Below, one piece after another: positions 1 through 64,000 of a DNA stretch of 64,000 nt. The notes below the pieces were generated by a model. It was given only the letters and a program-made list of their open reading frames with translations, searched no databases and was not told the origin of the DNA. The DNA is taken from IMG/VR virus record IMGVR_UViG_3300028584_001239. One strand, given 5' to 3'. How positions within the stretch are numbered: position 1 is the first letter of the stretch; each line of letters opens with the position of its first letter. The translations under genes were made by a program, and so were the position numbers. The stretch is from a virus.

Positions 1-828
1 CAGTTCTTTTGGGCCAGAATCTTCCCCAGCAATAATAATCCCTTCTTGGCTATTGTGAATATTTAAATTTAAACAATTATGTTTTTTTTGAAAAAAACCT
101 TTTTCTTGATAACCTAATACCAAATCTATACCACCTTTATAGGGAGCAAACATTGAAGTAAATTTTGCTCTCGCTTCATTGCGTTCTTTTAAAATATTCA
201 CATCCACAGCACCATCGTTAAAGCTTGAACTTTTTGGTTCAAAAGAAGGTACTGGAATAACCACTGAACCAGAGGTTGATTTTATAACTTGGGCATGGTT
301 GGCTTCCACCTGTAGAAGTCTTCGTGTAATAAGGTCTTTTTGCAGTCTATTTTTAGCTTCTCGATCAACAACTTCTTGCGTCCAGACTAAAAAGTCTTCC
401 AGTGTGAGCTTATTTTTGTGAAGAAGTGAAAGTTGGCTGAATAATGCACCTTCTTTATAGTTCATGGATTCATTGACATTCTTCAATGCATAATAAAATT
501 CACGTTTACCTTCTTCTTTGAGAAATTCAATAAGATTCAAATGAATGTGTTTATGTGATTTTATTGCGAAATCATAAAGATCAAAATAAGTTTTATAATG
601 ACCAACACCATAAATAGATTTTATTTTTTGGCTGACAGGCTGGTTATATAAGTTAACCAGCATATCAGTAAGTGATGAAACCCCCTCTTTATCAATGACA
701 CCTGTCAAGGTATCAATACAATTTAACTCCATAACGTTCAAACGTTTTGGAGTGATGGCTAAATAAAGACTGAGTGTATAATTTTTATACATGTTCCTTG
801 GTTCAAGCATACCTGCCTTCATATCCAT
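1..828 (-). CDS. Hypothetical protein, 3' end runs off the window; paralog of 22165..23607, possible degenerate P-loop/coupling-protein-like domain
   Basis: Absent from ORF track; manual translation gives an open frame from ATG 828 to base 1 (MDMKAGMLEPRNMY...GIIIAGEDSGPKEL). Shares YGV..YFDL, EFYYALKNVNESMNYKEG and LGYQEKGFF with the 480-aa protein. Confidence 0.85.
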   Translation of the reverse strand, partial: MDMKAGMLEPRNMYKNYTLSLYLAITPKRLNVMELNCIDTLTGVIDKEGVSSLTDMLVNLYNQPVSQKIKSIYGVGHYKTYFDLYDFAIKSHKHIHLNLIEFLKEEGKREFYYALKNVNESMNYKEGALFSQLSLLHKNKLTLEDFLVWTQEVVDREAKNRLQKDLITRRLLQVEANHAQVIKSTSGSVVIPVPSFEPKSSSFNDGAVDVNILKERNEARAKFTSMFAPYKGGIDLVLGYQEKGFFQKKHNCLNLNIHNSQEGIIIAGEDSGPKEL

Positions 829-899
829 GATTAATCTTCTTTTTATATTATATTATACTTAAATTTTACATATGAGTGTGTGATTGTCAACGTTTTTAT

Positions 900-1080
900 T
901 GGCGTCAAAAATAGATCGTGATAGTTGACATCCTCCCCATGTCTAAAGACAGGGGATTCCTACTGCTAGAAGGCCATGTCCGACCTCAAGTATATTCTTA
1001 GCGGAATTTTCATCCCGGTTGTGTGTGTCACCACACACACGACAAGTCCATACTCTTATTCGCAGCCCATCTAATCCTTT
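900..1080 (-). ncRNA. Predicted TnpB omega/reRNA (scaffold overlapping tnpB 3' end and RE; guide begins at 924)
   Basis: Inferred from established TnpB biology: RE hairpin plus TCAA end followed by flanking guide CTATCACGATCTATTTTTGA; 5' boundary is approximate. Confidence 0.5.
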
Positions 1081-2013
1081 CGGCCCAGTTAAGGACTTAC
1101 ACGAATGACAGGTGCGGGTAGTGTTTCTTTCGTCTACATTTACATCAGTATGTATGCCTGCGTTATCGCATTTATATACCAGCATACTTCTTGTCATGCC
1201 GTGAGCGGCATCTAATGTAGACTTTCCTCGTTTGGCTTTAAGCATTTTCTTAATGCTCAAATCACCTACATAAATTTCACTGTATTTTTTAACTAAATGA
1301 CTTGTGAATTTATGCAGTGTGTCTTTTCGAATATTTGCTATTTTAGCATGTATTGCTCTCGTTCTAACTTTGTTGTTAGAACGTTGAGCAATGGCTAATT
1401 TCTTTTCATAAGAACGATAGATTCTGTTCTTTTCTGTTTTAAAACCATCACTACAGACAGCGGATTCTTTAAAACCAAGATCAACCCCAACAGATCCTTG
1501 ACCGGAAGATAAGGTTCGTGGAATTTCAACAACCACGTTGAAATACCAACGACCGCGAGCATCTTCATTGAAAGTTGCATTTTTAAAGGTGTATTTTGAA
1601 AGGCCATAACTGTCCCAAACAGAAAAATAATGCCCATTAAAATAAACTTGACCATTTTTCCAAGAAGCTGCTTTTGTGTTAATAGGAATCCAACCAAGTG
1701 ATCGTTTAGAACCACTTGTTTTTCGCCATTTTAATTTATTCTTTTTAAATTGTTTGCGTCTTGTTGCATATTCTTTACAAATAGATTGAACGGTTTGACT
1801 GTGCAAACCTAATTCTTTTGAACAACCATCGGTATATTTTTGCAAATCAAAATTTGAAAGGAATTTTTGACGTTCTTGAATAAATCGGGAACTTAATTCA
1901 TTGACATAATTCCAAACAAAGTTCACGTTCTTTGCCATTTGGCAAAGAACTGAAACATGTTTGTCTTTAACTCTAACTTTGAGAGTTTTAGTGATATAAG
2001 TGAGTTCATTCAT
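943..2013 (-). CDS. tnpB: RNA-guided endonuclease TnpB
   Basis: N-terminal TLKVRVK/NFVWN, RuvC-I GVDLG, RuvC-II region YVGDL with alternative E in VDERNTT, Zn finger CHSC..CRVC, RuvC-III NRDENSAKNI. Confidence 0.95.
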   Translation of the reverse strand: MNELTYITKTLKVRVKDKHVSVLCQMAKNVNFVWNYVNELSSRFIQERQKFLSNFDLQKYTDGCSKELGLHSQTVQSICKEYATRRKQFKKNKLKWRKTSGSKRSLGWIPINTKAASWKNGQVYFNGHYFSVWDSYGLSKYTFKNATFNEDARGRWYFNVVVEIPRTLSSGQGSVGVDLGFKESAVCSDGFKTEKNRIYRSYEKKLAIAQRSNNKVRTRAIHAKIANIRKDTLHKFTSHLVKKYSEIYVGDLSIKKMLKAKRGKSTLDAAHGMTRSMLVYKCDNAGIHTDVNVDERNTTRTCHSCKSLTGPKGLDGLRIRVWTCRVCGDTHNRDENSAKNILEVGHGLLAVGIPCL

Positions 2014-2021
2014 GGTTAAAG

Positions 2022-2050
2022 ATTATATATGGAAGAAGTATAAAAGTCAA
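2022..2050 (-). promoter_or_regulatory. sigma70-like promoter inside IS left end driving near-leaderless tnpB
   Basis: TTGACT-N17-TATAAT, only 8 nt before the ATG. Confidence 0.7.
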
Positions 2051-2212
2051 ACAAAGCAGAAAAATTCATCCCCATAGCTAAAGCAAGGGGCTTTCTTTTT
2101 CCAAAAACATGGTAAAAATAAGAAAACAAACGATAATCAGTAAAAAACAAAAATAGTTGTGTATTAGTTATATATATGCTAGTATAACTCGATTAATTGA
2201 CAGGAGTTTACA

Positions 2213-2782
2213 ATGAGTTTTTTAAAGCAATGTGAAAAATTCAAGACATTTTCTAGTCTAAAATATATCATGACTACCGGCCAATACTCAGGTACAGACA
2301 CAAATGCTTTTATTTTGTGTAAAGGGCTGACCGAATATAACTACCAGTCAGACGATCTTAGTTTGGAAGCAATACAAAAACAAATCATCAAGGATAAACT
2401 TAATGGTGTTTGGACATCAGGTTTAACCGACTATATGAAAATGTTAACTGAAAGCTATTACAAGGAAAGCTGGTCAAAGCGACATGAAATGTTAATAGAG
2501 ATAGTAAATCTAAATACATTAGCTACTTTTTCTGGAAATTTTAATAATTACAAAGTTGCTCTGACCAAAGATAGCTACACCATTCAAATGACCAGCAATC
2601 ATTCCGTATTGTTTACGTTAATGGATAATGGAAACATAAGAATGGACAAGGTATTGAAAGGAGATGAAGTACAAAAAAGAGATTACATTTTTGATAATGT
2701 AAAAGAGTTTATACATTTTGTAAATAATATTCAAGAACATCTAGAAACAGATGACAGAGTTTTGAAAATGGCTTTGATTTGA
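2213..2782 (+). CDS. Hypothetical protein with C-terminal MxxI motif
   Basis: SD CAGGAG; ends DDRVLKMALI. Confidence 0.8.
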   Translation: MSFLKQCEKFKTFSSLKYIMTTGQYSGTDTNAFILCKGLTEYNYQSDDLSLEAIQKQIIKDKLNGVWTSGLTDYMKMLTESYYKESWSKRHEMLIEIVNLNTLATFSGNFNNYKVALTKDSYTIQMTSNHSVLFTLMDNGNIRMDKVLKGDEVQKRDYIFDNVKEFIHFVNNIQEHLETDDRVLKMALI

Positions 2783-2854
2783 AAGGATGAAAAACCAGTT
2801 CCTTTTTTCCGCCATTCATGATATAATAGCCACATTGTTTAGAGAGCATTAATT

Positions 2855-3208
2855 ATGACAAATGCAGACAAAAAGAACACTTTAAAATATAAAACAAACG
2901 AACACTTGGTGAGACTCATCAACAACGGATGTGCTAGCTATAAATATACAGAAAACGAGTATGTTGAGTTTCTAATTAAAAAAGGACTTTATGCGTTTGA
3001 AGAACGCATAGAACATGAAAATCCATCCAAAGTATTAGCACACATGAAAGATGCAATGGAATTCTTTAATTTTGCGGATGATAAATTATCTACAATGGAA
3101 CTTGAGCGTCAAACAGCTCTTAATCTGAAGTTAACGTGTAAAGAATTTGAAAAAGAGATTGTAGAATTAACAACAATGTTTATTTGTTACTCCATACTAC
3201 GAGACTAA
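2855..3208 (+). CDS. Hypothetical protein
   Basis: 117-aa ORF, upstream promoter-like TATAAT and SD-like GAGAG. Confidence 0.7.
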   Translation: MTNADKKNTLKYKTNEHLVRLINNGCASYKYTENEYVEFLIKKGLYAFEERIEHENPSKVLAHMKDAMEFFNFADDKLSTMELERQTALNLKLTCKEFEKEIVELTTMFICYSILRD

Positions 3209-3219
3209 AGGAAATTATT

Positions 3220-3462
3220 ATGACTATCCAATCACGTCTATCTAAATATAAATCACTGAAATATCAACATGCTATCAAACATCGTCTTCGTTACTTTGTT
3301 GAAGGCTATATTGATCACATGCAAGGTGCTAATTTTAGCATGACACCTTATCCACTCAGTCCAACTCCGTCCTATGCTTGTGACAATGAAAAAACCAAGC
3401 GTAAATACTGGAGCCGTGGTTATTGGGCTGCAGAACGTATCGCTAAACGTAAGAGGGCGTAA
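3220..3462 (+). CDS. Hypothetical basic protein
   Basis: Start reassigned to ATG 3220 after AAGGAA; operon-like spacing. Confidence 0.7.
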   Translation: MTIQSRLSKYKSLKYQHAIKHRLRYFVEGYIDHMQGANFSMTPYPLSPTPSYACDNEKTKRKYWSRGYWAAERIAKRKRA

Positions 3463-3464
3463 TT

Positions 3465-3677
3465 ATGACATTTACCATCATCGGTCTATTTCTTCTTTGT
3501 TGGTTTTTGATTGGTCTTAGTTCTGGATTTATTTGTTCTTGGATTGACTCCAAATATAATGGATTTCGTTTTGATTATACGGCTGCCTTCAAAATGTCTT
3601 TTCTAGGCGTATTGCTTCTTATTTGGATACCAATTTTCTACACACGATCTAAAAAAGAACAAAAAATTCGGTGGTAG
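3465..3677 (+). CDS. Small two-TM membrane protein; paralog of 45808..46032
   Basis: Two hydrophobic stretches; CWFLIGLSSGFICSWID matches SWFIVGFIGGILCSGVD. Confidence 0.7.
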   Translation: MTFTIIGLFLLCWFLIGLSSGFICSWIDSKYNGFRFDYTAAFKMSFLGVLLLIWIPIFYTRSKKEQKIRW

Positions 3678-3681
3678 TTAT

Positions 3682-4470
3682 TCAAATCACCATCATTCTT
3701 AAAAGTGAAACATAATCTTCATTAAACATATCAGTGTCTATATCAAGGTTATGTTTAACCACTGCTTTATAATGAGTCGCAAATTCATTGTCAATCAAAA
3801 CAGAAAATGATTCTAAGTCAGAAAAACAATAATCAACGCCAATGTAACCATCTGGGCTTTGCTTAATTTGTTCACAATTGATATGCCACACTCCATTTAA
3901 TTGAGTAATCATTACATTGAAAAGAGTTTGATTGGCGTCTGCATAGGGAATAGGCAATTGAAATAAATAGACTTCTGTTAACTGGAATTGTTCGTTAAAT
4001 AGATATTGTCTACTCATCACAAGATCTCGATATTTTCTTTTACTCGACAACATGCCAACAACATCAAAATGAGTTTTGAAACGAGATGTAAATTCAAGCT
4101 TATTTTTATTGTTCAATCTGTTTAATATATTCTTCTGATGACTCTTATTCTTGCGTGGGTCATAGATTTTATATTTTTCGGCTGCTGTATAGATGATATT
4201 AAACATTTCCAAAATATAGTTGTTATCAAGTGGAATGTAATCTAATGATGACAAAAGAAATAACTTATCTGCTAGATTTGAGCCAAGGAAAGATACATAA
4301 TGAGTATCTTTATTAATTCTCAGAAAAGATCGTCTAATATTACCTTTAAAACGGTTAGGCACAATATCATAAAAAGAACGTTCTTCATCCAATCGGTAAT
4401 CTTTCAACTGTGGCATGATATGGTTGAGTAAGCCAATCTTTGGAAATTCTAAATTTAAGAATTGTTTCAT
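3682..4470 (-). CDS. Hypothetical protein with C-terminal MxxI motif
   Basis: 262 aa; ends YVSLLRMMVI. Confidence 0.85.
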   Translation of the reverse strand: MKQFLNLEFPKIGLLNHIMPQLKDYRLDEERSFYDIVPNRFKGNIRRSFLRINKDTHYVSFLGSNLADKLFLLSSLDYIPLDNNYILEMFNIIYTAAEKYKIYDPRKNKSHQKNILNRLNNKNKLEFTSRFKTHFDVVGMLSSKRKYRDLVMSRQYLFNEQFQLTEVYLFQLPIPYADANQTLFNVMITQLNGVWHINCEQIKQSPDGYIGVDYCFSDLESFSVLIDNEFATHYKAVVKHNLDIDTDMFNEDYVSLLRMMVI

Positions 4471-4472
4471 GT

Positions 4473-5261
4473 TTAAATCCTCGACATATAAACCAAATCA
4501 GCATAAGGTTTGATTTCTTCATCTGTCATGCTATATAATTTTTTCAATGCAATATTATGATCTGCAACAATAGTAGAAAATAATTCTAACAATATAAGTG
4601 AAGTGGTATCCTTCTTACATCTTTTAACAGATTTTTCAAACTTTTCAATTGGATCGGTAAGAATGATATAGCTCTCAGCATGATAATCATCTAATGTGCT
4701 TGACGTTAATTGACATCTAAATTCAAATTTATTTTGTTTAACATTCAAATCATAATCGAAGCGACCAGTTAAAAAGTGAGCACTGCGTTCAGTAACGTTA
4801 TATAAATTACTATTAACCTGCATTCTAAAATATCGTTTAGTACACAAACTATAATAAAGCCTGTTATCTTTTTTATCTATTGAAGACTTAAACGAAAAAA
4901 ATGGTGTACTGTCTAAATCAATTTGACTGAAGAACTTAAATTTAGCATTTACATCATTAATACTATCAAGGATAAATAATAATCGTTGCTTATAATTAAT
5001 CTGTTCATTGTCAAATAATAGATTGAACACTTTTTCAAGAAAAGCAGGATTTGCTGTCGAACGTATTTGTAAAGCTGATTTTTGTGCAAATAGGCTGGCA
5101 TAGTTTACAATAAAAAGTTCACTATTATTATCCACAACGATTTCAAATGAAGCCTGTTCTTTATCAATATGTTTGTAAATGGGGGTTATGGAGAAATGCT
5201 GTTCGAAAAAATTAATGAAATATTTTTTTACTTCTAGCTCTAAATCAACTTTAATTTTCAT
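4473..5261 (-). CDS. Hypothetical protein with C-terminal MxxI motif
   Basis: 262 aa; ends YADLVYMSRI. Confidence 0.85.
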   Translation of the reverse strand: MKIKVDLELEVKKYFINFFEQHFSITPIYKHIDKEQASFEIVVDNNSELFIVNYASLFAQKSALQIRSTANPAFLEKVFNLLFDNEQINYKQRLLFILDSINDVNAKFKFFSQIDLDSTPFFSFKSSIDKKDNRLYYSLCTKRYFRMQVNSNLYNVTERSAHFLTGRFDYDLNVKQNKFEFRCQLTSSTLDDYHAESYIILTDPIEKFEKSVKRCKKDTTSLILLELFSTIVADHNIALKKLYSMTDEEIKPYADLVYMSRI

Positions 5262-5354
5262 TATGCTATTTTTTGTTGTTACCTATTAATCTACCATAAT
5301 ATAAAGAAATTAAAAGCTAACAACTTTTTTTTAAAAAAGCCTTTATATTGTCTA

Positions 5355-6341
5355 TTAAATTTTAGACATCTTAATAAGGCTTCTATAATTTTCTAAATCA
5401 TCAACACTTTCAATATTGACATCAATCATAAATTCATAATTTTCAAAATGCTCTTTAAATATGGGTTGAAAGGAACCTATAAAATTGAGAAAAAATGGGG
5501 ATCGAAAGTGTTCTTTATATTTAATCACTTGATCAATATGATACCAAGAATTCCAATTATTAAAATTAGTAGTAATCATCATATTTGTTGTGAAATCCAA
5601 TTCACCTTTATCATCAATAAAGAAATGAATTCGACCTCTATGTCTGATATAGTTTTTATTGGATTCTGAAAGAAATGACATTCCATTTTTATAAATGTCC
5701 AGCTTATCTTTCAAGTGAGATGTTTGTAAGATATCTGTGTATTTTGAAGTTAAGTCAAATTCATAATCCAAATAAGCATCCGCAATGAACGTAACATTAT
5801 CATCAACTTCTTCTAAAGTTTCAAAAGAATGAAAAGAACTTCCATCATAATTTTCAATATCTAAATCACCTTCTTTTGGATAGCCAATATATTGAAGTCG
5901 ATATCTTAATAAAATTTGTGTTGATGTCACTTGTTTATTTGCTAGATAAGTTGCCATATGTGAACCTACTGATCCTATGACACCTTCTATCAATAAAACA
6001 TCACCATAATCTGGTTTATCAAATAAATAGCTGCCTGCATTTTTAATAACATACCGAATATTGTTATGAAAAAGATGTAAATGGCTATCAAGAACTTCAT
6101 ATCTATCAAAATGAATGTCATACCTTGAATTCATCTCTGACCGATAGTAAATCCTATCTGAAGCTTTGTCGTAAACAATCCAAATATCACCGAATTCATC
6201 TTTAATAAGTCTATTTAACAAAAAGCTTTCATCAAGTAAGCCTGTTTTATTATGATAAAGTTTATTGTTTTTTAAGGAATAGTTAAGAGACTGTTCATTA
6301 ATATTTAGTAAAGCCAATAGTTTTTCTTTTTTTTCGTTCAT
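5355..6341 (-). CDS. Hypothetical protein with C-terminal MxxI motif; N-terminus related to 8357..9364
   Basis: Start reassigned to ATG 6341 after AAGGA; LYHNKT..LLN.LI.D vs LYNKKT..LFNAID; ends YRSLIKMSKI. Confidence 0.85.
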   Translation of the reverse strand: MNEKKEKLLALLNINEQSLNYSLKNNKLYHNKTGLLDESFLLNRLIKDEFGDIWIVYDKASDRIYYRSEMNSRYDIHFDRYEVLDSHLHLFHNNIRYVIKNAGSYLFDKPDYGDVLLIEGVIGSVGSHMATYLANKQVTSTQILLRYRLQYIGYPKEGDLDIENYDGSSFHSFETLEEVDDNVTFIADAYLDYEFDLTSKYTDILQTSHLKDKLDIYKNGMSFLSESNKNYIRHRGRIHFFIDDKGELDFTTNMMITTNFNNWNSWYHIDQVIKYKEHFRSPFFLNFIGSFQPIFKEHFENYEFMIDVNIESVDDLENYRSLIKMSKI

Positions 6342-6351
6342 AATAAAATCC

Positions 6352-7212
6352 TTAAATAACAACCATATCAATAACTTTTAATATATCTTTATCAATAGCA
6401 TCAGGAATATAACCTAGTCTCTGAGCCAATACATCTTTATGAGTTTCAAGGTAGCTAATCATGACATTATCAATATCGTTAATATACATATCAAAATAAT
6501 ATTCTGTACTGTTGAGAATATAAGGGCTATGAAAAGCACCAGAACAATCAGTAACAGTGTTGTATTGAGATCCATCACCCACTGAACTACAGTTAACAGT
6601 TTCTTCATTAGTTCTAAATGATGACGGTGTTGATTTTAAATTAAACCGCAATGCAATACCTTTTCGACTAACACATTCTGGACATAGACTTAATTTTTTA
6701 CTGGTTGGAATTGCATCGTGTTTACTGTCAAAAAAGACATCAATATATTCTATATCGTCAATACTTGTAGCTTTTTGATTAAGTCCCACAACAAATGATT
6801 TATGATAATGCATGTTATTTTTATTAAAATCACGATTATACGTGCCATTTAAAAAATAATCAACATTATTAAGCTTATCAAAAAAAATATTGATATACTC
6901 ATTAATTTCTTTGTCTATATGTTTAGATAAAAGCGATTTGACAATAGTTTCACCAAAAGCTAAATCACGTAAAATAAAATCATGATATCCAGAAAATTGC
7001 AAAGAGATGTCAGTAGGTTTTTTACCACTCACCATTTGTTTTAAAGCAGGTCGAACAAAATATTGTATGGTGTCTGACGGGATTGCTTCTACATGGGTGA
7101 TAAATGATTGTAATAGATTTTGTGGAGCTTCCTCCATATCTTTAAGCAACCAAGCTTCATGACTTTTAATTGATTCATCTAACAATAGATGACGATAAGG
7201 TTTTAAAAACAT
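6352..7212 (-). CDS. Hypothetical protein with C-terminal MxxI motif; paralog of 7486..8343
   Basis: Shared MF[LI]KPYR, IEY[IV]D[VI]F, IL[ND]STEYYF; ends ILKVIDMVVI. Confidence 0.85.
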   Translation of the reverse strand: MFLKPYRHLLLDESIKSHEAWLLKDMEEAPQNLLQSFITHVEAIPSDTIQYFVRPALKQMVSGKKPTDISLQFSGYHDFILRDLAFGETIVKSLLSKHIDKEINEYINIFFDKLNNVDYFLNGTYNRDFNKNNMHYHKSFVVGLNQKATSIDDIEYIDVFFDSKHDAIPTSKKLSLCPECVSRKGIALRFNLKSTPSSFRTNEETVNCSSVGDGSQYNTVTDCSGAFHSPYILNSTEYYFDMYINDIDNVMISYLETHKDVLAQRLGYIPDAIDKDILKVIDMVVI

Positions 7213-7274
7213 ACTACTAAGCTCCCAATTTATCCGTTCTCAATAATAGCACATAACTCAAAATAAAACAATTT

Positions 7275-7461
7275 TTAAAAAATTGCCATCTCAATAATAT
7301 CAAGAATAGCTTTATCTATATGTGTAACAGTGTAACCAAGCTTCTGACTTAATCGTTCTTTATTCACTATTAAAACGACTGTAATGTTCTTTTAATGATT
7401 TGACCAATTTAGGTGGAACCATATGAAGAGCACTTTCCAACCAAAGCTTTGTTAACTCCAT
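7275..7461 (-). pseudogene. Internally deleted, frameshifted paralog of the flanking 286/285-aa genes
   Basis: Manual translation: N-terminal piece MELTKLWLESALHMVPPKLVKSLKEHYSRFNSE* then, in another frame with no start, ...ERLSQKLGYTVTHIDKAILDIIEMAIF* matching LSNRMGYTVTNVTKEIIDVIDMSLI. Confidence 0.8.
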
Positions 7462-7485
7462 TTTTATTTTAATTTATCAAGTCTT

Positions 7486-8343
7486 TTAAATGAGACTCAT
7501 ATCAATAACATCAATAATTTCTTTGGTGACATTCGTAACTGTGTATCCCATTCGGTTGCTTAATAAATCAAGATGACCTTCAAGATAGGCAATGATTAAA
7601 TCGTCTACATATTCAGAATGACAAGTAAAGTAATACTCAGTACTATCAAGAATAAACTGACTATAATAAACATTTGTAGCATCTTTTATTTGAGTCTGAT
7701 GTCCTCCATCTTCACCAGATTGTACACAATTATTTATCTCCTTAAGAACTGAAAAACTAGATTTTTTTTCATCAAGATAAATTCTTAGAGAAATGCCAAC
7801 CCTTGTGAGTGTTTCTGGCGTAGTATTTTTTCGGAATGGCTTATTACAAATAACAACATCAGATTGAGTATCATAAAAAATATCAACATACTCAATGTCA
7901 TGAATACTATCCGTATAAGGTTTCAAGCCAATAACAATAGATTTGTCATAATTGGTTTTATTGTTAAGATCAAGAAGCATTGAATAACTGTTGTTGGATG
8001 AAACATTGGTTATAAATTTATTAACAGCAGCAATCCTTTGAAATATAGCTTCTGTCGTATTATTAAAACCATTTTTAAATTTACTATCTAGTAAAGATTT
8101 AATCAAATGAGTGGAATAACCAATATCCCTAATAAGATAATTGTAAGATCCTGAATACTGAAAAGAAATGCCGGTTGCATTTCTAAGCACTGGCACCAAT
8201 TGCATATTGAGTTCTCGGTAATGATCAGTCAATGACTGCCAAATACCTTCTGGCATAAGAGTAAGGGCTTGTTGAAATAAAATTTTCCTATTTTGTTCTG
8301 AATTTGTGCTGGCAGGGATTCTGTATGGTTTAATAAACATCAA
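7486..8343 (-). CDS. Hypothetical protein with C-terminal MxxI motif
   Basis: 285 aa; ends IIDVIDMSLI. Confidence 0.85.
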   Translation of the reverse strand: MMFIKPYRIPASTNSEQNRKILFQQALTLMPEGIWQSLTDHYRELNMQLVPVLRNATGISFQYSGSYNYLIRDIGYSTHLIKSLLDSKFKNGFNNTTEAIFQRIAAVNKFITNVSSNNSYSMLLDLNNKTNYDKSIVIGLKPYTDSIHDIEYVDIFYDTQSDVVICNKPFRKNTTPETLTRVGISLRIYLDEKKSSFSVLKEINNCVQSGEDGGHQTQIKDATNVYYSQFILDSTEYYFTCHSEYVDDLIIAYLEGHLDLLSNRMGYTVTNVTKEIIDVIDMSLI

Positions 8344-8356
8344 CGTTTCTCCAATT

Positions 8357-9364
8357 TTAAATAACAGTCATTTCAAATACTTTAATATAATTTTCAAAAG
8401 CTTCAATGTCATTATAGAAGTCACAAAGATCTTGTGCCATCATTGAGTCAAGAGAAACTGGATTAATAATATTAAGCATCTTCATCACATGTAATGCAAT
8501 TGGGTCGTTATAATTCTTATATCGTTTGATGAATTGTTTTGCTAACTTCATTGAAGCTTCTAAATTGATGGTGAATTTGAAAAAGGTGTCCAAGCTCATA
8601 TCCAAACCAGACCCAGTATCAGTAATAGTAAAGTAATGACCTTTTAATTTATGTGTAGCATTGGGAACTGAATAAATATTCGATTTAAAAAATCCCGGCA
8701 CATCGGATAAATCTTGCCATAAATCATAAACGGCATGATTAATAACCATTAACTTACGATTAATATCATCTGCAAAATCTGTAATGTAGTGGGGCGAAAA
8801 ATGCATTTTTTGATTAGCCCCATGATATAAATTCAAACGAGCTGCATAACTGTAATTATCTGCATCTAGCACATCCAAATTTGAGCGATTGACCAAACTG
8901 GTTGAAATGCGTTTTAGTGTAAGCACTTCTGACCTGAAATCAACAGTAAATGAAAAGTTGCCAAAATCTTCAAAAGGATAAATCATTTTGTAATCAGAAA
9001 AACCTTCACATGCTTTATTAAAAATATTCGTAAAATAGGGCTGATTGTCAACAATGATTGAATGTTGATTATTATGACGTTGGAATTTTGATTCTTTCGT
9101 AGCCTTTTGATGGATGGTATTTCTGGGTATAATCGGGAGATTATTAGCAGTGAATGAATGCGGTTCTGTATAGAAGTTCTCATCATCTCTAAATTTATGC
9201 AAAATTAAGCTGTCTTGAATAGGATTGTCGATAGCATTAAAAAGAACCCAATCAGAAAGAGGTTCAGCGGTTTTTTTGTTATAAAGGATGTTGTCTTTTT
9301 TGATAACTCGTAATAGATGGCTATCAATGCTAATGCGATTACAAAAATGGGCCAAACTGCTCAT
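8357..9364 (-). CDS. Hypothetical protein with C-terminal MxxI motif
   Basis: 335 aa; SD GGAG; ends YIKVFEMTVI. Confidence 0.85.
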   Translation of the reverse strand: MSSLAHFCNRISIDSHLLRVIKKDNILYNKKTAEPLSDWVLFNAIDNPIQDSLILHKFRDDENFYTEPHSFTANNLPIIPRNTIHQKATKESKFQRHNNQHSIIVDNQPYFTNIFNKACEGFSDYKMIYPFEDFGNFSFTVDFRSEVLTLKRISTSLVNRSNLDVLDADNYSYAARLNLYHGANQKMHFSPHYITDFADDINRKLMVINHAVYDLWQDLSDVPGFFKSNIYSVPNATHKLKGHYFTITDTGSGLDMSLDTFFKFTINLEASMKLAKQFIKRYKNYNDPIALHVMKMLNIINPVSLDSMMAQDLCDFYNDIEAFENYIKVFEMTVI

Positions 9365-9436
9365 GATTAGATCTCCAAATTGATTGGAGTATATAATAAT
9401 TTAAGCAGTTAAGTCAAGGATGTTCTATTGATAGTG

Positions 9437-9667
9437 TTAATATTTTCTTTTAACAAAAATGATACTTCGCATCTTCGTAAAAAATGTATAACCATAATAG
9501 GTAATAGCTGATAAGACTAAATAGCAAGGAATAGCCGTTAAGATATTTATGCTGTATATATTGACAGATACAGTTAATAATACTGTTAAGGCTGCAACAG
9601 TGATGTAAAATAAAATAGCATATAGCGATATTTTCCTTTTAAACTGGGCTTCTTCCATATTTTTCAT
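9437..9667 (-). CDS. Small two-TM membrane protein
   Basis: SD GGAG, own promoter-like TTGACT..TATCAT; two hydrophobic helices. Confidence 0.7.
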   Translation of the reverse strand: MKNMEEAQFKRKISLYAILFYITVAALTVLLTVSVNIYSINILTAIPCYLVLSAITYYGYTFFTKMRSIIFVKRKY

Positions 9668-9938
9668 AGTTTCTCCGTGTTAAGCAAATGATACACTAAT
9701 TTCACAAATAGTCAATGTCAGAAATGTGCCGTCAATAGTTTTCAATTCTCAAAATATTTCTAAAAATATGGCGTCAAAAAATAATTCCTTAAAAAAGAGG
9801 TAGATAGGCATTATAATAGTTTTGAAATAATTACATAAATTTCGATGAGTGGTATTAAAAAAATAAATAGAATACCATTTGAAATAAAATATTTCAGGTC
9901 TAGAATGTAGCTAACTACATTATAAGGAGATTAGATTA

Positions 9939-11393
9939 ATGTTAAGCAATGTGTTGGCAGGGATTGTATGTTTAGTCGTGATTGGTTTAGTGATACTGTA
10001 TATGGTTGACAAATTCCAAACAAAGCATACGTTAAGAAGAAACTTCCCTATTTTAGCCCGTGGACGTTGGTTGTTTGAACACTGGGGCCATTTCATAAGA
10101 CCGTATATCATTACCCAAGATCATGAAGAACTTCCTTTCAACAGAAGTCAAAGAGAGTATGTGTACAAAGCTTCAAAAAACAATGCTTTAAACTATTCAT
10201 TTGGTTCTACAAAACCAAGTAAAGAAGGTGACCACGTTTTCGTACACTCCATGTTCCCTTACATGAAAGATGTCCACATAAACAAACCCTTGCTCTTTGG
10301 TGAACACATGGGGAATCCATACATTTCAAAATCCAGATTCAACATTTCTGGTATGAGTTATGGAGCTATATCAAAAGAAGCGGTATTGGCCTTAAGCAGT
10401 GGTATCAAAATGGCGGGTGGTTGGATGAACACAGGTGAAGGTGCATTATCACCACACCACATCGAAGGTGGTGCAGATATCGTGTTTCAAATCGGTACCG
10501 CAAAGTATGGTGTAGGTAATCCAGACAAAACATTGAACATTCAGAAATTGAAAGATTTAAGTGTGATTGATAATGTAAAAATGATTGAGATAAAACTCAG
10601 CCAAGGTGCTAAGCCGGGTAAAGGTGGTATTCTTCCTGCAGAAAAAGTAACGGCTGAAATTGCTGAAATTCGTGGTATTGAAAAAGGCAAAGCATCCATC
10701 AGCCCGAATGCCCATGTTGATGGCACCAACCTCAGTGATCTAGTGGACTTGATTTATACGGTTCAAAAAGAATCCAATCTACCAACAGGTATCAAATTAG
10801 TGGTAGGCGATCCAGAAGATATCAGCTTGTTGTTAAACAAGATTAAAGAGAAAATGGAAAAGGATGTTGTGACAGGTCATTTCTATTGCCCAAGCTTTAT
10901 TACCATCGACAGCAGCTTAGGTGGAACAGGTGCAGCTCCAATGGCTCATTTGATGGCAATGGGGCTTGAATTGAAAGATTCTATGCCTATCGTGATAAAC
11001 GCCTTAGAACGTTACAAATTGAGAGATAAAATTAAGGTGATTGTGAGTGGTAAGATGATTACGCCTATTGAAGCGGCTTGGGCTTACGCAATGGGTGCAG
11101 ACTCGGTGAGTACTGCTCGTGGATTCTTGTTCTCTCTTGGTTGTATTCAAGCAATGAAATGCAGTAAAGGCACATGCCCTACTGGTATTACAACGCATGA
11201 TAGACGTTATACCAAAGGACTTGACCCAGAAATAAAGGCTGTTCGTGTTTACAACTACCACAAGAACATGATGAAAGACCTTATTGGTATTGCTCACTCA
11301 TGTGGTGTTGAATCCTTTGAAGATTTGAAACCCAATAACTTACGAGTGTACAACGCCGATGGCTACACAATCCCAGTGAAGATAATTCAATAA
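9939..11393 (+). CDS. FMN-binding glutamate synthase family protein with N-terminal TM anchor
   Basis: SGMSYGAIS, NTGEG, FQIGTAKYG, EIKLSQGAKPGKGG, GGTGAAP, 3Fe-4S cluster motif CIQAMKCSKGTCPTG; SD AAGGAG. Confidence 0.92.
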   Translation: MLSNVLAGIVCLVVIGLVILYMVDKFQTKHTLRRNFPILARGRWLFEHWGHFIRPYIITQDHEELPFNRSQREYVYKASKNNALNYSFGSTKPSKEGDHVFVHSMFPYMKDVHINKPLLFGEHMGNPYISKSRFNISGMSYGAISKEAVLALSSGIKMAGGWMNTGEGALSPHHIEGGADIVFQIGTAKYGVGNPDKTLNIQKLKDLSVIDNVKMIEIKLSQGAKPGKGGILPAEKVTAEIAEIRGIEKGKASISPNAHVDGTNLSDLVDLIYTVQKESNLPTGIKLVVGDPEDISLLLNKIKEKMEKDVVTGHFYCPSFITIDSSLGGTGAAPMAHLMAMGLELKDSMPIVINALERYKLRDKIKVIVSGKMITPIEAAWAYAMGADSVSTARGFLFSLGCIQAMKCSKGTCPTGITTHDRRYTKGLDPEIKAVRVYNYHKNMMKDLIGIAHSCGVESFEDLKPNNLRVYNADGYTIPVKIIQ

Positions 11394-11403
11394 CTGAGAA
11401 CAC

Positions 11404-11435
11404 AAAAGAAAGCCTACTTCTGATAGGCTTTTTTT
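11404..11435. terminator. Bidirectional intrinsic terminator
   Basis: AAAGCCTA-cttctga-TAGGCTTT with A/T tracts between convergent genes. Confidence 0.8.
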
Positions 11436-11454
11436 GTGTTTAAATGTTTTGGAA

Positions 11455-13377
11455 TTAAATAAAAACTTTAATGGAATTTACAATTTTTCTAATTTTTTCA
11501 ACAAAGCCCTCATCATGATTAGATCCCATTTTATATTGTTTTACCTTTTTAACAATGTAGTCAATTTGCTCATCTTTTTCAATTTTCAAATCATTTTTTA
11601 GATGACTAATAGTTAGCTTTGAGTTTTCAGTTAATGTACACCCAATAAGAGAATGATTATCTCTTGAAATTTTATTGAAATCATACAGGAAGTATTGTTC
11701 ATTATTGTTTTGTGTATACTGTGTAAAATAGTATTCATCCCGAGAAATACACCAAGAACTACTGCCTAATAATTTAGATTCCTCAAAGTTTTTAATTCTG
11801 ATTAACATTTTGTTGTCAGATTCTGAAATTATTTCAGCATTTATTTTACTAGCTTTTTCTTTAATGAGTTCAAAAGAAAAGTTGTCTAACAGATTTAATA
11901 CGTTTTCAAGAGCATGACAAAGATCGTCTGCAGTTTTAAATGACGCCATCTTTTTACCAATAGTGTCTTGAATATAACTACATGGGACTTCCAATCGGAA
12001 CAATTCAGTAAAAATAGGCAACAATTGCTCAGAATACAAATGTTTATATTTGTTACTGAAAATAGCTTTTGAATATTTATCAATATTATGATTTTTAATA
12101 AGACTATACATACGATCAGAAGTCCACTCAAGAAGTTGTTCTTGATTGTTAGATTCATTGAAAACATCAATAATATTGAAATTTTTTAATTTTAAAATTG
12201 GTTCATATTTAGCGTAATATCTTACAATATTACTAAAATTGTAAAGAAACATATCATCTCCTGAAGATTTATCAGAGATAATTTTTTGAGACAGTCTTTG
12301 ATAAGCATTCAATAAATGTTTGGAAACTGTTGGTGTTTTTCGAGTTGTAAACTTCAAATAATCACTAAAAGCATTGTTAGCTAGGGTTGGAACCATATTA
12401 AAATCATAGAGCAATTCAAATTTACTGTTAGAAGATTTTTGAACTAAAATAGAATAATCGACAAAAAATGTCACTGAATAATATGGTCCTTTTAATGGGA
12501 AGTTTTGTGCAATAACAGTACAATAATAATTTGTTAAATCAATAGAAAAGGGACTTTTCATAAATTTAACTGCCATTGTATTATCAAGATCACATGAGTC
12601 AAAAATCTCTGGATGTTTGTTCACAAATGATAACAAGATGGAATGTATAATGGAGATATCATCATTTAATGATTTAGTATCAAAAAAATCAACATTATTT
12701 CTAGGCTGAGCAAATGTCATCAATTTATTAATAAAATTTTTAAATTTGTCAACATCAGCATTGGTAATTTTGTTTTTCGAAAAAAATAAATGACTGAGAC
12801 TAAAATTTTCCGATTCTTCTAAAACAGCTAAAACATCTTTATATTCAGATGAAGTATAATATTTACTAGCAATCGACCATAATTCTTTTAATTCCATACT
12901 CATATCAAAATTAACTGATGGAGAAATAACATTTTCCCAATAATTAACAATTTTATTAAAAGATAACTGAGATTTTATCTTAATAATCTTAAGAAGATTC
13001 CTGTATTCACGATCAACATCATTAAAATAATCAGTATATGCTTCTTCATCACTTCTAGATGTAAAAATATTAAATCTAGAATATTTTTGAATATGTGAAA
13101 ATGAATCATCTACTAAAAATTCTTGAAGTTTTTTAAATTTTGATGAGTCTAAAAAATAATCGCTATCATGTTCAAATATCCATGACACTTGATGTTTAAC
13201 ATTATCAAACACATCCTTCAAATCTGCCCCCATAGAAAAATAAATGTCAGCAATATTGATGGGTAAAGATTCTACCCGCCAACCAGAAGACGCCATAGAC
13301 AAATGATGAATAAATTTTTTAGGATTTGTCATATTTTCCAATGTGCTTAACCCTTGATAGTAAGGACTTATATGCAT
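11455..13377 (-). CDS. Large protein with conserved C-terminal GSSSWC domain (PcfJ-like)
   Basis: SNKYKHLY, IGKK.A.FKT, SKLLGSSSWCI, QYF.YDF shared with 13522 and 33079 genes; PcfJ assignment tentative. Confidence 0.75.
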   Translation of the reverse strand: MHISPYYQGLSTLENMTNPKKFIHHLSMASSGWRVESLPINIADIYFSMGADLKDVFDNVKHQVSWIFEHDSDYFLDSSKFKKLQEFLVDDSFSHIQKYSRFNIFTSRSDEEAYTDYFNDVDREYRNLLKIIKIKSQLSFNKIVNYWENVISPSVNFDMSMELKELWSIASKYYTSSEYKDVLAVLEESENFSLSHLFFSKNKITNADVDKFKNFINKLMTFAQPRNNVDFFDTKSLNDDISIIHSILLSFVNKHPEIFDSCDLDNTMAVKFMKSPFSIDLTNYYCTVIAQNFPLKGPYYSVTFFVDYSILVQKSSNSKFELLYDFNMVPTLANNAFSDYLKFTTRKTPTVSKHLLNAYQRLSQKIISDKSSGDDMFLYNFSNIVRYYAKYEPILKLKNFNIIDVFNESNNQEQLLEWTSDRMYSLIKNHNIDKYSKAIFSNKYKHLYSEQLLPIFTELFRLEVPCSYIQDTIGKKMASFKTADDLCHALENVLNLLDNFSFELIKEKASKINAEIISESDNKMLIRIKNFEESKLLGSSSWCISRDEYYFTQYTQNNNEQYFLYDFNKISRDNHSLIGCTLTENSKLTISHLKNDLKIEKDEQIDYIVKKVKQYKMGSNHDEGFVEKIRKIVNSIKVFI

Positions 13378-13521
13378 GAAAGAAACCTCGTTAAAAGATG
13401 TCTAATTATACCACAAAAAGCAGCATATTTTCAAGAATTAATTGGTATTAAATCAATCAATGATGATTTCGTTTGTAAAAAAATATGATATAATAGAAAA
13501 TATCAAACAAATGATTATATT

Positions 13522-15390
13522 ATGTCAATAGAAAAAAAATTTGCTCCACTGGTTAACCAATTTTCTGGTTCCATTAAAATACGTCAAATTGTAGGACACC
13601 CTACACCAGAACCCACAGTATGCTATGGGTATCAAGATTTATTTAGAAATAAAAAATCTCACGACATGTACATTGAAAAACTATATAGCATGATGAGAAC
13701 AAGAACAGTCGATGGCAGATTTAATTTATTCGATAATAATACAGTATCAGCCCATTGGGTAAAATTACACCTAGAAGAAAGTGAAAGAAGTGTTAACCTA
13801 TTTCCAGAAAAGATAACAAAACACATCGAAAAAATAAAATTATTTGCTGAAGAACATAATATAGACATCTCAGAAAATTTAACCAATATAGCCCGTATAC
13901 TAGAAGAATATAAAAACGACACAAAAATAACAAGCATCAAAAACCATCTTCAAAAGAAAAAAGATGTTGTAAATAAATGGGATTTAGCAATTCAAGAATG
14001 TGTTCATGCAATGAAAAAGACTGTAAAAGAAGTCGATCCTAATATAAGGAACTATGACTTCATTGAGTATGATAATAACATAGATACCAATGAAGATTTA
14101 GCTGTAATGAAAAAATTTATTGATGAAGAGTCTGGAATATTTGAAAACAATAGGACTTTAAAAGAACCAAATTTATTTAATTATTCAATTATAGAAGATT
14201 ATGTGGATAGGCTTAACAAAGAAAATATAGAAGCTTTTATAAAATTGAGAGACGCGGGTATTCCACTTAAATTAGCCGATACATTCATGGTGGAAAATCA
14301 ATCAAAACCAGTAGCAAAAGATATTACAAGTTTCTTAAATGAAAAAATTACTGAGAAGACGTTAGAAGAACAAGGTATAAAAAGTATCATGGAATTTAAC
14401 AACAGTAAAATCAAAGAAATTATTTTATTTTCTGATAGAAGCATTGTCATGAAAAAAAGTGACAATACCTATGCTGATGTGTTTACATCCAAACAACTGC
14501 ATACATTAAAAGACACTATTGTAGCAGAACATATTAGAAATATATTTAAGAAAAACCCAACAGTTGCCAAAAATTTTATTGATATTTTTAAAAGAGAAAA
14601 CTCTCTAATTAATTTAGGTAAGATTCTTGTTGCTATTAACACATATTCTACAAATTTAGATTTTTTTAACAGTAAGCATTTTGACATTAAGGCTGAATAT
14701 GAAAAATCAGAACTTATTAAGCCAGATAAATACAGAGCGGTTGAAGACTTAGATGACAAAATGAACAAAAAGATAAAAGACCACAAAATTCAACTATTTG
14801 CTCACAGTATAGCCAGTAATAAATACATGAACCTTTATAATGATGAATCCTATAAAATAATTGAAAATATTTACGATTTAAAATTAAAAACAGATGTGTT
14901 TCAAAATTATATAGGCAAGAAAATAGCAGCATACAAAACGCCAGAAGAATTCAACCAAGGGTTAAAAAAGTTTTTAGATTCATTTAATGATTTCACAATG
15001 GATGCTGTTTTAAACAAAGCTGAAAATGCTGGTGTGAAAATTATGAGCCAAGCAGATGATATTTTAATTGTTCAAATAGAAGACTATGAACAAAGCAAAC
15101 TTTTAGGCAGTAGTTCTTGGTGTATCGTAAGAGATGAATCGTATTTCAATAGTTATCTGGATGGTGGTAATAAACAATACTTCCTTTTTGACTTTTCAAA
15201 AGAATCCGCTAACAATGAATCAATGATAGGTTTTACGATGGATCTTGATGGTGAGCATTATGCTGCCCATTACAAAAATGATGACGAAGTTGAATTGTCA
15301 GATGAAACACTTGAATATGCTCATGAAATTGTCAATGAAGTCAATTATAAGGATGTAGTTAACAGAACAGCAAGAATGAGTATTCCTTAA
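13522..15390 (+). CDS. Large protein with conserved C-terminal GSSSWC domain (PcfJ-like)
   Basis: SNKYMNLY, IGKKIAAYKT, SKLLGSSSWCIVRDE, QYFLFDF. Confidence 0.75.
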   Translation: MSIEKKFAPLVNQFSGSIKIRQIVGHPTPEPTVCYGYQDLFRNKKSHDMYIEKLYSMMRTRTVDGRFNLFDNNTVSAHWVKLHLEESERSVNLFPEKITKHIEKIKLFAEEHNIDISENLTNIARILEEYKNDTKITSIKNHLQKKKDVVNKWDLAIQECVHAMKKTVKEVDPNIRNYDFIEYDNNIDTNEDLAVMKKFIDEESGIFENNRTLKEPNLFNYSIIEDYVDRLNKENIEAFIKLRDAGIPLKLADTFMVENQSKPVAKDITSFLNEKITEKTLEEQGIKSIMEFNNSKIKEIILFSDRSIVMKKSDNTYADVFTSKQLHTLKDTIVAEHIRNIFKKNPTVAKNFIDIFKRENSLINLGKILVAINTYSTNLDFFNSKHFDIKAEYEKSELIKPDKYRAVEDLDDKMNKKIKDHKIQLFAHSIASNKYMNLYNDESYKIIENIYDLKLKTDVFQNYIGKKIAAYKTPEEFNQGLKKFLDSFNDFTMDAVLNKAENAGVKIMSQADDILIVQIEDYEQSKLLGSSSWCIVRDESYFNSYLDGGNKQYFLFDFSKESANNESMIGFTMDLDGEHYAAHYKNDDEVELSDETLEYAHEIVNEVNYKDVVNRTARMSIP

Positions 15391-15420
15391 TACTCATAGT
15401 TATAATAACGATTAATACGC

Positions 15421-15771
15421 TTAATCTCGTTTAATAGGGGAAATATAAAAAACAAGTGTTTTCCCTTCGGAAACTGGGTATAAAAGCGTATCTTCTGAAT
15501 ATTTATGAATGAGTCTATTTAAACCTTCCTTCCATTGCTTCAATGTCATTTCAACATCATCAGGAATACTATTTTGTTCAAGATCCATAGAAAAATTAGC
15601 ATGGGTAGAGAGTTTAAATAAGACAGGTTCTTCTGAAACAACATATAACACCATGTCTTCACCATAGGTTTTAGTTAAATACATGATTTGTTCTAACCAT
15701 ACACTCAATGGTTGAGATTCTGGAAACACAGTGTCTTGTGGAACATTTAAGCGTAATGATGGCATTCTCAT
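15421..15771 (-). CDS. Hypothetical protein with internal duplication
   Basis: Start reassigned to ATG 15771 after GAGGA; LSVWLEQIMYLTKTYGEDMVLYVVSE / LKQWKEGLNRLIHKYSEDTLLYPVSE. Confidence 0.7.
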   Translation of the reverse strand: MRMPSLRLNVPQDTVFPESQPLSVWLEQIMYLTKTYGEDMVLYVVSEEPVLFKLSTHANFSMDLEQNSIPDDVEMTLKQWKEGLNRLIHKYSEDTLLYPVSEGKTLVFYISPIKRD

Positions 15772-15846
15772 GATAATATCCTCTTTTATAAGAAAATAAC
15801 ACAAAAACAAAAAAAGTAAAGTCAACAAAAAAGCCGCCAAAGCGAC

Positions 15847-16626
15847 TTATGGTTTTAATGTTCTAGTTTTCTTTTGTTCTTCTTTTTGCTTGGCTTTGTC
15901 ATGTGGAGACACAAATATACCTTTATACAAAGGATCTTCCATAACACGCTTGAAAGCGGGATGGTCAGCACCAAATATTTCTAGAGAGCTTTGTGAGATA
16001 TAAATACCTTTCAAACAACTCTTTAAATCAAGATTCTTACCATAACAAGTATCCCAACGCTTATACCAACTAGGAACATCATACAATTCGTCTATTTCAG
16101 CTTTTAATTTTGATTTCTCATCATCATTAGTTAACGTATAGAGTTTATCTTCTAATTCACCAATAAGCACATCTCGATCAAGGTCAGCTTGCTTCATCTC
16201 TGGAATACTTTCTTTACCATAGTGAGCAATAACAAATTCTTCGTGTTCTTTACGATTATCAGTTTTGTGTTTAAATAGGAAATTCCAAGCGAATGGTTTA
16301 ACTTCAAATTGTTCTTTAATCTTATCAAGGTCTAATTCAACAACAACAGAATTCCATCCCATTGCATATTCTTTCTTTCTGGTCATACTCCAACCATACA
16401 TCCATTTACTGTTTTCATATTCTGGATGATCATCTTTATAACGATGACCGTTCTCCCAGTAACGTTGTGCTGTAAAAGGTTGTAAAGACATATTGTCTAG
16501 AATATCAACAATATATTTTTCATCAATGGCGTGCCAAACAGTTTGAGATGAGTAATCTTCAATAGATTGCTTAACAAAATCAAGATCTGTCAAAATTTTA
16601 TGTTCTAAAAATGATTTAATATCCAT
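15847..16626 (-). CDS. Putative ADP-ribosyltransferase-fold protein
   Basis: ART-like order of motifs: VWHAI..IL (H strand), WSMTR (S-x-T), VVELD, EHEEFV (E-x-E). Confidence 0.5.
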   Translation of the reverse strand: MDIKSFLEHKILTDLDFVKQSIEDYSSQTVWHAIDEKYIVDILDNMSLQPFTAQRYWENGHRYKDDHPEYENSKWMYGWSMTRKKEYAMGWNSVVVELDLDKIKEQFEVKPFAWNFLFKHKTDNRKEHEEFVIAHYGKESIPEMKQADLDRDVLIGELEDKLYTLTNDDEKSKLKAEIDELYDVPSWYKRWDTCYGKNLDLKSCLKGIYISQSSLEIFGADHPAFKRVMEDPLYKGIFVSPHDKAKQKEEQKKTRTLKP

Positions 16627-16696
16627 GTTTACTCTAATGTTATATTAAAATAATAGCATATTTTATCATTTTTGAAAGTGAAAGACCTCTGATTTC

Positions 16697-17359
16697 TCAA
16701 AGGTCTTCTTTAATTTCTATAATCCCATGTTTGACTTTAATAGTTTTTATTTCTTTTTTAAGTGCAGCAACCTTAAAAATGGCATCAACACATGTCATAT
16801 ATTTAAAACAATGTTGCTCCCGAATAAGATAAGCAACTTTTTTACCATCAAGAAGTCTGGCGATTTCTTTCTTTAAATTCGATTTAATATCTTTCATGTT
16901 GACAGCTTTTTGAAAGTGACCACCAACAGCAAAGACCACATCAGCATAATAGTCGCCATTAAACAGTGTATCCATATCTGACATTAAGAGTTCTTTTCTA
17001 ATTCCATCAAGCACACCATGAAGCTTTGAACCTCGATAGTAACTAAGATTTTTCAAAAAAGTTTCTGCAGCCAAGTCTACTTGTTCATCAATAGAAAGTG
17101 ATTCAAACTTTTCTCGACAAAATACAAAGTAAGCTTCAACAATAGGTTGAATAACAGGATCGGCTAAACGGGCAGTAATATAAGTAAAGTCATTGCCAGT
17201 ATGTGTCATGAAAGACATGAAAACGTCACTATTTTTAAATTCGTCATCAAATTTTGAAAAGAATGCCGGATCAATACTGATTTTTTCTAAACCAAACATG
17301 GAATAGGTACGCTCTTTAACTTTATCAAACATTTCGTTAATATTCATTTTAGACTCCAA
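16697..17359 (-). CDS. Hypothetical protein
   Basis: 220-aa ORF in operon context. Confidence 0.75.
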   Translation of the reverse strand: MESKMNINEMFDKVKERTYSMFGLEKISIDPAFFSKFDDEFKNSDVFMSFMTHTGNDFTYITARLADPVIQPIVEAYFVFCREKFESLSIDEQVDLAAETFLKNLSYYRGSKLHGVLDGIRKELLMSDMDTLFNGDYYADVVFAVGGHFQKAVNMKDIKSNLKKEIARLLDGKKVAYLIREQHCFKYMTCVDAIFKVAALKKEIKTIKVKHGIIEIKEDL

Positions 17360-17369
17360 ATTTTTGTGA

Positions 17370-18158
17370 TTATATCATGGTCATGGCTAACAAATCAAGC
17401 TTATCTTGTGTCATCGAAATTCGACAATCAAGATAATCTCTAAAATAGCTACCTTTTACTGTGCCTTCAATTTCAAACAAAATATCGGGATTATAGGCTA
17501 TCCCATTCATGTAAAACGTGCTGTTTTTCAAACTAATGAGTTCAATCGCTGAATTGAAGTGAGTAGCGGTCGCAATAACTTTGTTATTGTATTCTCTGAA
17601 AACAAAATAATACTTAGAACTGTAGTTATCAAATTCCTCAATCTCTGTCACTGCATAATGAGTATCAAAGAATGTATAGTAACTGTCTAGAACAACATTG
17701 CTTCTATTTGCTGATACACCGCCTTCTTTACGATAAAATGTCATTGAAGGTAGATCATATTCAAGTTTTTTAAAAAGATTGTCATTTTTATCCAGAAGCA
17801 CTTTAGCAAGAATGTAGTAAGGATGATTATTGGTTGACAATACGTCTGGGAATTCAACTCTTGATGGAGCAATAGAAAGAACCACCATGATTTTACAATA
17901 ATCTAACTCTTTAACAAAGACATTTGGAGATACTTGTAAATTTAAGAAAAGTTCATCCAATTTGAAAAGACGAATGATTTCATCACTTACCGACTTGACG
18001 GGATTAAACCCTTGATCGAGCAGTAAAGACAAATTAGGAAATGTCTGTTTGCAATTCGTAATATCATATGTAAACAAATTGGGATATTGAACATCAACCC
18101 CACCAGAATCAGAAGGGTCTATATCAGTGTGAATAGTAATGTCGTCTATATTCATCAT
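17370..18158 (-). CDS. Hypothetical protein with C-terminal MxxI motif; paralog of 18183..18971
   Basis: Shared YPNL.T..I..C, AK[VI]LLD.N..L; ends KLDLLAMTMI. Confidence 0.85.
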   Translation of the reverse strand: MMNIDDITIHTDIDPSDSGGVDVQYPNLFTYDITNCKQTFPNLSLLLDQGFNPVKSVSDEIIRLFKLDELFLNLQVSPNVFVKELDYCKIMVVLSIAPSRVEFPDVLSTNNHPYYILAKVLLDKNDNLFKKLEYDLPSMTFYRKEGGVSANRSNVVLDSYYTFFDTHYAVTEIEEFDNYSSKYYFVFREYNNKVIATATHFNSAIELISLKNSTFYMNGIAYNPDILFEIEGTVKGSYFRDYLDCRISMTQDKLDLLAMTMI

Positions 18159-18182
18159 AAATTACCTTTACAAAGTCGTCTA

Positions 18183-18971
18183 TTATATCAAATACATCTC
18201 AAGTAAGTCAATGTGCTCTTTATCTATTGTTGCCATGTGTTTAATGAGTTCTGCTAGATTCTGATTTTTGAAATCGTCATCATAGTTCAAAAGAACATCC
18301 GATGAATAGTCTTTATTGTTGATTCTAAATCTAAAACGATTAATAGGAATGAAATCTAATGAATAATGATTGTAATAAGATCTACCGATAAGGCTATGAT
18401 CGTATTTTTTACACAAAACTGAATAATTTGATTTCGAATCAAAACTATCTAACGAGATCTGTGTATAGTAGTTTTCATGAAACTTAAATAATTTGAATAG
18501 TTGACCACCTTCTTCAAGGCAAATAATGGCAGGTTTGTCATCATGCTTAACCAGTTGATTGTTTGCATCAAGTAGAATTTTCGCCACGATGCAATATTTA
18601 GTCGTAACCTGTGCAATGGTACACGTCTCTATGGGTTTAACAACAACCACTATTTTATAGAAACCAAAATTTTTAATAAACAAAAATGGTTTATAGTCAT
18701 ATTGAAAATACATATTCAAAAAGTAACAAATATCACTGCTTAAAAAATTTCTGTCTCTAACATGAGAGAAGTAATCTCGGGTCAGATGTAAGAAGTTATC
18801 AAAATACGTGTGACATCCTTTAATCTCATGTGTGATCAAATTAGGATATTCACCTTTAACAGAAGGTTGTATACATTTAATAGGCTCGCTGAGAATTTCT
18901 GGATTTAATGTTCCATTAGTATTGCTTAAAATATCATTGATTATAGCGGCTGTTTTTTCTGAAATATTCAT
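18183..18971 (-). CDS. Hypothetical protein with C-terminal MxxI motif
   Basis: 262 aa; SD GAGG; ends HIDLLEMYLI. Confidence 0.85.
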   Translation of the reverse strand: MNISEKTAAIINDILSNTNGTLNPEILSEPIKCIQPSVKGEYPNLITHEIKGCHTYFDNFLHLTRDYFSHVRDRNFLSSDICYFLNMYFQYDYKPFLFIKNFGFYKIVVVVKPIETCTIAQVTTKYCIVAKILLDANNQLVKHDDKPAIICLEEGGQLFKLFKFHENYYTQISLDSFDSKSNYSVLCKKYDHSLIGRSYYNHYSLDFIPINRFRFRINNKDYSSDVLLNYDDDFKNQNLAELIKHMATIDKEHIDLLEMYLI

Positions 18972-19012
18972 AATAACCTCTTAAAGTAAAACAAAGCCGT
19001 TTCCGGCCTTAT

Positions 19013-20536
19013 TTAAATGGTAACAAGCTCATCTAAGCGACACTTCGCTTCTAAATACTCAGAAGAAGTTTTGTCAGCATGATTATCAACCCATTCTTTA
19101 TAGTAACCCACAAACTCACGAGCCACTTCAAGCCATTCTGGTGTAATGTTTTCGGGTAGGTTAAAAATAAGACAGGACTTGCCAAACAAGAAACACTCTC
19201 TGTTAATTTTTACCACCTTATTTTCATGTTCGTTTTCGTCAAGATTAACAATGTAGTTAGATCCATCAACAAAACCTTCTCCGTCCCAATGATAATCACC
19301 ACTCATCACAGTGAACAACCTAACCAAAGCAGATACACGATCTGTGGTAAATGATTCTGATGTCAGTTTGCGAATGACATAGGTTGGAGACTTGTAATCA
19401 ATGGCACTCTGATTAATAATGGCGGGTTCAATCTCATATTCATCACCCAATACTTCGGTAGCCCAATCAATTTCATCAAACGCTCGTTGAGCTTTATGCC
19501 CTTGCAACGGATAGAACCCTTCATCAGAACTATAAATCAAATGAGCATTATACTCGTCAAATGATTCAATCAGTGTGCTGGGCAGCTTACGATATGCAGA
19601 ATCTTCAAGTTCACAAGGGTATTCATAGCGTTCACCAAACATAGAGAACAACATAGGTGACAGATAGGTTGCCCCATCAAATACACCGTCTTCGACTTTA
19701 TCAAATACATCACTTTCATCACGCTCACGCAGTAAAATAGTATTCCAAATTTTCAAAACACCTGTATCTGTATTTTTAGCAAATAAAAACATATTGTTCT
19801 GAGTTTGTAAAACTACGCCACGAACCGTCTCATCTTCACTCTCAATGTAATGAAGGAAATTATCCATGTCATTAAAATCAAATTCGTTTTCAGCATCATG
19901 TCCATTATCTTTTAAGGCAGTAAACAATGTTTCAAAGTGTGGAATCAGAAGCTGAGTGTAGTGCTCACGATGAACCGGCTCATTACCAAGGCAATAAGCA
20001 TCATTCAAAATATTTGCTTCGGTGGCAGTAATGAAACCTAACGCTTTCCCAATAGTATTGACCAACAAATCAGTCAAGTCACGGTGGCTGGTTGTAAAGG
20101 AATCATCCCAAGCATTGATGACGGTGCGATAAGTGTCCGCACCAATCATGCCATTAATATTAAAAGTAACAGGGTCTTCTTTACCCATTTTATTAAGAAC
20201 TGCCAAAACATTATTATAATCAACATCATTGAAATCGTCAGAAACAGCACAAGAAAAAGCTGCTCGACCTGTTGCATCCAGTTTTTCTTCAATAAGGCTT
20301 GGTTTAAGTTCTACTTTGACCTGAAACATTCTAATTTCAATCTTTACATGACCATAAATAGAATCAAAAGATAGATCCTTGGAGAAACTACGATCTTTAT
20401 AATCAAAATTTGTAAGCCCAGCACGTTGAGCGATACCAGTGCCTTCATCAAAATCGGGTTTTGACATACCCACAATGATTTTTTCAAAGATTTTTACAAC
20501 TGTATCTGCTTCCAAACCGGCATTGAAAGATTTCAT
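19013..20536 (-). CDS. Large acidic hypothetical protein; paralog of 35870..37498
   Basis: Start at ATG 20536 after GAGG; PDFDEGTG, NGHD.ENE...NDMDNFL.Y, LK[IV]WNT shared. Confidence 0.85.
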   Translation of the reverse strand: MKSFNAGLEADTVVKIFEKIIVGMSKPDFDEGTGIAQRAGLTNFDYKDRSFSKDLSFDSIYGHVKIEIRMFQVKVELKPSLIEEKLDATGRAAFSCAVSDDFNDVDYNNVLAVLNKMGKEDPVTFNINGMIGADTYRTVINAWDDSFTTSHRDLTDLLVNTIGKALGFITATEANILNDAYCLGNEPVHREHYTQLLIPHFETLFTALKDNGHDAENEFDFNDMDNFLHYIESEDETVRGVVLQTQNNMFLFAKNTDTGVLKIWNTILLRERDESDVFDKVEDGVFDGATYLSPMLFSMFGERYEYPCELEDSAYRKLPSTLIESFDEYNAHLIYSSDEGFYPLQGHKAQRAFDEIDWATEVLGDEYEIEPAIINQSAIDYKSPTYVIRKLTSESFTTDRVSALVRLFTVMSGDYHWDGEGFVDGSNYIVNLDENEHENKVVKINRECFLFGKSCLIFNLPENITPEWLEVAREFVGYYKEWVDNHADKTSSEYLEAKCRLDELVTI

Positions 20537-20600
20537 GAAGACTGTCCTCAAAAGACTAAATTAGGTGAGCATTATACCATTATAATGCTCGTGTTTCAAT

Positions 20601-21338
20601 TCAAATCAACGACAGATGACGTGTAACAGGGTCAATGTCATCAGGGTATTGTGGCGAAACACACAAACAATCATTACCATCATCCACAATGCGTTCAACC
20701 ACAAAACCAGCCGACTTCAATTGACGTTCAACTTCATCCAATTCATCCATCGTTTTGGTGGACAATGCAATTTTAGCAAAGGCATTCATAATCCAGTCAG
20801 TCAATGCGTTCTTTTGAGTGATGTCAAAATACTTGTTACCGTCTTCATCATTCAGCATTTGATTGTACAGCAACTTCAAGCAAGAAATAACGGCTTGCTG
20901 ACAAGCCTTCTCTTTACTGAGTGGTTTGTCTTTGTTGAACACAAAGATTTGCTTGGACTTAATCTCGGTACCATAAGTCTGAGGTACATTCATCACGGTC
21001 AAATCACAAGGCGTGAAAATACCATGTGCAGCACATGTAGTGGTGGCAACACCATGAAACTCAGTGCGACCATTGTCTACAATGATAGACACAGGAGCCA
21101 GTGGAGCTAAAATAGCATGAAGTTCATCTTCGTCTTTAACCATAACAATTTCAACCACTGGGTTATTGAAGAACTCCAAGAACTCAGCTTTTTGTTTTGC
21201 CAGCAATGTCATACGGGTGGGGCTTTTTTTCATAGCCTCAAAGAAAAGTTTCATGGCAGCGTGACCGGATTGAGCGGCCATCTTACCTTTTCGCATTTTC
21301 AGGTCATTGCGAACAAAAATTTTAAGAAAATTAGACAT
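20601..21338 (-). CDS. pth2: Peptidyl-tRNA hydrolase 2 (Pth2) family, two tandem domains
   Basis: VRNDLKMRKGKMAAQSGHAA and IVDNGRTEF in domain 1; second degenerate repeat ending P..IDPVTRHLSLI. Confidence 0.85.
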   Translation of the reverse strand: MSNFLKIFVRNDLKMRKGKMAAQSGHAAMKLFFEAMKKSPTRMTLLAKQKAEFLEFFNNPVVEIVMVKDEDELHAILAPLAPVSIIVDNGRTEFHGVATTTCAAHGIFTPCDLTVMNVPQTYGTEIKSKQIFVFNKDKPLSKEKACQQAVISCLKLLYNQMLNDEDGNKYFDITQKNALTDWIMNAFAKIALSTKTMDELDEVERQLKSAGFVVERIVDDGNDCLCVSPQYPDDIDPVTRHLSLI

Positions 21339-21497
21339 AATAGATACCTTTTAAATTAGATGAGCATTATAGCAAAAAACGTAAAAATATACAAGGTTAA
21401 AGTTGCAAAGGATATACCACTCAGCAGAAGACAGAATGCCACTATATGTTTTTCTATTTTTTGTGTTATGATTGAGGGAAACTATTAGGAGGTTGTT

Positions 21498-21764
21498 ATG
21501 AATAAATATGTCTCTTTAAGAATGTTTGTAGACAAAAATGATAAACTAAGCTTTCGAACTTATGAATATGATTCCACATTATATTTTATTAATGATACCA
21601 ATGAAATTGAGATGTTGCTCAACAAAGATGATCTGGCTCAGTTTGAAACTACTGTAAAACAGATATCTATTAAGAATAATTGGCGAGAAGTTGGATCAAG
21701 AGTTGTAGATATTTCGAATATACCTATATGTCAAAAAAAGACATCTACATTGTTGAAAGCTTAG
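21498..21764 (+). CDS. Hypothetical protein
   Basis: SD AGGAGG; followed by hairpin GAGCCT-actgaa-AGGCTC. Confidence 0.75.
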   Translation: MNKYVSLRMFVDKNDKLSFRTYEYDSTLYFINDTNEIEMLLNKDDLAQFETTVKQISIKNNWREVGSRVVDISNIPICQKKTSTLLKA

Positions 21765-21807
21765 TCGAATAGAGCCTACTGAAAGGCTCTATATTTTTGT
21801 TAATAAT

Positions 21808-22104
21808 TTATTTAGTTTGCTGGACATTGGAAAGAAACGCAATTGCCTTTTCTCGATGGGCCGCATATTTAGGATCAGCAATAACATTCTTAATCCCTGC
21901 AACAACACGATCTTTCAGACCCGGATCATTTTTTATTTTTTCAATAATTTGTGACTGCATGCCGGGATCTTGAATAGCTTTTTCTGCATATGATTTTGCA
22001 GCATGAATAGCTAAGGTGGTCGCAATGTCAGCCTGTGCAACAACAGGAGCCATCAAAGCCATGCCAATAACAACTGCTGCGAACAGATTAATTTTAGTTT
22101 TCAA
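21808..22104 (-). CDS. Small secreted protein
   Basis: Sec signal peptide MKTKINLFAAVVIGMALMAPVVAQA; TTG start after AGGAG. Confidence 0.75.
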   Translation of the reverse strand: MKTKINLFAAVVIGMALMAPVVAQADIATTLAIHAAKSYAEKAIQDPGMQSQIIEKIKNDPGLKDRVVAGIKNVIADPKYAAHREKAIAFLSNVQQTK

Positions 22105-22164
22105 TTTTATTTCTCCTAATGAATACTGTAGTATACTAAAATGCCATTAGAATGTAAACCTATT

Positions 22165-23607
22165 TTAAAGAAAACGAAGCCCTGTATAATATTGACCATC
22201 TGTTGTGCCATTAGCATAAAAATAAAAATGGTTATCTTCCATGCTAACCACATCCCTTACTCTAAATTTTTGCCCATTTAACAAAGCCATTAAGAACTCA
22301 GATGGTTCGTTAATTCTCAATAGGAATATATAATCAAAAGAAGCTACTAATAAAGGATCATTATCAACATGATTTATGACGACAAGGCTGCTATAACCAA
22401 GATTTTTTAGATCCGATAATTTATCTAAACTCTCATAAAAGCTTTTAGGATATCTGTCTGGGAATCCTAGAAAGATAGAATAAGGATAATCAGAAGAACT
22501 ATCAATAGTAATGCTTGAAATTAAATTATCGAAATCCTTATAGCCTTCCAAGACAAGTTTATCAGACACACGCTCAGTGTTAGGAAATTGAATAACCACG
22601 ATTTTATTATTTCTAATCATTGCATTTAAATCAAGGTCATAAAATTCTTGTGTGCCATGATACACATAAATGACTTCATCTATGACATTAAAGGTATACG
22701 CATAATGATTAATATAGGGTTCCATACCAGTTGCTCCAAAATTAAAATAGATAAATCCTTTTTTGTTAAAAATGGATTGATACATAAAGTTTTGAAAGTA
22801 TCCGCTACTATGATAATGACTGCCATACATAAAACCAGTGAAGGGAGCCTTCTCAACCAGATAGCTGGTGTCGTTGCCAAAGAATCCTTTTTTCTCTTTA
22901 TAGCCAAGAATAGTAGACTTCAATTTTGAATTAGCATGAAGGATCTTTGATGATTGAAGAGACTTTTTCTTTGTTTCATCATTAAGATAGTTTAAATGGT
23001 CATTATAGGTATTATTTAAATCAGGTAGGACAATCGGTAGCGAACGATTAGAGACATCCTCAATCTCTGCTTCACTCATGTCTGGAATGGTCATTGTGGA
23101 AAGCAACACTTTATTATCTCGTCTTAACTGAGCTTCTTGAATAACAATCTCTTGAATGTTTTTGTAAACTTCATTATATTTAATCAAACCTTTATGAATT
23201 TTGTAACCCAATTCAAAAAATACCCCTTCTTTGTAAGTAGAGACTTCATTAAAGTTCTTTAAAGCATAATAAAGCTCTCTAAACCCTAGTTCTTTAATGA
23301 AATAAATCTTTGAATGATGCACAAGCTTATTGACATTATGAACATATTCAAACAAATCAAAATAAGAATATTTTTTATCCACACCATAAGCTATGGCTAA
23401 TTTATTATCAATGACTTGGGTATATTTTTTTAATAAGTAATCGTCAATAAAACTGACTAAAGATTCCCTGTTAACTTCAAGAGTATTGCAGTCAATTATA
23501 TTGTAATCATCAGTATTGTGAAGAGCAAGGTATTCACTCATTGTGAAATGACGATGAAGGTTTATTTTATGTTCAGTTTCGATACTTTTACTTTTTCGCT
23601 TAATCAT
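22165..23607 (-). CDS. Hypothetical protein; paralog of 1..828, possible degenerate P-loop/coupling-protein-like fold
   Basis: Motifs shared with gene at 1..828; GFMYG...YQSIFNKKGFIYFNFG loosely resembles the TraD/IcmO strand order. Confidence 0.75.
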   Translation of the reverse strand: MIKRKSKSIETEHKINLHRHFTMSEYLALHNTDDYNIIDCNTLEVNRESLVSFIDDYLLKKYTQVIDNKLAIAYGVDKKYSYFDLFEYVHNVNKLVHHSKIYFIKELGFRELYYALKNFNEVSTYKEGVFFELGYKIHKGLIKYNEVYKNIQEIVIQEAQLRRDNKVLLSTMTIPDMSEAEIEDVSNRSLPIVLPDLNNTYNDHLNYLNDETKKKSLQSSKILHANSKLKSTILGYKEKKGFFGNDTSYLVEKAPFTGFMYGSHYHSSGYFQNFMYQSIFNKKGFIYFNFGATGMEPYINHYAYTFNVIDEVIYVYHGTQEFYDLDLNAMIRNNKIVVIQFPNTERVSDKLVLEGYKDFDNLISSITIDSSSDYPYSIFLGFPDRYPKSFYESLDKLSDLKNLGYSSLVVINHVDNDPLLVASFDYIFLLRINEPSEFLMALLNGQKFRVRDVVSMEDNHFYFYANGTTDGQYYTGLRFL

Positions 23608-23713
23608 ATTATTTTTATATATTAAATTAAGGACAAAATAACATTTTGAATATAACTTGTCAAATAGAATGAAACAAAAAAAACTACCGAAGTAGTTTTT
23701 TAATAGGCTAAAT

Positions 23714-24298
23714 TTATTGTTCGCCTCGAACTCTTTTTTTCATATATTCTGTATGTTCTATTGCAAAAGAACTTGGACGATAGTCGCTCATAGATGCAGA
23801 AACACATATTTTAAAAATAATGCTGGCACCAAGGAACAATAAGAGACAAGCAGGAGGAATCTGAGATTCTCTTGTGGGTTCTTTTGATAAATATTGGCAA
23901 ACAACAAAAATCATTGAAATAATAAATAAGAGATAAAATAAACGATGAATAAAAATCCATTTTTTTCTTGCATCTTCGAACCAATCCTCTATTTTATGAT
24001 GTAAACAATAAGCCCACATAGAAATAGCTAATAATAAATAGCATACATAAATGCCAATAGCTTCATTGAGTGGTTTAGTCACTTGATAAACGAAACTAAT
24101 TATAGTTCCAATACCCCAAAAAACACAGCCAATAAGCCAAAAAATACCACCAATTGCAAAAGCAATAAATCTAAATATTTCAGCGGAAAAAAATATCAAT
24201 CCACCGAGCATAAGAAATACTGAAATTACACCCAATGCACAATACAATGCGGCTGATGAAATATCAGGTTCTAGCTTTTCTGGTTCATATTTGTTCAT
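23714..24298 (-). CDS. Multi-pass membrane protein
   Basis: About five hydrophobic helices; own promoter at 24323-24351. Confidence 0.75.
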   Translation of the reverse strand: MNKYEPEKLEPDISSAALYCALGVISVFLMLGGLIFFSAEIFRFIAFAIGGIFWLIGCVFWGIGTIISFVYQVTKPLNEAIGIYVCYLLLAISMWAYCLHHKIEDWFEDARKKWIFIHRLFYLLFIISMIFVVCQYLSKEPTRESQIPPACLLLFLGASIIFKICVSASMSDYRPSSFAIEHTEYMKKRVRGEQ

Positions 24299-24322
24299 GT
24301 AGTAATCCCTAAAAAGATCTCA

Positions 24323-24351
24323 ATAATACAAGATGTATTTTAAAAAGTCAA
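24323..24351 (-). promoter_or_regulatory. sigma70-like promoter
   Basis: TTGACT-N17-TATTAT with TG upstream of -10. Confidence 0.65.
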
Positions 24352-24402
24352 ACAATATAAAACAAAAAACTGCCTAAGCAGTTATTTTGTGTGTCATTTC
24401 AA

Positions 24403-25104
24403 TTAATATTTATTTTTTTCACAATCACTTTTTTGAATTTTAAAATTTTTAAGAGTGTGTTTGTCAAAATAATGGTTGTTTTTAGAAAACTGCACCGCCA
24501 ACGTATATTTTTTCGTGGTAATTTTTAATGCCTTTTTATCATCATGAACACCCAGTTTGACATAATCAGCAGAATCAAAATAAAGGATAGCAATATAACC
24601 ATCTTTGTTACCAAAAAATACTTGACCACCACTCACCATTACCCAAATATCATCATTAGTCTTACTTGTTAAATAATCATACACTTCTTTCACACGTTGA
24701 TGATAATGAGTGCTAATGAGTTGAAATTGATGAATCTCGCGTTCAATAACCTGTTTGTCATTATCCAGAAAGTATTTTCCACGATCATCAAGTCCATACT
24801 GAACGCCATCATGGTTAATAGCAACCATTGTAGGTGTATGCCAGCTTGATCCTTTCAATGGTTCAGCTTTAATACCAAAGTCTTCATAAGAACCAATGAG
24901 AGCATTTACACTGGGAACATTAGGAATAAAGTAGCCAAGTCTTACAAAGAGTTCAAAACCACCATTACTAATAAATTCTTCTGCAGGTAAAGTTTGATCA
25001 AGATAACGGGTAAACATATCACGCTCTTCTACCGTGGCTAGTTTGAAATTTTCTTTCAAAATCTCTATCTCTTCAACCGTTTCGGCGTTACGATAGTCAG
25101 TCAT
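24403..25104 (-). CDS. Hypothetical protein; N-terminal domain duplicated in upstream small gene
   Basis: YRNAETVEEIE...EEFISNGGFE....GYFIP vs YREAYTPEEIE...DDFVEKGGYE....GFLIP. Confidence 0.8.
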   Translation of the reverse strand: MTDYRNAETVEEIEILKENFKLATVEERDMFTRYLDQTLPAEEFISNGGFELFVRLGYFIPNVPSVNALIGSYEDFGIKAEPLKGSSWHTPTMVAINHDGVQYGLDDRGKYFLDNDKQVIEREIHQFQLISTHYHQRVKEVYDYLTSKTNDDIWVMVSGGQVFFGNKDGYIAILYFDSADYVKLGVHDDKKALKITTKKYTLAVQFSKNNHYFDKHTLKNFKIQKSDCEKNKY

Positions 25105-25128
25105 AGTGTAGCTCCATTTTACAAAAAA

Positions 25129-25329
25129 TTAATGAACCGTTTCTGGAATAAGAAAACCCGTAGAGAGCAACATTTCATAACCACCTTTTTCAACAAAGTC
25201 GTCAATTGAAATATTATCGTCAACAAACAATAAATAAAGTGCTTTTTCTTCATCAGTCAATTTTTGAACGTTCTGAACAACCTGTTCAATTTCTTCTGGT
25301 GTGTAAGCTTCTCTATAACGTTCTTTCAT
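25129..25329 (-). CDS. Small protein, stand-alone copy of the N-terminal domain of 24403..25104
   Basis: Start reassigned to ATG 25329 (MKERYREA); homology to downstream gene. Confidence 0.75.
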   Translation of the reverse strand: MKERYREAYTPEEIEQVVQNVQKLTDEEKALYLLFVDDNISIDDFVEKGGYEMLLSTGFLIPETVH

Positions 25330-25407
25330 AATTGTTTTCTCCAGAGCATTAAGTTGAAATTTAATTATACACAAAAAACGCCATTTTTGCAATTAAGTTA
25401 GCGTTTT

Positions 25408-26100
25408 TTATTTGATATTTTTTTGAAATACAGCCCAATCTTTTTCAATTTCAGATTTTGAAAGATATACTGTATTTTTCGAATCAATTGTAAGGTTGTC
25501 GAACGTCATTGTCATGCCAATAATCTTCTGATCGACTGAAAATAACGGAGCACCAGCCATAATGCCAGCAGGTGTTACACTTCCCACATGAAGTGTTCTA
25601 GTCATAGGATCAATGATAGTATTCCGGTTTTGAACAAATTTAGCACCCGTTACAGGTTGTGACATATCAATAATATAAGAATAATATGTCACACCATTTC
25701 TACCAATCCAGCCACTGAACGTATATTCACCATCTTGTCGTTCTCGCCATTCAATTTTGCTGTCATTAATACCTTGTTTCCGATCAATGTTTTCAGCTTT
25801 CACAAAGGTAACGAGACAATCAACACACGACTTTTTTTCATCAACGAAAATATTAGGAACAACATAATAACCATCCTTCCAGTACGTTGCTCCACTCATA
25901 ACATTAACGGGTATATGGTTAACGTTCTTATCGGCATCAACAAGTTCTTCGATAATCGTTTGTGAATAAGTAACAGGCTTATATTCACCATAAATAGGCA
26001 CAATATCAGCGACGGATGTTTTAGTTTCTTTTGATACAGGATAAAAGGAACATCCGGCTAAAAGTGTTATTGCGGCCATTGCTATAATTTGTTTAATCAT
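25408..26100 (-). CDS. Lipoprotein with degenerate trypsin-like serine protease fold
   Basis: Start ATG 26100 after GAGGA; lipobox LLAGC; SGATYWKDGYYVVPN and GIMAGAPLFSVDQKIIGM mirror trypsin/HtrA motifs but lack catalytic His and Ser. Confidence 0.6.
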   Translation of the reverse strand: MIKQIIAMAAITLLAGCSFYPVSKETKTSVADIVPIYGEYKPVTYSQTIIEELVDADKNVNHIPVNVMSGATYWKDGYYVVPNIFVDEKKSCVDCLVTFVKAENIDRKQGINDSKIEWRERQDGEYTFSGWIGRNGVTYYSYIIDMSQPVTGAKFVQNRNTIIDPMTRTLHVGSVTPAGIMAGAPLFSVDQKIIGMTMTFDNLTIDSKNTVYLSKSEIEKDWAVFQKNIK

Positions 26101-26119
26101 GATGTATCCTCTGGTTAAT

Positions 26120-26338
26120 TTATGTGCTTTCTTTTTCCATGTAATAGAATTGGTTATTGTAGAAAAGGACTTGTCTATTTTCTTTGTTAATAACAATCCT
26201 ACGCTCAGCTTCGGTTAAATAACCAGCCGCCTCCACTTCGTCAATAAGAGCCAAGATGATGAAGTCATCTTCATAGATAGCTGTACAGGTGTAATCTGAA
26301 TTTCGACCACAGTCGTCGTAAATCTTTATTTTCTTCAT
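26120..26338 (-). CDS. Hypothetical protein
   Basis: SD AAGGAG. Confidence 0.7.
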   Translation of the reverse strand: MKKIKIYDDCGRNSDYTCTAIYEDDFIILALIDEVEAAGYLTEAERRIVINKENRQVLFYNNQFYYMEKEST

Positions 26339-26472
26339 CGTCTCTCCTTAATGCCGCTCACTAGATTATCAAGAAAAAAAAACCGTGTCAATGTGTTTAT
26401 GCTTTGATACCCTTGACTACAAAGACATTTTTGTGTAAACTCGAAATCAATTATAGCTATGGAGATAGAGTA

Positions 26473-26847
26473 ATGAGTATTAAAAATGATTTTGGTTCAC
26501 TACTAGTGTTCAGCAAAACTGGCAAACTTTTGAGAACGCTAGATAATATTGAATTTGTTCAATATTCTCCTGCAATGTTGATTGATGGGCAACCATTAAA
26601 TTGCCAAGCCAGTGGAATGGTAAAAAAAATTACCAGTGACAGAGTATTAAAAGATGACCAAATCAAACTATTATCAGCCTATTTGTTTGATTATCCACTT
26701 GTTGAGAATGTGGAAGGGTTTTATTACGATGGTGCGGGCCATTCCAAAGCCGCTATTATTTACAAAGATCCTTCTGACAGTTCAAAGGTGATTACGTTAA
26801 CACTGCTGGAAAGCACGTATGAAAACTTAACAGTTATTGAGTTCTAA
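26473..26847 (+). CDS. Hypothetical protein
   Basis: Start reassigned to ATG 26473 after GGAG. Confidence 0.7.
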   Translation: MSIKNDFGSLLVFSKTGKLLRTLDNIEFVQYSPAMLIDGQPLNCQASGMVKKITSDRVLKDDQIKLLSAYLFDYPLVENVEGFYYDGAGHSKAAIIYKDPSDSSKVITLTLLESTYENLTVIEF

Positions 26848-26860
26848 TTAAATTGATGTC

Positions 26861-26888
26861 AAAAAAAGCCTATCAAATAGGCTTTTTT
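26861..26888. terminator. Bidirectional intrinsic terminator
   Basis: AAAAAAAGCCTA-tcaaa-TAGGCTTTTTT between convergent genes. Confidence 0.8.
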
Positions 26889-26889
26889 A

Positions 26890-27408
26890 TTATATGGCTA
26901 AATCATCATGTATTCGTTTTCGTAATATTTTAAGTTCGTCTATATTGTCTTTGTTTTTAACATACATATCATAATATTCTTGACCAACTAATGCTTTGTT
27001 ATTTTCAAAAAATGCATCAAATTGTTTTCTTTCCAGCGATTCTCCTATTGGAGTTGAATAGACTCCAAAGCCGAGTGTCAAACCAATCACGGTGGCTAAA
27101 AGAATAACTCGCGTAGCTTTCTGAGTAGGAACATGCGTTCTATCTCGGTAATAATGAGCCATGCAGATCAGAGCAATAGTTAAATAAAAGCACATAAATA
27201 ATTCTAACCAATTATTGTGCATATTCGTCAGAGCTAGTAAGAAAATGACCGCAATAGAAAAAACATGAATAATAATACTAGCTTTTTGACTGGATGCTGG
27301 AATGTCTTGCGAATTCACTCGTTCCACTCTAGCCTTTCGTTCTTCTTCCCAACGTTTTAATTTTTCTGAAAACGATTCTTTGTTATTATGGTTTGGCATT
27401 ATAATCAC
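26890..27408 (-). CDS. Three-TM membrane protein
   Basis: Hydrophobic helices; C-terminal domain EYYDMY...L..L similar to that of 29768..30406. Confidence 0.75.
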   Translation of the reverse strand: MIIMPNHNNKESFSEKLKRWEEERKARVERVNSQDIPASSQKASIIIHVFSIAVIFLLALTNMHNNWLELFMCFYLTIALICMAHYYRDRTHVPTQKATRVILLATVIGLTLGFGVYSTPIGESLERKQFDAFFENNKALVGQEYYDMYVKNKDNIDELKILRKRIHDDLAI

Positions 27409-27510
27409 CTTTTTTAAGTAATCATAATAGACGAAATATTAAAATCGTCAAGTGTAGTATTTTTCTTCTAGATAAGGTATAATAGTAGACCTTATAGAAG
27501 AGTATTAAAA

Positions 27511-28338
27511 ATGAACAAATTTATCATGCAACTATCCATGCAAAACCATCAACTGATGAGCTATATGAACGCCTTGAAGCATATAGGTGCGGAATATCAT
27601 TTCTATTCCATTTATAGCAATACGAATCTTATTGACAACTTGCCTGATAATTTTGTGAACAATGATTACATTGCATTCGCTACAATTAAAGCATTGAAGT
27701 TGAGTAAAGAACTCACACCAGAACATTTTGGCAGTGAAGAACTGTATCAAAAATACGCTAGCACTTATCAAACTGCATTTTTTTACGAAGATGCTGACAA
27801 GTTTGACCAAAAGTATTACAAGAACCTTGGATTGCCCTTGCTGAACGGTTCTGGTGATGTTATTGATCTGGCTGATAACTTGGCTAGGACATTTGATCGA
27901 GAAGTATTTATCAAACCTACCAGTGATTTGAAAGGCTACATTGGTGGCATTATTCCTGTGGGAACGACTATCTATGACTTCTTGATGAAGGGTAGCTACA
28001 TGCCTCACTGGAAAAGTGAACCAACCTTAATCGCTGAGGTAAAGAATATTCATTCTGAATACCGTTTCTTCGTAGTAGGTGATCGTGTCGTCACAGGTTC
28101 TCGGTATATGCTGAACAAAGAAGTAAATGCGTCAGTAGATATTCCAGCAGAAGTTCAAAAAATGGCTGTTGAACTTGCAAAAGTCTATCAACCTGATAAG
28201 GTGTTTACGATGGATTTGGCCTTGCTAAACAACGGTTCAATAGAGATTGTTGAATATAACTGTTTCAATGGTTCTGGGACTTATTTAGCTCCACTGGAAG
28301 ATTTAATGAAAGAATTAATGGCGTTAAACATAACATGA
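27511..28338 (+). CDS. ATP-grasp domain protein (R2K/DUF4343-like)
   Basis: LPLLN, VFIKPTSDLK, SEYRFFVVGDRVVTGSRY, VFTMDLA, IVEYNCFNGSG. Confidence 0.8.
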   Translation: MNKFIMQLSMQNHQLMSYMNALKHIGAEYHFYSIYSNTNLIDNLPDNFVNNDYIAFATIKALKLSKELTPEHFGSEELYQKYASTYQTAFFYEDADKFDQKYYKNLGLPLLNGSGDVIDLADNLARTFDREVFIKPTSDLKGYIGGIIPVGTTIYDFLMKGSYMPHWKSEPTLIAEVKNIHSEYRFFVVGDRVVTGSRYMLNKEVNASVDIPAEVQKMAVELAKVYQPDKVFTMDLALLNNGSIEIVEYNCFNGSGTYLAPLEDLMKELMALNIT

Positions 28339-28348
28339 GGAAAAATAT

Positions 28349-28807
28349 ATGTATAGTAAAATAGATGTACACAAAAAAATACCAAATAAAGAAACAGTTT
28401 TCAAAGCCACTACACATGATGGCGAAAACTATCTTTATAAAGGAACACAATTAATTAAGCAATATGAAGTGCTAATTAATAACACAAAGTGCATACTCGG
28501 TTTTTGGATCGGTTTGTTAGGTTTTGTAGCCATGAACTTGAATGTGGTTTTAGAAGACTCTACGTTAAAAGAATTGTATTATTCAATTATTAATAAAACG
28601 GCGGATTTTGGGGTTATGGTATCAGTACCCTTAAATTTTTTATTCATAGTGTTAACTCCAATAATGTTTTATTCAATAAGAACAAGTATTAAAGAATATA
28701 GAAAAAAAATTAATTACATTATTCTTGAAAGTGATGGAATGATAGAAAAAATAAAAGCTAATCCGAAAGATATGACACAAGAAGCATCAAATGATGTTTG
28801 TAATTGA
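28349..28807 (+). CDS. Two-TM membrane protein; tandem paralog of next gene
   Basis: VHKK....ET.F.....DG.NYLY.GTQL and ESDGMIEKI...PKDMT shared. Confidence 0.8.
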   Translation: MYSKIDVHKKIPNKETVFKATTHDGENYLYKGTQLIKQYEVLINNTKCILGFWIGLLGFVAMNLNVVLEDSTLKELYYSIINKTADFGVMVSVPLNFLFIVLTPIMFYSIRTSIKEYRKKINYIILESDGMIEKIKANPKDMTQEASNDVCN

Positions 28808-28820
28808 AAGGAGAAATGCG

Positions 28821-29198
28821 ATGTTCAAAAATATAAAGGTTCATAAAAAAAGACAAAACTGTGAAACTATTTTTCATGTGACGGAAGAAGATGGTAAAAA
28901 TTATTTATATCGCGGCACCCAATTATTAGAGATCTTGAAGGATGAAAGAGAGTCTGCGTTAATTATAAGTTTTATCGGTTTTCTTGGGCTTCATTGGATA
29001 ATATCAATGTTAGGTTTTCTAAATTTTTTTACAAGTGCTTCAATTATTTTATTGATTGTGATGATGAATATAATTGATATAAAAAGAGGTAAAAAACTAA
29101 AAAAAATTATTATACAAGAAAGTGATGGCATGATAGAGAAAATTCACTCTCAACCAAAAGACATGACACATTACAAAACAGAAGAAGAAACCAGCTAG
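28821..29198 (+). CDS. Two-TM membrane protein; tandem paralog of previous gene
   Basis: Start ATG 28821 after AAGGAG; shared motifs. Confidence 0.8.
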   Translation: MFKNIKVHKKRQNCETIFHVTEEDGKNYLYRGTQLLEILKDERESALIISFIGFLGLHWIISMLGFLNFFTSASIILLIVMMNIIDIKRGKKLKKIIIQESDGMIEKIHSQPKDMTHYKTEEETS

Positions 29199-29208
29199 TG
29201 CTGGTTTT

Positions 29209-29712
29209 TTATTTTTTAAACGTTAACTGAATGATATTAAATCCATATCGGCCTAATGCAGTTGTTAATTTATCTCTAACATATATCTCTTTATCGTCTT
29301 TACTCTCTATCTCCTTTTCAAATGACTGAATAATGAAGTTAGTTAGCAATTCAAGAAAATACTCTTCAAAATCGGCAAGCTTAAAGTAGGCTATTTGTGC
29401 ATCTACTATTTGATATTGACAGTTAAAATCAAAATCTACACCCCCTATTTGAAGATACCTATTGATAGATGTGACATCCAGCGATATTCGTTGTTCAACA
29501 GTTTGTAAGGGATAAGGTAATTTAAAAAAGAACTTATCTTTTTTAAACATTACTTTGTGAGAATGTCTATCATTAATAGCGACAACGTTACGATTTAAAT
29601 TGATAACACATATTGTTGACAACCATATCAATATGGCAATAACAAATATTAAAAACATTAAAGCTCCGTTAATTGTATTTATAAATAATACTCTATTTAT
29701 TGAATTAAACAA
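29209..29712 (-). CDS. SPFH/Band-7-like membrane protein (degenerate)
   Basis: TM helix then FFFKLPYPLQTVEQRISL, CQYQIVDAQIAYF, RYGFNII; start uncertain. Confidence 0.5.
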   Translation of the reverse strand: MFNSINRVLFINTINGALMFLIFVIAILIWLSTICVINLNRNVVAINDRHSHKVMFKKDKFFFKLPYPLQTVEQRISLDVTSINRYLQIGGVDFDFNCQYQIVDAQIAYFKLADFEEYFLELLTNFIIQSFEKEIESKDDKEIYVRDKLTTALGRYGFNIIQLTFKK

Positions 29713-29767
29713 GAATGTGAAAAATAAAAAAGACTGCCAAGCAGTCTTCTGTTTAATATTAAAAGTT

Positions 29768-30406
29768 TTAACGTGCCATAACTAATGCAACTCGTTCATT
29801 TCCTTTTGAATTTTGTAACACAAAATCTCTAAATTCATTGTACTCAGTTTTTGAAATGAAATTATCCGCATTCATTTCATTAAACTTCTCGCTTACATTG
29901 AAACTAGCAACAGTTTCTCTTACCAGAACAAGTGTCATTGAAAGATTTTTGTCTATGCTGACAATGTTATCAATGCTCTTCGTATATTCTTTTAATTTAG
30001 CAATATCTAAGGATTTTCTAGCTTGCAAGAATTCCGCATAAGGCTTACTGGTTAAGTAGTCTTTATTTTCGTTAAAAGATTCAATATTTCTTTCAATGCC
30101 AGCATATTTACTATCATAAATAAAATGATCGGTAGACTGAATAAGAGCTATACTTGATGCTCCAAAAGAAATTGCAATCAATGAAAGATATTTAATTTTA
30201 TCTTTAAACAATTTAAGTGGGGAGAAACCGATAAAAAATAAGCAAGTAAAAAAAGCAATAAGAATAAAACCCATTAAAATCAACAGAGGCCATATCTTTG
30301 GCTGGACGATTTGATCAGTCAGTGACGCTCGCCATATAAAGAAAACTAACCATCCTAACAACAGTGGATAAACTATTTTTGCAATGCTACCTAATTTAAC
30401 TTTCAT
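29768..30406 (-). CDS. Three-TM membrane protein
   Basis: SD AAGGAG; hydrophobic N-half, soluble C-half. Confidence 0.75.
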   Translation of the reverse strand: MKVKLGSIAKIVYPLLLGWLVFFIWRASLTDQIVQPKIWPLLILMGFILIAFFTCLFFIGFSPLKLFKDKIKYLSLIAISFGASSIALIQSTDHFIYDSKYAGIERNIESFNENKDYLTSKPYAEFLQARKSLDIAKLKEYTKSIDNIVSIDKNLSMTLVLVRETVASFNVSEKFNEMNADNFISKTEYNEFRDFVLQNSKGNERVALVMAR

Positions 30407-30488
30407 ACAACTCTCCTTTTTTTGTATAAGTAGCTTACATCAACAATAAAATAAGTCAATTTATTAAGGTAAAAGTTATACTTTAATA

Positions 30489-31175
30489 TTAAATAATGCA
30501 CATGGAAATAAGAATAAGCTGCTCGTTCAATGTATCAATGTCAGTTAATCTATGAAGTTCAATATCAACATTTTTTGGTATTACGTGTTGATTAATGCGT
30601 TCAAAGAAAAGATCCAAAAAGTTATCCGATCCACTTTTATTATTAAAATTAATTTCATTCACTTGAATAAAATAAGGAATATCTTTAAATACACTGTAGC
30701 GTGGATTAATACCAATAATTTTTAAAATGTTATCTTGAATATTATATGTTGGCGTTACATCATTATTAGTATTATTTTCAATTTGACCATTGCTAATCCA
30801 CACAATTTCAACATCTTCATAAAAGTTAGAATAAACAGCAATTATTCTTTCATAATATTCTGAAAAGTATTTAGGTTTATAGTCAATACTGATGTTCTCT
30901 TGTGATATTGAATGTCGATAAACAGATCTAAAAAATGAAAGTTCTCGTGGACTAACATTAGCAACAGTGACATGATTATTAAAAGTTCTGTTATCAAAGT
31001 AATCAATAGCTAAAATATCATCATTTTCATCAATAACAATGCCATCACGGGGTAATTGAATGTTATGTGCGTTCTCAATAAAATGAATAATCAAGTTAAG
31101 ATTGGATTCATTATAAAGAAACCTAAAACGCTCATCAGTCTCAGCTTCTTCTGTATAACCATCAAGCATAAACAT
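30489..31175 (-). CDS. Hypothetical protein with C-terminal MxxI motif; paralog of 31195..31899
   Basis: EL.F[FY]R..Y[RK]HS, YF.EY.[ED]R, [IV]VWI..G.IE shared; ends QLILISMCII. Confidence 0.85.
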   Translation of the reverse strand: MFMLDGYTEEAETDERFRFLYNESNLNLIIHFIENAHNIQLPRDGIVIDENDDILAIDYFDNRTFNNHVTVANVSPRELSFFRSVYRHSISQENISIDYKPKYFSEYYERIIAVYSNFYEDVEIVWISNGQIENNTNNDVTPTYNIQDNILKIIGINPRYSVFKDIPYFIQVNEINFNNKSGSDNFLDLFFERINQHVIPKNVDIELHRLTDIDTLNEQLILISMCII

Positions 31176-31194
31176 ATAACCTCCTAATAATGAT

Positions 31195-31899
31195 TTAAAT
31201 CATTACCATAGAAATAAGTGTCAACCTATCTTTCAATGTTTGTAAATCCATATCCTTATTTAATTTAAGCTCAGGTTCATCAGGGATAATTCGGGTGTTA
31301 AATCTATCAAAAAAAGTATTCATGAAATAATCAGAATCGTTGTTCATGAAATTAAATTCATTAATGTTAAGGAAATCAGGAACATTATTAAATTTTTTAT
31401 AGCGTGGTCGTTCACCCACAAATTTGAGATAGTTGTCATTAATCTTATAGCTTGGTGTAACAAATTTGCTAAAAACACTAGTGACATCACCTTCAATTTC
31501 ACCTGCAGTAATCCAAACAATATTCACCTCTTCATAAAACGTTGAAAAGACCGCCAGCACACGGTCACAATATTGACGGAAATATTCGTTTTTCAGAGTC
31601 GTCTCAATTTTTAGTGGAGACGAACATTTATTGTTACTGTGTTGGGAATGTTTGTAAATCGTTCTGTAAAAAGCCAATTCATCTTTACTGACTTTAGCAA
31701 TATAAGCACAATTATTGAAAATGGCATCAGAAAAGAAATTGCCCCCAAAAATGTCATGATTACTGGCAAGAGTAATAGCTTCGGGCATTAGATTTACACG
31801 ATGAGCTTTTTGCACTATAGCTGAAATGACTTTACGATTGTTATTGAAAAACTCAATGCGTTTATCTTTACGCTCTACCCAACCCTCAACTGAAATCAT
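31195..31899 (-). CDS. Hypothetical protein with C-terminal MxxI motif
   Basis: SD GAGGA; ends RLTLISMVMI. Confidence 0.85.
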   Translation of the reverse strand: MISVEGWVERKDKRIEFFNNNRKVISAIVQKAHRVNLMPEAITLASNHDIFGGNFFSDAIFNNCAYIAKVSKDELAFYRTIYKHSQHSNNKCSSPLKIETTLKNEYFRQYCDRVLAVFSTFYEEVNIVWITAGEIEGDVTSVFSKFVTPSYKINDNYLKFVGERPRYKKFNNVPDFLNINEFNFMNNDSDYFMNTFFDRFNTRIIPDEPELKLNKDMDLQTLKDRLTLISMVMI

Positions 31900-31959
31900 A
31901 ATATCATCCTCAAAATATAATGCCGATTATAGCAAAATATTAAGAAGATGACAAGATGT

Positions 31960-32904
31960 TTAGAATTTTGCTGCGAGAATTTCTGATATTTTAGTGTTTT
32001 CAGTAGATTTTGGGTTCATCACGTTGTTGCGAAGAATCTCTTGATATTCAAAACCTTCATCTTTACAGAAGTCTTTAAACAATTCTAAATAATGGTTACT
32101 GAAAACCACATTATCTAAATTCTTGTAAACTTCTAGTAATCTCACTTGATGGTCACGGGTGAAGTGGTCTTTGTCATACTTGTTCTCACCAGTGGTGCCT
32201 TCGTTAAGGTAAGGCGGGTCAAAATAGAACAGTGAACTGGCTTTATTAGCCTTATGTTCGTCAATGAGTTGGAAAACATCTTTGTTTTCAAAAGAGATAT
32301 TAAAGGAATTGAATACCTTGTTATAGGTTTGGAAGGTGCTGAAAGTCTTATCCTTATCAAATACGCCTTGTTTCCAGTTGAATGGTGAATTACAGTCACC
32401 TTTGCTGTTCTCCCTGTAAAGACCGTTAAAAGAATGCTTCATAAGGAATAGAAACATAACAGTACGCTGTAAACCATCAGAACCTTTTAATGTGTTGTAA
32501 TCTCTACGAACACCTTCGAAAAACACCTTAGCTGGTAGTAGTTCCGTTTTCAAGGCATCTTTGTCTTTTATGTAGTGAAGTTCTCTGGCTCCCTTCGTGA
32601 CTTGGGATTGATAATCCTTTTCTAACTTCCAATACAAGTTAAAGAAAGGTTTCAAATTATCTTCTTTTTGTATTTTGGAATAGAGATTAATGATATTCGA
32701 ATTAACATCATTCAGAATGGCTTTTTGAATACCACCTTGTTTAAGTGTATCAAGCGTATAGAGGAATGAACCTAACCCACCAGCAAAAGGTTCTATGTAG
32801 GTATCTATCTTTTTGTTAGCAAGAGCGTCGCTAAATACAGCGTTCAAGTTATCTGACAACCATTTTTTACCGCCAATCCATTTGAATAATTTTTGTTCTA
32901 TCAT
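31960..32904 (-). CDS. D12-class (Dam-like) N6-adenine DNA methyltransferase
   Basis: FKWIGGKKWL, YIEPFAGG, ILNDVN, FNGLYRENSKG..NSPF, FYFDPPY; target specificity unknown. Confidence 0.9.
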   Translation of the reverse strand: MIEQKLFKWIGGKKWLSDNLNAVFSDALANKKIDTYIEPFAGGLGSFLYTLDTLKQGGIQKAILNDVNSNIINLYSKIQKEDNLKPFFNLYWKLEKDYQSQVTKGARELHYIKDKDALKTELLPAKVFFEGVRRDYNTLKGSDGLQRTVMFLFLMKHSFNGLYRENSKGDCNSPFNWKQGVFDKDKTFSTFQTYNKVFNSFNISFENKDVFQLIDEHKANKASSLFYFDPPYLNEGTTGENKYDKDHFTRDHQVRLLEVYKNLDNVVFSNHYLELFKDFCKDEGFEYQEILRNNVMNPKSTENTKISEILAAKF

Positions 32905-33023
32905 TAGTTTTACTTGTTATTATTAATAGTAGTGTAGCATTTTTTAACAATTAAACAAACAAAATCCATTGAAAAAATAAACATAAATATAAGTGTAAAT
33001 AAGATTTTAAGGATGATTTTTCA

Positions 33024-33052
33024 TTGAAAAAAAATAGGCATTATGCTATAAT
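33024..33052 (+). promoter_or_regulatory. sigma70-like promoter
   Basis: TTGAAA-N17-TATAAT with extended TG. Confidence 0.7.
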
Positions 33053-33078
33053 CAATTTCTACTAATAGAGGATTTCTC

Positions 33079-34824
33079 ATGAACGAACAGGATATTTTAG
33101 ATAAAATGGCAGCCTATGAAATTTATACGGCTGAAATCCCTATCAATAATAGTTCATTCATTGATTATGAAAGTTTTGACAAATATTTATTCCGTTTAGG
33201 TCTATCGAATACTGGAAATATTTACAGTCATGATTTTAACAGAAAATATGATCTTATTTTTTTGAAGTTTAATGAGATATTTCATAATATAAAAGATGGA
33301 AAATCATTTTTTAAATATTATGACATAGGTCAAGTTAACTTACTTAACTCTATAATTCATAAGACATTCACACAATTAGATATACATTACAATCCAGAAA
33401 TAATAGACAACAAGGTACGTCTATCGTTAGAAAAATGGGAGTTTTTTAATAATGATTTTAAAGCGTCAAAACATTTTAAAAAACATATTCAAAATATCAA
33501 AAGATATTCAAAAAGACTAGAAAAGATTGAGAGCCTAGACATCATTCGTGAAGAATTGGAAATTATTTTAAAGTATTCAGAAGATATTAGTGCTTTTGCA
33601 AGACACTCTCCTGATATTAATATTGATAACCATGTAAAAGAATTGCTTAAATTAATTAAAAATAAAAGTTACCTTATCAATAAAGAAGGACTTCAAAATA
33701 TTCAAGAATTTATGAGTAAAAATAAAATCATTGAAACTTGTGAATTGATTCGTGTCGAGTTTGCTCAACTTTATGACAAGAGTATAAAACATGTATGGTC
33801 AACTATGAATCAATCTCACTTGGCGATTCCACTACTTTACAACAATATTGATAAACATGAGCATATTATTAAAAATAAGGATTGGTCGTTTAATGTCAAT
33901 TTAAAAAATAGTCGTATACTGCATTTTTTTAATGACAACAGTGTATTACTTGAACATGGAGATGTTCTTACGTCAATCCCAGATAATACAGAATTATTTG
34001 TTTACATCAATGAATATCGTAATGACCTCCTACATGATAAACTACATAAACATCCTTATGTGTTAAAGAAATTAAAATCAATGATTAAAAACAACAACCG
34101 TTCATTTGTTATTGATTTCTCTAATTATTATTTGGAAAATAAAGATATTCTTAAATCGGAAGGCTTCAACTTAATTGAACAAACCACAGATGATCTTGAA
34201 AAGATTTTTGATGGCATTCTAAAAATCGTCAATGAACATAAATTAACTAAATATAAAAACAGTATCATCAGCAACAAGTATAAACATTTATATAATGAGA
34301 AAAGTTTAGAACTTTTCAAGAGACTGATCGATATGAAAGTAACAGAAAAACAATTGCAAAGTTTAATTGGTAAAAAAATAGCTATATTTAAGACATCAAC
34401 CGACTTAAATAACGCCTTGCAAAAACAAATTGATATATTTGATGGATTCACCATTGATGCCATGATTGATAAGCTAAAAAGAAATAATGTGAAGAAGTAT
34501 ACTTCACGAAACAACGTATTGATTTTCGAAGTTGAAAATTACAAGCAGAGCGTTTCACTGGGTTCGTCTTCGTGGTGTATTTGTTACAGCAATTCATTAT
34601 TCCATGAATACACAAAAAATGAAGGTAAACAATATTTCATTTACGATTTCAGTAAGAAATCAGATTCTATGCTATCAATGATTGGACTAACTTTAAATAA
34701 CAAAGGTGAATATGTGACAGCTCACCAGAAGGATGATACCCATATTAACGAAGAAAAGGTTGAAAAATTTATCAAATTAATTCATGAAAATATGGTTTTT
34801 AAAAATATTAAGGAATACACTTAA
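33079..34824 (+). CDS. Large protein with conserved C-terminal GSSSWC domain (PcfJ-like)
   Basis: SNKYKHLY, IGKKIAIFKT, SLGSSSWCI, QYFIYDFSK. Confidence 0.75.
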   Translation: MNEQDILDKMAAYEIYTAEIPINNSSFIDYESFDKYLFRLGLSNTGNIYSHDFNRKYDLIFLKFNEIFHNIKDGKSFFKYYDIGQVNLLNSIIHKTFTQLDIHYNPEIIDNKVRLSLEKWEFFNNDFKASKHFKKHIQNIKRYSKRLEKIESLDIIREELEIILKYSEDISAFARHSPDINIDNHVKELLKLIKNKSYLINKEGLQNIQEFMSKNKIIETCELIRVEFAQLYDKSIKHVWSTMNQSHLAIPLLYNNIDKHEHIIKNKDWSFNVNLKNSRILHFFNDNSVLLEHGDVLTSIPDNTELFVYINEYRNDLLHDKLHKHPYVLKKLKSMIKNNNRSFVIDFSNYYLENKDILKSEGFNLIEQTTDDLEKIFDGILKIVNEHKLTKYKNSIISNKYKHLYNEKSLELFKRLIDMKVTEKQLQSLIGKKIAIFKTSTDLNNALQKQIDIFDGFTIDAMIDKLKRNNVKKYTSRNNVLIFEVENYKQSVSLGSSSWCICYSNSLFHEYTKNEGKQYFIYDFSKKSDSMLSMIGLTLNNKGEYVTAHQKDDTHINEEKVEKFIKLIHENMVFKNIKEYT

Positions 34825-34891
34825 TAACAAATATGTGACATACTCACGGCAATAAATTACCGGGGATTTCCGCAAAGATCCTAAACAAAAA

Positions 34892-34920
34892 GTGACAAAA
34901 TTAACTTATTATGTTATAAT
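34892..34920 (+). promoter_or_regulatory. sigma70-like promoter
   Basis: GTGACA-N17-TATAAT with extended TG. Confidence 0.65.
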
Positions 34921-34950
34921 GGCAACAATTAAATAATTGGAGAATTTCAC

Positions 34951-35778
34951 ATGAGTAAAGATTATATCCTGCGTATTAATGACAATCAATCACTGACCGA
35001 TGGTGGTGGATCTCCTGTGAGTTGGTTGAGCGGTGTACTCACCTTCCCAAAAAGTAACAAAATGCCATCTCCTGATATCTTTAAAATCCTGACCACCAAC
35101 CGTGATTTCGACGGTGTTGCGAGTCTTGATGTCACCGTTGATATTAACAAAGAACTGTATATGTTGCCAATCAATTATGATGAAGGCGTCTTTTTTGGTG
35201 CTGATTACATTTCTGGTCATTTTTTTTATGGTAGTAAAGATCTCATTGAACAAGCCGAAAAAGAACTTGAAGAATTTATACTCAAGCACATAAAATATAA
35301 TCAATACCCAGCGGAGTGCAATCCACCAGCGGTTGCTGTATGGCATTTGAAAAACAATGAATCATTGTTGACATTTCATCATGACACCTATATGAATTTT
35401 GAAATTCCAAATGAAATTACTGAAAAAGAAATTCTAAACATTCCTTGTGGATCATTTGTTGACGATTTAACCGCTCATTATATGTTGACTACTGTTGTCT
35501 ACAAGTGGCTCTCAAATAGCCAATCAGATGACGATGAAACCGATATGGAAGATTTTGAAGACAATGATGATATGCCAGCAGACGCAGATACTGCCATGTA
35601 CTTAACGTTTAACAATGGTGAATATTCCAATGAACAAAAGGATCTGTTCATCAATCTGACCAAAACCCTGTTTTGTGATTTCATGAAATGGCATGAAGCC
35701 AGTCCTGATGAAGCCGCTGAACAACGTGTAGAAGAATATGCGTTTATTGCTAGAAAGCTAAACGTTTACACACAATAA
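34951..35778 (+). CDS. Acidic hypothetical protein
   Basis: SD GGAG; stand-alone promoter-gene-terminator unit. Confidence 0.8.
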   Translation: MSKDYILRINDNQSLTDGGGSPVSWLSGVLTFPKSNKMPSPDIFKILTTNRDFDGVASLDVTVDINKELYMLPINYDEGVFFGADYISGHFFYGSKDLIEQAEKELEEFILKHIKYNQYPAECNPPAVAVWHLKNNESLLTFHHDTYMNFEIPNEITEKEILNIPCGSFVDDLTAHYMLTTVVYKWLSNSQSDDDETDMEDFEDNDDMPADADTAMYLTFNNGEYSNEQKDLFINLTKTLFCDFMKWHEASPDEAAEQRVEEYAFIARKLNVYTQ

Positions 35779-35786
35779 CAAAAATG

Positions 35787-35811
35787 AAAAGGGGCTTCGG
35801 CCTCTTTTTTT
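35787..35811 (+). terminator. Intrinsic terminator
   Basis: AAAAGGGGC-ttcg-GCCTCTTTT followed by T tract. Confidence 0.8.
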
Positions 35812-35869
35812 ATTGTAATTATCTATGATTTTTGATATAATATCCATCTAATTAACAGAGGTATCATCA

Positions 35870-37498
35870 ATGATGAATTTGTTTGCACGACCTATCGACA
35901 AAAAGCCAACACTTGAAATTATCCGCAAGGTGCTTCAAGGAATCGGTCAACCTAACTTTGATGACGGCACGGGTGTTCAACGTCAAGCAGGTATCACCAA
36001 CATCGTTTTAGAAGACGAAGATTTTGGTAAAAAGTTTGCGGGTCTAAGCCTGCCCGATATGCCTGATATGGACATGAGTGACTTTAATAAAACAAAACTA
36101 AGCTTTACGCTGCCAAGTGGTGATTATGTTGCAAAAATTTCGATGGGTGAATTTGTCATCAAAAAGAAAATGAAAGGCAGAGTTGCTTCGATTTATGAGC
36201 ATTTTGATAAAAAAGATCTCACTGTCATGTTAAGTGATGACGAAAAAGCTGATGAAGTGGCTGTCAGAGCTATCATTGAAAAGTTTATTCAAGAAGATGT
36301 CTCTCTACTGAATGCAGAAGATGAATCGTCTTATGAAGAAACAGTAATGGGTATTACTTATGATGGTGCCTACTGTATTGACCGTCAGTTAGGCTGGTTG
36401 TTGTTTGGCTTTATCAGTAAACAACTTGGGCTTATTCGACCAACTGAATCAAACATGCTAATTGACATTTTCATGTTGGGTGATTCTGCGGTTCGTTTTC
36501 CAGAACTTGAAAGTGTTATGCATCTCGAAATGATGCAAACTTTTAATATCTTGAAAGAGAATGGTCATGATATTGATAACGAAGTTGAATCTAATGACAT
36601 GGATAACTTCCTTTACTATGTTGAAAAAGGCGATATTCAAGGCAATGTCTATATCAGCCAGAACAATATGTTTTTGGTTGCTCGTAATGCTAAAACAAAC
36701 GTGCTCAAAGTTTGGAATACAATGCGTATCAATGAAGATTGGATGGAAAGTATTCATGATATGGCGGATATTGATGAAGATGACAATACAGTCTTCAATG
36801 TGGCAGAATACCTACAAGACTTTGCTAATGCCAAATATGCCAATCAATATGACTATCCATTTGAATTTAATGCGGACGGTTATCGTAAAAGTGTTGATCT
36901 CTTGCTGGAAGAATTTGAAACCGCTACCAACGATTTGGTTTATGACTCTGAAAAAGGTTATATGACTAAACAATACATGGAATTTAACTCATTGGCATTT
37001 GAACTGAGTTACAGTAACAGTCTGATGACTGAGGAATATGGTGTTAATCGAGATGTATTGGTTTTAACCGATATGGATATCAATTCCCCTGAATATTTCA
37101 TTCGTAGTATGACCACTGGTTTTTCTAACAGTCGTTCGGCAGCATTGCATTATTTGTTTACTTGTATGGGGACAGGGTTTGGTTGGAATGGAAAAACCTT
37201 TACAGATGGTCAAAACGTATTAAAAGACTATGCCCCGAATGAAGCCGAAAATGATTACAGCCCCTTGCAATCAGAACGAGCTTTTGCATTTGGTTCAAGT
37301 TCACTCTTGTTCCATCTGCCAAACGATTTACCAGAAGCATGGCGTAAGGTTGTTTTCGAGATTGCTGTTTATTTGACGGACTGGGCGATTAAAAACCCTG
37401 ATGACAAGGAAGCTATCGCTTGCAAGGATGATTTGGCAAAAGTATTTGAAGAATACTACGATGAAGAAGTCTTACAAAAAGTGAAAGCTGCAAGTTAA
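35870..37498 (+). CDS. Large acidic hypothetical protein; paralog of 19013..20536
   Basis: PNFDDGTG, NGHDIDNEVESNDMDNFLYY, LKVWNT, FGSSSLLFHLP. Confidence 0.85.
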   Translation: MMNLFARPIDKKPTLEIIRKVLQGIGQPNFDDGTGVQRQAGITNIVLEDEDFGKKFAGLSLPDMPDMDMSDFNKTKLSFTLPSGDYVAKISMGEFVIKKKMKGRVASIYEHFDKKDLTVMLSDDEKADEVAVRAIIEKFIQEDVSLLNAEDESSYEETVMGITYDGAYCIDRQLGWLLFGFISKQLGLIRPTESNMLIDIFMLGDSAVRFPELESVMHLEMMQTFNILKENGHDIDNEVESNDMDNFLYYVEKGDIQGNVYISQNNMFLVARNAKTNVLKVWNTMRINEDWMESIHDMADIDEDDNTVFNVAEYLQDFANAKYANQYDYPFEFNADGYRKSVDLLLEEFETATNDLVYDSEKGYMTKQYMEFNSLAFELSYSNSLMTEEYGVNRDVLVLTDMDINSPEYFIRSMTTGFSNSRSAALHYLFTCMGTGFGWNGKTFTDGQNVLKDYAPNEAENDYSPLQSERAFAFGSSSLLFHLPNDLPEAWRKVVFEIAVYLTDWAIKNPDDKEAIACKDDLAKVFEEYYDEEVLQKVKAAS

Positions 37499-37510
37499 TA
37501 GGCAACTAAA

Positions 37511-37535
37511 GAAAGAGGCTCCGGCCTCTTTTTTT
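37511..37535 (+). terminator. Intrinsic terminator
   Basis: GAAAGAGGC-tccg-GCCTCTTT plus T tract. Confidence 0.8.
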
Positions 37536-37554
37536 GTGTCCAAATTTTAAGCAC

Positions 37555-37578
37555 AAAAAAACCACAACGAAGTGGTTT
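37555..37578 (-). terminator. Intrinsic terminator closing the MREEDHGF micro-ORF unit
   Basis: Minus strand AAACCAC-ttcgtt-GTGGTTT plus T tract. Confidence 0.75.
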
Positions 37579-37590
37579 AATGATTGGATT

Positions 37591-37617
37591 CTAAAATCCG
37601 TGGTCTTCTTCTCTCAT
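37591..37617 (-). CDS. 8-aa micropeptide MREEDHGF
   Basis: AAGGAG-7 nt-ATG AGA GAA GAA GAC CAC GGA TTT TAG; own promoter and terminator; similar to MQEEYEGL. Confidence 0.6.
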   Translation of the reverse strand: MREEDHGF

Positions 37618-37650
37618 TAGATATCTCCTTTTAAAGAATATTACAACTGC

Positions 37651-37679
37651 ATTATAACAAGATGTTTAATTGATGTAAA
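37651..37679 (-). promoter_or_regulatory. sigma70-like promoter for micro-ORF
   Basis: TTTACA-N17-TATAAT with extended TG. Confidence 0.75.
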
Positions 37680-37699
37680 GTGAAACAGTCAACCAAACA

Positions 37700-38224
37700 T
37701 TAAGACAACGGTTCGCCTTCGCCAATGTAGTATTTATTAACCACAGCAGCAAATTCTTGGTAACTCATCTTATTGTTCAGTTGTTTTTCTTCAGGAACTT
37801 TCTTATCGTTGGCATAAAACTCATAGTAAGAACTCAATGTCATGATATCATAAAGCGGTTTACCCAGCTCACCAGTGAAGACAAAATAGAAAAAGTCATC
37901 ATAACCACCAGAACTGTTTCTATAAGATTGCGTATCAAAATAGGTTTCGATTACAAGCAAACCTTTACGGAAATCGTTATGGAAAATATACTCAACAAGC
38001 TGTTGAATAAGCAACTGGTGGTTGGTTCCAATGGTGTCTTCTTCTTGCTTAATGTGGTTAATTTCTTTTTGAAGAGCCGCCAATGCAGTCTGGTTGGTGA
38101 TCTTAGGGAGCACACGTTCAAGTTCATACCTGTCATTAGTGCGTTGTTCAAAAGCAATGTAGTATTTAATAAAGTTATCAACAACAGTAACCACTTCGCT
38201 AACGGTCATTTTAATTTTAATCAT
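37700..38224 (-). CDS. Hypothetical protein
   Basis: 174-aa ORF, SD AAGGTG. Confidence 0.75.
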   Translation of the reverse strand: MIKIKMTVSEVVTVVDNFIKYYIAFEQRTNDRYELERVLPKITNQTALAALQKEINHIKQEEDTIGTNHQLLIQQLVEYIFHNDFRKGLLVIETYFDTQSYRNSSGGYDDFFYFVFTGELGKPLYDIMTLSSYYEFYANDKKVPEEKQLNNKMSYQEFAAVVNKYYIGEGEPLS

Positions 38225-38271
38225 TTGTTCACCTTAATAGATTTAATTGAGCTAGTATACATTATTTTTAT

Positions 38272-38298
38272 AAAAAAGAAAGCCACATTCAAGTGGCT
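38272..38298 (-). terminator. Intrinsic terminator after MQEEYEGL micro-ORF
   Basis: Minus strand AGCCAC-ttgaat-GTGGCT followed by TTCTTTTTT. Confidence 0.75.
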
Positions 38299-38314
38299 AG
38301 CCATCTTAGACAGT

Positions 38315-38341
38315 TTAAAGACCTTCGTATTCTTCTTGCAT
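38315..38341 (-). CDS. 8-aa micropeptide MQEEYEGL
   Basis: AAGGAG-5 nt-ATG CAA GAA GAA TAC GAA GGT CTT TAA, last ORF of operon before terminator. Confidence 0.6.
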   Translation of the reverse strand: MQEEYEGL

Positions 38342-38354
38342 AAGCTCTCCTTTA

Positions 38355-38714
38355 TCAGTAATTCTTGGAATAGAACACTAGTTCAACTTTGTCAGTATAG
38401 TGTTCTAAATTGACAATTTTAAGCAGTTTAAAAAACTCATCGCGTTTAGCAACAGAAATATCACCATACTTCGAATTGATGGCATTAATTTCAGTCATAG
38501 TCAGCATTTTACTTGCGTCATTAACTTCGCCCATTGGGTAGAGAACAATACAGGCCCAACCATGTTCGCAATCACCCTCTGTAAACTCAACACAATCCAA
38601 GCCAAATGTGTTAAGTTTAACATTCCAATCACAAGCGTCTTCAAGACGCTTAAATTCTTCTTTTGTTAAAATGGTTGATGGAAAACCATAACCATAATGT
38701 AAATAATGTTGCAT
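38355..38714 (-). CDS. Hypothetical protein
   Basis: SD AAGGAGG; operon with neighbours. Confidence 0.8.
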   Translation of the reverse strand: MQHYLHYGYGFPSTILTKEEFKRLEDACDWNVKLNTFGLDCVEFTEGDCEHGWACIVLYPMGEVNDASKMLTMTEINAINSKYGDISVAKRDEFFKLLKIVNLEHYTDKVELVFYSKNY

Positions 38715-38717
38715 AAT

Positions 38718-39083
38718 TCAACCTCCTTTATGTGGACTTTCATGGTTATCCGAAAGGAACTTCAATGATTGTTTTTTATCAAGAACATCAATAAGCTCAG
38801 GTGTGAACACCCATCCCCAGAATTGGCCTTTATTGTCGCCTTCACTGGAACTGAAAATAACGGTACCAGAACATCCATTCAAAGTGATGATGTCTTGAAC
38901 TGCATGATCCCATAAGAAATCCATATGTTCCATGTCATCTGAATTAAACATGATGTAGCCATGTTCATCGACAACATAATCAATGTCATCATCATAATTT
39001 TCTGCTCTGTATTCAAACAGAGCATTAATAGCGGCTTCATTAAGTTTCAATGAGTTATATTGCAAATCAATTGACCATGACAT
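38718..39083 (-). CDS. Acidic hypothetical protein
   Basis: Start overlaps upstream stop. Confidence 0.8.
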   Translation of the reverse strand: MSWSIDLQYNSLKLNEAAINALFEYRAENYDDDIDYVVDEHGYIMFNSDDMEHMDFLWDHAVQDIITLNGCSGTVIFSSSEGDNKGQFWGWVFTPELIDVLDKKQSLKFLSDNHESPHKGG

Positions 39084-39403
39084 TATTGATTCTCCTGTAA
39101 GTTACTGTTCCATTCATCAATATTTTGGTCATACAGACCATCATCACCCACAATACTGAGAATAAGAATTTGGTTAAGCTCACGAGATATTTCATGAAGC
39201 CCCTGAATTCCTTCCATAATGTCTATAAACGTAGGATAAATCTTTTTTACCTTAGACCAAGTGTCTCCAAGAGGATAAAGGATTTGACAAGGTGAGTCAG
39301 CATCAGGGGAAACTGTAACTTCAAGATAACATTCAAATTTCTTAGTGCCTCTATTACGCTTCTCTACAAACGACATTTCAATCTCAATGGTGTCATCTAA
39401 CAT
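39083..39403 (-). CDS. Hypothetical protein
   Basis: Start reassigned to ATG 39403 after AAGGAG. Confidence 0.75.
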   Translation of the reverse strand: MLDDTIEIEMSFVEKRNRGTKKFECYLEVTVSPDADSPCQILYPLGDTWSKVKKIYPTFIDIMEGIQGLHEISRELNQILILSIVGDDGLYDQNIDEWNSNLQENQ

Positions 39404-39413
39404 GAAAGACTCC

Positions 39414-39836
39414 TTAAATAACTTCAATAGGTGATTTTATAAACAAAGCATACATAATATCAAGATCTTTACTATTAAGCTCACTGTCAGCTTTAACCCG
39501 AACAAACATAAGATAATCACCAGTAGCAATGGCTGGCAATTCTGATTCGTAGGGGTTATTGGTTTCTTGTTGCTGAAAGAATGCAGTAATATATTCGGCG
39601 TCAACAAAATCATAGGCTTTAAATTTTGCGGCTCCAGCAATTTCACGGGGTTGGAATGCACCATGATAAACAGCCCCATTAAGACACCATAAAATAAAAT
39701 CTTGTTCGCTCAGACTGGACAATGGATAGTGGTCTTCGATTTGTTTTCGAATTATATTATTTTGATAATCCAAAATTTTTTTCAATCTCTTAACCAAATT
39801 AAGTGATTCTGAACAGCCTGATAATGGGTTGGTCAT
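39414..39836 (-). CDS. Hypothetical protein; tandem paralog of 39970..40377
   Basis: YPL.SL..Q.FILW and ALFIKSP[IF]E[VL]I shared. Confidence 0.8.
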   Translation of the reverse strand: MTNPLSGCSESLNLVKRLKKILDYQNNIIRKQIEDHYPLSSLSEQDFILWCLNGAVYHGAFQPREIAGAAKFKAYDFVDAEYITAFFQQQETNNPYESELPAIATGDYLMFVRVKADSELNSKDLDIMYALFIKSPIEVI

Positions 39837-39969
39837 AGAGTAAAGATCCTAAAAATTAGATCTTGATTATATCAAAAAACAGTCTAAATGTAAAGATAAA
39901 AGATAATTAAAAAAAAGGAACCAAGTTAGAAAAACCTTAGTCCCATATATTTATAGATAAAACCACTCC

Positions 39970-40377
39970 TTAAATCAATTCAAAAGGTGATTTAATGAAT
40001 AAAGCACTGACAAACTGTGGGTCAATATTATTGATATCATGAGTAACTGCTACATACATTACATAATGACCAGAAATAATATCTTGCACCGACCTTTCAC
40101 GAGAACTTAGAAACAGTTCAATATCAGTTGAATTAACATAAGCATATGCTTGATATTGTTCAGCCCCCGGTAGATTATTGACTTCAAAGGAACCTTGAAA
40201 AACAAAGTCATTTGAATACCATAAAATAAATGGCTGCTTAGTTAGGCTCTCCAACGGATAGTTTTCTGCAATTTTTTGACTGTCAATTTTATTTTGACCA
40301 TCCAAAATAGCTTTAAGATCCTGAGATTTTTTTTCTTGGGTTTCAGGCTCTGACAATTTGGTAAGTTGACTATTCAT
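39970..40377 (-). CDS. Hypothetical protein; tandem paralog of 39414..39836
   Basis: Start reassigned to ATG 40377 after AAGGAGG. Confidence 0.8.
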   Translation of the reverse strand: MNSQLTKLSEPETQEKKSQDLKAILDGQNKIDSQKIAENYPLESLTKQPFILWYSNDFVFQGSFEVNNLPGAEQYQAYAYVNSTDIELFLSSRERSVQDIISGHYVMYVAVTHDINNIDPQFVSALFIKSPFELI

Positions 40378-40438
40378 CCAGCAACACCTCCTTAAAGTTG
40401 ACTTCAATTATAGCATAAAACCATGTATAAGAAAATAA

Positions 40439-41758
40439 CTATTTCAATGTTTCATCAAAAATAATAAGTGAATGCCCAAGCACCCGGTTTTGATCTTCTG
40501 GTAATACATAATTAGAAATAAAACCATTATCTGTCATAAACTTAAATTGTGATGAACCTCCACCATCCAAATTCAACATATAATCAAATCCCATCGCTAA
40601 CCCAAGATTTTGAAGTTCTTGAAGTGTACAACCACCTGTGCCAGCAGCATTGTTTTCAATCACAATAAAGATTAGCTCTCGTCCCAGAGTGGCGACTGCG
40701 GTTCTAGGGTGAATCTGCATACCGTGCCCAAGAAAACTAGGAGGATTGATTTCGCCAGCTTTAACAGGAATCATTTCTTCTACTGCAATAGGTACTGCCT
40801 TGCCTTTATGGATTAACAAAGGAGTACAACCAAGAATGTATTTGGCTTCTTTATTAAGATTTGCATAATCAGTAATTTTCCAGTAATCACCTTTGTTGTT
40901 TTGTGTCAAAAATCCATAATCTTTAATGTCTATATAATCTTCAAAAAGGTTTTCTCTGATTTTAACCAAGCCAACTGGGTCGCCTACATTAAAGTCATCA
41001 TCCTTCCAACTATAGAAATTTTTTCGATAGTGATTAAATCCGCCATTGATAATAAAACGAATGCCTTTTTGCGATTGAATAATATCATCGAGTGATGCAC
41101 CATCTCCAATAACGTTACCATCTACATTAGGAGCAATAGCTTCTGAGGATTTAGAAATAACCATAGAAAGGTTTTCATCAAAGTTTTGGTAGTAACTGAT
41201 CATGTTAAGTGTTTCTTCACGACCAGAGAAAAGATAAGGCATAGTGGTAAAATCTACCAGTTCATTAGGCACAATGGCATGATCAGATTCATAGAATCCA
41301 TCTTCGTCACCTTTTGATACAGGTTCACGAAGTGCTACTTCAACATTGTTCAATGCGGCTTCAAAAGAAGCTTTTTCTTGATCATCAATCATGATACCAA
41401 AACGATTTATCAAAGAAGTCATGGAATTAATAAAGAATTGTTTTTCAATACCTTTCGGTAAATAAACAGGGCCATCAGAAACTTCTGTGTCCATATAGAA
41501 ACGCAGACAAGAAAGGGCTTCTAATTCAGGGATTTCAATGAGATGGAAACCATCAAGTGATTCAAATAAGTCCTCAGTAAATTCAGAAATCGTATCAATT
41601 GTTTCAAAATTAAATGAAGCATAAGCAAAACCTATAATAACAAGCTTACCATTATAATGAAAAGTAAGAGCTTGTAGTGCTTCACCATCAATACTTACAC
41701 CATCTAAGGCATAATATTTAATTTCTTGTTCTGGTAGACTTAATAGTTTATTTAGCAT
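40439..41758 (-). CDS. Phosphodiester glycosidase (NAGPA-like) domain protein with unknown N-terminal domain
   Basis: IINGGF, LGCTPLLI, HPRTAVA, GCTLQEL, MLNLDGGGSS. Confidence 0.8.
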   Translation of the reverse strand: MLNKLLSLPEQEIKYYALDGVSIDGEALQALTFHYNGKLVIIGFAYASFNFETIDTISEFTEDLFESLDGFHLIEIPELEALSCLRFYMDTEVSDGPVYLPKGIEKQFFINSMTSLINRFGIMIDDQEKASFEAALNNVEVALREPVSKGDEDGFYESDHAIVPNELVDFTTMPYLFSGREETLNMISYYQNFDENLSMVISKSSEAIAPNVDGNVIGDGASLDDIIQSQKGIRFIINGGFNHYRKNFYSWKDDDFNVGDPVGLVKIRENLFEDYIDIKDYGFLTQNNKGDYWKITDYANLNKEAKYILGCTPLLIHKGKAVPIAVEEMIPVKAGEINPPSFLGHGMQIHPRTAVATLGRELIFIVIENNAAGTGGCTLQELQNLGLAMGFDYMLNLDGGGSSQFKFMTDNGFISNYVLPEDQNRVLGHSLIIFDETLK

Positions 41759-41838
41759 TTATACACTCCCAAGATATGCGGGATATATTACACTAAATGA
41801 GTAAAAAAAACAACTGTTTTTTTACTTGACAATATTTG

Positions 41839-42288
41839 TCAATCTTCCATATAACTTGGCTCATCCGCATCATAACAACAATCAGCTCCATGATCGTATT
41901 CATCCTTTAGCATGCGAGCTTTAATTCTTGCCTCCCTGTCTTGTTTTATTTGTGCTTGTTTAACTCGTTCTGCAATATTTTTGCGGCTATCATCAAAATC
42001 AGTTGCGAGATTAACCAAATTACGTTTCTGCCAGTGAAGTTCATAGTCAAGTTGAGATTGCACTTGTTCTTGCTCAAATTTTTTGTCATCGCGTTTAGAC
42101 ATATAAACCAATAGACTAATGAGTCCTACCATGCTGCCAAGCATAAGCGGGCCAAGTGAGGATTCTTGAAGACCAAAGATGGCAAAAATGAAAACAGAAA
42201 TACAAACGGAAAACATACATAAGATCATGAGAGCCAACAAGCCACAGGCTATCATCATACCACTTTGTTGTGAGTTCATAAGAAACAC
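41839..42288 (-). CDS. Two-TM membrane protein with coiled C-terminus
   Basis: SD GAGG; two hydrophobic helices. Confidence 0.7.
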   Translation of the reverse strand: MFLMNSQQSGMMIACGLLALMILCMFSVCISVFIFAIFGLQESSLGPLMLGSMVGLISLLVYMSKRDDKKFEQEQVQSQLDYELHWQKRNLVNLATDFDDSRKNIAERVKQAQIKQDREARIKARMLKDEYDHGADCCYDADEPSYMED

Positions 42289-42364
42289 CTCAGTAATTTA
42301 GTGATACTATTATAACAAAAATAGCCCTATACAACAAGCTATTTTATTATTTTGCTACAAATGG

Positions 42365-43333
42365 TTAATCAAACAATATTTTTAAATTACCAATATAATC
42401 ATTATAATTAGGTAGTTTTAAACAGTAATATTGCAAACTATACTCATCATTATTGATAACGGTATCAGGAGATTCTTTATAACCTTGAATTAACTCATTT
42501 GAATATAAATGACATGGAAATAATTCAGATGAATTTTCGTTCCAAATGTTAATGACTTTAGGAACATTTAATTTACCAGCAAATTTTATATTTCGCATTA
42601 TAAAACTAACACCCTGAGTAAATTTAGCTCTTTCTGGGTAGTCTTCTTCCACTTTAGAAAGCATTATATCTCTTGATTCTGAATTTTCGGTTGTATCTGA
42701 GACGTGTTGATAACTCCTTTTTCTTGATGTATAATTTTCGTCTGCATCATAATTCATATAAATACTAACTGAAAAATAACGGGCCATTGTTGGATTAATG
42801 AAAGTATTATTTTCAATAAGAGTCATATTATTTACTTCTGGAATGTCATTAAATCCAGTATAATTTTCTTCATGTATAATATGTTCATAATCTATTCGGT
42901 AAGAGTAATGATCAATTCCATCAGCTATTTTATATTGACTAATAAGAGGGACATGAGTTAATTCAAATTCCATTTTAAATTGACTTTGATTAGGATCATA
43001 ATGATTAATACCTGAATTATCATTAACCAGTGTATTCAAGGCTTCCATAATTTGTTCATTTTTAATATTAGGAATATTACTAGATGTCATAGTTTTTTTA
43101 ATATTTTTAGCGTATTCTTCTTGATCTTTTATTTTTTGTGCAATCTTATCTGAAAACCCAACGCCAGAATTAGAGCTATCAATTTGCCCAAATACATTCA
43201 TTTGAAAGGCATTAGTATTAGTATTTTCATTTTCTTTAGATTGTTTTTTATAAATAAACACCGCTAATATAATGATAACAATTGATACAATCGTTATTGA
43301 AACAATAATATTTTTTTTCATTTTAAATACCAT
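42365..43333 (-). CDS. Single-pass membrane protein; tandem paralog of 43334..44296
   Basis: N-terminal TM; IWNE.S.ELFPC and C.KLPN[YF]NDY.GNLK shared. Confidence 0.8.
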   Translation of the reverse strand: MVFKMKKNIIVSITIVSIVIIILAVFIYKKQSKENENTNTNAFQMNVFGQIDSSNSGVGFSDKIAQKIKDQEEYAKNIKKTMTSSNIPNIKNEQIMEALNTLVNDNSGINHYDPNQSQFKMEFELTHVPLISQYKIADGIDHYSYRIDYEHIIHEENYTGFNDIPEVNNMTLIENNTFINPTMARYFSVSIYMNYDADENYTSRKRSYQHVSDTTENSESRDIMLSKVEEDYPERAKFTQGVSFIMRNIKFAGKLNVPKVINIWNENSSELFPCHLYSNELIQGYKESPDTVINNDEYSLQYYCLKLPNYNDYIGNLKILFD

Positions 43334-44296
43334 TTAATTAAATATAAGTTTTAAATTTCCGCCATAATCATTAAAATTAGGAAGCTTCTTACAAGTGTAC
43401 TCAACATTATAACTTGTACCACCATGTGGAAAATCATGTTCAATCATGTAACATGGAAATAACTCAGTTGAATGTTCATTCCAAATAATTAATTTTTTAG
43501 GCATTCTTAAAGACTTATTGAATTTGACATCCCACATAAAAAATTCAACACGTTGTTCTAGTGATGCTTTTACTGGATAGTTATTTGAGATGTATGTCCT
43601 CATATCCTTGTTATTTTTACTATTAGATAACATAGAATCTCTTGTTGATTTATTTTTATCTTCGGTATATCGGTATGTTATAGAAGCATAGCCACGTTCA
43701 GCAAGATTGTCTTGAAAATCAGTAGTATTTTGCAGTAACTGCATGTCAGTAGTATGCCATCCAAAATTATATTTTACTTCATAACTAAAATCATTACCAG
43801 TTTCTGATGATCGTTGGTTTATGCTCAGATCGTTAGGTACATTAAATTCCATAAATGGTCTACTTGAGTCAACTTCAATTTCGTTAATACTCTCATTTCT
43901 TGGAGTTACCAAAGATTCCAGAGATTGATTAACAATGTCTTTATAGTCTATAAAATCTTTTGGGTTATTTAATTGTTCATTTATATTAGATAAATCAAGT
44001 GGATTTGCTGTCTGTTTTTGAATATTCTCAATCTTTTGTTTTTGATATTGTATGTGATTAACTGCAGTTTTTGGATTTTCTACAGGTTTGTCAATCTTTT
44101 TTAAAACTGGCAGTGATTGATTATTATCATTAGTGCTATCATAATCAATATTGTTTTCAATATGATTGATAAGATTACTAGATTGATCAGCATTTTGAAA
44201 AGCGTCTTTTAAATTTGGAATATAAGCTAATACAAGAACAACAAATAGGCAAGTAACAATTAAAGCTACAAGATAGACAACGTTTTTTCCTTCCAT
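43334..44296 (-). CDS. Single-pass membrane protein; tandem paralog of 42365..43333
   Basis: N-terminal TM, N/Q-rich linker, shared C-terminal domain. Confidence 0.8.
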   Translation of the reverse strand: MEGKNVVYLVALIVTCLFVVLVLAYIPNLKDAFQNADQSSNLINHIENNIDYDSTNDNNQSLPVLKKIDKPVENPKTAVNHIQYQKQKIENIQKQTANPLDLSNINEQLNNPKDFIDYKDIVNQSLESLVTPRNESINEIEVDSSRPFMEFNVPNDLSINQRSSETGNDFSYEVKYNFGWHTTDMQLLQNTTDFQDNLAERGYASITYRYTEDKNKSTRDSMLSNSKNNKDMRTYISNNYPVKASLEQRVEFFMWDVKFNKSLRMPKKLIIWNEHSTELFPCYMIEHDFPHGGTSYNVEYTCKKLPNFNDYGGNLKLIFN

Positions 44297-44534
44297 TGAA
44301 GAACTCGATGTTTTTTATACTATATTTTTATTACTATTAAATGTCAATACACTATTATAATATAGTATTCAATGTTTATTGCTTATTATTACTTAATAAA
44401 CTTAATTTGATATATTATTTATTTTTAAGATAATGATTACAATACGATCCTTGTAATAAACAAATATTCAGTTGTATAGTGGCAACCTTGAAATAATCAT
44501 TAACTGCTATATATTTAATGGAAGGGAGATTATT

Positions 44535-45044
44535 ATGACATTTAAAGAAGGCTTAGCCGCTGCAGTATTATTGGTAGTTATAGTAGGCAGTGCAATTACA
44601 TTGATGGCGTCCATGAACACCAGAACGATATTGAAAGTGTATACGAATAATATACATCAATTTATAGATGTTGCTAATGAAAATAAAGGTGTAGATTTTA
44701 ATAATTACAAGTATAAATTGAATTCTAGAATAAATTGTGAAGGTTTGACATGTTCTTATGTCACTGAATATAAAAATGAGATGATTAAAAATACCGATGT
44801 TGTGATTAAATTGAAATCAGACAACACACCAGACAAATTCATTTATAAGTTTGAAGCTATTCGTCGTGCCGACAGCATATCAGAAGAAACAAGAGAAAAA
44901 ATGAAAGAATATTATCAATACATTGAAAGAGATTTGAAAAAGAAAAATGTTGATGTGTATTATTCTACAAAAGACGACAACTCTGTAACATTAGAAGAAT
45001 GTTTTAATACAAAAGGTTGTCTATTTATTGTAAAATTGAAATAA
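44535..45044 (+). CDS. Single-pass membrane or secreted protein
   Basis: Start reassigned to ATG 44535 after GGGAG; N-terminal hydrophobic helix. Confidence 0.7.
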   Translation: MTFKEGLAAAVLLVVIVGSAITLMASMNTRTILKVYTNNIHQFIDVANENKGVDFNNYKYKLNSRINCEGLTCSYVTEYKNEMIKNTDVVIKLKSDNTPDKFIYKFEAIRRADSISEETREKMKEYYQYIERDLKKKNVDVYYSTKDDNSVTLEECFNTKGCLFIVKLK

Positions 45045-45109
45045 ATAAAAAATTAGAACAGTAAAAAAGCGACTGTCCTATGCAATCGCTTTTTTTTCAA
45101 CAAAAATAA

Positions 45110-45754
45110 TCAATAACGAATTTTTTGCCACAATTTGTCAGCTTCGGCAAGGGCTTCTTTAGCTTCAATTTCATATTTGGCTTTTCGTTTACGCCAAAAG
45201 ATTTTTGACAAGAAAAAGGAAGGCTCATCTTGATAATACTTGGTAGTATCAACAATTTCAGTATACCAAAAACGAGAATATTTATCATAAGTCGTGTCAT
45301 TTTCATCATCTTCGTCAAAGTTGTCATCAAGTTCATCACATTCTTCATCAGAAAGGATTCGACCTGTTGCTGTTTCAACAAGATAATCATCATCATATTT
45401 AGCAGACCATTGAGAACTTTTAACTAAAAGATTAAATACATCAATCTCTTCGTAGATACAAGGGAAATCCATACCTGTTTTTATGTCTCTTTTTTGAACG
45501 CCAAATTTTTCAGCAATTTTATAGAGCAACGAAAAAAATATAATTTCTTCATAATTACTAAATCCTGAGTCGTCAAAGGAAATAAACAATGCATTTTCCT
45601 GAATCTCTGGCATTTCTATTTTATGTTCCACTGCACTGTAACTAACAATAATATTACCAGCCTTTCTAATGCCTTCAAAAAGTGATTGAAGATTTAAGGG
45701 TGCATTATCTTTTAACTTAATAACAAACCCTGCTGTGTTATCATCATAATCCAT
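45110..45754 (-). CDS. Acidic hypothetical protein
   Basis: SD AGGAG; D/E-rich tract. Confidence 0.8.
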   Translation of the reverse strand: MDYDDNTAGFVIKLKDNAPLNLQSLFEGIRKAGNIIVSYSAVEHKIEMPEIQENALFISFDDSGFSNYEEIIFFSLLYKIAEKFGVQKRDIKTGMDFPCIYEEIDVFNLLVKSSQWSAKYDDDYLVETATGRILSDEECDELDDNFDEDDENDTTYDKYSRFWYTEIVDTTKYYQDEPSFFLSKIFWRKRKAKYEIEAKEALAEADKLWQKIRY

Positions 45755-45807
45755 ATATCTCTCCTATAGTCCATTAAAAAATAACATATAAATCAATAAT
45801 AATCAAC

Positions 45808-46032
45808 TTAAGGTAAAGGAAAATACGAATCTGGAAAACATAAGTTTTGTCTATTTATTTTCGATTGTCTATTGTAAATAAAAAACCAAAGAATAAGAAA
45901 AGCACCACAGAAAGACAGCAAAATAGGCATTTTAATCTCAAAGTCATGGTGTCTGTTCACGAAAAAATCAACCCCTGAACACAGTATTCCACCAATAAAG
46001 CCAACAATGAACCAAGAAATAATACAAATCAT
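45808..46032 (-). CDS. Small two-TM membrane protein; paralog of 3465..3677
   Basis: Shared WF..G...G..CS.[IV]D and SF.G..L[IL].W. Confidence 0.7.
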   Translation of the reverse strand: MICIISWFIVGFIGGILCSGVDFFVNRHHDFEIKMPILLSFCGAFLILWFFIYNRQSKINRQNLCFPDSYFPLP

Positions 46033-46041
46033 ATGATGCCC

Positions 46042-46761
46042 TTAAATTAAAGTCATTTCTAATAATGTAATATGTTCAGGTTTTACGTGATTTTTCCAAT
46101 TTAACAATTTTAAATAACTGCAGTCTTTCAAAGCCGGAACAACTTCACCAAGTTCAACAGCCGTAATCAACCTTTCACCGATTTTAAAATAAACATCAGT
46201 AATTGTTTTTGTATTGGAATCATAATCAACACGATGTAAACCAAAGTGTAAATCAGAATCAAAGAACTTTCCGAAGTAATCTGCTGCACTGGCATGATGA
46301 GTAATATACCATTCAGTTTCTGGTCCACGAACAGTGACCATCAACGTAGGTTGACCATACCAGTTGTAAGCAATTATAGATGGTTTTTTTGAAGGCACTA
46401 ATTTGAAGTTATGAGCATAATATCGGCCTTTAAAAGCAAGAACGTATTCTCGTTCTTTACCTTTAAACCCATATTCTTTAGAACATTCTTTGAAATAAAG
46501 TTCAATAACTTCATCGCCAATAATTTTTTTAAACGCACAATCGTATTCTGTTAATTCAGAATGTTGTTCATTAATAAGATCATAAATATTGAAAACAACA
46601 TGCGTATCTTCTTCATCATTGTCGAAATAGGATCTATCAACCTCTGGGTTATTATAACCTAACTCATAGAGTTCCTTAAAGTGACCTTTAACGGTAAAGC
46701 ACTTATTATTCGCTAAGGCTCTTTTTATCTCATCAAGTTTACTATCAATCATTTCAGCCAT
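46042..46761 (-). CDS. Hypothetical protein with C-terminal MxxI motif; paralog of 46763..47575
   Basis: ELYFK, PSII[AG]Y, LNW..HV.PE shared; ends HITLLEMTLI. Confidence 0.85.
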   Translation of the reverse strand: MAEMIDSKLDEIKRALANNKCFTVKGHFKELYELGYNNPEVDRSYFDNDEEDTHVVFNIYDLINEQHSELTEYDCAFKKIIGDEVIELYFKECSKEYGFKGKEREYVLAFKGRYYAHNFKLVPSKKPSIIAYNWYGQPTLMVTVRGPETEWYITHHASAADYFGKFFDSDLHFGLHRVDYDSNTKTITDVYFKIGERLITAVELGEVVPALKDCSYLKLLNWKNHVKPEHITLLEMTLI

Positions 46762-46762
46762 C

Positions 46763-47575
46763 TCAAATGGCCCTCATTTCAAGAACAAGGATTTGCTCGG
46801 GCGTCACATGACGTTCCCAGTTTAATTGGTCAATAGGCTTCAATCCCACCAACTCAGGCACTACATCAGCGATGTGTGCAAGATCAATTTGTCTATTGCC
46901 AAGGCGAAACACAACCGACTCAATACGTTTCTTGTGTGTGTAATTAACAATAGCAATGTCAAATAAGTTATTAGATTCATACTCTTTATAGATAACATCA
47001 CCTTGATAAGCATGGTCGAAATTAAAGAACCAAATAACTCGATTTTTATTCACAGTACAAGTCACTGAGATATCACCATTTTGTTTATAACCAATAATGG
47101 AAGGCGTGCCTAATTTTGGAAATTTGATGTCTCTCATGTTCTTATACTCAAGTTTATCTTCTGGAAGAGAGTCCTTAAGATAAGTGCCTTTCAAAACAAG
47201 CTTATAGAAATAATCATTGTGGTCTTCTTTAAATGCAAAATCCTCACGCTTAAAATAAAGCTCAGTAACCCGGTTACCATCTACTTTTTGAAACAATCGT
47301 TCATAGGGATGCACAATATGTTCACGATCCATGACTGACTTTGCAATCACATCAACATAATAAACAGGATTGGCATACTCAGCATCATATTTGCACGTCT
47401 CTACAAAACCAAGTTGATGTAGAAGATCAAATGATTTTCCGCAGATCATAAAACAATCTCGGCCATTAAGTGTTTCTTTAAGCCGAGTCAACAAGACTTC
47501 ATCAGAAGGAATTTCTTTTTGTGCAATTTGATCGGCAATGTAATACATTTCACGACCCAATGTAATTGTTGACAT
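46763..47575 (-). CDS. Hypothetical protein with C-terminal MxxI motif
   Basis: Start reassigned to ATG 47575 after GAGG; ends QILVLEMRAI. Confidence 0.85.
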   Translation of the reverse strand: MSTITLGREMYYIADQIAQKEIPSDEVLLTRLKETLNGRDCFMICGKSFDLLHQLGFVETCKYDAEYANPVYYVDVIAKSVMDREHIVHPYERLFQKVDGNRVTELYFKREDFAFKEDHNDYFYKLVLKGTYLKDSLPEDKLEYKNMRDIKFPKLGTPSIIGYKQNGDISVTCTVNKNRVIWFFNFDHAYQGDVIYKEYESNNLFDIAIVNYTHKKRIESVVFRLGNRQIDLAHIADVVPELVGLKPIDQLNWERHVTPEQILVLEMRAI

Positions 47576-47705
47576 AGTGTTTGCCTCATTTAAATTTGAT
47601 TTATTATAGCATAAAACATAAAAAAAAGCCATAAAAAAACATGCAAGCATTATTTGCCATTTTTTTAAACGTTGATAAACTATTTAACTAAAAGGAGATC
47701 TTAAA

Positions 47706-48077
47706 ATGAATGACAGATTTGAAAGAAACCAACGAACAGCACTTTTTACTGCGTATGACAAAATTTTAGAAATCGTTAAAAATGAACTAGTATTGGCGGG
47801 AAAGAATAGATACATCCGATTAAAAAATGATGGAACAATTGTTGTCATGGGCTTTGGCAAAGAAGATAAAGTCATTTTTAATTATGATCCACAAGATTTT
47901 TTCAATACACCTTTTGAAAATTTTAAAGTCTATTCCATGCAAGTAGTTGCAGTTGAATCTGAAGTGCTTTATGATCCTAAAAAAAGTCAAAACTGGAAAA
48001 TAATGCTAGATGATGTGTTAATGAAGTTTCAAAGCAATGAAGTCTCGAAAGATGTTGATGTTGTCTTGATTGTTTGA
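47706..48077 (+). CDS. Hypothetical protein
   Basis: SD AAGGAG. Confidence 0.75.
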   Translation: MNDRFERNQRTALFTAYDKILEIVKNELVLAGKNRYIRLKNDGTIVVMGFGKEDKVIFNYDPQDFFNTPFENFKVYSMQVVAVESEVLYDPKKSQNWKIMLDDVLMKFQSNEVSKDVDVVLIV

Positions 48078-48085
48078 ATACAAAT

Positions 48086-48111
48086 AAACCACTAGAAATC
48101 TAGTGGTTTTT
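48086..48111. terminator. Bidirectional intrinsic terminator
   Basis: AAACCACTAG-aaat-CTAGTGGTTT. Confidence 0.8.
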
Positions 48112-48114
48112 AAT

Positions 48115-48720
48115 TTAACCCGCCTTTCGAAATGTAAGATTGATACGAAGGTCACCAAGAATAGGATGATGATATGACTTAATAGGTGACACACCATGAA
48201 ATCTAAGTCTGTCTTCACCACCAAACACAATGACATCACCATGTTCAAGGGTAAACTTCTCTACATCGTCATCTCGCTTCAAACCACCCCAAAGAAACTC
48301 TGCTGGAATACCCAGTGAGAAAGAAACAATAGGCTGAGTAGTATCTTTTTCATCAACGTCACGATGTAATGAGAGTTTGGTGCCTACACTGTAACGGTTA
48401 AGCAAACAACAATCTGGAATAAAGTCATTATACCCAGCCAGTTCTGCAGCTTTAATCGCAAGGTCTTTCAAGATGTCGGGCATAGGAGGCCATAACTTAT
48501 TAGTCACTGGATTAACTTCTGAATAATAGTAGCCCTTGTGATCAGAGAACCACCCCAAGTCACCACAATTAGTAATCTTAATAGACATTTTGTGCCCGCT
48601 TTTAGTATGAATGTCATTCCAGTAAGCAGCTTTAAGAACGGTCTGAACTGCCCTGAATACGTCTTTTTCATAGGGCAGCAAGAAGCCCTTTTCTAATATA
48701 CTGTCGTTACCTATCTTCAT
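48115..48720 (-). CDS. alkB: Alpha-ketoglutarate-dependent dioxygenase AlkB
   Basis: PDCCLLNRY, LSLHRDVDE (HxD), PIVSFSLG, LEHGDV, RFHGV, RINLTFRKAG. Confidence 0.93.
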   Translation of the reverse strand: MKIGNDSILEKGFLLPYEKDVFRAVQTVLKAAYWNDIHTKSGHKMSIKITNCGDLGWFSDHKGYYYSEVNPVTNKLWPPMPDILKDLAIKAAELAGYNDFIPDCCLLNRYSVGTKLSLHRDVDEKDTTQPIVSFSLGIPAEFLWGGLKRDDDVEKFTLEHGDVIVFGGEDRLRFHGVSPIKSYHHPILGDLRINLTFRKAG

Positions 48721-48767
48721 ACGTTCTCCAAATGATTAATAATTATTACCATACTTGCTACGACTTT

Positions 48768-49424
48768 TCAAATTTTAACCATATTCATAACAAGGAAATC
48801 ATCATCAGTTAATGCGTTGAACCGCATGTTCTGCTCTTTTAGGTAATTATATAAGTCATGATAACCAATCACACTACCATTAACAATCAAACCATTTTTG
48901 CCAAAAATGGAATTATTCAATGTCAATATTGACGAATAGCTTTTTGTAATTCGATAATGAATAAAATCATATTGCTTGCCAGTCAATGTTTCAATATTGC
49001 CAGCCTGAATGGTAAAACTATTAGGTGCAGCGTTAGCACAACTTAACCCCATCAAAGCAAGAAAACTGCCATAAAACAAGGCGGCACCAATGCTAAAGTC
49101 AATCAAGCGTTCCATCGAATGATAAGTGAATAGTTCATTTAAGGAGGCGACTTCATTATACTTGTTGAGAACTCCAAAGAACAAACACATCACAAAAATA
49201 CTAAGGGGTAGTGCCAAGACAAGTTCAAAACGAACAGTGACCTTCGAACTGAATAGGAAATAAGAAGAACCCGCTGAAAATATTACTGCCAATACAATCA
49301 ATGCTCGCGTCAAACTTGACGTATCACTGAATGAAAAATAGGCATAAACAACAATAAGCAGAAGGTTGAATAAAAATACCTGAGAGACGAAATCATGCTT
49401 GATAAATGTCAATAGTTTTTTCAA
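48768..49424 (-). CDS. Four-TM membrane protein with soluble C-terminal tail carrying the MxxI motif
   Basis: TTG start after GAGGA; ends LTDDDFLVMNMVKI. Confidence 0.8.
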   Translation of the reverse strand: MKKLLTFIKHDFVSQVFLFNLLLIVVYAYFSFSDTSSLTRALIVLAVIFSAGSSYFLFSSKVTVRFELVLALPLSIFVMCLFFGVLNKYNEVASLNELFTYHSMERLIDFSIGAALFYGSFLALMGLSCANAAPNSFTIQAGNIETLTGKQYDFIHYRITKSYSSILTLNNSIFGKNGLIVNGSVIGYHDLYNYLKEQNMRFNALTDDDFLVMNMVKI

Positions 49425-49613
49425 CTTTTAATCCTCTTTTAAAGTGTTCGCTATTATACCACGAACACAATAATTTTGGTAGTGATTGTTAGTCTTCGAA
49501 GCGGTTTTTTCTGTTTTCTTCAACCTTGCTTAACAAAAATGATTGGTAAAAAAATTGAAAATAATGACATATTGTGTTATGCTATGGCAGCAAAATAATA
49601 GGAGATTTAATAC

Positions 49614-50117
49614 ATGTATACTTACCTAATGCCATTCATCGGCATTCCACTCAATCAATATCCGTATAACGCCAAGTTAAAATCCAAAGAGTTGGTCACC
49701 GAGCTAGAAAACTTTGCCCATGAAGACTTAACATTCAAACGTCATATGGAAGATCCTAATTTATTCAAAGAAGAAGCTTCACCTGATGTCGTGTTCTTGT
49801 TAGAAAATATTGAAAAACTAATGAAAAATGAACCGGGTTTCGAAAAATATCAAATATTTCTTACGGATTATGAATTAGATTTTGAAGTTAGATATAATGG
49901 TGGCAATGAAAATCCAGCAATATTAGGTTTTTACATTGAAAAATTGTGTCCATTACCTGATACAGAAATAATGAAAATTAATGTCAATATGACAGAAATA
50001 AACAGATTAGCTGAACTCTTTGAAGAATTGGCTGAAAAATTATTCTCAGCAACAGCCTTCAAACAATTGAAAGATGACAATTTGATTGGTGCCTTCTATA
50101 ATATCCATTCCAGTTAA
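49614..50117 (+). CDS. Hypothetical protein
   Basis: SD AGGAG. Confidence 0.8.
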   Translation: MYTYLMPFIGIPLNQYPYNAKLKSKELVTELENFAHEDLTFKRHMEDPNLFKEEASPDVVFLLENIEKLMKNEPGFEKYQIFLTDYELDFEVRYNGGNENPAILGFYIEKLCPLPDTEIMKINVNMTEINRLAELFEELAEKLFSATAFKQLKDDNLIGAFYNIHSS

Positions 50118-50129
50118 ATTTAAACCAAT

Positions 50130-50158
50130 AAAAAACACACCTAGCAGTGTGTTTTTTT
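50130..50158. terminator. Bidirectional intrinsic terminator
   Basis: AAAAAACACAC-ctagca-GTGTGTTTTTT. Confidence 0.8.
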
Positions 50159-50180
50159 ATTATAGTTATTTTTCAGTTAA

Positions 50181-50630
50181 CTACCAAGCAACATCATGAT
50201 GTGATTTTTTACCGGCTATTAATGTTACCATGAAATCGTCAAAAGAAACATTATTACCAGCTAATCGTTGAGGATTCATTGGGCACAAAAATTTTTCAGG
50301 AACCATGTCATATTTAGTGCCATCAACCATGTCTTCCAAGTCATAGAGATAGATTTTATTGGAATTGTCAAGATAAGTTGTTTTAATAACAAATTGCTCA
50401 TCCACCATACTACGTGTTAGCACAGTGACTTTCATGTCAACTCTATATTTTGGCGGGCCAATTTCAGCTTTCACACTAGCATTCTTCTCTTCAAAATACT
50501 TATCATACCGCTTACGCATGAACACTTTCAAAAAGAAAATAAACGATCCTGATAAAAGAATCATTCCGAAGTTAGATTTTTCTGTCACATTGTCATGCAA
50601 TTTTAGCATCAAGAACTTAAAAATAGTCAT
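50181..50630 (-). CDS. Hypothetical protein, possible SH3/KOW-like beta domain
   Basis: SD GAGG; PKYRVDMKVTV...YLYDL...VPEKFL pattern. Confidence 0.65.
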   Translation of the reverse strand: MTIFKFLMLKLHDNVTEKSNFGMILLSGSFIFFLKVFMRKRYDKYFEEKNASVKAEIGPPKYRVDMKVTVLTRSMVDEQFVIKTTYLDNSNKIYLYDLEDMVDGTKYDMVPEKFLCPMNPQRLAGNNVSFDDFMVTLIAGKKSHHDVAW

Positions 50631-50736
50631 AAGATAACCTCGAATTTATTTGATGGTGCATTATATCATAATTCTAGCAAAATTAGAAGCCTATTTGACA
50701 TCCGTTTAAGAATATTTAAGATGTGTTAAATCAATA

Positions 50737-51363
50737 ATGTATAAAAAAATGAAAAAATATAAATACGCAAAACTTCTTACACTCGCTGAAGCCGGATATC
50801 ACTGTAATGACAACGGATTGTTTTTAAAATATTTTAATGGTTTTTTAAATGAATTTGAATTGGAAATGCCAAGCTATTTAGATAAGAGTTTTGAAAACTG
50901 TATAAACTATTTAAATTCAATTTCCTTTATAATGGTAGAGAGATTTTTATGTTCTTATTTTCTTTACATAGAAAATAAAGGAATACAATCTTCTGTGGTA
51001 GGTGGTTTTGATCAGTATGATGTGGAAGAATTAAAACGTTTAGAAAATCGTTCACCCAATATGAGGTTAAAGATAGATCAAACAGATACAGACATATCAT
51101 ATCAAGGAAGATTATCTATTAAAATAAATAGTGATGGCATTTTATACCTAGACAATTCAGCGGATTTTTCAATTTTTGATATATTCAAAAAGAAAGAAAA
51201 CAACCCACGTTACTTCATTAACACAAAAGACTTTATAACTATTTATAACAAATTGAAAAAACCTATGAATAAGAAGGATGTTAAAGATTTTAAATTATTT
51301 TTTAAATCTGTTGTTGGTAAACCAGTAAAAGAATATTATGAACCTACAATAATTGAAATTTAA
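50737..51363 (+). CDS. Hypothetical protein
   Basis: 208-aa ORF. Confidence 0.7.
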   Translation: MYKKMKKYKYAKLLTLAEAGYHCNDNGLFLKYFNGFLNEFELEMPSYLDKSFENCINYLNSISFIMVERFLCSYFLYIENKGIQSSVVGGFDQYDVEELKRLENRSPNMRLKIDQTDTDISYQGRLSIKINSDGILYLDNSADFSIFDIFKKKENNPRYFINTKDFITIYNKLKKPMNKKDVKDFKLFFKSVVGKPVKEYYEPTIIEI

Positions 51364-51443
51364 AATAATCATTAAATCACAGAAAGTGTAGATTTCTTAT
51401 GGTATAATATTAATATATCAATCAGTTATGAAACGGAACTTAA

Positions 51444-52556
51444 ATGCCATACGAGTATAAAAAACAAGTCAGTATAGACAGTCTATTAGGCGTTCATGAT
51501 AAACATGAAATCACTTGCCCACGAATTAACCCACTGCAGTTCGATACCGAATGTGCTACTAAGGTCTATAAAGTAGAACTTGATTTCGATCCAGAAAATT
51601 TAAAATTAAATTTAACCGAGTTATTCAAAGCCATGAATGATTTAGATAAATGGTCGGCTGATATCATAGAGGTGTTGAATAACCTACCAGAAATAAAAAA
51701 ACACATCATTTTAAGTGAAGCCTTTTTAACTGATCATCAATACACACAGAGACTGGAAGATCTAGAGACAGACCATAAGCCAGAAATAACTGAGTACGCC
51801 GAATCTATTAATGGATTGATAGAAGAATGGAAAACGTATAGAAATGACTATGCAGAAGCCCATGAAGAAGAGTTAAAACAACAAGCATTGTTAGAAGAAC
51901 AAGAAAAAGAATTACTCTTTTTAAAATTGAATGGTAAAGATTTAGACGACTGCATGGAATTAATTGAGTTCTATAAAGATGAAGTATACGAACAAACAGA
52001 AAAGAAAGATGACGCCAAAACTAATTTTGAACGTTATGTGAAAGATGACTTCGAGAAACAAGTTAAACAGTTCTCTTATTTTCTCGAAGACGTAAGAAAT
52101 AGAAACGATGATTTAAGATGTGGTATTGGTGAGATAAAAACCCAAATGGAAAAACACGTCAAAGAACTATTAAACCTATACCAACCAGACGAATATTTAG
52201 ATCTTAAATTTGGTATTCAACCTTCTGTTGCTAACTTAGGTGTGCTATTTAATGATACTGAAACCGATGCAAGAAATGAGAAAGTTAACTTTAAAAGCTT
52301 TGCTCTTGGAATGAGAGCTAAACGTTTTATTACCTTTGAACAACTAAACACCCTTATTGATCTAAATGAAAAGGAAGTGGATAACACTGATCATCGAGAC
52401 GTTAAGAAAACAGCTCTACTTGATATGTTAAAAACTAATGGGGTGATTACTGTTAGATATTATAACGATCAAAAAGAATATGCCCATAACAGAGAAGCTT
52501 ATACTGAACAACATCTTAATAAACCTCTATACAAACCTAAGTTTAAGAATGGTTAA
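51444..52556 (+). CDS. Coiled-coil hypothetical protein; tandem paralog of 52642..53754
   Basis: KKQVS.D.LLGVHD.H.ITCPRIN, LYQPDEYLD, ANLGVLFNDT shared; both 370 aa. Confidence 0.85.
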   Translation: MPYEYKKQVSIDSLLGVHDKHEITCPRINPLQFDTECATKVYKVELDFDPENLKLNLTELFKAMNDLDKWSADIIEVLNNLPEIKKHIILSEAFLTDHQYTQRLEDLETDHKPEITEYAESINGLIEEWKTYRNDYAEAHEEELKQQALLEEQEKELLFLKLNGKDLDDCMELIEFYKDEVYEQTEKKDDAKTNFERYVKDDFEKQVKQFSYFLEDVRNRNDDLRCGIGEIKTQMEKHVKELLNLYQPDEYLDLKFGIQPSVANLGVLFNDTETDARNEKVNFKSFALGMRAKRFITFEQLNTLIDLNEKEVDNTDHRDVKKTALLDMLKTNGVITVRYYNDQKEYAHNREAYTEQHLNKPLYKPKFKNG

Positions 52557-52641
52557 GCTTAGATACCGAATAACAGATCTTAAACTTAATATTTCTTATG
52601 CTATACTATAATTATATCAATTAGTCATAGAAAGGTTAGAC

Positions 52642-53754
52642 ATGGGTCACGATCATAAAAAGCAAGTCAGCGTAGATAGATTATTGGGTGTTCATGACGT
52701 ACATGATATTACCTGCCCTAGAATAAATGTATTGCAATTTAGCAGTAGAAATTCCACAAGGATTTATGAAGAAGACTTAGAACAAGAACCTGAAGAATTA
52801 AAAATCAACCTTACTGAACTATTTAAAGCAATGTATGACCTTGATCAATGGTCAAATGACATTATTAAAATTGTTAATAAGTTACCAGAACATTTATACA
52901 ATGGTGTGTTAGGTGAAGTTTTCAATTATGAAGAAGACTATGATAAATTAATAAACTCCATCAATACCGATTATAAGTCTGAACTAAGAGAATATGCCAC
53001 AGAAATTAATGGACTTATTGAACAATGGCAAGATTATAGACATGACTTGTTGGAAGCCAAAGATGAAGAAGTTAAACAACAAAAATTATTAACAAATCAA
53101 GAAAAAGAACTATTATTTTTAACCGTTAAAGGACAGAACACTGATGAATGTCTAGGTTTGATTGAATTTTATAAAAGTGAAGTTCAGGAACAACAAGAGA
53201 AAAAAGTCGATGCTTTGCATAATTTTGATAGATACATTAAAGATGATTTCAAAAAACTAACAAGAGAATTTTCTAGTTTCTTAGAGAAAGTAAGAGAAAG
53301 AAATGATGATGTAAGAGTTAGAATTGGTGATATCAAATATCAAATCTATAAACAAGCAAAATCTGAATTAGGGCTTTACCAACCAGATGAATACTTGGAT
53401 CGTACACTGGGCATTAAAGACAAAGAAGCTAACTTAGGCGTATTATTTAATGACACAGTGGTTGAAGAAAGAAATATATTTGTTAACTTCAATGCGTTTG
53501 TGATATCAGCTCGTTCCAAAGAATTTATAACATTTGATCAACTGAACGCCATCTTGAATTTAAAAGAAACCTTTAAAGTTTCATTTGAAGAGGAAAGAAA
53601 AGAACTATTGTTAGGTATGTTGAAAGAAAATGGATTTAATACTGTTAGGTATTACAATAATCATTTAGAGTATTCAAAAAATAGAGATAGCTACACAACA
53701 GAAGAACTCAACAAACCATTATCGAAGAAAAAAATAGGTAATATATGTATTTAA
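52642..53754 (+). CDS. Coiled-coil hypothetical protein; tandem paralog of 51444..52556
   Basis: Shared motifs along full length. Confidence 0.85.
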   Translation: MGHDHKKQVSVDRLLGVHDVHDITCPRINVLQFSSRNSTRIYEEDLEQEPEELKINLTELFKAMYDLDQWSNDIIKIVNKLPEHLYNGVLGEVFNYEEDYDKLINSINTDYKSELREYATEINGLIEQWQDYRHDLLEAKDEEVKQQKLLTNQEKELLFLTVKGQNTDECLGLIEFYKSEVQEQQEKKVDALHNFDRYIKDDFKKLTREFSSFLEKVRERNDDVRVRIGDIKYQIYKQAKSELGLYQPDEYLDRTLGIKDKEANLGVLFNDTVVEERNIFVNFNAFVISARSKEFITFDQLNAILNLKETFKVSFEEERKELLLGMLKENGFNTVRYYNNHLEYSKNRDSYTTEELNKPLSKKKIGNICI

Positions 53755-54356
53755 ACTGGTCAACGCCTATCTATTACTCATCACGATTAATAGGCTTCTA
53801 TGGAGAAAATGAAGGTGATTACGCATCAGATACTGATAACTTTGATTATCTCAGTTTGTATGACACTACACCATTTAGTGCTCATATGGATAAGCCTACT
53901 ATTTACTTCAAAGAAAACTATGACAGATTAATAAAATTTGATTGTTTATGGATGATAGGAGGGCAGTTACTGGTCAGTAAAAAGTTTAAAGCTATACTGG
54001 ATGGTTTAACCTCAAGTCGTATTGGATATATTGAACCTGCCGCTATCTATACGAGAGACAATAGAGAACTGAACGATTATTACATCATTAAACTGCTCGA
54101 TGAAGTATCAGCCATTGATCATGAAAATTCTGTATCGGTGTATAGCGAGGATAATCATTTCTTATATTACAATGAAAGATGTTTTAAAACCAATAGCACA
54201 GAAACAATGCTCCTAGCCAGAGAAGCATTATCCAAAGAGATTATTATTACAAAAGACTTGGCTGACAAGTTATTAGGTCTTGATGTCCAAGTGTATCAAT
54301 ATTTTGGTTTCTATACCGTTAATCCACTCGTAGAATATAAAAAGAAAAGAAAGTAG
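53745..54356 (+). CDS. Imm11/DUF1629-like immunity protein
   Basis: D...GGQLLVSKKFKAIL, YYIIKLL..V.AIDHENS, IIITKDLADKL pattern. Confidence 0.55.
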   Translation: MYLNWSTPIYYSSRLIGFYGENEGDYASDTDNFDYLSLYDTTPFSAHMDKPTIYFKENYDRLIKFDCLWMIGGQLLVSKKFKAILDGLTSSRIGYIEPAAIYTRDNRELNDYYIIKLLDEVSAIDHENSVSVYSEDNHFLYYNERCFKTNSTETMLLAREALSKEIIITKDLADKLLGLDVQVYQYFGFYTVNPLVEYKKKRK

Positions 54357-54357
54357 A

Positions 54358-54444
54358 TTACTTTTTACTTTCAATTCTCTTCAAGATTTCTAATGACTTA
54401 TTAATGGCATCAACAACTTTCTGACTTTCATTTTGGTAGTTCAT
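54358..54444 (-). CDS. 28-aa small ORF MNYQNESQKVVDAINKSLEILKRIESKK
   Basis: Not in track; GGAG 6 nt upstream, start overlaps 3' end of 54428 gene, amphipathic helix. Confidence 0.5.
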   Translation of the reverse strand: MNYQNESQKVVDAINKSLEILKRIESKK

Positions 54445-54871
54445 GGGTTTCTCCAATAATCTTCTCTTCAATATAGTCATTCAGATGCTTAATCAATTTC
54501 GTGTTAAGATAAATTGAAAACCTTGTCTTTTTATACTGACTAATAAACATCTCTTTGCACTTGCTTTTATGCAAGTAAGCAAGCTTGTTTAAATCTTTTA
54601 CAAGACGTGCTTCAATGTCAGCTTTCCGCTGCTTCGCCGTATTAGAAACTTCTGCAGTCAATTCATCAATAAACTCTGAAACTTGCTGTTCATTTTCAAA
54701 GATTGCAATAACCGTGTCATCTTGAAAACTATCATTGACATAAACCATGTGCTTGCCATTGTCAATATGTTGAGAAATCTGAATACCATACTTACGATGA
54801 CTACTCGCTTCGTTAAAGGCTTCAATTTTATCACCACTTTTACCAAACATTTTTTTGAGTTTAGACAACAT
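54428..54871 (-). CDS. Hypothetical protein
   Basis: SD GGAG. Confidence 0.75.
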   Translation of the reverse strand: MLSKLKKMFGKSGDKIEAFNEASSHRKYGIQISQHIDNGKHMVYVNDSFQDDTVIAIFENEQQVSEFIDELTAEVSNTAKQRKADIEARLVKDLNKLAYLHKSKCKEMFISQYKKTRFSIYLNTKLIKHLNDYIEEKIIGETHELPK

Positions 54872-54966
54872 TTCTTTATCTCTCCAAAGAATTTCGTTAA
54901 TTATAACACATTGTTAAATCGTCTTCAAGAAAAAGCCAACACTAGGCTGGCTTTTTTGTTAAGTTG

Positions 54967-55413
54967 TTAGCATGGCTCACGAAGTTCACGAACCTTCTGC
55001 TTACCACGACGACGCTTCAAGTTTTCATGATACAGAACAGCCAGTTCTTCGTTGGTAATCATACGATCACCTTTCAAGCAGTTACAGTTCAAGCACAAAG
55101 GTTGCAAGTTCTTGATGTAGTTGTTACCGCCATGATGTTTAGGGATAATGTGGTCAACGTTCATCAGAATCATACTATCAGTATAAACATCCCAGTGAAT
55201 ACCACCGGCTTTGTCAATACCTTGAATAAGACGGGTGCCTACGTTACGACAAGCTGGGTTAGAACATTCCAATCCATTCAAATGGAAAACACGAAGGCGG
55301 CGATGTTCAGCTCCGAATGGGCCAGAAATTAGCTCAATTGACGCTTCCATACTGAAAGTAAACCCTGTTGCCTTGATCAAGTCGCCAACTTGCAGAATCT
55401 TTTTCTCGCTCAT
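54967..55413 (-). CDS. HNH endonuclease
   Basis: CSNPAC, NVDHIIPKHHGGNNYIKNLQPLCLNCNCLKG. Confidence 0.85.
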   Translation of the reverse strand: MSEKKILQVGDLIKATGFTFSMEASIELISGPFGAEHRRLRVFHLNGLECSNPACRNVGTRLIQGIDKAGGIHWDVYTDSMILMNVDHIIPKHHGGNNYIKNLQPLCLNCNCLKGDRMITNEELAVLYHENLKRRRGKQKVRELREPC

Positions 55414-55572
55414 ACAAAAATCATCCTTATGTTTAATTATTATGAATGATTATAGCAAACAATGGGATATAGAGCAACAACCTTTTATTAAAATACTATG
55501 GTTTTCAAGAAAGAAATAACTTTAAAAAAAAGATAGAGTATGCTAAAATAGCGGCACTAGGAGAACCCTTAT

Positions 55573-56163
55573 ATGTCAAATGATAAATTAATAGAATGGA
55601 AAAGAAAGGGCGAACACTTACCTGTATTTTTGCGTGACCCGGAATCCCAAGACAACTTGCTCAGGTTGCTCTCACATTATTATTCAGATGCAGAATCATC
55701 AAATCCGTTGAACACTCATTCACTTGCAATCTTAAAGAAATACCTCTTTAATGTATTTTTTGATTACTTTGCTAGTAATGGACTGACACTTCAACCGATT
55801 AAGCATAAGCGTATTGAATTTTTAAATTTAGAACAAGAACTAAAAGCTTTCAAAGATTTTGAATGTGGTTTAACTGAAGACTTTACACTACAAACAACAG
55901 ACATGTGGTTTGAAATTGATCATTATCGTCAGGAATTATTGTTTCTTCCTGAATTTATGAATAATTTTGATAGGTTCAAATACATATTTCGAGATTTACA
56001 CCGACATGAAGATAATCTAAAAAAATATGGGCATTCGTTATCTGAAGTGGATGATAGAAATGCAACTATATTTATTATTGATTTTGTGCTGTGGTTCTTT
56101 GCAAAATATGGATATAAATTACAAATGTCAAAGAAAAAGTTAGAATTCGACGGTAATTTGTAA
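55573..56163 (+). CDS. Hypothetical protein with two internal repeats
   Basis: LP.F[LM]...F..NG.TLQ / LPEFM...FAKYGYKLQ; SD AGGAG. Confidence 0.75.
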   Translation: MSNDKLIEWKRKGEHLPVFLRDPESQDNLLRLLSHYYSDAESSNPLNTHSLAILKKYLFNVFFDYFASNGLTLQPIKHKRIEFLNLEQELKAFKDFECGLTEDFTLQTTDMWFEIDHYRQELLFLPEFMNNFDRFKYIFRDLHRHEDNLKKYGHSLSEVDDRNATIFIIDFVLWFFAKYGYKLQMSKKKLEFDGNL

Positions 56164-56203
56164 TTGAAAGCATAAGAAGCTTCGCAGCTTCTTATGTTAG
56201 TTA

Positions 56204-56503
56204 TTATTCTTTTTTAACAATAATGTTTGATTCGCAATCAGCTCCATTCATGGAAGCCATCGAATCAAGTTGCGTATAAACATCATGAGCAGTGGAATCT
56301 TTCAAGAAGTAAAGCGGCATGACAGCCGATACATTGGTGTAATCATGAACAGAACCATAAGTGTTCTTCAAGATATAGTAATAGTCATCTTCACCATCAA
56401 TATATCCCACAAGACGCTTAATCGACAAGTCATGAGAAATCACCAGTTGGTTAAAGCCATTGCTTACCAATTCGTGAAGGATTTCAGCGGTTAATACAGT
56501 CAT
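56204..56503 (-). CDS. Hypothetical protein
   Basis: SD AGGAG. Confidence 0.7.
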   Translation of the reverse strand: MTVLTAEILHELVSNGFNQLVISHDLSIKRLVGYIDGEDDYYYILKNTYGSVHDYTNVSAVMPLYFLKDSTAHDVYTQLDSMASMNGADCESNIIVKKE

Positions 56504-56631
56504 TACAAGTCTCCTAAATGAACGTCATTATACCATATGGCTTAATTTACTGTCAATTTAATTGAGATTTAACAGCGATTGACCATGAACATCATTTGTG
56601 ATAAAATGCGGCGAATATAGGAGAATTACTC

Positions 56632-57042
56632 ATGATTAAATTTGAGACATTAAATGACTTGAAGTTATTTATTGAACACATTGAAAAAAATCGACCAAAA
56701 GATTTGGACAACACCGTTGAGATTGCAATTGTTTCTCAAGGGTCAATTGGTGGAATGCCTACTGTCAAAATTAGAGACATGGTATGTGGCATTGATTGGG
56801 ATAACGGTAAGTTCATTATCTATACCGATGAACCTGTCATTAAATTAACACCTGATGAACTCAAAGATGTTCGTAAAAGTATTTCCCAAGCGTATTCATA
56901 CCACACCAGTCTGGTTGTAAGGCCACTCATGCAAGAAAACAAAGAAATGAAAGAATTCATTTTAAATCTTGATCCAAGTCTTTTGAATAACGAACAAAAA
57001 GCCTATGTAGACAGTTTGAAAAAAACCAAAAAGAAACAATAA
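56632..57042 (+). CDS. Hypothetical protein
   Basis: SD AGGAG; GIDWDNGK motif. Confidence 0.75.
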   Translation: MIKFETLNDLKLFIEHIEKNRPKDLDNTVEIAIVSQGSIGGMPTVKIRDMVCGIDWDNGKFIIYTDEPVIKLTPDELKDVRKSISQAYSYHTSLVVRPLMQENKEMKEFILNLDPSLLNNEQKAYVDSLKKTKKKQ

Positions 57043-57094
57043 GAAAACTGTCATCATTTTATATTGGTTATCATACTTTAATATTTCTAAAATA

Positions 57095-57757
57095 ATGTTA
57101 AAATATAAGAAACCAATGAGATTAAAGATGTCAAAAGAAAGTAAAAAAGACTTATCTTCCTACACTGATGATGAATTAGATAAACTAGAACATCACACAC
57201 TTGATGTAGCAAAGATTATGGAATACGCTAATCCATTCAATGGGTGTTGGATGGAATTAGATAAACCTATTACCATTGAAGAAGTGAAACAATGTATCAA
57301 AGACGGTAAAGCAGAATTAGCCATCACACCAAGTTGGTATGACATTGCCTTCAAGAAAGTTGAATTAACACCAGAAGAAATTCGTGAAAACCATGTCAAA
57401 AAAATAGCATTTTTTGCAATCAATGAACCTGAAAAAGTTATCTCAATAGACGTAGGTATTCCAAGCATGGGTCATTACCCAGATTACATTCTTGATGATG
57501 GAAACCATCGTTTAGCCGGGACGATTGTATCAGGACGCCCAACCATTAAAGCTTCTGTTTCTGGTGCAGAAGATCATGCCAGAGAAATGGGTTTATGGAA
57601 TCCAAACGAATTCCACGTAGAAGCCACTCGTAGGTTTTTCGCCAGACAAACACCAAGAGATCCTGATGACGAAGTGGCTGTTCAAATGGTCAAAATTCCA
57701 CAAGTAGCTGCGGTACCACAATGTGTTAAGCCACCAACACCTAAAATAAAGATGTAA
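57095..57757 (+). CDS. ParB/Srx-like nuclease-fold protein
   Basis: YILDDGNHRLAG motif; start uncertain. Confidence 0.55.
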   Translation: MLKYKKPMRLKMSKESKKDLSSYTDDELDKLEHHTLDVAKIMEYANPFNGCWMELDKPITIEEVKQCIKDGKAELAITPSWYDIAFKKVELTPEEIRENHVKKIAFFAINEPEKVISIDVGIPSMGHYPDYILDDGNHRLAGTIVSGRPTIKASVSGAEDHAREMGLWNPNEFHVEATRRFFARQTPRDPDDEVAVQMVKIPQVAAVPQCVKPPTPKIKM

Positions 57758-57781
57758 AAAAAGACCCTCTCGGGTCTTTTT
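57756..57781. terminator. Bidirectional intrinsic terminator
   Basis: AAAAAAAGACCC-tctc-GGGTCTTTTT. Confidence 0.8.
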
Positions 57782-57804
57782 CATTGTCTACATTTTAAAC
57801 ACAG

Positions 57805-59031
57805 TTACCATTTCTTTTTCTTGCTAGCTTCACTGAAAACGATGCTGTAAGCGTCACATTCATCAAACTCTGGATATTCAAATCGATCATCTTGATAATG
57901 AATGATTTTAGCCCCCACTGAATGTTCACGTTCATTGTCACGCTTTACAATGTTAGTCAATGAGTCGGTCAAGAAGTCAACACGAGTCAAAGCATTGTAG
58001 TTATGACCAATCGTCAACACTTTATCACGGAAGTCACGACGAATGTTGGTAGCATCATAAACAACTTTATTCTTTTTCGCCAACAATGTCTTGATTTTCA
58101 ACCTTGCCACCTGCAGAACTTTGTCTTCATTGGTGTGGTCTTGTCTATTCTTGCCCAAATCGGCCCGAATTTCATCAAGAGATACCAAAACATGATCAGG
58201 ATACTTCTGCTTAATATAAGTGGATTTACCAACGCCACTGATACCGGCCATCACCACCAGTTCACCATGTTCATCTTTGTGAGCAAAGAATTTACTTTCT
58301 GCTTCTTCTGGCATATGGATAGTGCCATTAAGCAACGCTTTGAAACCTTTCATTTGCACATATTCATTATCACTGATTTCTGGAAGTTTAGCACCTTCAA
58401 AGCAACCATGTTCCTGAGCATACAACTTAAACAGTTCAAGATATTCAAGCTGATTTTCAAGGTCTTCACCAATACGACCTTTCATATCCGCAATTTCAAG
58501 GAAATACAAGAGATCCAAACGAGCTTTCTGAGAAAGGTTGAAATACTCCCAGTGGCTTTTATCTCGCATGATCATCAATTTAGGTACTTGGTGATATCCA
58601 ACAAGGCCCATAATTTTCAAAATATTTTCTTGTGAAATGTTGAGCGACTGAATGCGATGAATAAGGTAAGAGATACCTACATACTCATGTTTTGGAGCAA
58701 TCACACAAACACGACCATTACGTTCGGCTTCTTTCGTTACCAAAGGTTTAGCAATGTCATGGAGCAATGCACCAATAATCAATGAAAACTTATCATCATC
58801 ACTGAGATAAGAAGCTTGATTAGCAATAAGGTCATAGGTTTGATCAAGCACCATATCGGTGTGAATGTGAACATCCCCTTCTGCGTGCCAAATTTTATCT
58901 TGATGGGTATCTTTAAATTTTGTGAGCAGAGGGAATTTATCACCAACCATTTCAATAAATTGGCTAACATTGTAGTGATTTTTTAAAATATCCTGAATGT
59001 CCACGGTAACGTCCTCGTTAAATTTATACAA
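57805..59031 (-). CDS. HD-domain phosphoesterase fused to polynucleotide kinase (HD-Pnk)
   Basis: QDKIWHAEGDVHIHT, ALLHDIAKP, YHQVP; Walker A AGISGVGKST, SLDEIR, VVYDATN. Confidence 0.85.
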   Translation of the reverse strand: MYKFNEDVTVDIQDILKNHYNVSQFIEMVGDKFPLLTKFKDTHQDKIWHAEGDVHIHTDMVLDQTYDLIANQASYLSDDDKFSLIIGALLHDIAKPLVTKEAERNGRVCVIAPKHEYVGISYLIHRIQSLNISQENILKIMGLVGYHQVPKLMIMRDKSHWEYFNLSQKARLDLLYFLEIADMKGRIGEDLENQLEYLELFKLYAQEHGCFEGAKLPEISDNEYVQMKGFKALLNGTIHMPEEAESKFFAHKDEHGELVVMAGISGVGKSTYIKQKYPDHVLVSLDEIRADLGKNRQDHTNEDKVLQVARLKIKTLLAKKNKVVYDATNIRRDFRDKVLTIGHNYNALTRVDFLTDSLTNIVKRDNEREHSVGAKIIHYQDDRFEYPEFDECDAYSIVFSEASKKKKW

Positions 59032-59087
59032 TTATACCTGAAATAATCAAAAAGATCAATTGAATATAAACAAATTATAAGAATAAG

Positions 59088-59117
59088 AAAAAAGAAAGGA
59101 GCCGAAGCTCCTTTTTT
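59088..59117 (-). terminator. Intrinsic terminator
   Basis: AAAGGAGC-cgaa-GCTCCTTT flanked by A/T tracts. Confidence 0.75.
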
Positions 59118-59131
59118 ATATAGGCTAACTA

Positions 59132-60187
59132 TTATTCTTTGATATATTCCACATCAATGTGATTGAGCTTATCCATAAGTTCCATCAGAATTTTATCATT
59201 TTTGTCAATCACAACATCATCCTTGCTGGCACAGTTTTCTTCAAAATGGTTAATAGTGCTTTGAACAGTCAAATCAGCATAGCAGTTACGAAGCACTTTA
59301 TAGCCGTCAGTATCACACTCCTGACCAGCATACACAGATTCAGCCCAAGGCATATTAATACCTGCCATGAATGCACTGAAGAAATTGACTTTTTGAGCAT
59401 TTAAAAACTCTTCATCACCTAAGCTTGGTAAATCTGGATCTAACTGATTTGCTTTTAAGTAAGCATATTCACCATAGTTAGGTTCACTGAGTATTTCATT
59501 GACTTTCATGTCTCGACGGCAACCTAACAATATCAGATCTGTACTTTTAGTAAAAGATTCTTCGTCATTACCTTTAGCGAGATGAGCCGCCAATTCTTTG
59601 GCAGTAAGAGCAGCAATACGATCAGCATAATCTTTTGAAACTGCGTCAGCTTTCACTTGTTTATCAGCCATATCTTTTATCGCTTCTGCCAGATAATGGT
59701 CAAATCCATAACTGCCATAATTTTCAGACGTATATCCCTCTATACTCTTATCCAACTTACCATACAAAGTATAATCTGAAATAATACGGTCAAAAACTTT
59801 TTTATGAATAGCAACATAACTAATACGGCCATAACTACAGGATTTGTTTTCGTGAGTGAGTTCAAAGAATGTATCCCAGTTGAAATTTTCAATATCAATT
59901 TCATCATCATCATCATCACTACTACGCCTACCACCTGTAACACCATCCTGAAGAGCCGCAGCCAGCAAGTCTAGAACACGTTCAGACATCGGGCCTTCTT
60001 CAACTTCAAATTGACCATAGTCGTGATATTTAGCATTCACAAATAAGGGAAAAATAGAGCAGTTGGCATGCATATAAATAGGTCTTTCTTTGCTGTATTT
60101 TACGAAAATAGGAATAAGTACAGCGTCTTCCTGATCGTAACAGAATGGATGACGTGTTACGGCACAATTCATGTAAAAAGAACCCAT
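59132..60187 (-). CDS. Hypothetical protein
   Basis: 351-aa ORF, operon with 60190 gene. Confidence 0.8.
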   Translation of the reverse strand: MGSFYMNCAVTRHPFCYDQEDAVLIPIFVKYSKERPIYMHANCSIFPLFVNAKYHDYGQFEVEEGPMSERVLDLLAAALQDGVTGGRRSSDDDDDEIDIENFNWDTFFELTHENKSCSYGRISYVAIHKKVFDRIISDYTLYGKLDKSIEGYTSENYGSYGFDHYLAEAIKDMADKQVKADAVSKDYADRIAALTAKELAAHLAKGNDEESFTKSTDLILLGCRRDMKVNEILSEPNYGEYAYLKANQLDPDLPSLGDEEFLNAQKVNFFSAFMAGINMPWAESVYAGQECDTDGYKVLRNCYADLTVQSTINHFEENCASKDDVVIDKNDKILMELMDKLNHIDVEYIKE

Positions 60188-60189
60188 AA

Positions 60190-60738
60190 TTAATTATCTC
60201 CCGTTATTTTGTCGTTCTCGACTGGTTTTAGTTCACAGACTTCATTAAAGCCTTCTTTATTTGTTTTAACGATAGATCCACCGCTGATGAAGATTTCACC
60301 ATTATCACTATCGTCTTCACCTTGATATGTTAACTTGCCATCGGTTGTATAGGTAACACCCCACTTAACCAGCATATTGTCATGAATATAAACTAGCCAT
60401 TCTAAATAAGAATAGAATTTTTCAGCACCATTCCATTCAATAGCTGATAGATCTTCTGTAGCGACCCAATTACACCAAAGTCCCGGTTGCGTGGAAGGTG
60501 GTTCATTGTGGTCAATAATAGAACCGTCTTTACTTCCGTAGTCGAAAACACAGAATTCACCTTGGACACCAATAGGTAATTTAACTGACTCGCGTACTGG
60601 ATCATCAAATGATTGACAAAGAGTTGCATCTCTGCCCATACGTCGAGTTTCCGAAAATTTATTAATGTAATGAGCTTGTTCTTCTGTTAAAGCTCTTGAT
60701 AATGATATTTGACCTTCAAAGTCTGTAGTATAGCCCAT
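60190..60738 (-). CDS. Hypothetical protein
   Basis: SD AGGAG; MGYTTDFEG, QPGLWCNW, EKFYSYLEWL, QGED motifs. Confidence 0.8.
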   Translation of the reverse strand: MGYTTDFEGQISLSRALTEEQAHYINKFSETRRMGRDATLCQSFDDPVRESVKLPIGVQGEFCVFDYGSKDGSIIDHNEPPSTQPGLWCNWVATEDLSAIEWNGAEKFYSYLEWLVYIHDNMLVKWGVTYTTDGKLTYQGEDDSDNGEIFISGGSIVKTNKEGFNEVCELKPVENDKITGDN

Positions 60739-60786
60739 AAATTCTCCTATTTTGTGAAAACAGAAAAACCTCCGAAGAGGCTCCCG

Positions 60787-61335
60787 TTATTTTTTTGCGT
60801 TTTTGTAGAGTTGATTGACATGTTCCCAGTCAGGTGAAGCTCCATCCCACATATCCCAGTCAGGATATTTTGCTTTTGCGTCTTCAAGACGTGGAACAGT
60901 GACTGTTTCAAAAGCAGCAAAGTCTTCTTTCATCATTTCGTAAACATTAGATGGAAGCTTATCTTCTGCTAGCTTGTAATAATCAACCACGTCTGGATGG
61001 CTAGAATGTTTCTTCAACAGACGTTGAAACTCTTTAACATTCTTTTCGAGTTTTGCATACAGTGGAGCCAATACATTATAAGCATGAAGGTTGAAACCCA
61101 GCTTATAAACAACTCGCATTTCTGGATAATCACCCAACATACGACATTGAGCATCATACAGTTCATTAAGAGCCGGTGAAACAGTGTTCATACGCTTAAC
61201 AAAGGACATAGACGCCTTACGCTTTTCTTGGTCATCAGCACCAGTCGGTTCAAAATTGAATTCCAAAACAGCAACTGGGTTCAGTTTATAGTTCTGCAGA
61301 AAGAACTGAAACATTTCAAGTGATTTATATTGCAT
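60787..61335 (-). CDS. Hypothetical protein
   Basis: SD AGGAAG; hairpin downstream. Confidence 0.75.
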   Translation of the reverse strand: MQYKSLEMFQFFLQNYKLNPVAVLEFNFEPTGADDQEKRKASMSFVKRMNTVSPALNELYDAQCRMLGDYPEMRVVYKLGFNLHAYNVLAPLYAKLEKNVKEFQRLLKKHSSHPDVVDYYKLAEDKLPSNVYEMMKEDFAAFETVTVPRLEDAKAKYPDWDMWDGASPDWEHVNQLYKNAKK

Positions 61336-61519
61336 AATGGACTTCCTATTAAAATTAGTTGATGGATTGTATCATTTATCTAGGTTTTGGTCAATAAAAA
61401 TATTGATAATTATGACTATTATTGAACAGAAAGATTATAACACTATTCGTGTCTATAATGGAAGCTTTATTGAAAATTTAATTCAAAAAAAGAGCCATCA
61501 GGCTCTTCAAATTAAGGTT

Positions 61520-61711
61520 TCATTTTGGTTCATTTAAGTCATCAAGAGACTTAAGGTCTACGGTCGGTCTTTTTTTTCGCTTGTCTTTCTCTGGATTAGC
61601 TCTCACTGTTAAAAAGTAAAAAAAGCTTAAAGGAACAAGCGATGTAAGCAGTATTACCATTATGGCTAAGTTCGTAAAGAAATAGTTATCCATAGGTACC
61701 TCCAACAACAA
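61520..61711 (-). CDS. Small single-TM protein
   Basis: Likely start MDNYF after GGAGG; hydrophobic helix followed by basic tail. Confidence 0.6.
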   Translation of the reverse strand: MLLEVPMDNYFFTNLAIMVILLTSLVPLSFFYFLTVRANPEKDKRKKRPTVDLKSLDDLNEPK

Positions 61712-61747
61712 TTGGTTAACCCTATTATAACATTTTATATCGAAAAA

Positions 61748-62134
61748 TCAAATCCAGTCACTTGGAGCCAGTTCTGGAAGTCCATGTTTTGCCCTTGCAC
61801 GGTCACATCGTGGCTCTTTCTGACCAAATTGGTACGAACCATCAAAGTCTCTACAAGAGCTAGAACGTGTTTCATATTTGCTGCATTGACTGTCTTTACC
61901 AATGGTGCCTACAAGGTTAACACAACGAGGGTCTTTGGCTGTGTCAGTACCTTTCATAGCGATAAGGTGGGGTTGAGTGATTGTTACAGTATCCTCATCA
62001 GGGACTGTGCCACCTGCTGATTGTGCTTCAAGCCAGTGAAAAGAGACTCGAAAGAAAGCACAGCAGGCACCACAGCCTACACAGGGATTTTTTTCTTTGC
62101 TCGTAACGATGATATCAGTCATTGCAGCCTCCAA
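61748..62134 (-). CDS. ykgJ: YkgJ-family cysteine cluster (CxxCxxCC) protein
   Basis: NPCVGCGACCAFFRVSF.W.EA, GGTVP, PRCVNL.G..G, RSSSCRDF, CDRARAKHGLP. Confidence 0.85.
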   Translation of the reverse strand: MEAAMTDIIVTSKEKNPCVGCGACCAFFRVSFHWLEAQSAGGTVPDEDTVTITQPHLIAMKGTDTAKDPRCVNLVGTIGKDSQCSKYETRSSSCRDFDGSYQFGQKEPRCDRARAKHGLPELAPSDWI

Positions 62135-62184
62135 AATGATTTGTTTGAAGCATTATTATACTACTTTTTAAAATCGCACGCAAT

Positions 62185-62212
62185 AAAAAACCCCTATGAA
62201 GGGGCTTTTTTT
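62185..62212 (-). terminator. Intrinsic terminator after adk
   Basis: CCCC-tatgaa-GGGG flanked by A and T tracts. Confidence 0.7.
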
Positions 62213-62221
62213 AACAATGAA

Positions 62222-62866
62222 TTAACGCAAAGCTTCAAGAACCGATTGAGTAATAACGCTGAGTTCACCCACACCATCAATGCTACTGAAATTGATACGA
62301 CCTTCTTTGCCCTCTTTTGCATAATATTCAACCACTGGCATGGTCTTTTCAGCATAAGTGCTAAGGCGTGGTAAAATCACTTCTGCGGTGTCATCTTTAC
62401 GTTGAATCAACGCTTCACCTGTTTCATTATCAAGCCATTCTACTTTTGGCTTGTTGAAGATTTTGTGGTAAACGCGACCTGACGGCTCATGGACAAGACG
62501 GCCAGTGATACGTTCAACAATCAAATCAAATGGCACACGAATTTCAATCACATGATCAACATGAATGCCCATGCTGGTCATTTTGAGGGCTTGAACATGA
62601 GTTCGTGGAAAACCATCAAGAATGAATCCATTTTTGCAGTCTGGTTGGGCAATACGATCTTCAATAATAGAAATAATCATTTCATCAGAAACGAATTGAC
62701 CATTATCAATAAGTGATTTAATCAAATCACCACGTTCGGTACCACTTTCTTTTTCGAGACGAAGCATATCGCCAGTCGAAATGTGTGGGATCGAGAATTT
62801 TTCTGAAATAAATTTTGCTTGTGTCCCTTTGCCAGAACCGGGAGCACCGAGTAAAACAACTTTCAT
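62222..62866 (-). CDS. adk: Adenylate kinase
   Basis: LLGAPGSGKGTQA, HISTGDMLR, GFILDGFPRT, Gram-negative-type LID HEPSGRVYH..TGEALIQRKDD. Confidence 0.95.
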   Translation of the reverse strand: MKVVLLGAPGSGKGTQAKFISEKFSIPHISTGDMLRLEKESGTERGDLIKSLIDNGQFVSDEMIISIIEDRIAQPDCKNGFILDGFPRTHVQALKMTSMGIHVDHVIEIRVPFDLIVERITGRLVHEPSGRVYHKIFNKPKVEWLDNETGEALIQRKDDTAEVILPRLSTYAEKTMPVVEYYAKEGKEGRINFSSIDGVGELSVITQSVLEALR

Positions 62867-62939
62867 ATGTAGACCTCCAATGAATAGATGACCATTATAG
62901 CAAAAAAAGAAGCTGAGATCAAATTAAAATGTAAAAAAA

Positions 62940-63965
62940 TTAAAATAATGCCATATCAAGAACTTCAAGATCTTTTACTGTAATGTTGTCTCGATCTGTG
63001 GCTAGAATGTCGCAAATTGTTGATGTTACTTCATTAAATTGTTTTTGATAAAATTTTTCAAAAGTGTCAATTTTTGGAGATGTTGGATTTGTTGAAATGT
63101 TAATACCAATACTATGTCCAAACGTAAATATATCTGATCCAATCTCGATAAAAAATAAAGTATCCATTGCCTGTATATCAGTTTTAGTTGAAAAAGAATG
63201 GTTAGCAAAAGTTAGTGATAAATCTTTAATTTTTTGATTTCTTTTTGTCATGTTGTAATAAAAAAACATCATAGAAAGTATATTAATAAGCAATCCAATA
63301 TCATTTTCATTCATTGATTTTTTAAGTGTTTTTTTAAGAATAGATAAATCATTAAGAGAGATCTTCATACTAATAAATGGTTTCATATCATCAATAACAA
63401 GGCGATTATCAATAATTGAAATTGAATTATCCCACAGCATCTTTTTTTCTTCAGTCTTCATAATAAATGATTTAACGTCATTTTGGTTAATAATCTCTTC
63501 GAGTTCAGAGGTAGATATAGGATGAACCAGAGAATGAATGTAAGTTCTATTAATATATTCCTCATGAGTTTCATTTAACATATTTTCAAAAACAGTGTTA
63601 TCAATAATCATATCGGGCTTATTGAAATATTCCTCTATTTTGCTTTTTAAAACATTTAATAAAGAAAAATAAACACAATTGAAAGAAAGATTATCTAACT
63701 TAATTACACTATGTCGTGTAGACAAAGAAAAATTTTCTAAGCCAAAACAGTCAATCTCAAAATATGAGTTTTCAGCGTATACATGATTTGGTAAAACAGT
63801 AAAAGTGCAACCTTCATTATAAGATTCACGAATCTCACCATTAAATAAGTTGTCAATAAAAGACAATAAAGTAGTCAATTGTTTGATTTCTGATTTCCTA
63901 TAGTTAGGCATAATTATCGAATAAAATAAATCATCATTAATAAATTTAAAATGAGAAATTGCCAT
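62940..63965 (-). CDS. Hypothetical protein with C-terminal MxxF variant of the motif
   Basis: 341 aa; ends ITVKDLEVLDMALF. Confidence 0.85.
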   Translation of the reverse strand: MAISHFKFINDDLFYSIIMPNYRKSEIKQLTTLLSFIDNLFNGEIRESYNEGCTFTVLPNHVYAENSYFEIDCFGLENFSLSTRHSVIKLDNLSFNCVYFSLLNVLKSKIEEYFNKPDMIIDNTVFENMLNETHEEYINRTYIHSLVHPISTSELEEIINQNDVKSFIMKTEEKKMLWDNSISIIDNRLVIDDMKPFISMKISLNDLSILKKTLKKSMNENDIGLLINILSMMFFYYNMTKRNQKIKDLSLTFANHSFSTKTDIQAMDTLFFIEIGSDIFTFGHSIGINISTNPTSPKIDTFEKFYQKQFNEVTSTICDILATDRDNITVKDLEVLDMALF

Positions 63966-64000
63966 TTGGTGAATAGGGTTTGGAATATATTTACCCCATA

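Follow-up and report, generated by a model that had tools for sequence, protein, structure and literature searches.

The interval 925–2111 of the 64,000-nt stretch of DNA analysed here (the window) is a real, precisely bounded tnpB-only IS200/IS605 element with IS608-type ends, read on the minus strand (Table 1). We consider it likely that this is a recent, polymorphic, non-autonomous IS608-type element which a TnpA supplied in trans excises, whose TnpB cuts the excision joint and which repair then restores. The element family, the IS608-type ends and the RIIr-5/TnpB2-type nuclease are known already, and the element is an ordinary member.

Table 1. Features of the element and its immediate flanks (window coordinates)
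Feature	Coordinates	Strand	Basis
Whole tnpB-only (IS1341-type) IS200/IS605 element, non-autonomous, 1,187 nt	925..2111	minus	Exact skip in public contigs; empty alleles; relatives' ends
Target tetranucleotide TTAC (CL), predicted TAM, outside the element	2112..2115	minus	Before 10 close copies and in empty alleles
Left DNA guide (GL), AAAG	2091..2094	minus	Same as IS608 GL (PMC5934647)
Left subterminal imperfect hairpin (2090–2070) with 3' AT foot	2068..2090	minus	Pattern search; relatives
Sigma-70-type promoter TTGACT-17-TATAAT, 11/12; ATG 8 nt downstream, no Shine–Dalgarno sequence	2022..2050	minus	Predicted
tnpB, 356 aa; stop codon within right-end hairpin	943..2013	minus	NF040570, PF07282, PF01385; fold
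RuvC-I Asp178 (DLG)	1480..1482	minus	121/121 homologues
Gly250 at canonical RuvC-II Glu position	1264..1266	minus	121/121 homologues; aligns with ISDra2 E278
Predicted alternative catalytic Glu295, six residues before first CxxC	1129..1131	minus	121/121 homologues; position as Ealt (PMC10711439)
RuvC-III Asp334 (RDEN)	1012..1014	minus	121/121 homologues
Predicted omega-RNA scaffold core, overlapping tnpB 3' end	925..1055	minus	17-locus alignment
Right DNA guide (GR), GAAT	956..959	minus	17/17 loci; same as IS608 GR
Right subterminal hairpin	935..955	minus	Pattern search; folding; relatives
Right cleavage site (CR), TCAA, final bases of element	925..928	minus	17/17 loci; unrelated sequence beyond
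Flank predicted to become RNA guide (CTATCACGATCTATTTTTGA)	905..924	minus	Comparison with empty alleles

On the minus strand, the left end reads TTAC (2115–2112), 17 nt, AAAG (2094–2091), the hairpin CCCCTTGCTTTAGCTATGGGG (2090–2070) and AT, and the right end reads GAAT (959–956), a hairpin (955–935), AGGATG, TCAA (928–925) and then the predicted guide CTATCACGATCTATTTTTGA. The first-pass annotation, made from the letters alone, had described these ends as closely following IS608. Both hairpins and the AAAG/TTAC and GAAT/TCAA pairs were indeed in place, but GL lies at +18 to +21 and not at the +16 to +19 of IS608. Hairpins at both ends, GL–CL and GR–CR pairs and insertion at a fixed tetranucleotide without target duplication make this an IS608-type member of IS200/IS605. 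Only tnpB fits between the ends, and the Y1 HUH tnpA that marks an autonomous IS605-group element is not found inside them, so the member is a tnpB-only, non-autonomous one. Two occurrences of the hairpin pattern were found in 64 kb, where 0.06 would be expected, and none of 100 shuffles reached that number; the pattern was derived from these same two copies, and the real test is the relatives. Folding of the left-end DNA alone was no better than that of shuffled sequences (z −0.1), as is expected of an imperfect hairpin, for which the evidence is conservation. The neighbours are two divergent genes of unknown function, with the element upstream of the left gene and 35 nt from its −35 box; given this intergenic position, the element interrupts nothing.

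Contigs from four public studies (X1, X2, X4 and X12) were compared with window positions 1–4000. In X1 and X4, from two of these studies, the sequence is joined from 923 to 2111, a skip of 1,187 nt which, with one ambiguous letter, corresponds to exactly 925–2111. In X2 and X12, from the two further studies, the element is absent and TTAC is kept, with divergence locally beside the site. Loose contig ends in the same comparison break at the same two element boundaries. Contigs reached via the right-hand gene (L007–L014 and L016) allowed the empty site to be read directly, with no duplication; in L007–L014 the sequence is TTAC/CTATTACGATC. The empty allele that the first-pass annotation expected in related genomes therefore exists in the predicted form, both as the 1,187-nt skip of X1 and X4 and in L007–L014. 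X1, although empty, has just 3 base differences from the window over 1–923, which makes the insertion recent and polymorphic. Contig depth in X1 and X2 was greater over the element than over its flanks, depth not being copy number. Beside this site, L009–L014 also carry a variable 10-nt tandem repeat (CTGTCAATA-type unit) in 2–4 copies, just upstream of the ribosome-binding site of the homologue of the gene at window 2213–2782; the window has a single copy of the unit at ~2194–2203.

Ten relatives with 77–97% DNA identity, one of them truncated, were found at unrelated sites. All ten start with TTAC/C, the nine complete copies all end in TCAA, and the sequence beyond TCAA is unrelated. A second locus obeys the same rule, being filled in L071 and empty in L072–L074, with the empty allele TTTAC/AATC. 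The junctions of the ten relatives and the empty allele of the L071 site thus all fit the TTAC and TCAA boundaries first drawn, and the proposed target TTAC both precedes ten close copies and is retained in the empty alleles of two independent loci. GL itself varies among relatives, being AATG in L001 and L002 and AAAT in L068 and L071. The former changes the third GL position, the one unpaired with the target in IS608; the latter changes the fourth, and its copy L071 keeps the TTAC boundary. A boundary shifted by one base in the AAAT relatives was considered and rejected on the TTTAC/AATC sequence of the empty allele. Two copies that are 99.9% identical (L066 and L067) lie 53 kb apart on a single 1.04-Mb contig. 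With copies at many sites and a polymorphic site, the subfamily is mobile.

Damaged copies were also seen. L082 (G002:101697–101717 and flanks) is a collapsed remnant of 52 nt, made up of TTTAC, the 5' part of the left end, AATG, a single hairpin and TGGATG TCAA; the left end runs into the right end at the hairpin, tnpB having been lost, which leaves a minimal PATE-like footprint that directly precedes the Shine–Dalgarno sequence and ATG of a gene. In L015:3860–5089, on a 1.84-Mb contig, tnpB, promoter and right end are intact and the left hairpin is missing, giving an immobilized copy; its tnpB compared with that of the window gave a dN/dS of 0.10, so the gene is still under purifying selection despite the absent hairpin. 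L032:2501–3569 has a 20-nt internal deletion and a frameshift; the intact copy L022, which occupies a different site, shares 98% identity with it.

A tnpA was found neither in the window, nor in ~163 kb of close-clade loci, nor in 907 kb of related records, the last searched with the Y1_Tnp profile as three related-replicon fragments from IMG/VR. A divergent 139-aa ORF upstream of the L015 tnpB was rejected as a TnpA because it has no HUH motif. Relatives with 48–59% protein identity carry Y1 tnpA genes, mostly divergent, the distant TnpA ORFs being called by DHVH and W-S/T-x-S-Y-F motifs, length and position. Two distant relatives, L048 and L057, combine a Y1 tnpA with a TTTAC...AAAG left end; from these matching sequences, compatible TnpA helpers plausibly exist. 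Mobilization by tnpA in trans, as originally suggested, is the usual account of such elements and agrees with recent transposition, but the helper was not located in the sequence searched. That no searchable part holds a tnpA, and that decayed or collapsed copies exist (L032, L015 and L082), would also suit a copy stranded in a host with no compatible TnpA, where neither excision nor TnpB action takes place and the element merely hitch-hikes. We regard this as unlikely, since a strain with 3 base differences over 1–923 lacks the element at this site, near-identical copies at different sites indicate recent transposition, and every end motif of the window copy is intact.

Promoter-like matches in the region overall were not above chance (7 versus 5.8). 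Ten close relatives, however, keep TTGACT and a TATAAT-like −10 hexamer (TATAAT, TAAAAT, TATACT or TAAGAT) 6–8 nt ahead of an ATG, with a divergent spacer between the two hexamers, and this pattern supports a real near-leaderless promoter within the element, as had been predicted from the window copy with its ATG 8 nt downstream. At the other end of the gene, the tnpB stop codon falls within the right hairpin, so that the predicted omega-RNA overlaps the gene. The last 130 nt of 17 loci gave a consensus fold of 30 pairs, 12 of them with two-sided changes; GAAT and TCAA are invariant across the 17 loci, and conservation ends at TCAA. A single-sequence fold of the predicted omega-RNA had a z of −1.7, and an Rfam search with it gave no real match. 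At the level of sequence, the right end thus has the properties of an omega-RNA scaffold with a sharp scaffold/guide boundary at TCAA.

The protein matched the TnpB profile NF040570 (guided_TnpB) with 196 bits against a cut-off of 100, as well as PF07282 and PF01385. Its motifs are VGVDLG (D178), YVGDL (G250), VDERNTT (E295) and NRDENSA (D334), E295 lying 45 residues beyond G250. All four residues are invariant in 121 of 121 homologues, and the zinc-finger cysteines are kept in 120–121 of the 121. The glycine at RuvC-II and the glutamate further on, both noticed in the first reading, are therefore not peculiar to this copy. A homology search with TnpB returned 6,879 matches among 8,000 scored, the best 120 of which include proteins from Pseudomonas, Azotobacter and Halomonas; the rearranged layout is common. 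The motif is that of the published RIIr-5/TnpB2 rearranged clade, a placement made by motif. Comparison of tnpB with five close copies gave dN/dS values of 0.05–0.11, which signify purifying selection and so function, though not specifically nuclease function.

An AlphaFold (AF2) model of TnpB (pLDDT 84) gave ISDra2 TnpB (8h1j) as its best Foldseek match (TM 0.73, E 1.9e-18) and mimivirus Fanzor2 (9b0l) as its fifth structural match. In the model, E295 comes after the strand 288–293, and the Fanzor2 match begins at residue 291 of TnpB and 463 of Fanzor2; if the first match columns are ungapped, E295 would be the counterpart of the tested Fanzor2 residue E467. The likeness to Fanzor1 that had been suggested holds for the alternative glutamate, but this glutamate is common to Fanzor1 and Fanzor2, and the Fanzors have DPG where the window protein has DLG. 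Membership of the Fanzors or pro-Fanzors, which goes with DPG and with an IS607 or eukaryotic transposon setting, was rejected on the DLG (residues 178–180) at RuvC-I and the Y1-type hairpin ends, and the link to Fanzor is one of shared active-site layout only.

Loss of the canonical RuvC-II glutamate could point to a weak or dead RNA-guided binder with a regulatory role, for example repressing the 890–863 promoter of the excised allele or modulating transposition, and the neighbouring gene does have the guide target 15–35 nt upstream of its −35 box. Such a role is very improbable: the two aspartates and the alternative glutamate do not vary among the homologues, guides vary by site whereas exapted repressors have fixed guides, DNA cutting is known for enzymes of this layout, and Fanzor2 cannot do without its alternative glutamate. 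The suggestion of a compact active nuclease is instead upheld as a probability by purifying selection and by active related enzymes in the literature, and we conclude that the element is probably functional and its TnpB probably an active nuclease.

The guide matches its own donor joint perfectly, and guides differ at every site among relatives. An exact search of IMG/VR with the 20-nt guide gave no match, and no TTAC-plus-seed self-target with two or fewer mismatches was present within the window. At guide position 5 (window 920), the window has C, and T was found in 8 of 8 readable close empty alleles and in the X12 allele; the eight alleles represent two strain types from several studies, and X1, X2 and X4, in which the base is unreadable, are excluded from the count. 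The predicted empty site thus proved correct as to the TTAC joint but not as to the guide, which has a seed mismatch to natural IS-free alleles. TnpB seeds of ~12 nt are mismatch-sensitive (PMC13639567, PMC12781874), and the mismatch at position 5 makes retention better supported than homing between genomes. A main role in homing into IS-free alleles on co-resident replicon copies, whether phage or plasmid, would spread the element at this site; it forms part of a published model (PMC8612924), and IS-free alleles with an intact TTAC are common in nature. The seed mismatch nevertheless weighs against it, as do the lack of a second filled copy of the site among the loci and contigs examined, where coverage holes prove nothing, and the failure to find phage hallmarks in the related-replicon fragments searched, and we hold homing as the main role to be doubtful. 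The more specific proposal of homing against IS-free alleles of co-infecting phages was not borne out, for the same two reasons of seed and hallmarks. Retention at the element's own excision joint, a model already published (PMC8612924 and 10.1101/2023.03.14.532601), fits these sequences better than homing between phages.

Under the retention model, and by analogy with IS608, a Y1 TnpA from elsewhere would bind both hairpins on single-stranded DNA, the AAAG and GAAT DNA guides would bring TTAC and TCAA into place to be cut, and the element would peel out as a circle and reinsert 3' of another TTAC. From its own promoter, a nearly leaderless tnpB mRNA would read through the right end into the flank, and the 3' part of this mRNA would be processed into an omega-RNA with the flank as guide. 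TnpB, acting through a D178/E295/D334 site, would then cut TTAC plus guide as its TAM and target, precisely the sequence that excision of the element itself leaves behind, and repair from a sister replicon copy would restore the element. Counting against this explanation are the unsuccessful search for tnpA, the fact that PMC10278001 reports a single RII-r5 ortholog as active, and the decaying close copies L032 and L015.

The first-pass annotation spoke of co-infecting phages, and a phage is no more than one possibility for the replicon concerned. Window proteins are recorded on a 1,851,360-bp contig of ~32% GC with bacterial promoters and genes that are mostly unknown and paralogous, and no phage hallmark was found in the searchable related fragments: Terminase_6N, Gp23 and Phage_sheath_1 gave no match in three of these, which are parts of replicons only, and the Gp23 control also matched nowhere. 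Few window genes are recognizable, namely those for adenylate kinase, an FMN glutamate synthase-like protein, AlkB, a Dam-type methylase, Pth2 and HNH. No relatives were found for the flanking proteins in IMG/VR or for the left flank among GenBank phages, and even the best matches from plasmids, phages or GTDB genomes are remote. The replicon may be a giant phage or a megaplasmid. Megaplasmids that are AT-rich and dominated by hypothetical genes have been described (10.1101/2025.09.30.679422); they reach 1.58 Mb and carry as many as 11 TnpB genes, and their likeness to the window replicon is one of resemblance only. Related contigs of 1.0–1.86 Mb occur in several metagenomes, and IMG/VR calls parts of them viral. 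Related megabase replicons (L072:162–1433, L067:18974–20302 and L066:18447–19595) gave matches to seryl-tRNA synthetase, a PAS-MCP chemoreceptor, a T4-like RNA ligase and RegB, accessory genes partly of cellular and partly of phage-like type.

Contigs carrying close TnpB relatives are 1.86, 1.84, 1.54, 1.28 and 1.04 Mb long, with 29–36% GC where measured and mostly hypothetical genes. Subfamily members with 74–98% identity were traced to AT-rich contigs of 1.0–1.9 Mb or fragments thereof, whereas GTDB genomes, PLSDB plasmids and GenBank phages yielded none. We tentatively propose, as a possibility about which we remain in some doubt, that a compact (356-aa), TTAC-targeting subfamily of rearranged TnpBs is confined to undescribed AT-rich replicons of 1.0–1.9 Mb, in which it moves without a tnpA of its own. 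If so, the subfamily, whose target, guide and natural empty alleles are in hand, would allow the rearranged RuvC of a mesophilic bacterial enzyme, for which no collateral cutting is predicted, to be tested directly, and would serve as a marker for such megabase replicons. The megabase replicon is probably of more interest than the element.

The element leaves the understanding of IS200/IS605 and TnpB unchanged. It adds a cleanly bounded, probably active RNA-guided nuclease that is very small, has a predictable TAM and is represented in nature by both filled and empty alleles; since the catalytic rearrangement of the clade has been tested in few members, it is of use both as a candidate tool and for testing. 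Modest evidence from nature on the choice between retention and homing comes from the mismatch of the seed to the natural empty alleles.

Among known systems, IS608 (ISHp608 of Helicobacter pylori) shares with the element CL TTAC, GL AAAG, GR GAAT, CR TCAA and two subterminal imperfect hairpins (PMC5934647). The IS608 bases A+42/T+43, which form base triplets (PMC5934647), match the AT at the 3' foot of the left hairpin, and neither element duplicates its target. Apart from the position of GL, the window element differs in having no tnpA, and its TnpB is catalytically rearranged whereas that of IS608 belongs to the typical clade (PMC10691335). With the RIIr-5/TnpB2/DphiG-Ealt TnpBs (PMC10691335, PMC10530073, PMC10711439), the window protein shares the RuvC-II Glu-to-Gly change, an alternative Glu that follows ~45 residues later and precedes the zinc finger by six residues, a RuvC-I DLG motif and a C4 zinc finger; its RuvC-I to Ealt spacing of 114 residues is just below the 120–160 of the published pattern. 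RIIr-5 (Glu to Gly) is the largest rearranged group (PMC10691335), and one RII-r5 ortholog has been reported active (PMC10278001). TvTnpB of Thermoplasma volcanium, a rearranged IS605-family enzyme, cleaves without collateral activity (PMC10530073); compared by description, it shares the rearranged site but is archaeal and thermophilic, with an NTGAC TAM and tnpA in cis. Fanzor1, Fanzor2 and the pro-Fanzors share the alternative glutamate but have DPG at RuvC-I, and the pro-Fanzors are IS607-associated (PMC10711439), in contrast to the DLG and Y1-type hairpin ends seen here. ISDra2 TnpB, the best structural match, has the canonical E278, a TTGAT TAM and 408 aa, with 22% identity to the window TnpB in the structural alignment; in both, the omega-RNA, predicted in the case of the window, overlaps the 3' end of the gene.

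Follow-up and report, generated by a model that had tools for sequence, protein, structure and literature searches.

A conserved C-terminal tail looks like a common docking or capping element of orphan proteins in a megabase-sized, phage-like genome

Introduction

In phage T4, gp43, gp55 and gp33 carry C-terminal clamp-binding epitopes that are read by the gp45 ring (PMC2988020). [quoted passage not shown] Other resemblances are found in the signals of type I and Dot/Icm type IVB secretion, which occupy the last 20–60 residues, must be C-terminal, are not cleaved, end in acidic and then hydrophobic residues, and are borne by many fast-evolving orphan effectors. Moreover, encapsulins, microcompartments and the T4 capsid use a short terminal peptide or amphipathic helix to load diverse cargo into a shell. 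At the level of the protein body, OspA and the MORN/YwqK arrays form a long antiparallel beta-meander, followed in OspA by a C-terminal helix, and OspA/MORN-type proteins, including the MORN families of giant viruses, have often been expanded as variable binders in large viruses.

Here, we describe a C-terminal tail found in a stretch of 64,000 nt (the window) and borne by about one protein in six of an AT-rich, phage-like, megabase-sized genome and its relatives. It appears to be a docking or capping element, so far undescribed, that is common to a huge and fast-evolving repertoire of proteins.

The Tail in the Window

The motif [LV]-h-x-M-x-x-[IF] (h, hydrophobic), directly followed by the stop codon, ends 15 of the 78 ORFs of at least 100 aa in the window, against 0.02 expected by chance from composition, and 15 of the 21 occurrences of the pattern anywhere in these ORFs lie at the very C-terminus. 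The 15 C-termini quoted in the initial annotation are all exact on re-reading, and chance is excluded both by these figures and by the far lower counts in controls. The tagged genes, sorted into groups G1 to G11, and the remains of one decayed copy are as follows:

2213..2782, + strand: G1 tagged ORF, 189 aa, ends ...RVLKMALI; the L030 orthologue keeps the tail
3682..4470, - strand: G2 tagged ORF, 262 aa, ends ...SLLRMMVI
4473..5261, - strand: G3 tagged ORF, 262 aa, ends ...DLVYMSRI
5355..6341, - strand: G4 tagged ORF, 328 aa from ATG, ends ...SLIKMSKI; a TTG start at 6371 is possible
6352..7212, - strand: G5 tagged ORF, 286 aa, ends ...KVIDMVVI; 32% identical to 7486
7275..7355, - strand: C-terminal remnant of a third, decayed G5 paralogue, ends ...DIIEMAIF-stop
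7381..7425, - strand: out-of-frame N-terminal fragment of the decayed third G5 copy
7486..8340, - strand: G5 tagged ORF, 284 aa, ends ...DVIDMSLI
8357..9364, - strand: G6 tagged ORF, 335 aa, ends ...KVFEMTVI
17370..18158, - strand: G7 tagged ORF, 262 aa, ends ...DLLAMTMI; model: beta-meander, then three C-terminal helices
18183..18971, - strand: G7 paralogue, 262 aa, ends ...DLLEMYLI; 24% identical to 17370
30489..31175, - strand: G8 tagged ORF, 228 aa, ends ...ILISMCII
31195..31899, - strand: G8 paralogue, 234 aa, ends ...TLISMVMI; 38% identical to 30489
46042..46761, - strand: G9 tagged ORF, 239 aa, ends ...TLLEMTLI; model pLDDT 79, tail helix 228–238 at pLDDT ~90
46763..47575, - strand: G9 paralogue, ends ...LVLEMRAI; 29% identical to 46042
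48768..49424, - strand: G10 tagged ORF, 218 aa, TTG start, ends ...LVMNMVKI
62940..63965, - strand: G11 tagged ORF, 341 aa, ends ...EVLDMALF

For the G9 paralogue at 46763, the most likely start is 47575 and not 47650, giving 270 aa, the length of its orthologues. By eye, the N-terminal part of the G10 protein reads as about four hydrophobic segments of transmembrane-like character, which the orthologue P0034 also keeps, and is followed by a soluble end of about 85 aa.

The Leu and Val codons differ among the copies of the tail (CTT, TTA, TTG, GTT and GTA), the stop codon is TAA in 11 of the tagged ORFs and TGA in 4, and the DNA 3' of them is unlike from copy to copy; thus, the constraint acts on the protein, as the initial annotation had held. 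By BLAST, the only significant similarities among the 15 bodies are those within four paralogue pairs (6352/7486, 17370/18183, 30489/31195 and 46042/46763), in line with the lack of visible body similarity stated there. The decayed 16th copy that had been flagged is real (tail ...IIEMAIF-stop), and at the corresponding locus the related contig L030 has four intact G5 copies. The family evolves by such birth and death, seen in this remnant and in a carrier copy number that differs among relatives, and the rapid diversification that had been proposed for this set of orphan proteins is supported.

The Tail across Related Contigs

A scan of metagenomic relatives (contigs of 0.4–1.9 Mb, GC 26–32%), which the initial annotation had called for, found the tail throughout them, on 107 of 580 sampled ORFs as opposed to 4 of 531 ORFs in control loci (p = 3e-27), the resulting carrier share of about 18% being that of loci near copies of one dispersed family, which may not hold genome-wide. 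These 107 carriers fall into 62 sequence families and range from 113 to 591 aa. The motif is strictly C-terminal, since it matched 97 protein ends but only 6 of 161,622 internal windows, and the position of the protein end relative to it does not vary by a single residue.

The consensus describes an amphipathic helix of about 14 residues, [ST]-x-[ED]-[ED]-h-x-x-[Y/D]-h-x-[LVI]-h-x-M-x-x-[I, less often Y/V/F]-COOH. Met(-4) is invariant, being found in each of the 69 distinct tails and in each of the 62 family representatives (5.2 bits of information in the latter), and positions -7, -9 and -10 are conserved as well. About half of the tails have an acidic residue at -5, and the four residues after it are mostly hydrophobic. 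The last four or five residues are mostly non-polar, and in the position profile the hydrophobic arc of the tail helix exceeds 200 degrees. Orthologues at 42–91% identity retain the tail. In all ten scorable families, conservation of the last seven residues equals or exceeds that of the body; when the last 12 are taken, one of the ten (G2) is less conserved there than in its body.

Carriers and the Relatedness of Their Bodies

All carriers are proteins without an assigned function. No Pfam or PHROG family was found in any of the 15 window carriers, and a Pfam domain occurs in none of 35 carriers as opposed to 15 of 50 untagged neighbouring proteins (p = 2e-4), so that the statement that no recognisable enzyme bears the tail holds. 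A general docking tag might be expected on at least some proteins with known domains; among the carriers tested, none has one.

Leave-one-group-out HMMs from which the last 12 residues had been removed gave no matches between groups except G7–G9, iterative profiles built from bodies only never merged the families, and hhalign of G5 against G7 or G9 gave a probability of 1–2%. The G7 and G9 groups align over their last 54 residues (probability 85%); all other families are connected by sequence methods through the last ~12 residues only. The tail is thus the sole feature common to all carriers, which argues that it is their functionally critical part.

A Docking Helix as the Preferred Explanation

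One common partner probably docks at the tail helix. The explanation that we prefer, to which we give a probability of about 45%, is that the carriers are a very large, lineage-specific, fast-diversifying orphan repertoire of AT-rich, phage-like replicons, whose terminal helix is a common handle read by one conserved partner. The beta-meander would be the variable, target-binding part, while the terminal helix would sit on the C-terminal cap in the free protein and serve as the functional handle, with Met(-4), Ile(-1) and the free carboxylate being what the partner reads. Candidates for this partner are assembly platforms, ring or hub proteins, adaptors of a chaperone or protease, and receptors for loading or translocation. 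New members of the repertoire would arise by tandem duplication and be lost by deletion. The window and the sampled loci revealed no reader, secretion machine or capsid link, so that the routing by a hub, translocase, protease or capsid suggested in the initial annotation found no such counterpart. Sortase- and exosortase-type signals (LPXTG, PEP-CTERM and the like), in which a motif precedes a transmembrane helix and a basic cluster, were rejected, since the tail contains acidic residues, is about 14 residues long, has no transmembrane segment and ends three residues after Met.

A further-reaching form, which we regard as unlikely, would make the tail an address label of a new kind, with the terminal helix and free carboxylate acting as a plug by which hundreds of otherwise unrelated early proteins of a megabase-scale, phage-like bacterial element would fit into one receptor. 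To our knowledge, a proteome-wide docking or loading system of this kind has no described counterpart in phages.

Predicted Structure and the Possibility of a Structural Cap

A serious rival to docking is that the tail is purely structural, a family signature of one ancestral beta-meander protein whose C-terminal helix would cap the last hairpins and shield their edge and core, much like the OspA C-terminal helix or repeat-protein caps, and would be conserved for folding, with no partner in trans. AlphaFold (AF2) models, which cover two of at least 62 families, G7 (17370) and G9 (46042), give both proteins the same architecture, in which a strand and a helix at the N-terminus precede an OspA- or MORN-like antiparallel beta-meander of ten strands and then three C-terminal helices, with an identical order of secondary-structure elements and the tail as the last helix. 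Their top structural matches in common are OspA variants and the beta-meander domains of GtfA, TarM, SdgB and Gap1, and the OspA alignments extend to the last residue of the model. The claim of unrelated bodies therefore stands by sequence and fails for the predicted fold shared by G7 and G9; likewise, the counter-case named in the initial annotation, that all carriers belong to a single family and the tail is just one of its core helices, is realised in part, in the models of these two groups.

This shared fold of bodies without sequence similarity, the OspA alignments, the consistent absence of known domains from carriers, the existence of tandem paralogue arrays and the wide hydrophobic arc of the helix all favour a cap. 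The tail is as hydrophobic as is expected of a buried core helix and, in the G9 model, is confidently folded into the protein (pLDDT ~90), so that it may act only in cis; however, pLDDT is only 45–65 in the G7 tail helix. Moreover, a cap would leave it surprising that Met stays invariant in more than 100 proteins while the rest of the fold has drifted beyond detection, since Met normally swaps with Leu or Ile in protein cores, that the protein end never shifts by even one residue, and that the carriers differ so widely in length and include one with transmembrane-like N-terminal segments. A cap without a partner is a doubtful account, if a serious one.

Sorting Signals, Degrons and DNA-Level Signals

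It is quite improbable that the tail is a modular sorting signal on unrelated cargo, by which proteins would be sent to a translocase or packed into a particle, in the manner of a C-terminal signal for type I or type IV secretion or of an encapsulin-type cargo-loading peptide bound to the inner face of an HK97-fold shell. The 62 body families without detectable relationship and the need for an extreme C-terminus would suit it, as would the acidic -5 followed by hydrophobic residues, which resembles the motif of Asp plus hydrophobic residues at the end of type I secreted proteases. A related 1.86-Mb contig (L035) also has genes for a TolC-like (OEP) protein and a MacB-type ABC transporter, but these lie together at one remote locus and not beside carriers, the transporter is not of the HlyB type, and MacB-type pumps load from the periplasm and not from the cytoplasm. 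Near the carriers, neither a HlyB-type transporter nor a type IV system nor a capsid gene was seen, no type IVB apparatus or coupling complex was seen in the sampled loci, and RTX repeats are absent, no Pfam family of any kind having been found in 35 carriers. Furthermore, the carriers have host-type extended -10 promoters, more like early genes than late virion genes, the tail is on no protein with a known domain, and known secretion signals are loose and disordered, whereas here a rigid helix bears an invariant Met.

Very unlikely, too, is a C-terminal degron in which the non-polar end M-x-h-I-COOH would mark early-looking proteins for timed removal of the ClpXP/FtsH/Tsp type by a protease of the host or of the element. 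Non-polar C-terminal pentapeptides are known to destabilise proteins in E. coli (Parsell, Silber and Sauer; Herman and colleagues), the tail ends are mostly non-polar, and tmRNA genes with ...ALAA tags occur on the related contigs, which makes tail-specific proteolysis relevant in the host. However, a degron must be accessible, whereas a packed helix is predicted for the tail, and degrons tolerate many sequences, which leaves the invariant Met and the conserved -7, -9 and -10 unexplained.

Finally, chance, or a promoter, terminator or recombination site that translates as the tail by accident, has a negligible probability and is refuted for the set as a whole by the variety of codons and contexts and the overwhelming excess over controls, for although 17370 and 18183 end in codons that, with the stop, read TGATATAAT and so form an extended -10 box for the gene that follows, codons and 3' contexts differ in the remaining 13 tails, and the periodic hydrophobic pattern reaches 14 residues upstream.

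Significance

With the tail, the "dark" proteome of huge phage-like elements would gain its first functional handle: a single peptide would pick out perhaps hundreds of proteins, could be used as bait for their common partner, and would be a simple sequence rule by which to recognise the clade in metagenomes. The carrier replicons, contigs of 1.5–1.9 Mb with a phage-like gene content, may matter more than the tail itself. According to a 2026 review (PMC13598248), Nucleocytoviricota are the only viruses with known genomes of more than a megabase.

Comparison with Known Systems

Among shell-loading systems, the encapsulin signal is a GSL-type peptide and the T4 capsid signal is N-terminal and cleaved, both unlike the tail; their cargo is few and mostly enzymes. 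The carriers have early-type promoters, and they have not been linked to any shell gene. The type I and Dot/Icm signals differ from the tail in being degenerate and largely disordered, and no cognate transporter genes were seen beside the carriers, whose replicon has the look of a phage and not of a secreting pathogen. The resemblance to OspA and MORN proteins is weak and at the level of fold only (VIA Z up to 6.8, TM 0.3–0.4). The best Foldseek and Atlas matches are MORN or YwqK models at a TM of only 0.23–0.40, the 15 window proteins gave no Pfam match to MORN or MORN_2 (PF02493, PF07661) at E up to 1, and none of the OspA, MORN and YwqK families has a Met-x-x-Ile end.

The T4 clamp peptides, put forward in the initial annotation as a precedent, differ in sequence: gp43 ends in ...ASLDFLFG and gp55 in ...SLDFLYEAND, so that the T4-type epitope S-L-D-F-L-[FY] lacks the Met-x-x-Ile end and is not matched by the [LV]-h-x-M-x-x-I tails of the window, and no clamp gene was found among about 85 proteins scanned against Pfam. 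The T4 epitopes sit on flexible, variable linkers and are shared by three carriers of known function, whereas the tail is predicted to be a helix in a folded cap (at the contrasting pLDDT of the G9 and G7 models) and is shared by more than 100 orphan carriers.

A strictly C-terminal tail in the window

Translation of every open reading frame (ORF) of the window reproduced all 15 C-termini quoted in the initial annotation, each conforming to [LV]-h-x-M-x-x-[IF]-stop. Of the 78 ORFs that reach 100 aa, 15 close with this tail, against 0.02 expected from amino-acid composition, and of the 21 places in which the pattern occurs anywhere in these ORFs, 15 are the final residues. Conservation at the protein level, as first proposed, is borne out by the Leu/Val codons, which vary among copies, and by the DNA beyond the stop, which is gene-specific; thus, a DNA-level motif is excluded as the origin of the tail. 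The stop codons of the tagged genes are TAA (11) and TGA (4). Carriers 17370 and 18183, named like the others by their lower coordinate, are the only ones in which the last codons and the stop form TGATATAAT. This is an extended -10 box belonging to the next gene, and coding sequence and promoter therefore overlap; at 17370-17381 and 18183-18194 (minus strand), ATG ATA TAA T and TTG ATA TAA T give TGATATAAT. A decayed 16th copy, also claimed earlier, proved to be real and was found in two pieces.

7275-7355, minus strand: C-terminal piece of the decayed copy, ending in the tail ...IIEMAIF-stop
7381-7425, minus strand: out-of-frame N-terminal piece of the decayed copy

Carrier families, orthologues and copy number

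None of the 15 carriers belongs to a Pfam or PHROGs family. All-against-all BLAST recovered four paralogue pairs (6352/7486, 32% identity; 17370/18183, 24%; 30489/31195, 38%; 46042/46763, 29%) and no similarity beyond them, and the carriers were thus sorted into eleven groups, G1-G11. In public assemblies, 46042 and 17370 have homologues of 42-91% identity, all of which keep the tail, and the syntenic contigs of relatives (loci L001-L005 and L027-L033) hold the window's genes too, their tails included; judged by these sequences, the window carriers are real, conserved genes. The bodies are conserved as well (28-89% identity within families). In none of the 10 families that could be scored are the last seven residues less conserved than the body; the last 12 residues taken together are less conserved than the body in G2 (carrier 3682).

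Copy number differs among relatives. Group G5 (6352/7486) has four copies in one relative, compared with two and a remnant in the window. The 91%-identity relative carries at L005 16725-17291 an extra tagged gene of 188 aa (end ...LELAKMCII), absent from the window, which has 61 bp at that place between a large GSSSWC gene and a glutamate-synthase-like gene. In a relative, three paralogues in tandem lie just past the window's right edge (L032 18683-20660, minus strand), and their tails have the variant form Q-[KQ]-M-x-x-I. An eight-gene array in which two small families (150-190 aa) alternate, one of them ending in ...PKRT[IL]YE, was also seen in a relative (L031 12197-16459) and is missing at the matching place of the window.

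A Pfam domain was found in 0 of 35 scanned carriers, compared with 15 of 50 untagged proteins of the same loci (Fisher p = 2e-4), in agreement with the earlier remark that recognisable enzymes lack the tail. Domain-less carriers are more readily explained by one fast-evolving superfamily of orphan proteins than by a sorting tag of general use; the absence of known domains is also expected of effector-like cargo.

The tail across a clade of giant contigs

The window's own protein lies on a contig of 1,851,360 bp and its 91% relative on a JGI contig of 1,917,244 bp. A metagenome collection was probed with an alignment (A5) of the three large GSSSWC-family proteins of the window, and scattered copies were recovered on several giant contigs.

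11455-13377, minus strand: GSSSWC-family protein
13522-15390, plus strand: GSSSWC-family protein
33079-34824, plus strand: GSSSWC-family protein

Matches of the GSSSWC probe on giant contigs
Ga0308158_10000001, 1.86 Mb: four match positions, far apart
Ga0247725_1000001, 1.54 Mb: three match positions
Several contigs of 0.4-0.7 Mb: matches

The members of this family, of about 600 aa with an invariant LGSSSWCI motif, are scattered over the giant contigs (L035-L058) and also stand in tandem, with arrays reaching four copies (e.g., L054 5647-12681); weak partial relatives are present on many further contigs, 0.1-0.4 Mb in size.

The samples with GSSSWC-bearing giant contigs have a GC content of 26-32%, and the tail is ubiquitous in them (e.g., 10 of 26 ORFs at L039). 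When the window and all clade loci were pooled, 107 of 580 distinct ORFs of at least 100 aa ended in M-x-x-[ILVFY] (18%, for loci sampled near one dispersed gene family, so that the genome-wide share may differ), compared with 4 of 531 at control loci, which is the chance level (p = 3e-27); the motif is therefore well above background in related loci. A position-specific matrix made from the last 16 residues of family representatives confirmed the strictly terminal position, with 97 of 580 terminal windows over threshold in the clade and 0 of 531 in the control, and only 6 of 161,622 and 3 of 156,194 internal windows, respectively. The 107 tagged proteins (113-591 aa) fall into 62 families by body-only BLAST. 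Met(-4), the fourth residue from the end, is invariant (5.2 bits), followed in information by -1 (Ile, then Tyr/Val/Phe), -7 (Leu/Val/Ile), -10 (Tyr/Asp) and -9 (hydrophobic), with acidic residues at -11 and -15. The tail characterises this clade of very large replicons as a whole.

A profile of the last 60 residues, which is unable to reveal tail-only tags, retrieved from 1.84 billion proteins only 14 clusters, all of them full-length relatives aligning at their own C-terminus; thus, the module is lineage-restricted. No matches came from scans of viral contigs with two carriers, of species genomes with the alignment of G9 (46042/46763), or of a phage collection with the window genes (blastn and tblastn), and the literature yielded neither a description of such a tail nor a phage genome above 1 Mb.

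Nature of the replicon

The window's contig is about 1.85 Mb long and those of its relatives 1.92, 1.86 and 1.54 Mb, the latter each being the largest of its metagenome. Expression signals are bacterial: GGAG precedes almost all ATG codons by 6-9 nt, and TGnTATAAT is placed some 30 nt upstream, many genes having one of their own. Gene content looks, from its sequence, like that of a huge phage: orphan genes predominate in the window and its relatives, and the genes seen comprise TnpB, HNH, DNA methylases, R2K ATP-grasp, an AlkB-like oxygenase, HD plus P-loop kinase, tandem Pth2, adenylate kinase (nearest Atlas clusters from Pseudomonadota), SerRS, a GatA-like amidase and RtcB, together with strong matches to PHROGs of unknown function also present in jumbo phages such as Salicola SCTP-2 and Xanthomonas XacN1. 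Redundant tandem tRNA arrays comprise four tRNA-Tyr(GTA) interleaved with four tRNA-Ser, five Gly with three Cys, and repeated Arg, and two related contigs encode permuted tmRNA genes (ARAGORN).

943-2013 of the window, minus strand: TnpB gene (Pfam OrfB_IS605 and Cas12f-like TNB domain), with no exact copy recorded elsewhere
L049 4695-5799, L054 17697-18721 and L038 19873-20541: tRNA arrays
L045 8674-9017: tmRNA, tag ANDESYALAA
L052 18720-19031: tmRNA, tag ANDNDFALAA
L035 17231-20527, minus strand, 1.86-Mb contig: TolC-like outer-membrane factor adjoining a MacB-type ABC transporter

The tmRNA tags are similar to gamma- and betaproteobacterial ones, a hint as to the host. In the window, 51444-54356 (plus strand) encodes two 370-aa paralogues and, after them, a protein in which an Imm11 immunity domain was recognised (E = 5e-8); the whole may be a toxin-immunity-like cassette. 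The TolC-like and MacB-type genes are unusual cargo for a phage; moreover, no capsid, portal, terminase or ribosomal gene occurs among the sampled loci, and a 2026 review recognises virus genomes above a megabase only in Nucleocytoviricota (PMC13598248). The carriers' replicons, megabase-scale and from a probably proteobacterial host, are therefore called just phage-like. Taxonomy by way of the glutamate-synthase-like gene was abandoned, since it gave only scattered relatives at 38-49% identity. The identity of such megabase replicons merits a separate study.

One family or a modular tag

By sequence, the groups are joined only through the tail. The G7 (17370/18183) and G9 profiles can be aligned in their last 54 residues with a probability of 85%, and no alignment is left once the last 12 are removed; G5 against G7 or G9 reaches only 1-2% (hhalign, shallow family profiles). 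In leave-one-group-out HMMs of residues -60 to -13, left-out proteins ranked at random, except for G7, and iterative body-only profiles never merged families. The claim that the bodies lack mutual similarity thus stands for sequence; it fails for predicted structure, in which G7 and G9 share a fold.

AlphaFold2 models were obtained for the two families with enough homologues, G9 (pLDDT 79, pTM 0.73) and G7 (pLDDT 67, pTM 0.69). In each model the elements follow one order: a short strand and helices come first, then ten antiparallel strands and, after these, three helices, the tail being the last helix (pLDDT about 90, confidently placed, in G9; 45-65, less confidently placed, in G7). At least these two "unrelated" groups share one fold according to the models, and the expected check for a common fold is answered for two families. 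Exhaustive comparison with 48,161 PDB chains gave near-identical top lists for both models, with OspA variants and the beta-meander domains of Gap1, GtfA, GtfB, SdgB and TarM; Z is only 5.4-6.8, which indicates a common arrangement and is no evidence of homology to these proteins. Foldseek and Atlas searches of the models returned MORN or YwqK hairpin arrays (TM 0.2-0.4), and PDB profile and ESM Atlas searches were uninformative. G10 (48768) differs, with about four hydrophobic, transmembrane-like segments followed by a soluble end of only about 85 residues. Chou-Fasman secondary structure was discarded as too crude (Q3 0.62 against the AlphaFold2 models).

Possible function of the tail

The tail helix is strongly amphipathic, its hydrophobic arc exceeding 200 degrees, and must therefore be buried, whether within its own protein or in a partner. 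We tentatively favour, at a probability of about 0.45, a hyper-diversified repertoire of binders with a common docking helix: the variable beta-meander would be the binding part, and the C-terminal helix common to the carriers would dock onto one conserved partner, which would read it. The main rival, a serious one if less probable, is a purely structural cap, consistent with the tail being the last helix of both models; four facts speak against it: Met(-4) is invariant, although protein cores usually tolerate Leu or Ile, the protein end is absolutely fixed, all other positions have drifted past detection, and the carriers differ widely in size. A modular export or loading signal seems less probable still, and host-type promoters ahead of the carriers argue against late, virion-packaged cargo; a degron is improbable. 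The acidic rather than basic character of the tail makes a membrane-targeting helix unlikely, and a sortase-type signal is excluded by the lack of a transmembrane segment.

Comparison with known systems

As a terminal address, the tail resembles in idea the type I and type IVB secretion signals, encapsulin loading peptides and microcompartment encapsulation helices, from which it differs in motif, rigidity, number of carriers and genomic context. Nearest in logic to the Met-x-x-Ile tail are the clamp-binding tails of T4, which nevertheless differ in sequence (ASLDFLFG, SLDFLYEAND) and are flexibly linked (PMC2988020), compared with a tail predicted as the last of three helices in the G7 and G9 models.

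Follow-up and report, generated by a model that had tools for sequence, protein, structure and literature searches.

Two reading frames of only eight codons, both on the minus strand of a 64,000-nt stretch of viral DNA (the window), are read here, with some reserve, as genuine micro-genes from a widespread family whose tiny acidic phage peptides act in trans by docking or as decoys. The components of this reading carry different weights. That the frame termed unit 2 (MQEEYEGL) is a translated and selected peptide gene is very probable; that its product functions in trans, by binding or as a decoy, is put forward more tentatively, and there is at most a slim chance that its target is specifically a replication or SSB-type partner. 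The function of the other frame, unit 1 (MREEDHGF), is less certain than that of unit 2. Both ORFs, their SD sequences, the unit 1 promoter, a small hairpin and both terminators were all found where the original prediction had placed them (Table 1).

Table 1. Micro-genes, expression signals and flanking genes at the locus (window positions).
Feature	Position	Strand	Details
Unit 1 micro-gene, MREEDHGF	37591-37617	(-)	8 codons: ATG AGA GAA GAA GAC CAC GGA TTT TAG
Unit 1 promoter	37651-37679	(-)	-35 TTTACA 37679-37674, 17 nt, -10 TATAAT 37656-37651
Unit 1 ribosome-binding site	37618-37630	(-)	AAGGAG 37630-37625 and 7-nt spacer to ATG
Small hairpin at unit 1 stop	37586-37599	(-)	GGATT 37599-37595 with AATCC 37590-37586, stop in loop
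Unit 1 terminator	37552-37578	(-)	Stem 37578-37559 and T-run
Second terminator, bidirectional	37512-37531	.	Common to unit 1 side and convergent 542-aa gene; kept in all relatives
542-aa gene, convergent to unit 1	35870-37498	(+)	
174-aa orphan gene	37700-38224	(-)	Between both units; anchor for unbiased relative set
Probable extended -10 of the 174-aa gene promoter (TG-T-TATACT)	38254-38261	(-)	Inferred from sequence
Unit 2 micro-gene, MQEEYEGL	38315-38341	(-)	8 codons: ATG CAA GAA GAA TAC GAA GGT CTT TAA
Unit 2 ribosome-binding site	38342-38352	(-)	AAGGAG 38352-38347 and 5-nt spacer to ATG
Unit 2 terminator	38272-38298	(-)	AGCCAC-TTGAAT-GTGGCT (stem 38298-38281) and T-run
119-aa orphan gene	38355-38714	(-)	Last long gene of the operon closed by unit 2

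Unit 2 starts 13 nt past the stop codon of the 119-aa gene. The sequence AATAATGTATACT at the putative -10 of the following 174-aa gene is kept in the window, L001-L004 and L049. This gene has six homologue clusters and no match in Pfam, PHROG or NCBIfam; most neighbouring genes likewise have no match in Pfam, PHROGs or NCBIfam, the few matches being uninformative or unrelated (e.g. NAGPA). Relatives of the locus, at the DNA or protein level, were not found in cultured phages or plasmids. The unit 1 promoter is the top match in a 3-kb scan (score 11/12), and its 17-nt spacer ends in TGT, which supplies an extended-10 TG. Contigs assembled from RNA runs cover both units; such contigs do not prove transcription and give neither transcript ends nor levels. 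The two units had been described as different DNA, which needs some correction: 19 of the 27 ORF bases are common to both, and each terminator contains CCACTT-N4-GTGG, a motif with no third occurrence in the window. The pattern ATGNNNGARGARNNNNNNGGNYTNTRR is found twice in the 64 kb, where 0.01 occurrences would be expected, but it was derived from these two sites and its count by itself proves little; the real support lies in conservation among relatives and recurrence elsewhere.

Conservation was assessed in eight syntenic relatives, which were found via a flanking protein (48-95% identical) and thus independently of the motif. Unit 2 is present in all eight. Its ATG and stop codon are invariant (pairwise identity 1.00 for each) and codon 2 is free (0.56), whereas codons 3-8 reach 0.88 (0.94 when L007 is left out) versus 0.48-0.57 in the flanks; the spacer 3' of the stop stands at 0.48. 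For the adjacent gene, the corresponding values are 0.75, 0.79 and 0.54 at codon positions 1, 2 and 3. Changes within unit 2 are either synonymous (TAC to TAT, CTT to CTG) or conservative (E to D). The SD is kept in seven of the eight relatives, worded TAGGAGG in L049; the exception is L007, in which three motif residues are lost as well. In L006, the 119-aa gene has been swapped for a different gene, and unit 2 is nevertheless retained. The terminator stem is 93-96% identical across relatives, compared with 64% for its loop. Unit 2 is under strong purifying selection, and what this selection preserves in the clade is shown to be the peptide sequence rather than the RNA. Third positions of unit 2 are also conserved within the clade (0.80, above neutral), which may leave room for an extra constraint at the nucleotide level. 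Selection at the peptide level, as predicted, has strong support for unit 2 and weak support for unit 1; relatives retain the frame and the E-E..G-[FL] pattern, and in this clade the frames are not end-joined remnants of long genes.

The peptide is not confined to this locus. The family is defined here as M-x-[EE/DD]-Y-[ED]-G-[FL]-stop, encoded by a stand-alone 8-codon ORF with codon 2 free. Degenerate DNA scans recovered stand-alone ORFs with this pattern from over 20 unrelated lineages, viral or metagenomic, of 32-63% GC, with different codons in different lineages and an SD before most copies. A scan for M-x-EEY[ED]G[FL]-TAA gave eight viral loci from 5-6 lineages, each of them a stand-alone ORF preceded by an SD, versus no matches for a scrambled-motif control. 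With position 5 left free, Tyr occupied it in 8 of 14 matches. When EEYEGF-TAA was sought without a start codon, 12 of the 15 loci were ORFs of 18 codons or fewer; a reversed-motif control gave two matches, neither with an ATG start or SD. The DD variant adds five contigs, and further members occur in MAGs and metagenomes; matches in which the stop was replaced by TGG all lay inside long ORFs.

Family members lie among early or nucleotide-metabolism genes of lytic-type large phages, and the MNEEYEGF gene of L008/L013 has its own promoter. The slot homologous to this gene in L074 holds a 28-aa peptide with NEEYDGI. No constant neighbour gene was found across lineages, phoH being directly upstream in only two of them. 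The 8-codon form was not found in pf16 or Phabio; the pf16 slot holds micro-ORFs resembling fragments of a longer tiny gene (34 aa). In T4, neither the family pattern nor an M-N-D-E 8-codon ORF was found, and for three of five relatives of the L012 clade no member, nor even the slot, was found. The motif strings were not found in the 8.4 million papers and preprints searched. Unit 2 is a member of a family of ultra-short genes, spread over many unrelated phages, that had not been described before.

This simple definition is extended by the fact that the hexapeptide also forms part of longer products. It terminates mini-ORFs of 15-18 aa (for the 15-aa form, no cultured relatives were found), and it begins peptides of 27-28 aa, including gp353 of Pseudomonas phage Phabio (MKEEYEGL). 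In Phabio (NC_062582), gp353, gp354 and gp355 measure 27, 18 and 29 aa, and gp355 contains DEYEGY. A YubB/DUF1281 (Api92)-like family of ~200 aa carries a conserved, exposed C-terminal tail, ...NP[EQ][DE]YEGF; its structure model (pLDDT 90.5) has a YubB-like fold with the tail following a long helix, and many YubB-like proteins end at ...YE, without G-F. The original prediction's idea of an acidic tail with a terminal hydrophobic residue gains indirect support here, since the tail of this phage protein family is the hexapeptide itself. The Phabio tiny ORFs and the YubB-like proteins (tail EDYEGF or EEYEGF) are, like the micro-genes, acidic phage products that carry the unit. They exceed the micro-genes in length, and the unit stands at their N-terminus, inside them or as a tail instead of making up the entire product. 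Because the unit also starts the 27-28-aa peptides of other phages, it may not need a free C-terminus. The unit of the family is [DE][DE]-Tyr-[DE]-Gly-[Phe/Leu/Ile], and the 8-codon form, consisting of fMet, one free residue and the hexapeptide, is its minimal version. Other long proteins that end in the motif (an alanine racemase and a YozE-like protein) are chance matches.

Unit 1 has a different history. Among the eight relatives, four copies are intact, one is decayed and three are absent (L006, L007, L049). Its DNA is identical in the window, L001 and L004/5, with one synonymous change (AGA to CGA) in L003. L001, L003 and L004 retain the SD and an equivalent promoter, TTGACA/TTGACT-17-TATAAT; in L002, the promoter is weaker, the SD is destroyed (AAAAGTAGC) and the frame reads MIEEDHVF. 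The ACCACTT-N4-GTGGTTTTTT terminator found after unit 1 lies directly 3' of the 174-aa gene in L006 and L049, both without unit 1. The terminator that follows unit 1 is the ancestral one of the 174-aa gene, and unit 1 is a divergent, clade-restricted paralogue that has a promoter of its own and is an insertion confined to the closest subclade. This younger copy sits between the 174-aa gene and the terminator that originally served it. Unit 1 fits the family in length, E-E and G-F, but has D-H where the family has Y-E, so that the invariant Tyr is missing. Its only outside parallel is MKEEDEGF in L022, and a unit-1-specific pattern (EEDHGF with the hairpin) was not found in viral contigs. The GGATT/AATCC hairpin around the stop codon (-3.8 kcal/mol, z -2.55, no covariation available) is present as predicted; it is disrupted in L002, neither unit 2 nor the remaining family members show an equivalent, and the family as a whole does not share it. 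The bidirectional second terminator, shared with the convergent gene, shows that unit 1 lacks a gene downstream that it could regulate; the predicted RNA from promoter to terminator is ~95 nt long.

In the proposed mode of action, the peptide would be made early, from strong sigma-70-type promoters. The arrangement of SD, micro-ORF and terminator would yield a short, abundant, ribosome-covered mRNA, as with mccA of the microcin C operon, where this type of minigene gives an abundant, stable, ribosome-bound transcript (PMC4231749). Acting in trans, the peptide would then be a short linear motif for docking: bound in a basic or hydrophobic pocket of a conserved protein, probably one of the host, it would compete with, or act as a decoy for, proteins bearing similar acidic tails with an aromatic last residue. 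Free 8-mers are normally short-lived in cells. Several observations count against this reading: no neighbour gene is constant across lineages, some products do not carry the unit at their C-terminus (Phabio gp353, L074), and the family is patchy.

The bacterial SSB-Ct has the consensus D-D-D-[IL]-P-F. Related tails in phage T7 read ...EEADEDGDF (gp2.5) and ...DWSNDTDF (gp4), and the role of the SSB tail has been reviewed (PMC9917605). In all these tails, as in the family unit, an acidic run precedes an aromatic or hydrophobic C-terminal residue, gp2.5 also having a Gly near its end; such tails are portable docking peptides with which a free peptide can compete. An acidic stretch with C-terminal Phe is found in EEYEGF and EEDHGF, while unit 2 ends in Leu. 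Further differences are that I/L-P is missing, the invariant Tyr is without counterpart, the free 8-mer is not tethered to an OB-fold or ssDNA-binding protein, and in some phages the unit is not C-terminal. The suggested kinship with SSB-type tails fails by sequence, but the T7 docking tails belong to the same general class. Phage RNR and T7-type tails gave no sequence match to the motif. Ribonucleotide reductase beta was considered as a partner and is unlikely: two complete phages with the micro-ORF lack it, and two tails that were read mismatch. A broader proposal, which we regard as rather doubtful, is that [DE][DE]-Y-E-G-[FL] could serve phages universally as an 'address' peptide directed at a single, highly conserved hub protein of bacteria, such as one of replication, transcription or defence; phages of many phyla would use three formats (free 8-mer, tandem mini-proteins and YubB-like tail) to jam or hijack the hub early in infection.

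The docking or decoy reading competes with several others, the strongest of which, although unlikely, is a translated element acting in cis. Here, the ribosome on the micro-ORF would matter rather than the released peptide: by pausing or terminating at ...Y-E-G-F-stop, the ribosome would govern the nearby terminator, shield the 3' end of the operon mRNA or couple translation to the gene that follows, with the conserved residues forming a nascent-chain arrest motif. Arrest peptides are likewise selected at the amino-acid level, and in mccA, termination at the minigene depends on the ribosome (PMC4231749). In the window clade, L048, L014, L052/54/56 and L061/62, a terminator stem follows 5-20 nt after the stop codon; in L009, L011 and L037, the stop codon overlaps or abuts the next start codon. 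The terminator directly after the ORF, as originally noted for both units, is nevertheless missing in about half of the lineages, and unit 1 is without any gene downstream. RNA folds of the units are unremarkable and no alternative structure was found (z -1.2 and -0.8); moreover, arrest at a stop codon leaves the occurrence of the unit as a protein tail, internal segment or N-terminus unexplained. Leader-peptide attenuators (trpL, pheL) and antibiotic-sensing leaders also comprise a short translated ORF just before an intrinsic terminator, but here there is neither a regulatory codon run nor an antiterminator alternative, and unit 2 is followed by its terminator and then a separate promoter.

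Quite improbable is a precursor or signal peptide, in which the octapeptide would be the substrate of a modifying enzyme (microcin-C-like or RiPP-like) or an arbitrium-like signal released at lysis and re-imported. The precedent is the directly translated 7-codon MccA (PMC4231749), which resembles the present units in its SD, a 7-8-codon ORF, a terminator directly downstream and a product used as a free peptide. In addition, the invariant Tyr, Gly and terminal Phe/Leu could serve recognition or modification, and the family is strongly conserved across phages. The resemblance ends there: the C-terminal Asn of MccA is missing, no MccB-type adenylating enzyme, ThiF-like, radical-SAM or ATP-grasp gene is adjacent and no export or immunity genes are nearby (the few Pfam-matched neighbours are unrelated), and the units are borne by phages rather than a plasmid, with an acidic peptide that doubles as a protein tail. 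Arbitrium systems comprise a signal-sequence precursor that yields a 6-aa peptide and an adjacent AimR-type receptor; eight codons provide no space for a signal peptide, and no receptor or other shared neighbour gene travels with the ORF. The early and nucleotide-metabolism setting in lytic-type large phages also argues against this reading.

Equally improbable overall is the absence of any function, with the frames being chance or decaying leftovers of longer tiny genes; for unit 2, this is already unlikely. Unit 1 is of recent origin, does not have the Tyr of the family and is degraded in L002, and the unit 2 copy of L007 has lost both its SD and part of the motif. The pf16 micro-ORFs resemble pieces of the 34-aa gene, and the 8-codon form of L011 arose by a 57-nt indel relative to Phabio gp353. 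On the other hand, unit 2 is more conserved than its protein-coding neighbour, and more than 20 lineages repeat the identical 8-codon design, against almost no matches in the controls.

An RNA-level element is less probable still. Unit 1 would then be a small RNA of ~95 nt that acts by base pairing or protein binding, its ORF being incidental, which would suit its own promoter and terminator, a 5'UTR and ORF DNA that are nearly invariant in four relatives, and the unusually conserved third positions of unit 2. The folds are, however, ordinary, and nothing in Rfam 15 reached the gathering threshold (best match STnc130, 31.5 bits versus 55). Across lineages, amino acids alone are kept; synonymous codons vary freely, SD wording and flanks differ too, and codon 2 is free right beside an invariant ATG.

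The least probable alternative is a toxic minigene of the lambda bar type, in which peptidyl-tRNA drop-off and tRNA sequestration would halt host translation while a phage PTH2 (a homologue lies at 20601-21338 in the window) manages the burden: bar and synthetic 3-8-codon minigenes are similarly very short ORFs with an SD whose effect requires translation, and minigenes of 2-8 codons cause drop-off (PMC2490762), as might the present ORFs with their strong SD and promoter, but drop-off declines with length and is lowest at eight codons (PMC2490762), bar has 2-3 codons and sequesters tRNA whatever its peptide, and here conservation extends to the peptide but not to the last tRNA (Phe or Leu, with seven spellings: TTT, TTC, CTT, CTG, TTG, TTA and CTA), so that no single tRNA is targeted and the conserved Y, G and F/L as well as the 15-34-aa versions stay unexplained.

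Gene callers drop ORFs as short as these, and the family has therefore been overlooked, although it spans jumbo phages, T4-like phages, temperate Pseudomonas phages and huge uncultured elements. Selected 8-codon genes across phyla would rank among the shortest conserved genes known, and if the 'address' reading is true, no smaller conserved protein-coding genes that act in trans would be known from viruses. The motif offers a concrete handle on the docking or decoy reading: a synthetic octapeptide could fish out the target, and Phabio, a carrier of the unit, is cultured and has a genetically tractable host, Pseudomonas fluorescens SBW25. The motif also ties the uncharacterised phage YubB/DUF1281-like proteins to the same putative partner as the micro-genes. 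Should this target be a conserved host hub, the peptide would constitute a new entry among phage factors of host takeover or anti-defence, and a natural inhibitor lead.

The two micro-genes, unit 1 (MREEDHGF) and unit 2 (MQEEYEGL), have all their features on the minus strand and where they were originally described, as sequence, promoter and terminator scans confirm. The order on this strand is 119-aa orphan gene, unit 2, terminator, probable promoter and 174-aa orphan gene. The promoter of unit 1 is the top-scoring match in a 3-kb scan, and its stop codon lies within the loop of a weak GGATT/AATCC hairpin. The original prediction held that the units differ in DNA; their ORFs have 19 of 27 bases in common and are related at the DNA level, and unit 1 has probably diverged from a copy of unit 2. 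CCACTT-N4-GTGG, present in the terminators of both, has no third copy in the 64-kb window. The two-unit motif occurs twice against 0.01 expected, a post hoc count and thus not used as support.

Coordinates of features in the window and in other loci
Feature	Position	Strand	Details
Unit 1 promoter	37679-37651	minus	TTTACA, 17 nt, (TG)TATAAT; score 11/12
Unit 1 SD and ORF	37617-37591 (ORF)	minus	AAGGAG, 7 nt, ATG AGA GAA GAA GAC CAC GGA TTT TAG
Unit 1 terminator	37578-37559	minus	
Second, bidirectional terminator	37531-37512		common to unit 1 and convergent 542-aa gene
Unit 2 SD and ORF	38341-38315 (ORF)	minus	AAGGAG, 5 nt, ATG CAA GAA GAA TAC GAA GGT CTT TAA
Unit 2 terminator	38298-38281	minus	
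PTH2 peptidyl-tRNA hydrolase	20601-21338	minus	Pfam-confirmed, two matched stretches
TnpB/Cas12f-like protein	943-2013	minus	Pfam OrfB_IS605 and TNB domain
Two ~174-aa genes, L007	3001-3528, 4057-4581		apparently close together
207-aa protein, L053	12176-12799	minus	ends in EEYEGF
Tandem acidic ORFs, L011	3706-3936		four ORFs
gp353-355, Phabio (L071, NC_062582)	822-1047		homologues of L011 ORFs
Micro-ORFs, pf16 (L066, NC_041881)	1180-1236		MSIETI, MHDERPDI
EEYEGF mini-ORF 3' of phoH, L014	157-986		
EEYEGF mini-ORF 3' of phoH, L058	8235-9048		

The paralogous terminators, (A/G)CCACTT-N4-GTGG(C/T)TTT, flank the 174-aa gene, and the stems of both are invariant across all relatives; the pair could mark a cassette boundary that was duplicated, or serve as a hairpin bound by protein. 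The window (~32% GC) is rich in orphan genes, contains no tRNA genes and has no match among cultured phages and plasmids at DNA or protein level. Its few recognisable genes encode a glutamate-synthase domain, Dam methylase, TnpB, tandem PTH2, an HD/kinase protein and NAGPA. Relatives come from contigs of 136 and 520 kb, and the source is likely a huge phage or similar giant mobile element. The locus is found in runs of 10 studies, from food, groundwater, wastewater, rhizosphere, skin and pig samples. Wastewater RNA-library contigs, which cannot prove transcription, cover both units, with none of the listed differences inside either ORF.

Relatives were chosen independently of the motif, via homologues of the 174-aa protein (six clusters, 57-95% identity); contigs L001-L007 and the syntenic L049 (48% identity) show the locus eight times independently. 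None of the eight lacks unit 2, which reads MQEEYEGL in three and, once each, MQEEYEDL, MNEEYEGL, MREEYDGL, MKEEYEGL (with an SD in different wording) and MYKECDGF. The last, from L007, is without SD and looks decayed. Mean pairwise identity is 1.00 for both ATG and stop, 0.56 for codon 2, 0.88 for codons 3-8 (0.94 without L007), 0.48 for the spacer to the terminator, 0.93-0.96 for the terminator stems, 0.64 for the loop and 0.54 for the stretch preceding the next gene; frame and E-E..G pattern are conserved. By codon position (1/2/3), codons 3-8 score 0.92/0.92/0.80, versus 0.75/0.79/0.54 in the neighbouring 174-aa gene. L006 keeps unit 2 although its upstream gene differs. Such a pattern is what strong purifying selection leaves on a coding sequence, here one in which the second codon is free to vary. 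Third positions are more conserved than expected, which leaves room for additional nucleotide-level constraint. Unit 2 is probably a translated, selected peptide gene. The predicted peptide-level selection stands for unit 2; for unit 1 the sample is too shallow to prove it.

In L006 and L049, ACCACTT-N4-GTGGTTTTTT directly follows the 174-aa gene; in the window and in L001, L003 and L004/5, that gene and the same terminator are separated by a block consisting of promoter, SD and ORF. Unit 1 is therefore, on comparative sequence grounds, an insertion restricted to one clade and younger than unit 2. Its ORF is invariant among the four carriers except for a synonymous change in codon 2 (AGA to CGA). 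L002 has a destroyed SD (AAAAGTAGC), a weakened -10 and a Gly to Val change that also breaks the small hairpin.

The proposed motif search was carried beyond the window by degenerate scans. ATG-NNN-EEY[ED]G[FL]-TAA matches eight IMG/VR loci from 5-6 unrelated lineages (40-55% GC), every one a stand-alone 8-9-codon ORF with an SD-like sequence and differing synonymous codons; a scrambled peptide at equal degeneracy gave 0 matches. With position 5 free, Tyr occupies it in 8/14 matches, and MKEEDEGF is the sole non-Tyr match with a good SD. Species genomes and metagenomes added MDEEYEGF (Rhodothermales MAG), MREEYEGF (63% GC), MFEEYDGL (604-kb contig; AAAGGAG, terminator and promoter as in the window), and MVEEYEGL and MTEEYEGL (Bacteroidota-type contigs, without SD). 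When TGG replaced the stop, every match fell inside a long ORF. Permitting Asp at the acidic positions yielded five more genes, M-x-DDYEGF. The distinct 8-codon members exceed 20 in total, with eleven different residues at position 2 and a final residue, Phe or Leu, that is spelled by seven different codons.

A start-free search for EEYEGF-TAA found 15 viral loci: seven of the 8-codon form, five 15-16-codon mini-ORFs with SD, most followed by a terminator (three distinct peptides: MNVLPVQANEEYEGF, variant MNVLSVRANEEYEGF; MSSYVENAREEYEGF; MHKEIDLGFMEEYEGF), one end of a 207-aa protein and two without a start codon. L037 has a comparable peptide, MTEKEIDLGFMIEEYEGF. The reversed peptide matched two loci, neither with ATG start or SD. 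Judged from these arrangements, the hexapeptide unit is modular. In three Pseudomonas phi3-like temperate phage contigs (L052, L054, L056), a 15-aa ...EEYEGF mini-ORF and strong terminator always lie 5' of a phrog_2284 protein gene. The very acidic ~200-aa phage protein family (P0007-P0126) to which the 207-aa protein belongs comprises at least 216 clusters, and its C-terminal tail is conserved as ...D-R-x-x-N-P-[EQ]-[DE]-Y-E-(G-F); among the 120 members listed, about one third end in ...NP[EQ][DE]YEG[FL] and most others in ...NP[EQ][DE]YE. The AlphaFold model of the 207-aa protein (pLDDT 90.5) shows a ferredoxin fold like that of YubB/Api92 (DUF1281), followed by a long C-terminal helix and then an exposed tail. 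Neither Pfam nor PHROG has an assignment for the family, it has no counterpart among cultured phages, and the literature search found nothing beyond an incidental mention.

L011 carries four tiny acidic ORFs in tandem: MKEEYEGF, MKDERPDIITNDEEWV, MKSIETIIGSQEDVRPDIITDEHDDLVCREEDWI and MKREIDSDLFDDYEGF. In its cultured relative, the Pseudomonas jumbo phage Phabio, gp353 (MKEEYEGLDIGCEEINLGFMTATKEWT) has the unit at the start of a 27-aa peptide, followed by a similar second unit. In this lineage, 3-4 such ORFs of 8-34 aa, ending ...EEWV, ...EDWI or ...YEGF, adjoin thymidylate synthase, and their length shifts through indels and stop-codon gain or loss. A second clade, relatives of the L012 phage, was collected via its 453-aa neighbour protein. 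MNEEYEGF occurs in L012, L013 and L008/L075, and in L008/L013 has its own TTGACA-17-TAATAAT promoter, like unit 1. L074 retains a recognisable preceding small gene (49% identity) and, in the same slot, promoter, SD and MKNFNEEYDGIGTIYDIGYGAGSEEDCI; L072, L073 and L076 yielded neither small gene nor slot. From this comparison, the family is patchy and fast-evolving in length, yet the hexapeptide unit persists. A caveat comes from Pseudomonas phage pf16, a relative of L014. In L014, MHEEYEGF is flanked by phoH and an exonuclease gene. In the same slot, between phoH and an annotated terminator, pf16 has two unannotated micro-ORFs that look like fragments of the 34-aa ORF type seen in L011; MHDERPDI (SD TAGGAG) matches the beginning of the 16-aa L011 ORF MKDERPDIITNDEEWV. 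An EEYEGF mini-ORF lies directly 3' of phoH in two unrelated lineages, and in L012 the distance to phoH is 5 kb. The arrangement could reflect positional association or just a common early-region context.

In the most likely mechanism, the peptide would be expressed early and act in trans. With its acidic pair, its Tyr and Gly and its hydrophobic end it would bind a conserved protein, probably one of the host, and compete with or mimic proteins with similar tails. Tandem and tail-borne versions fit a short linear motif at different valencies, and the host range of the carriers (Pseudomonas phages, marine T4-like phages, low-GC giant elements, Bacteroidota contigs) points to a very conserved target. 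That unit 2 encodes such a trans-acting binder or decoy is plausible but tentative. It is unlikely that unit 2 is instead a ribosome-dependent element acting in cis. The mccA minigene has the same architecture of SD, minigene and terminator, which gives an abundant, stable, ribosome-bound transcript (PMC4231749). Membership of mccA itself fails, with no Asn and no MccB. The remaining probability is shared by a modified or signal peptide, a minigene effect, an RNA element and no function, the last mainly for unit 1. A minigene effect of the bar type, through tRNA sequestration, is weakened: members do not agree in their last tRNA, and among minigene lengths drop-off is lowest at 8 codons (PMC2490762); the window's PTH2 bears only on this explanation. 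RNA folds are ordinary, with no matching Rfam family, and attenuation is disfavoured, there being no gene 3' of unit 1 and no alternative fold. The suggested likeness to SSB-type C-terminal tails was not borne out by any SSB-Ct sequence match; the tails of T7 gp2.5 (...EEADEDGDF) and gp4 (...DWSNDTDF) are alike in general class, nothing closer. Phage RNR beta is not a common partner.

Genes of 8 codons fall under every annotation threshold, and the annotated homologues are just the longer Phabio ones, as hypothetical proteins. The motif strings do not occur in the 8.4 million papers and preprints searched. The family belongs with the directly translated micro-peptide genes, a known class, and the motif itself is new to the searched literature; there is a realistic chance that the family marks a new, general phage strategy.
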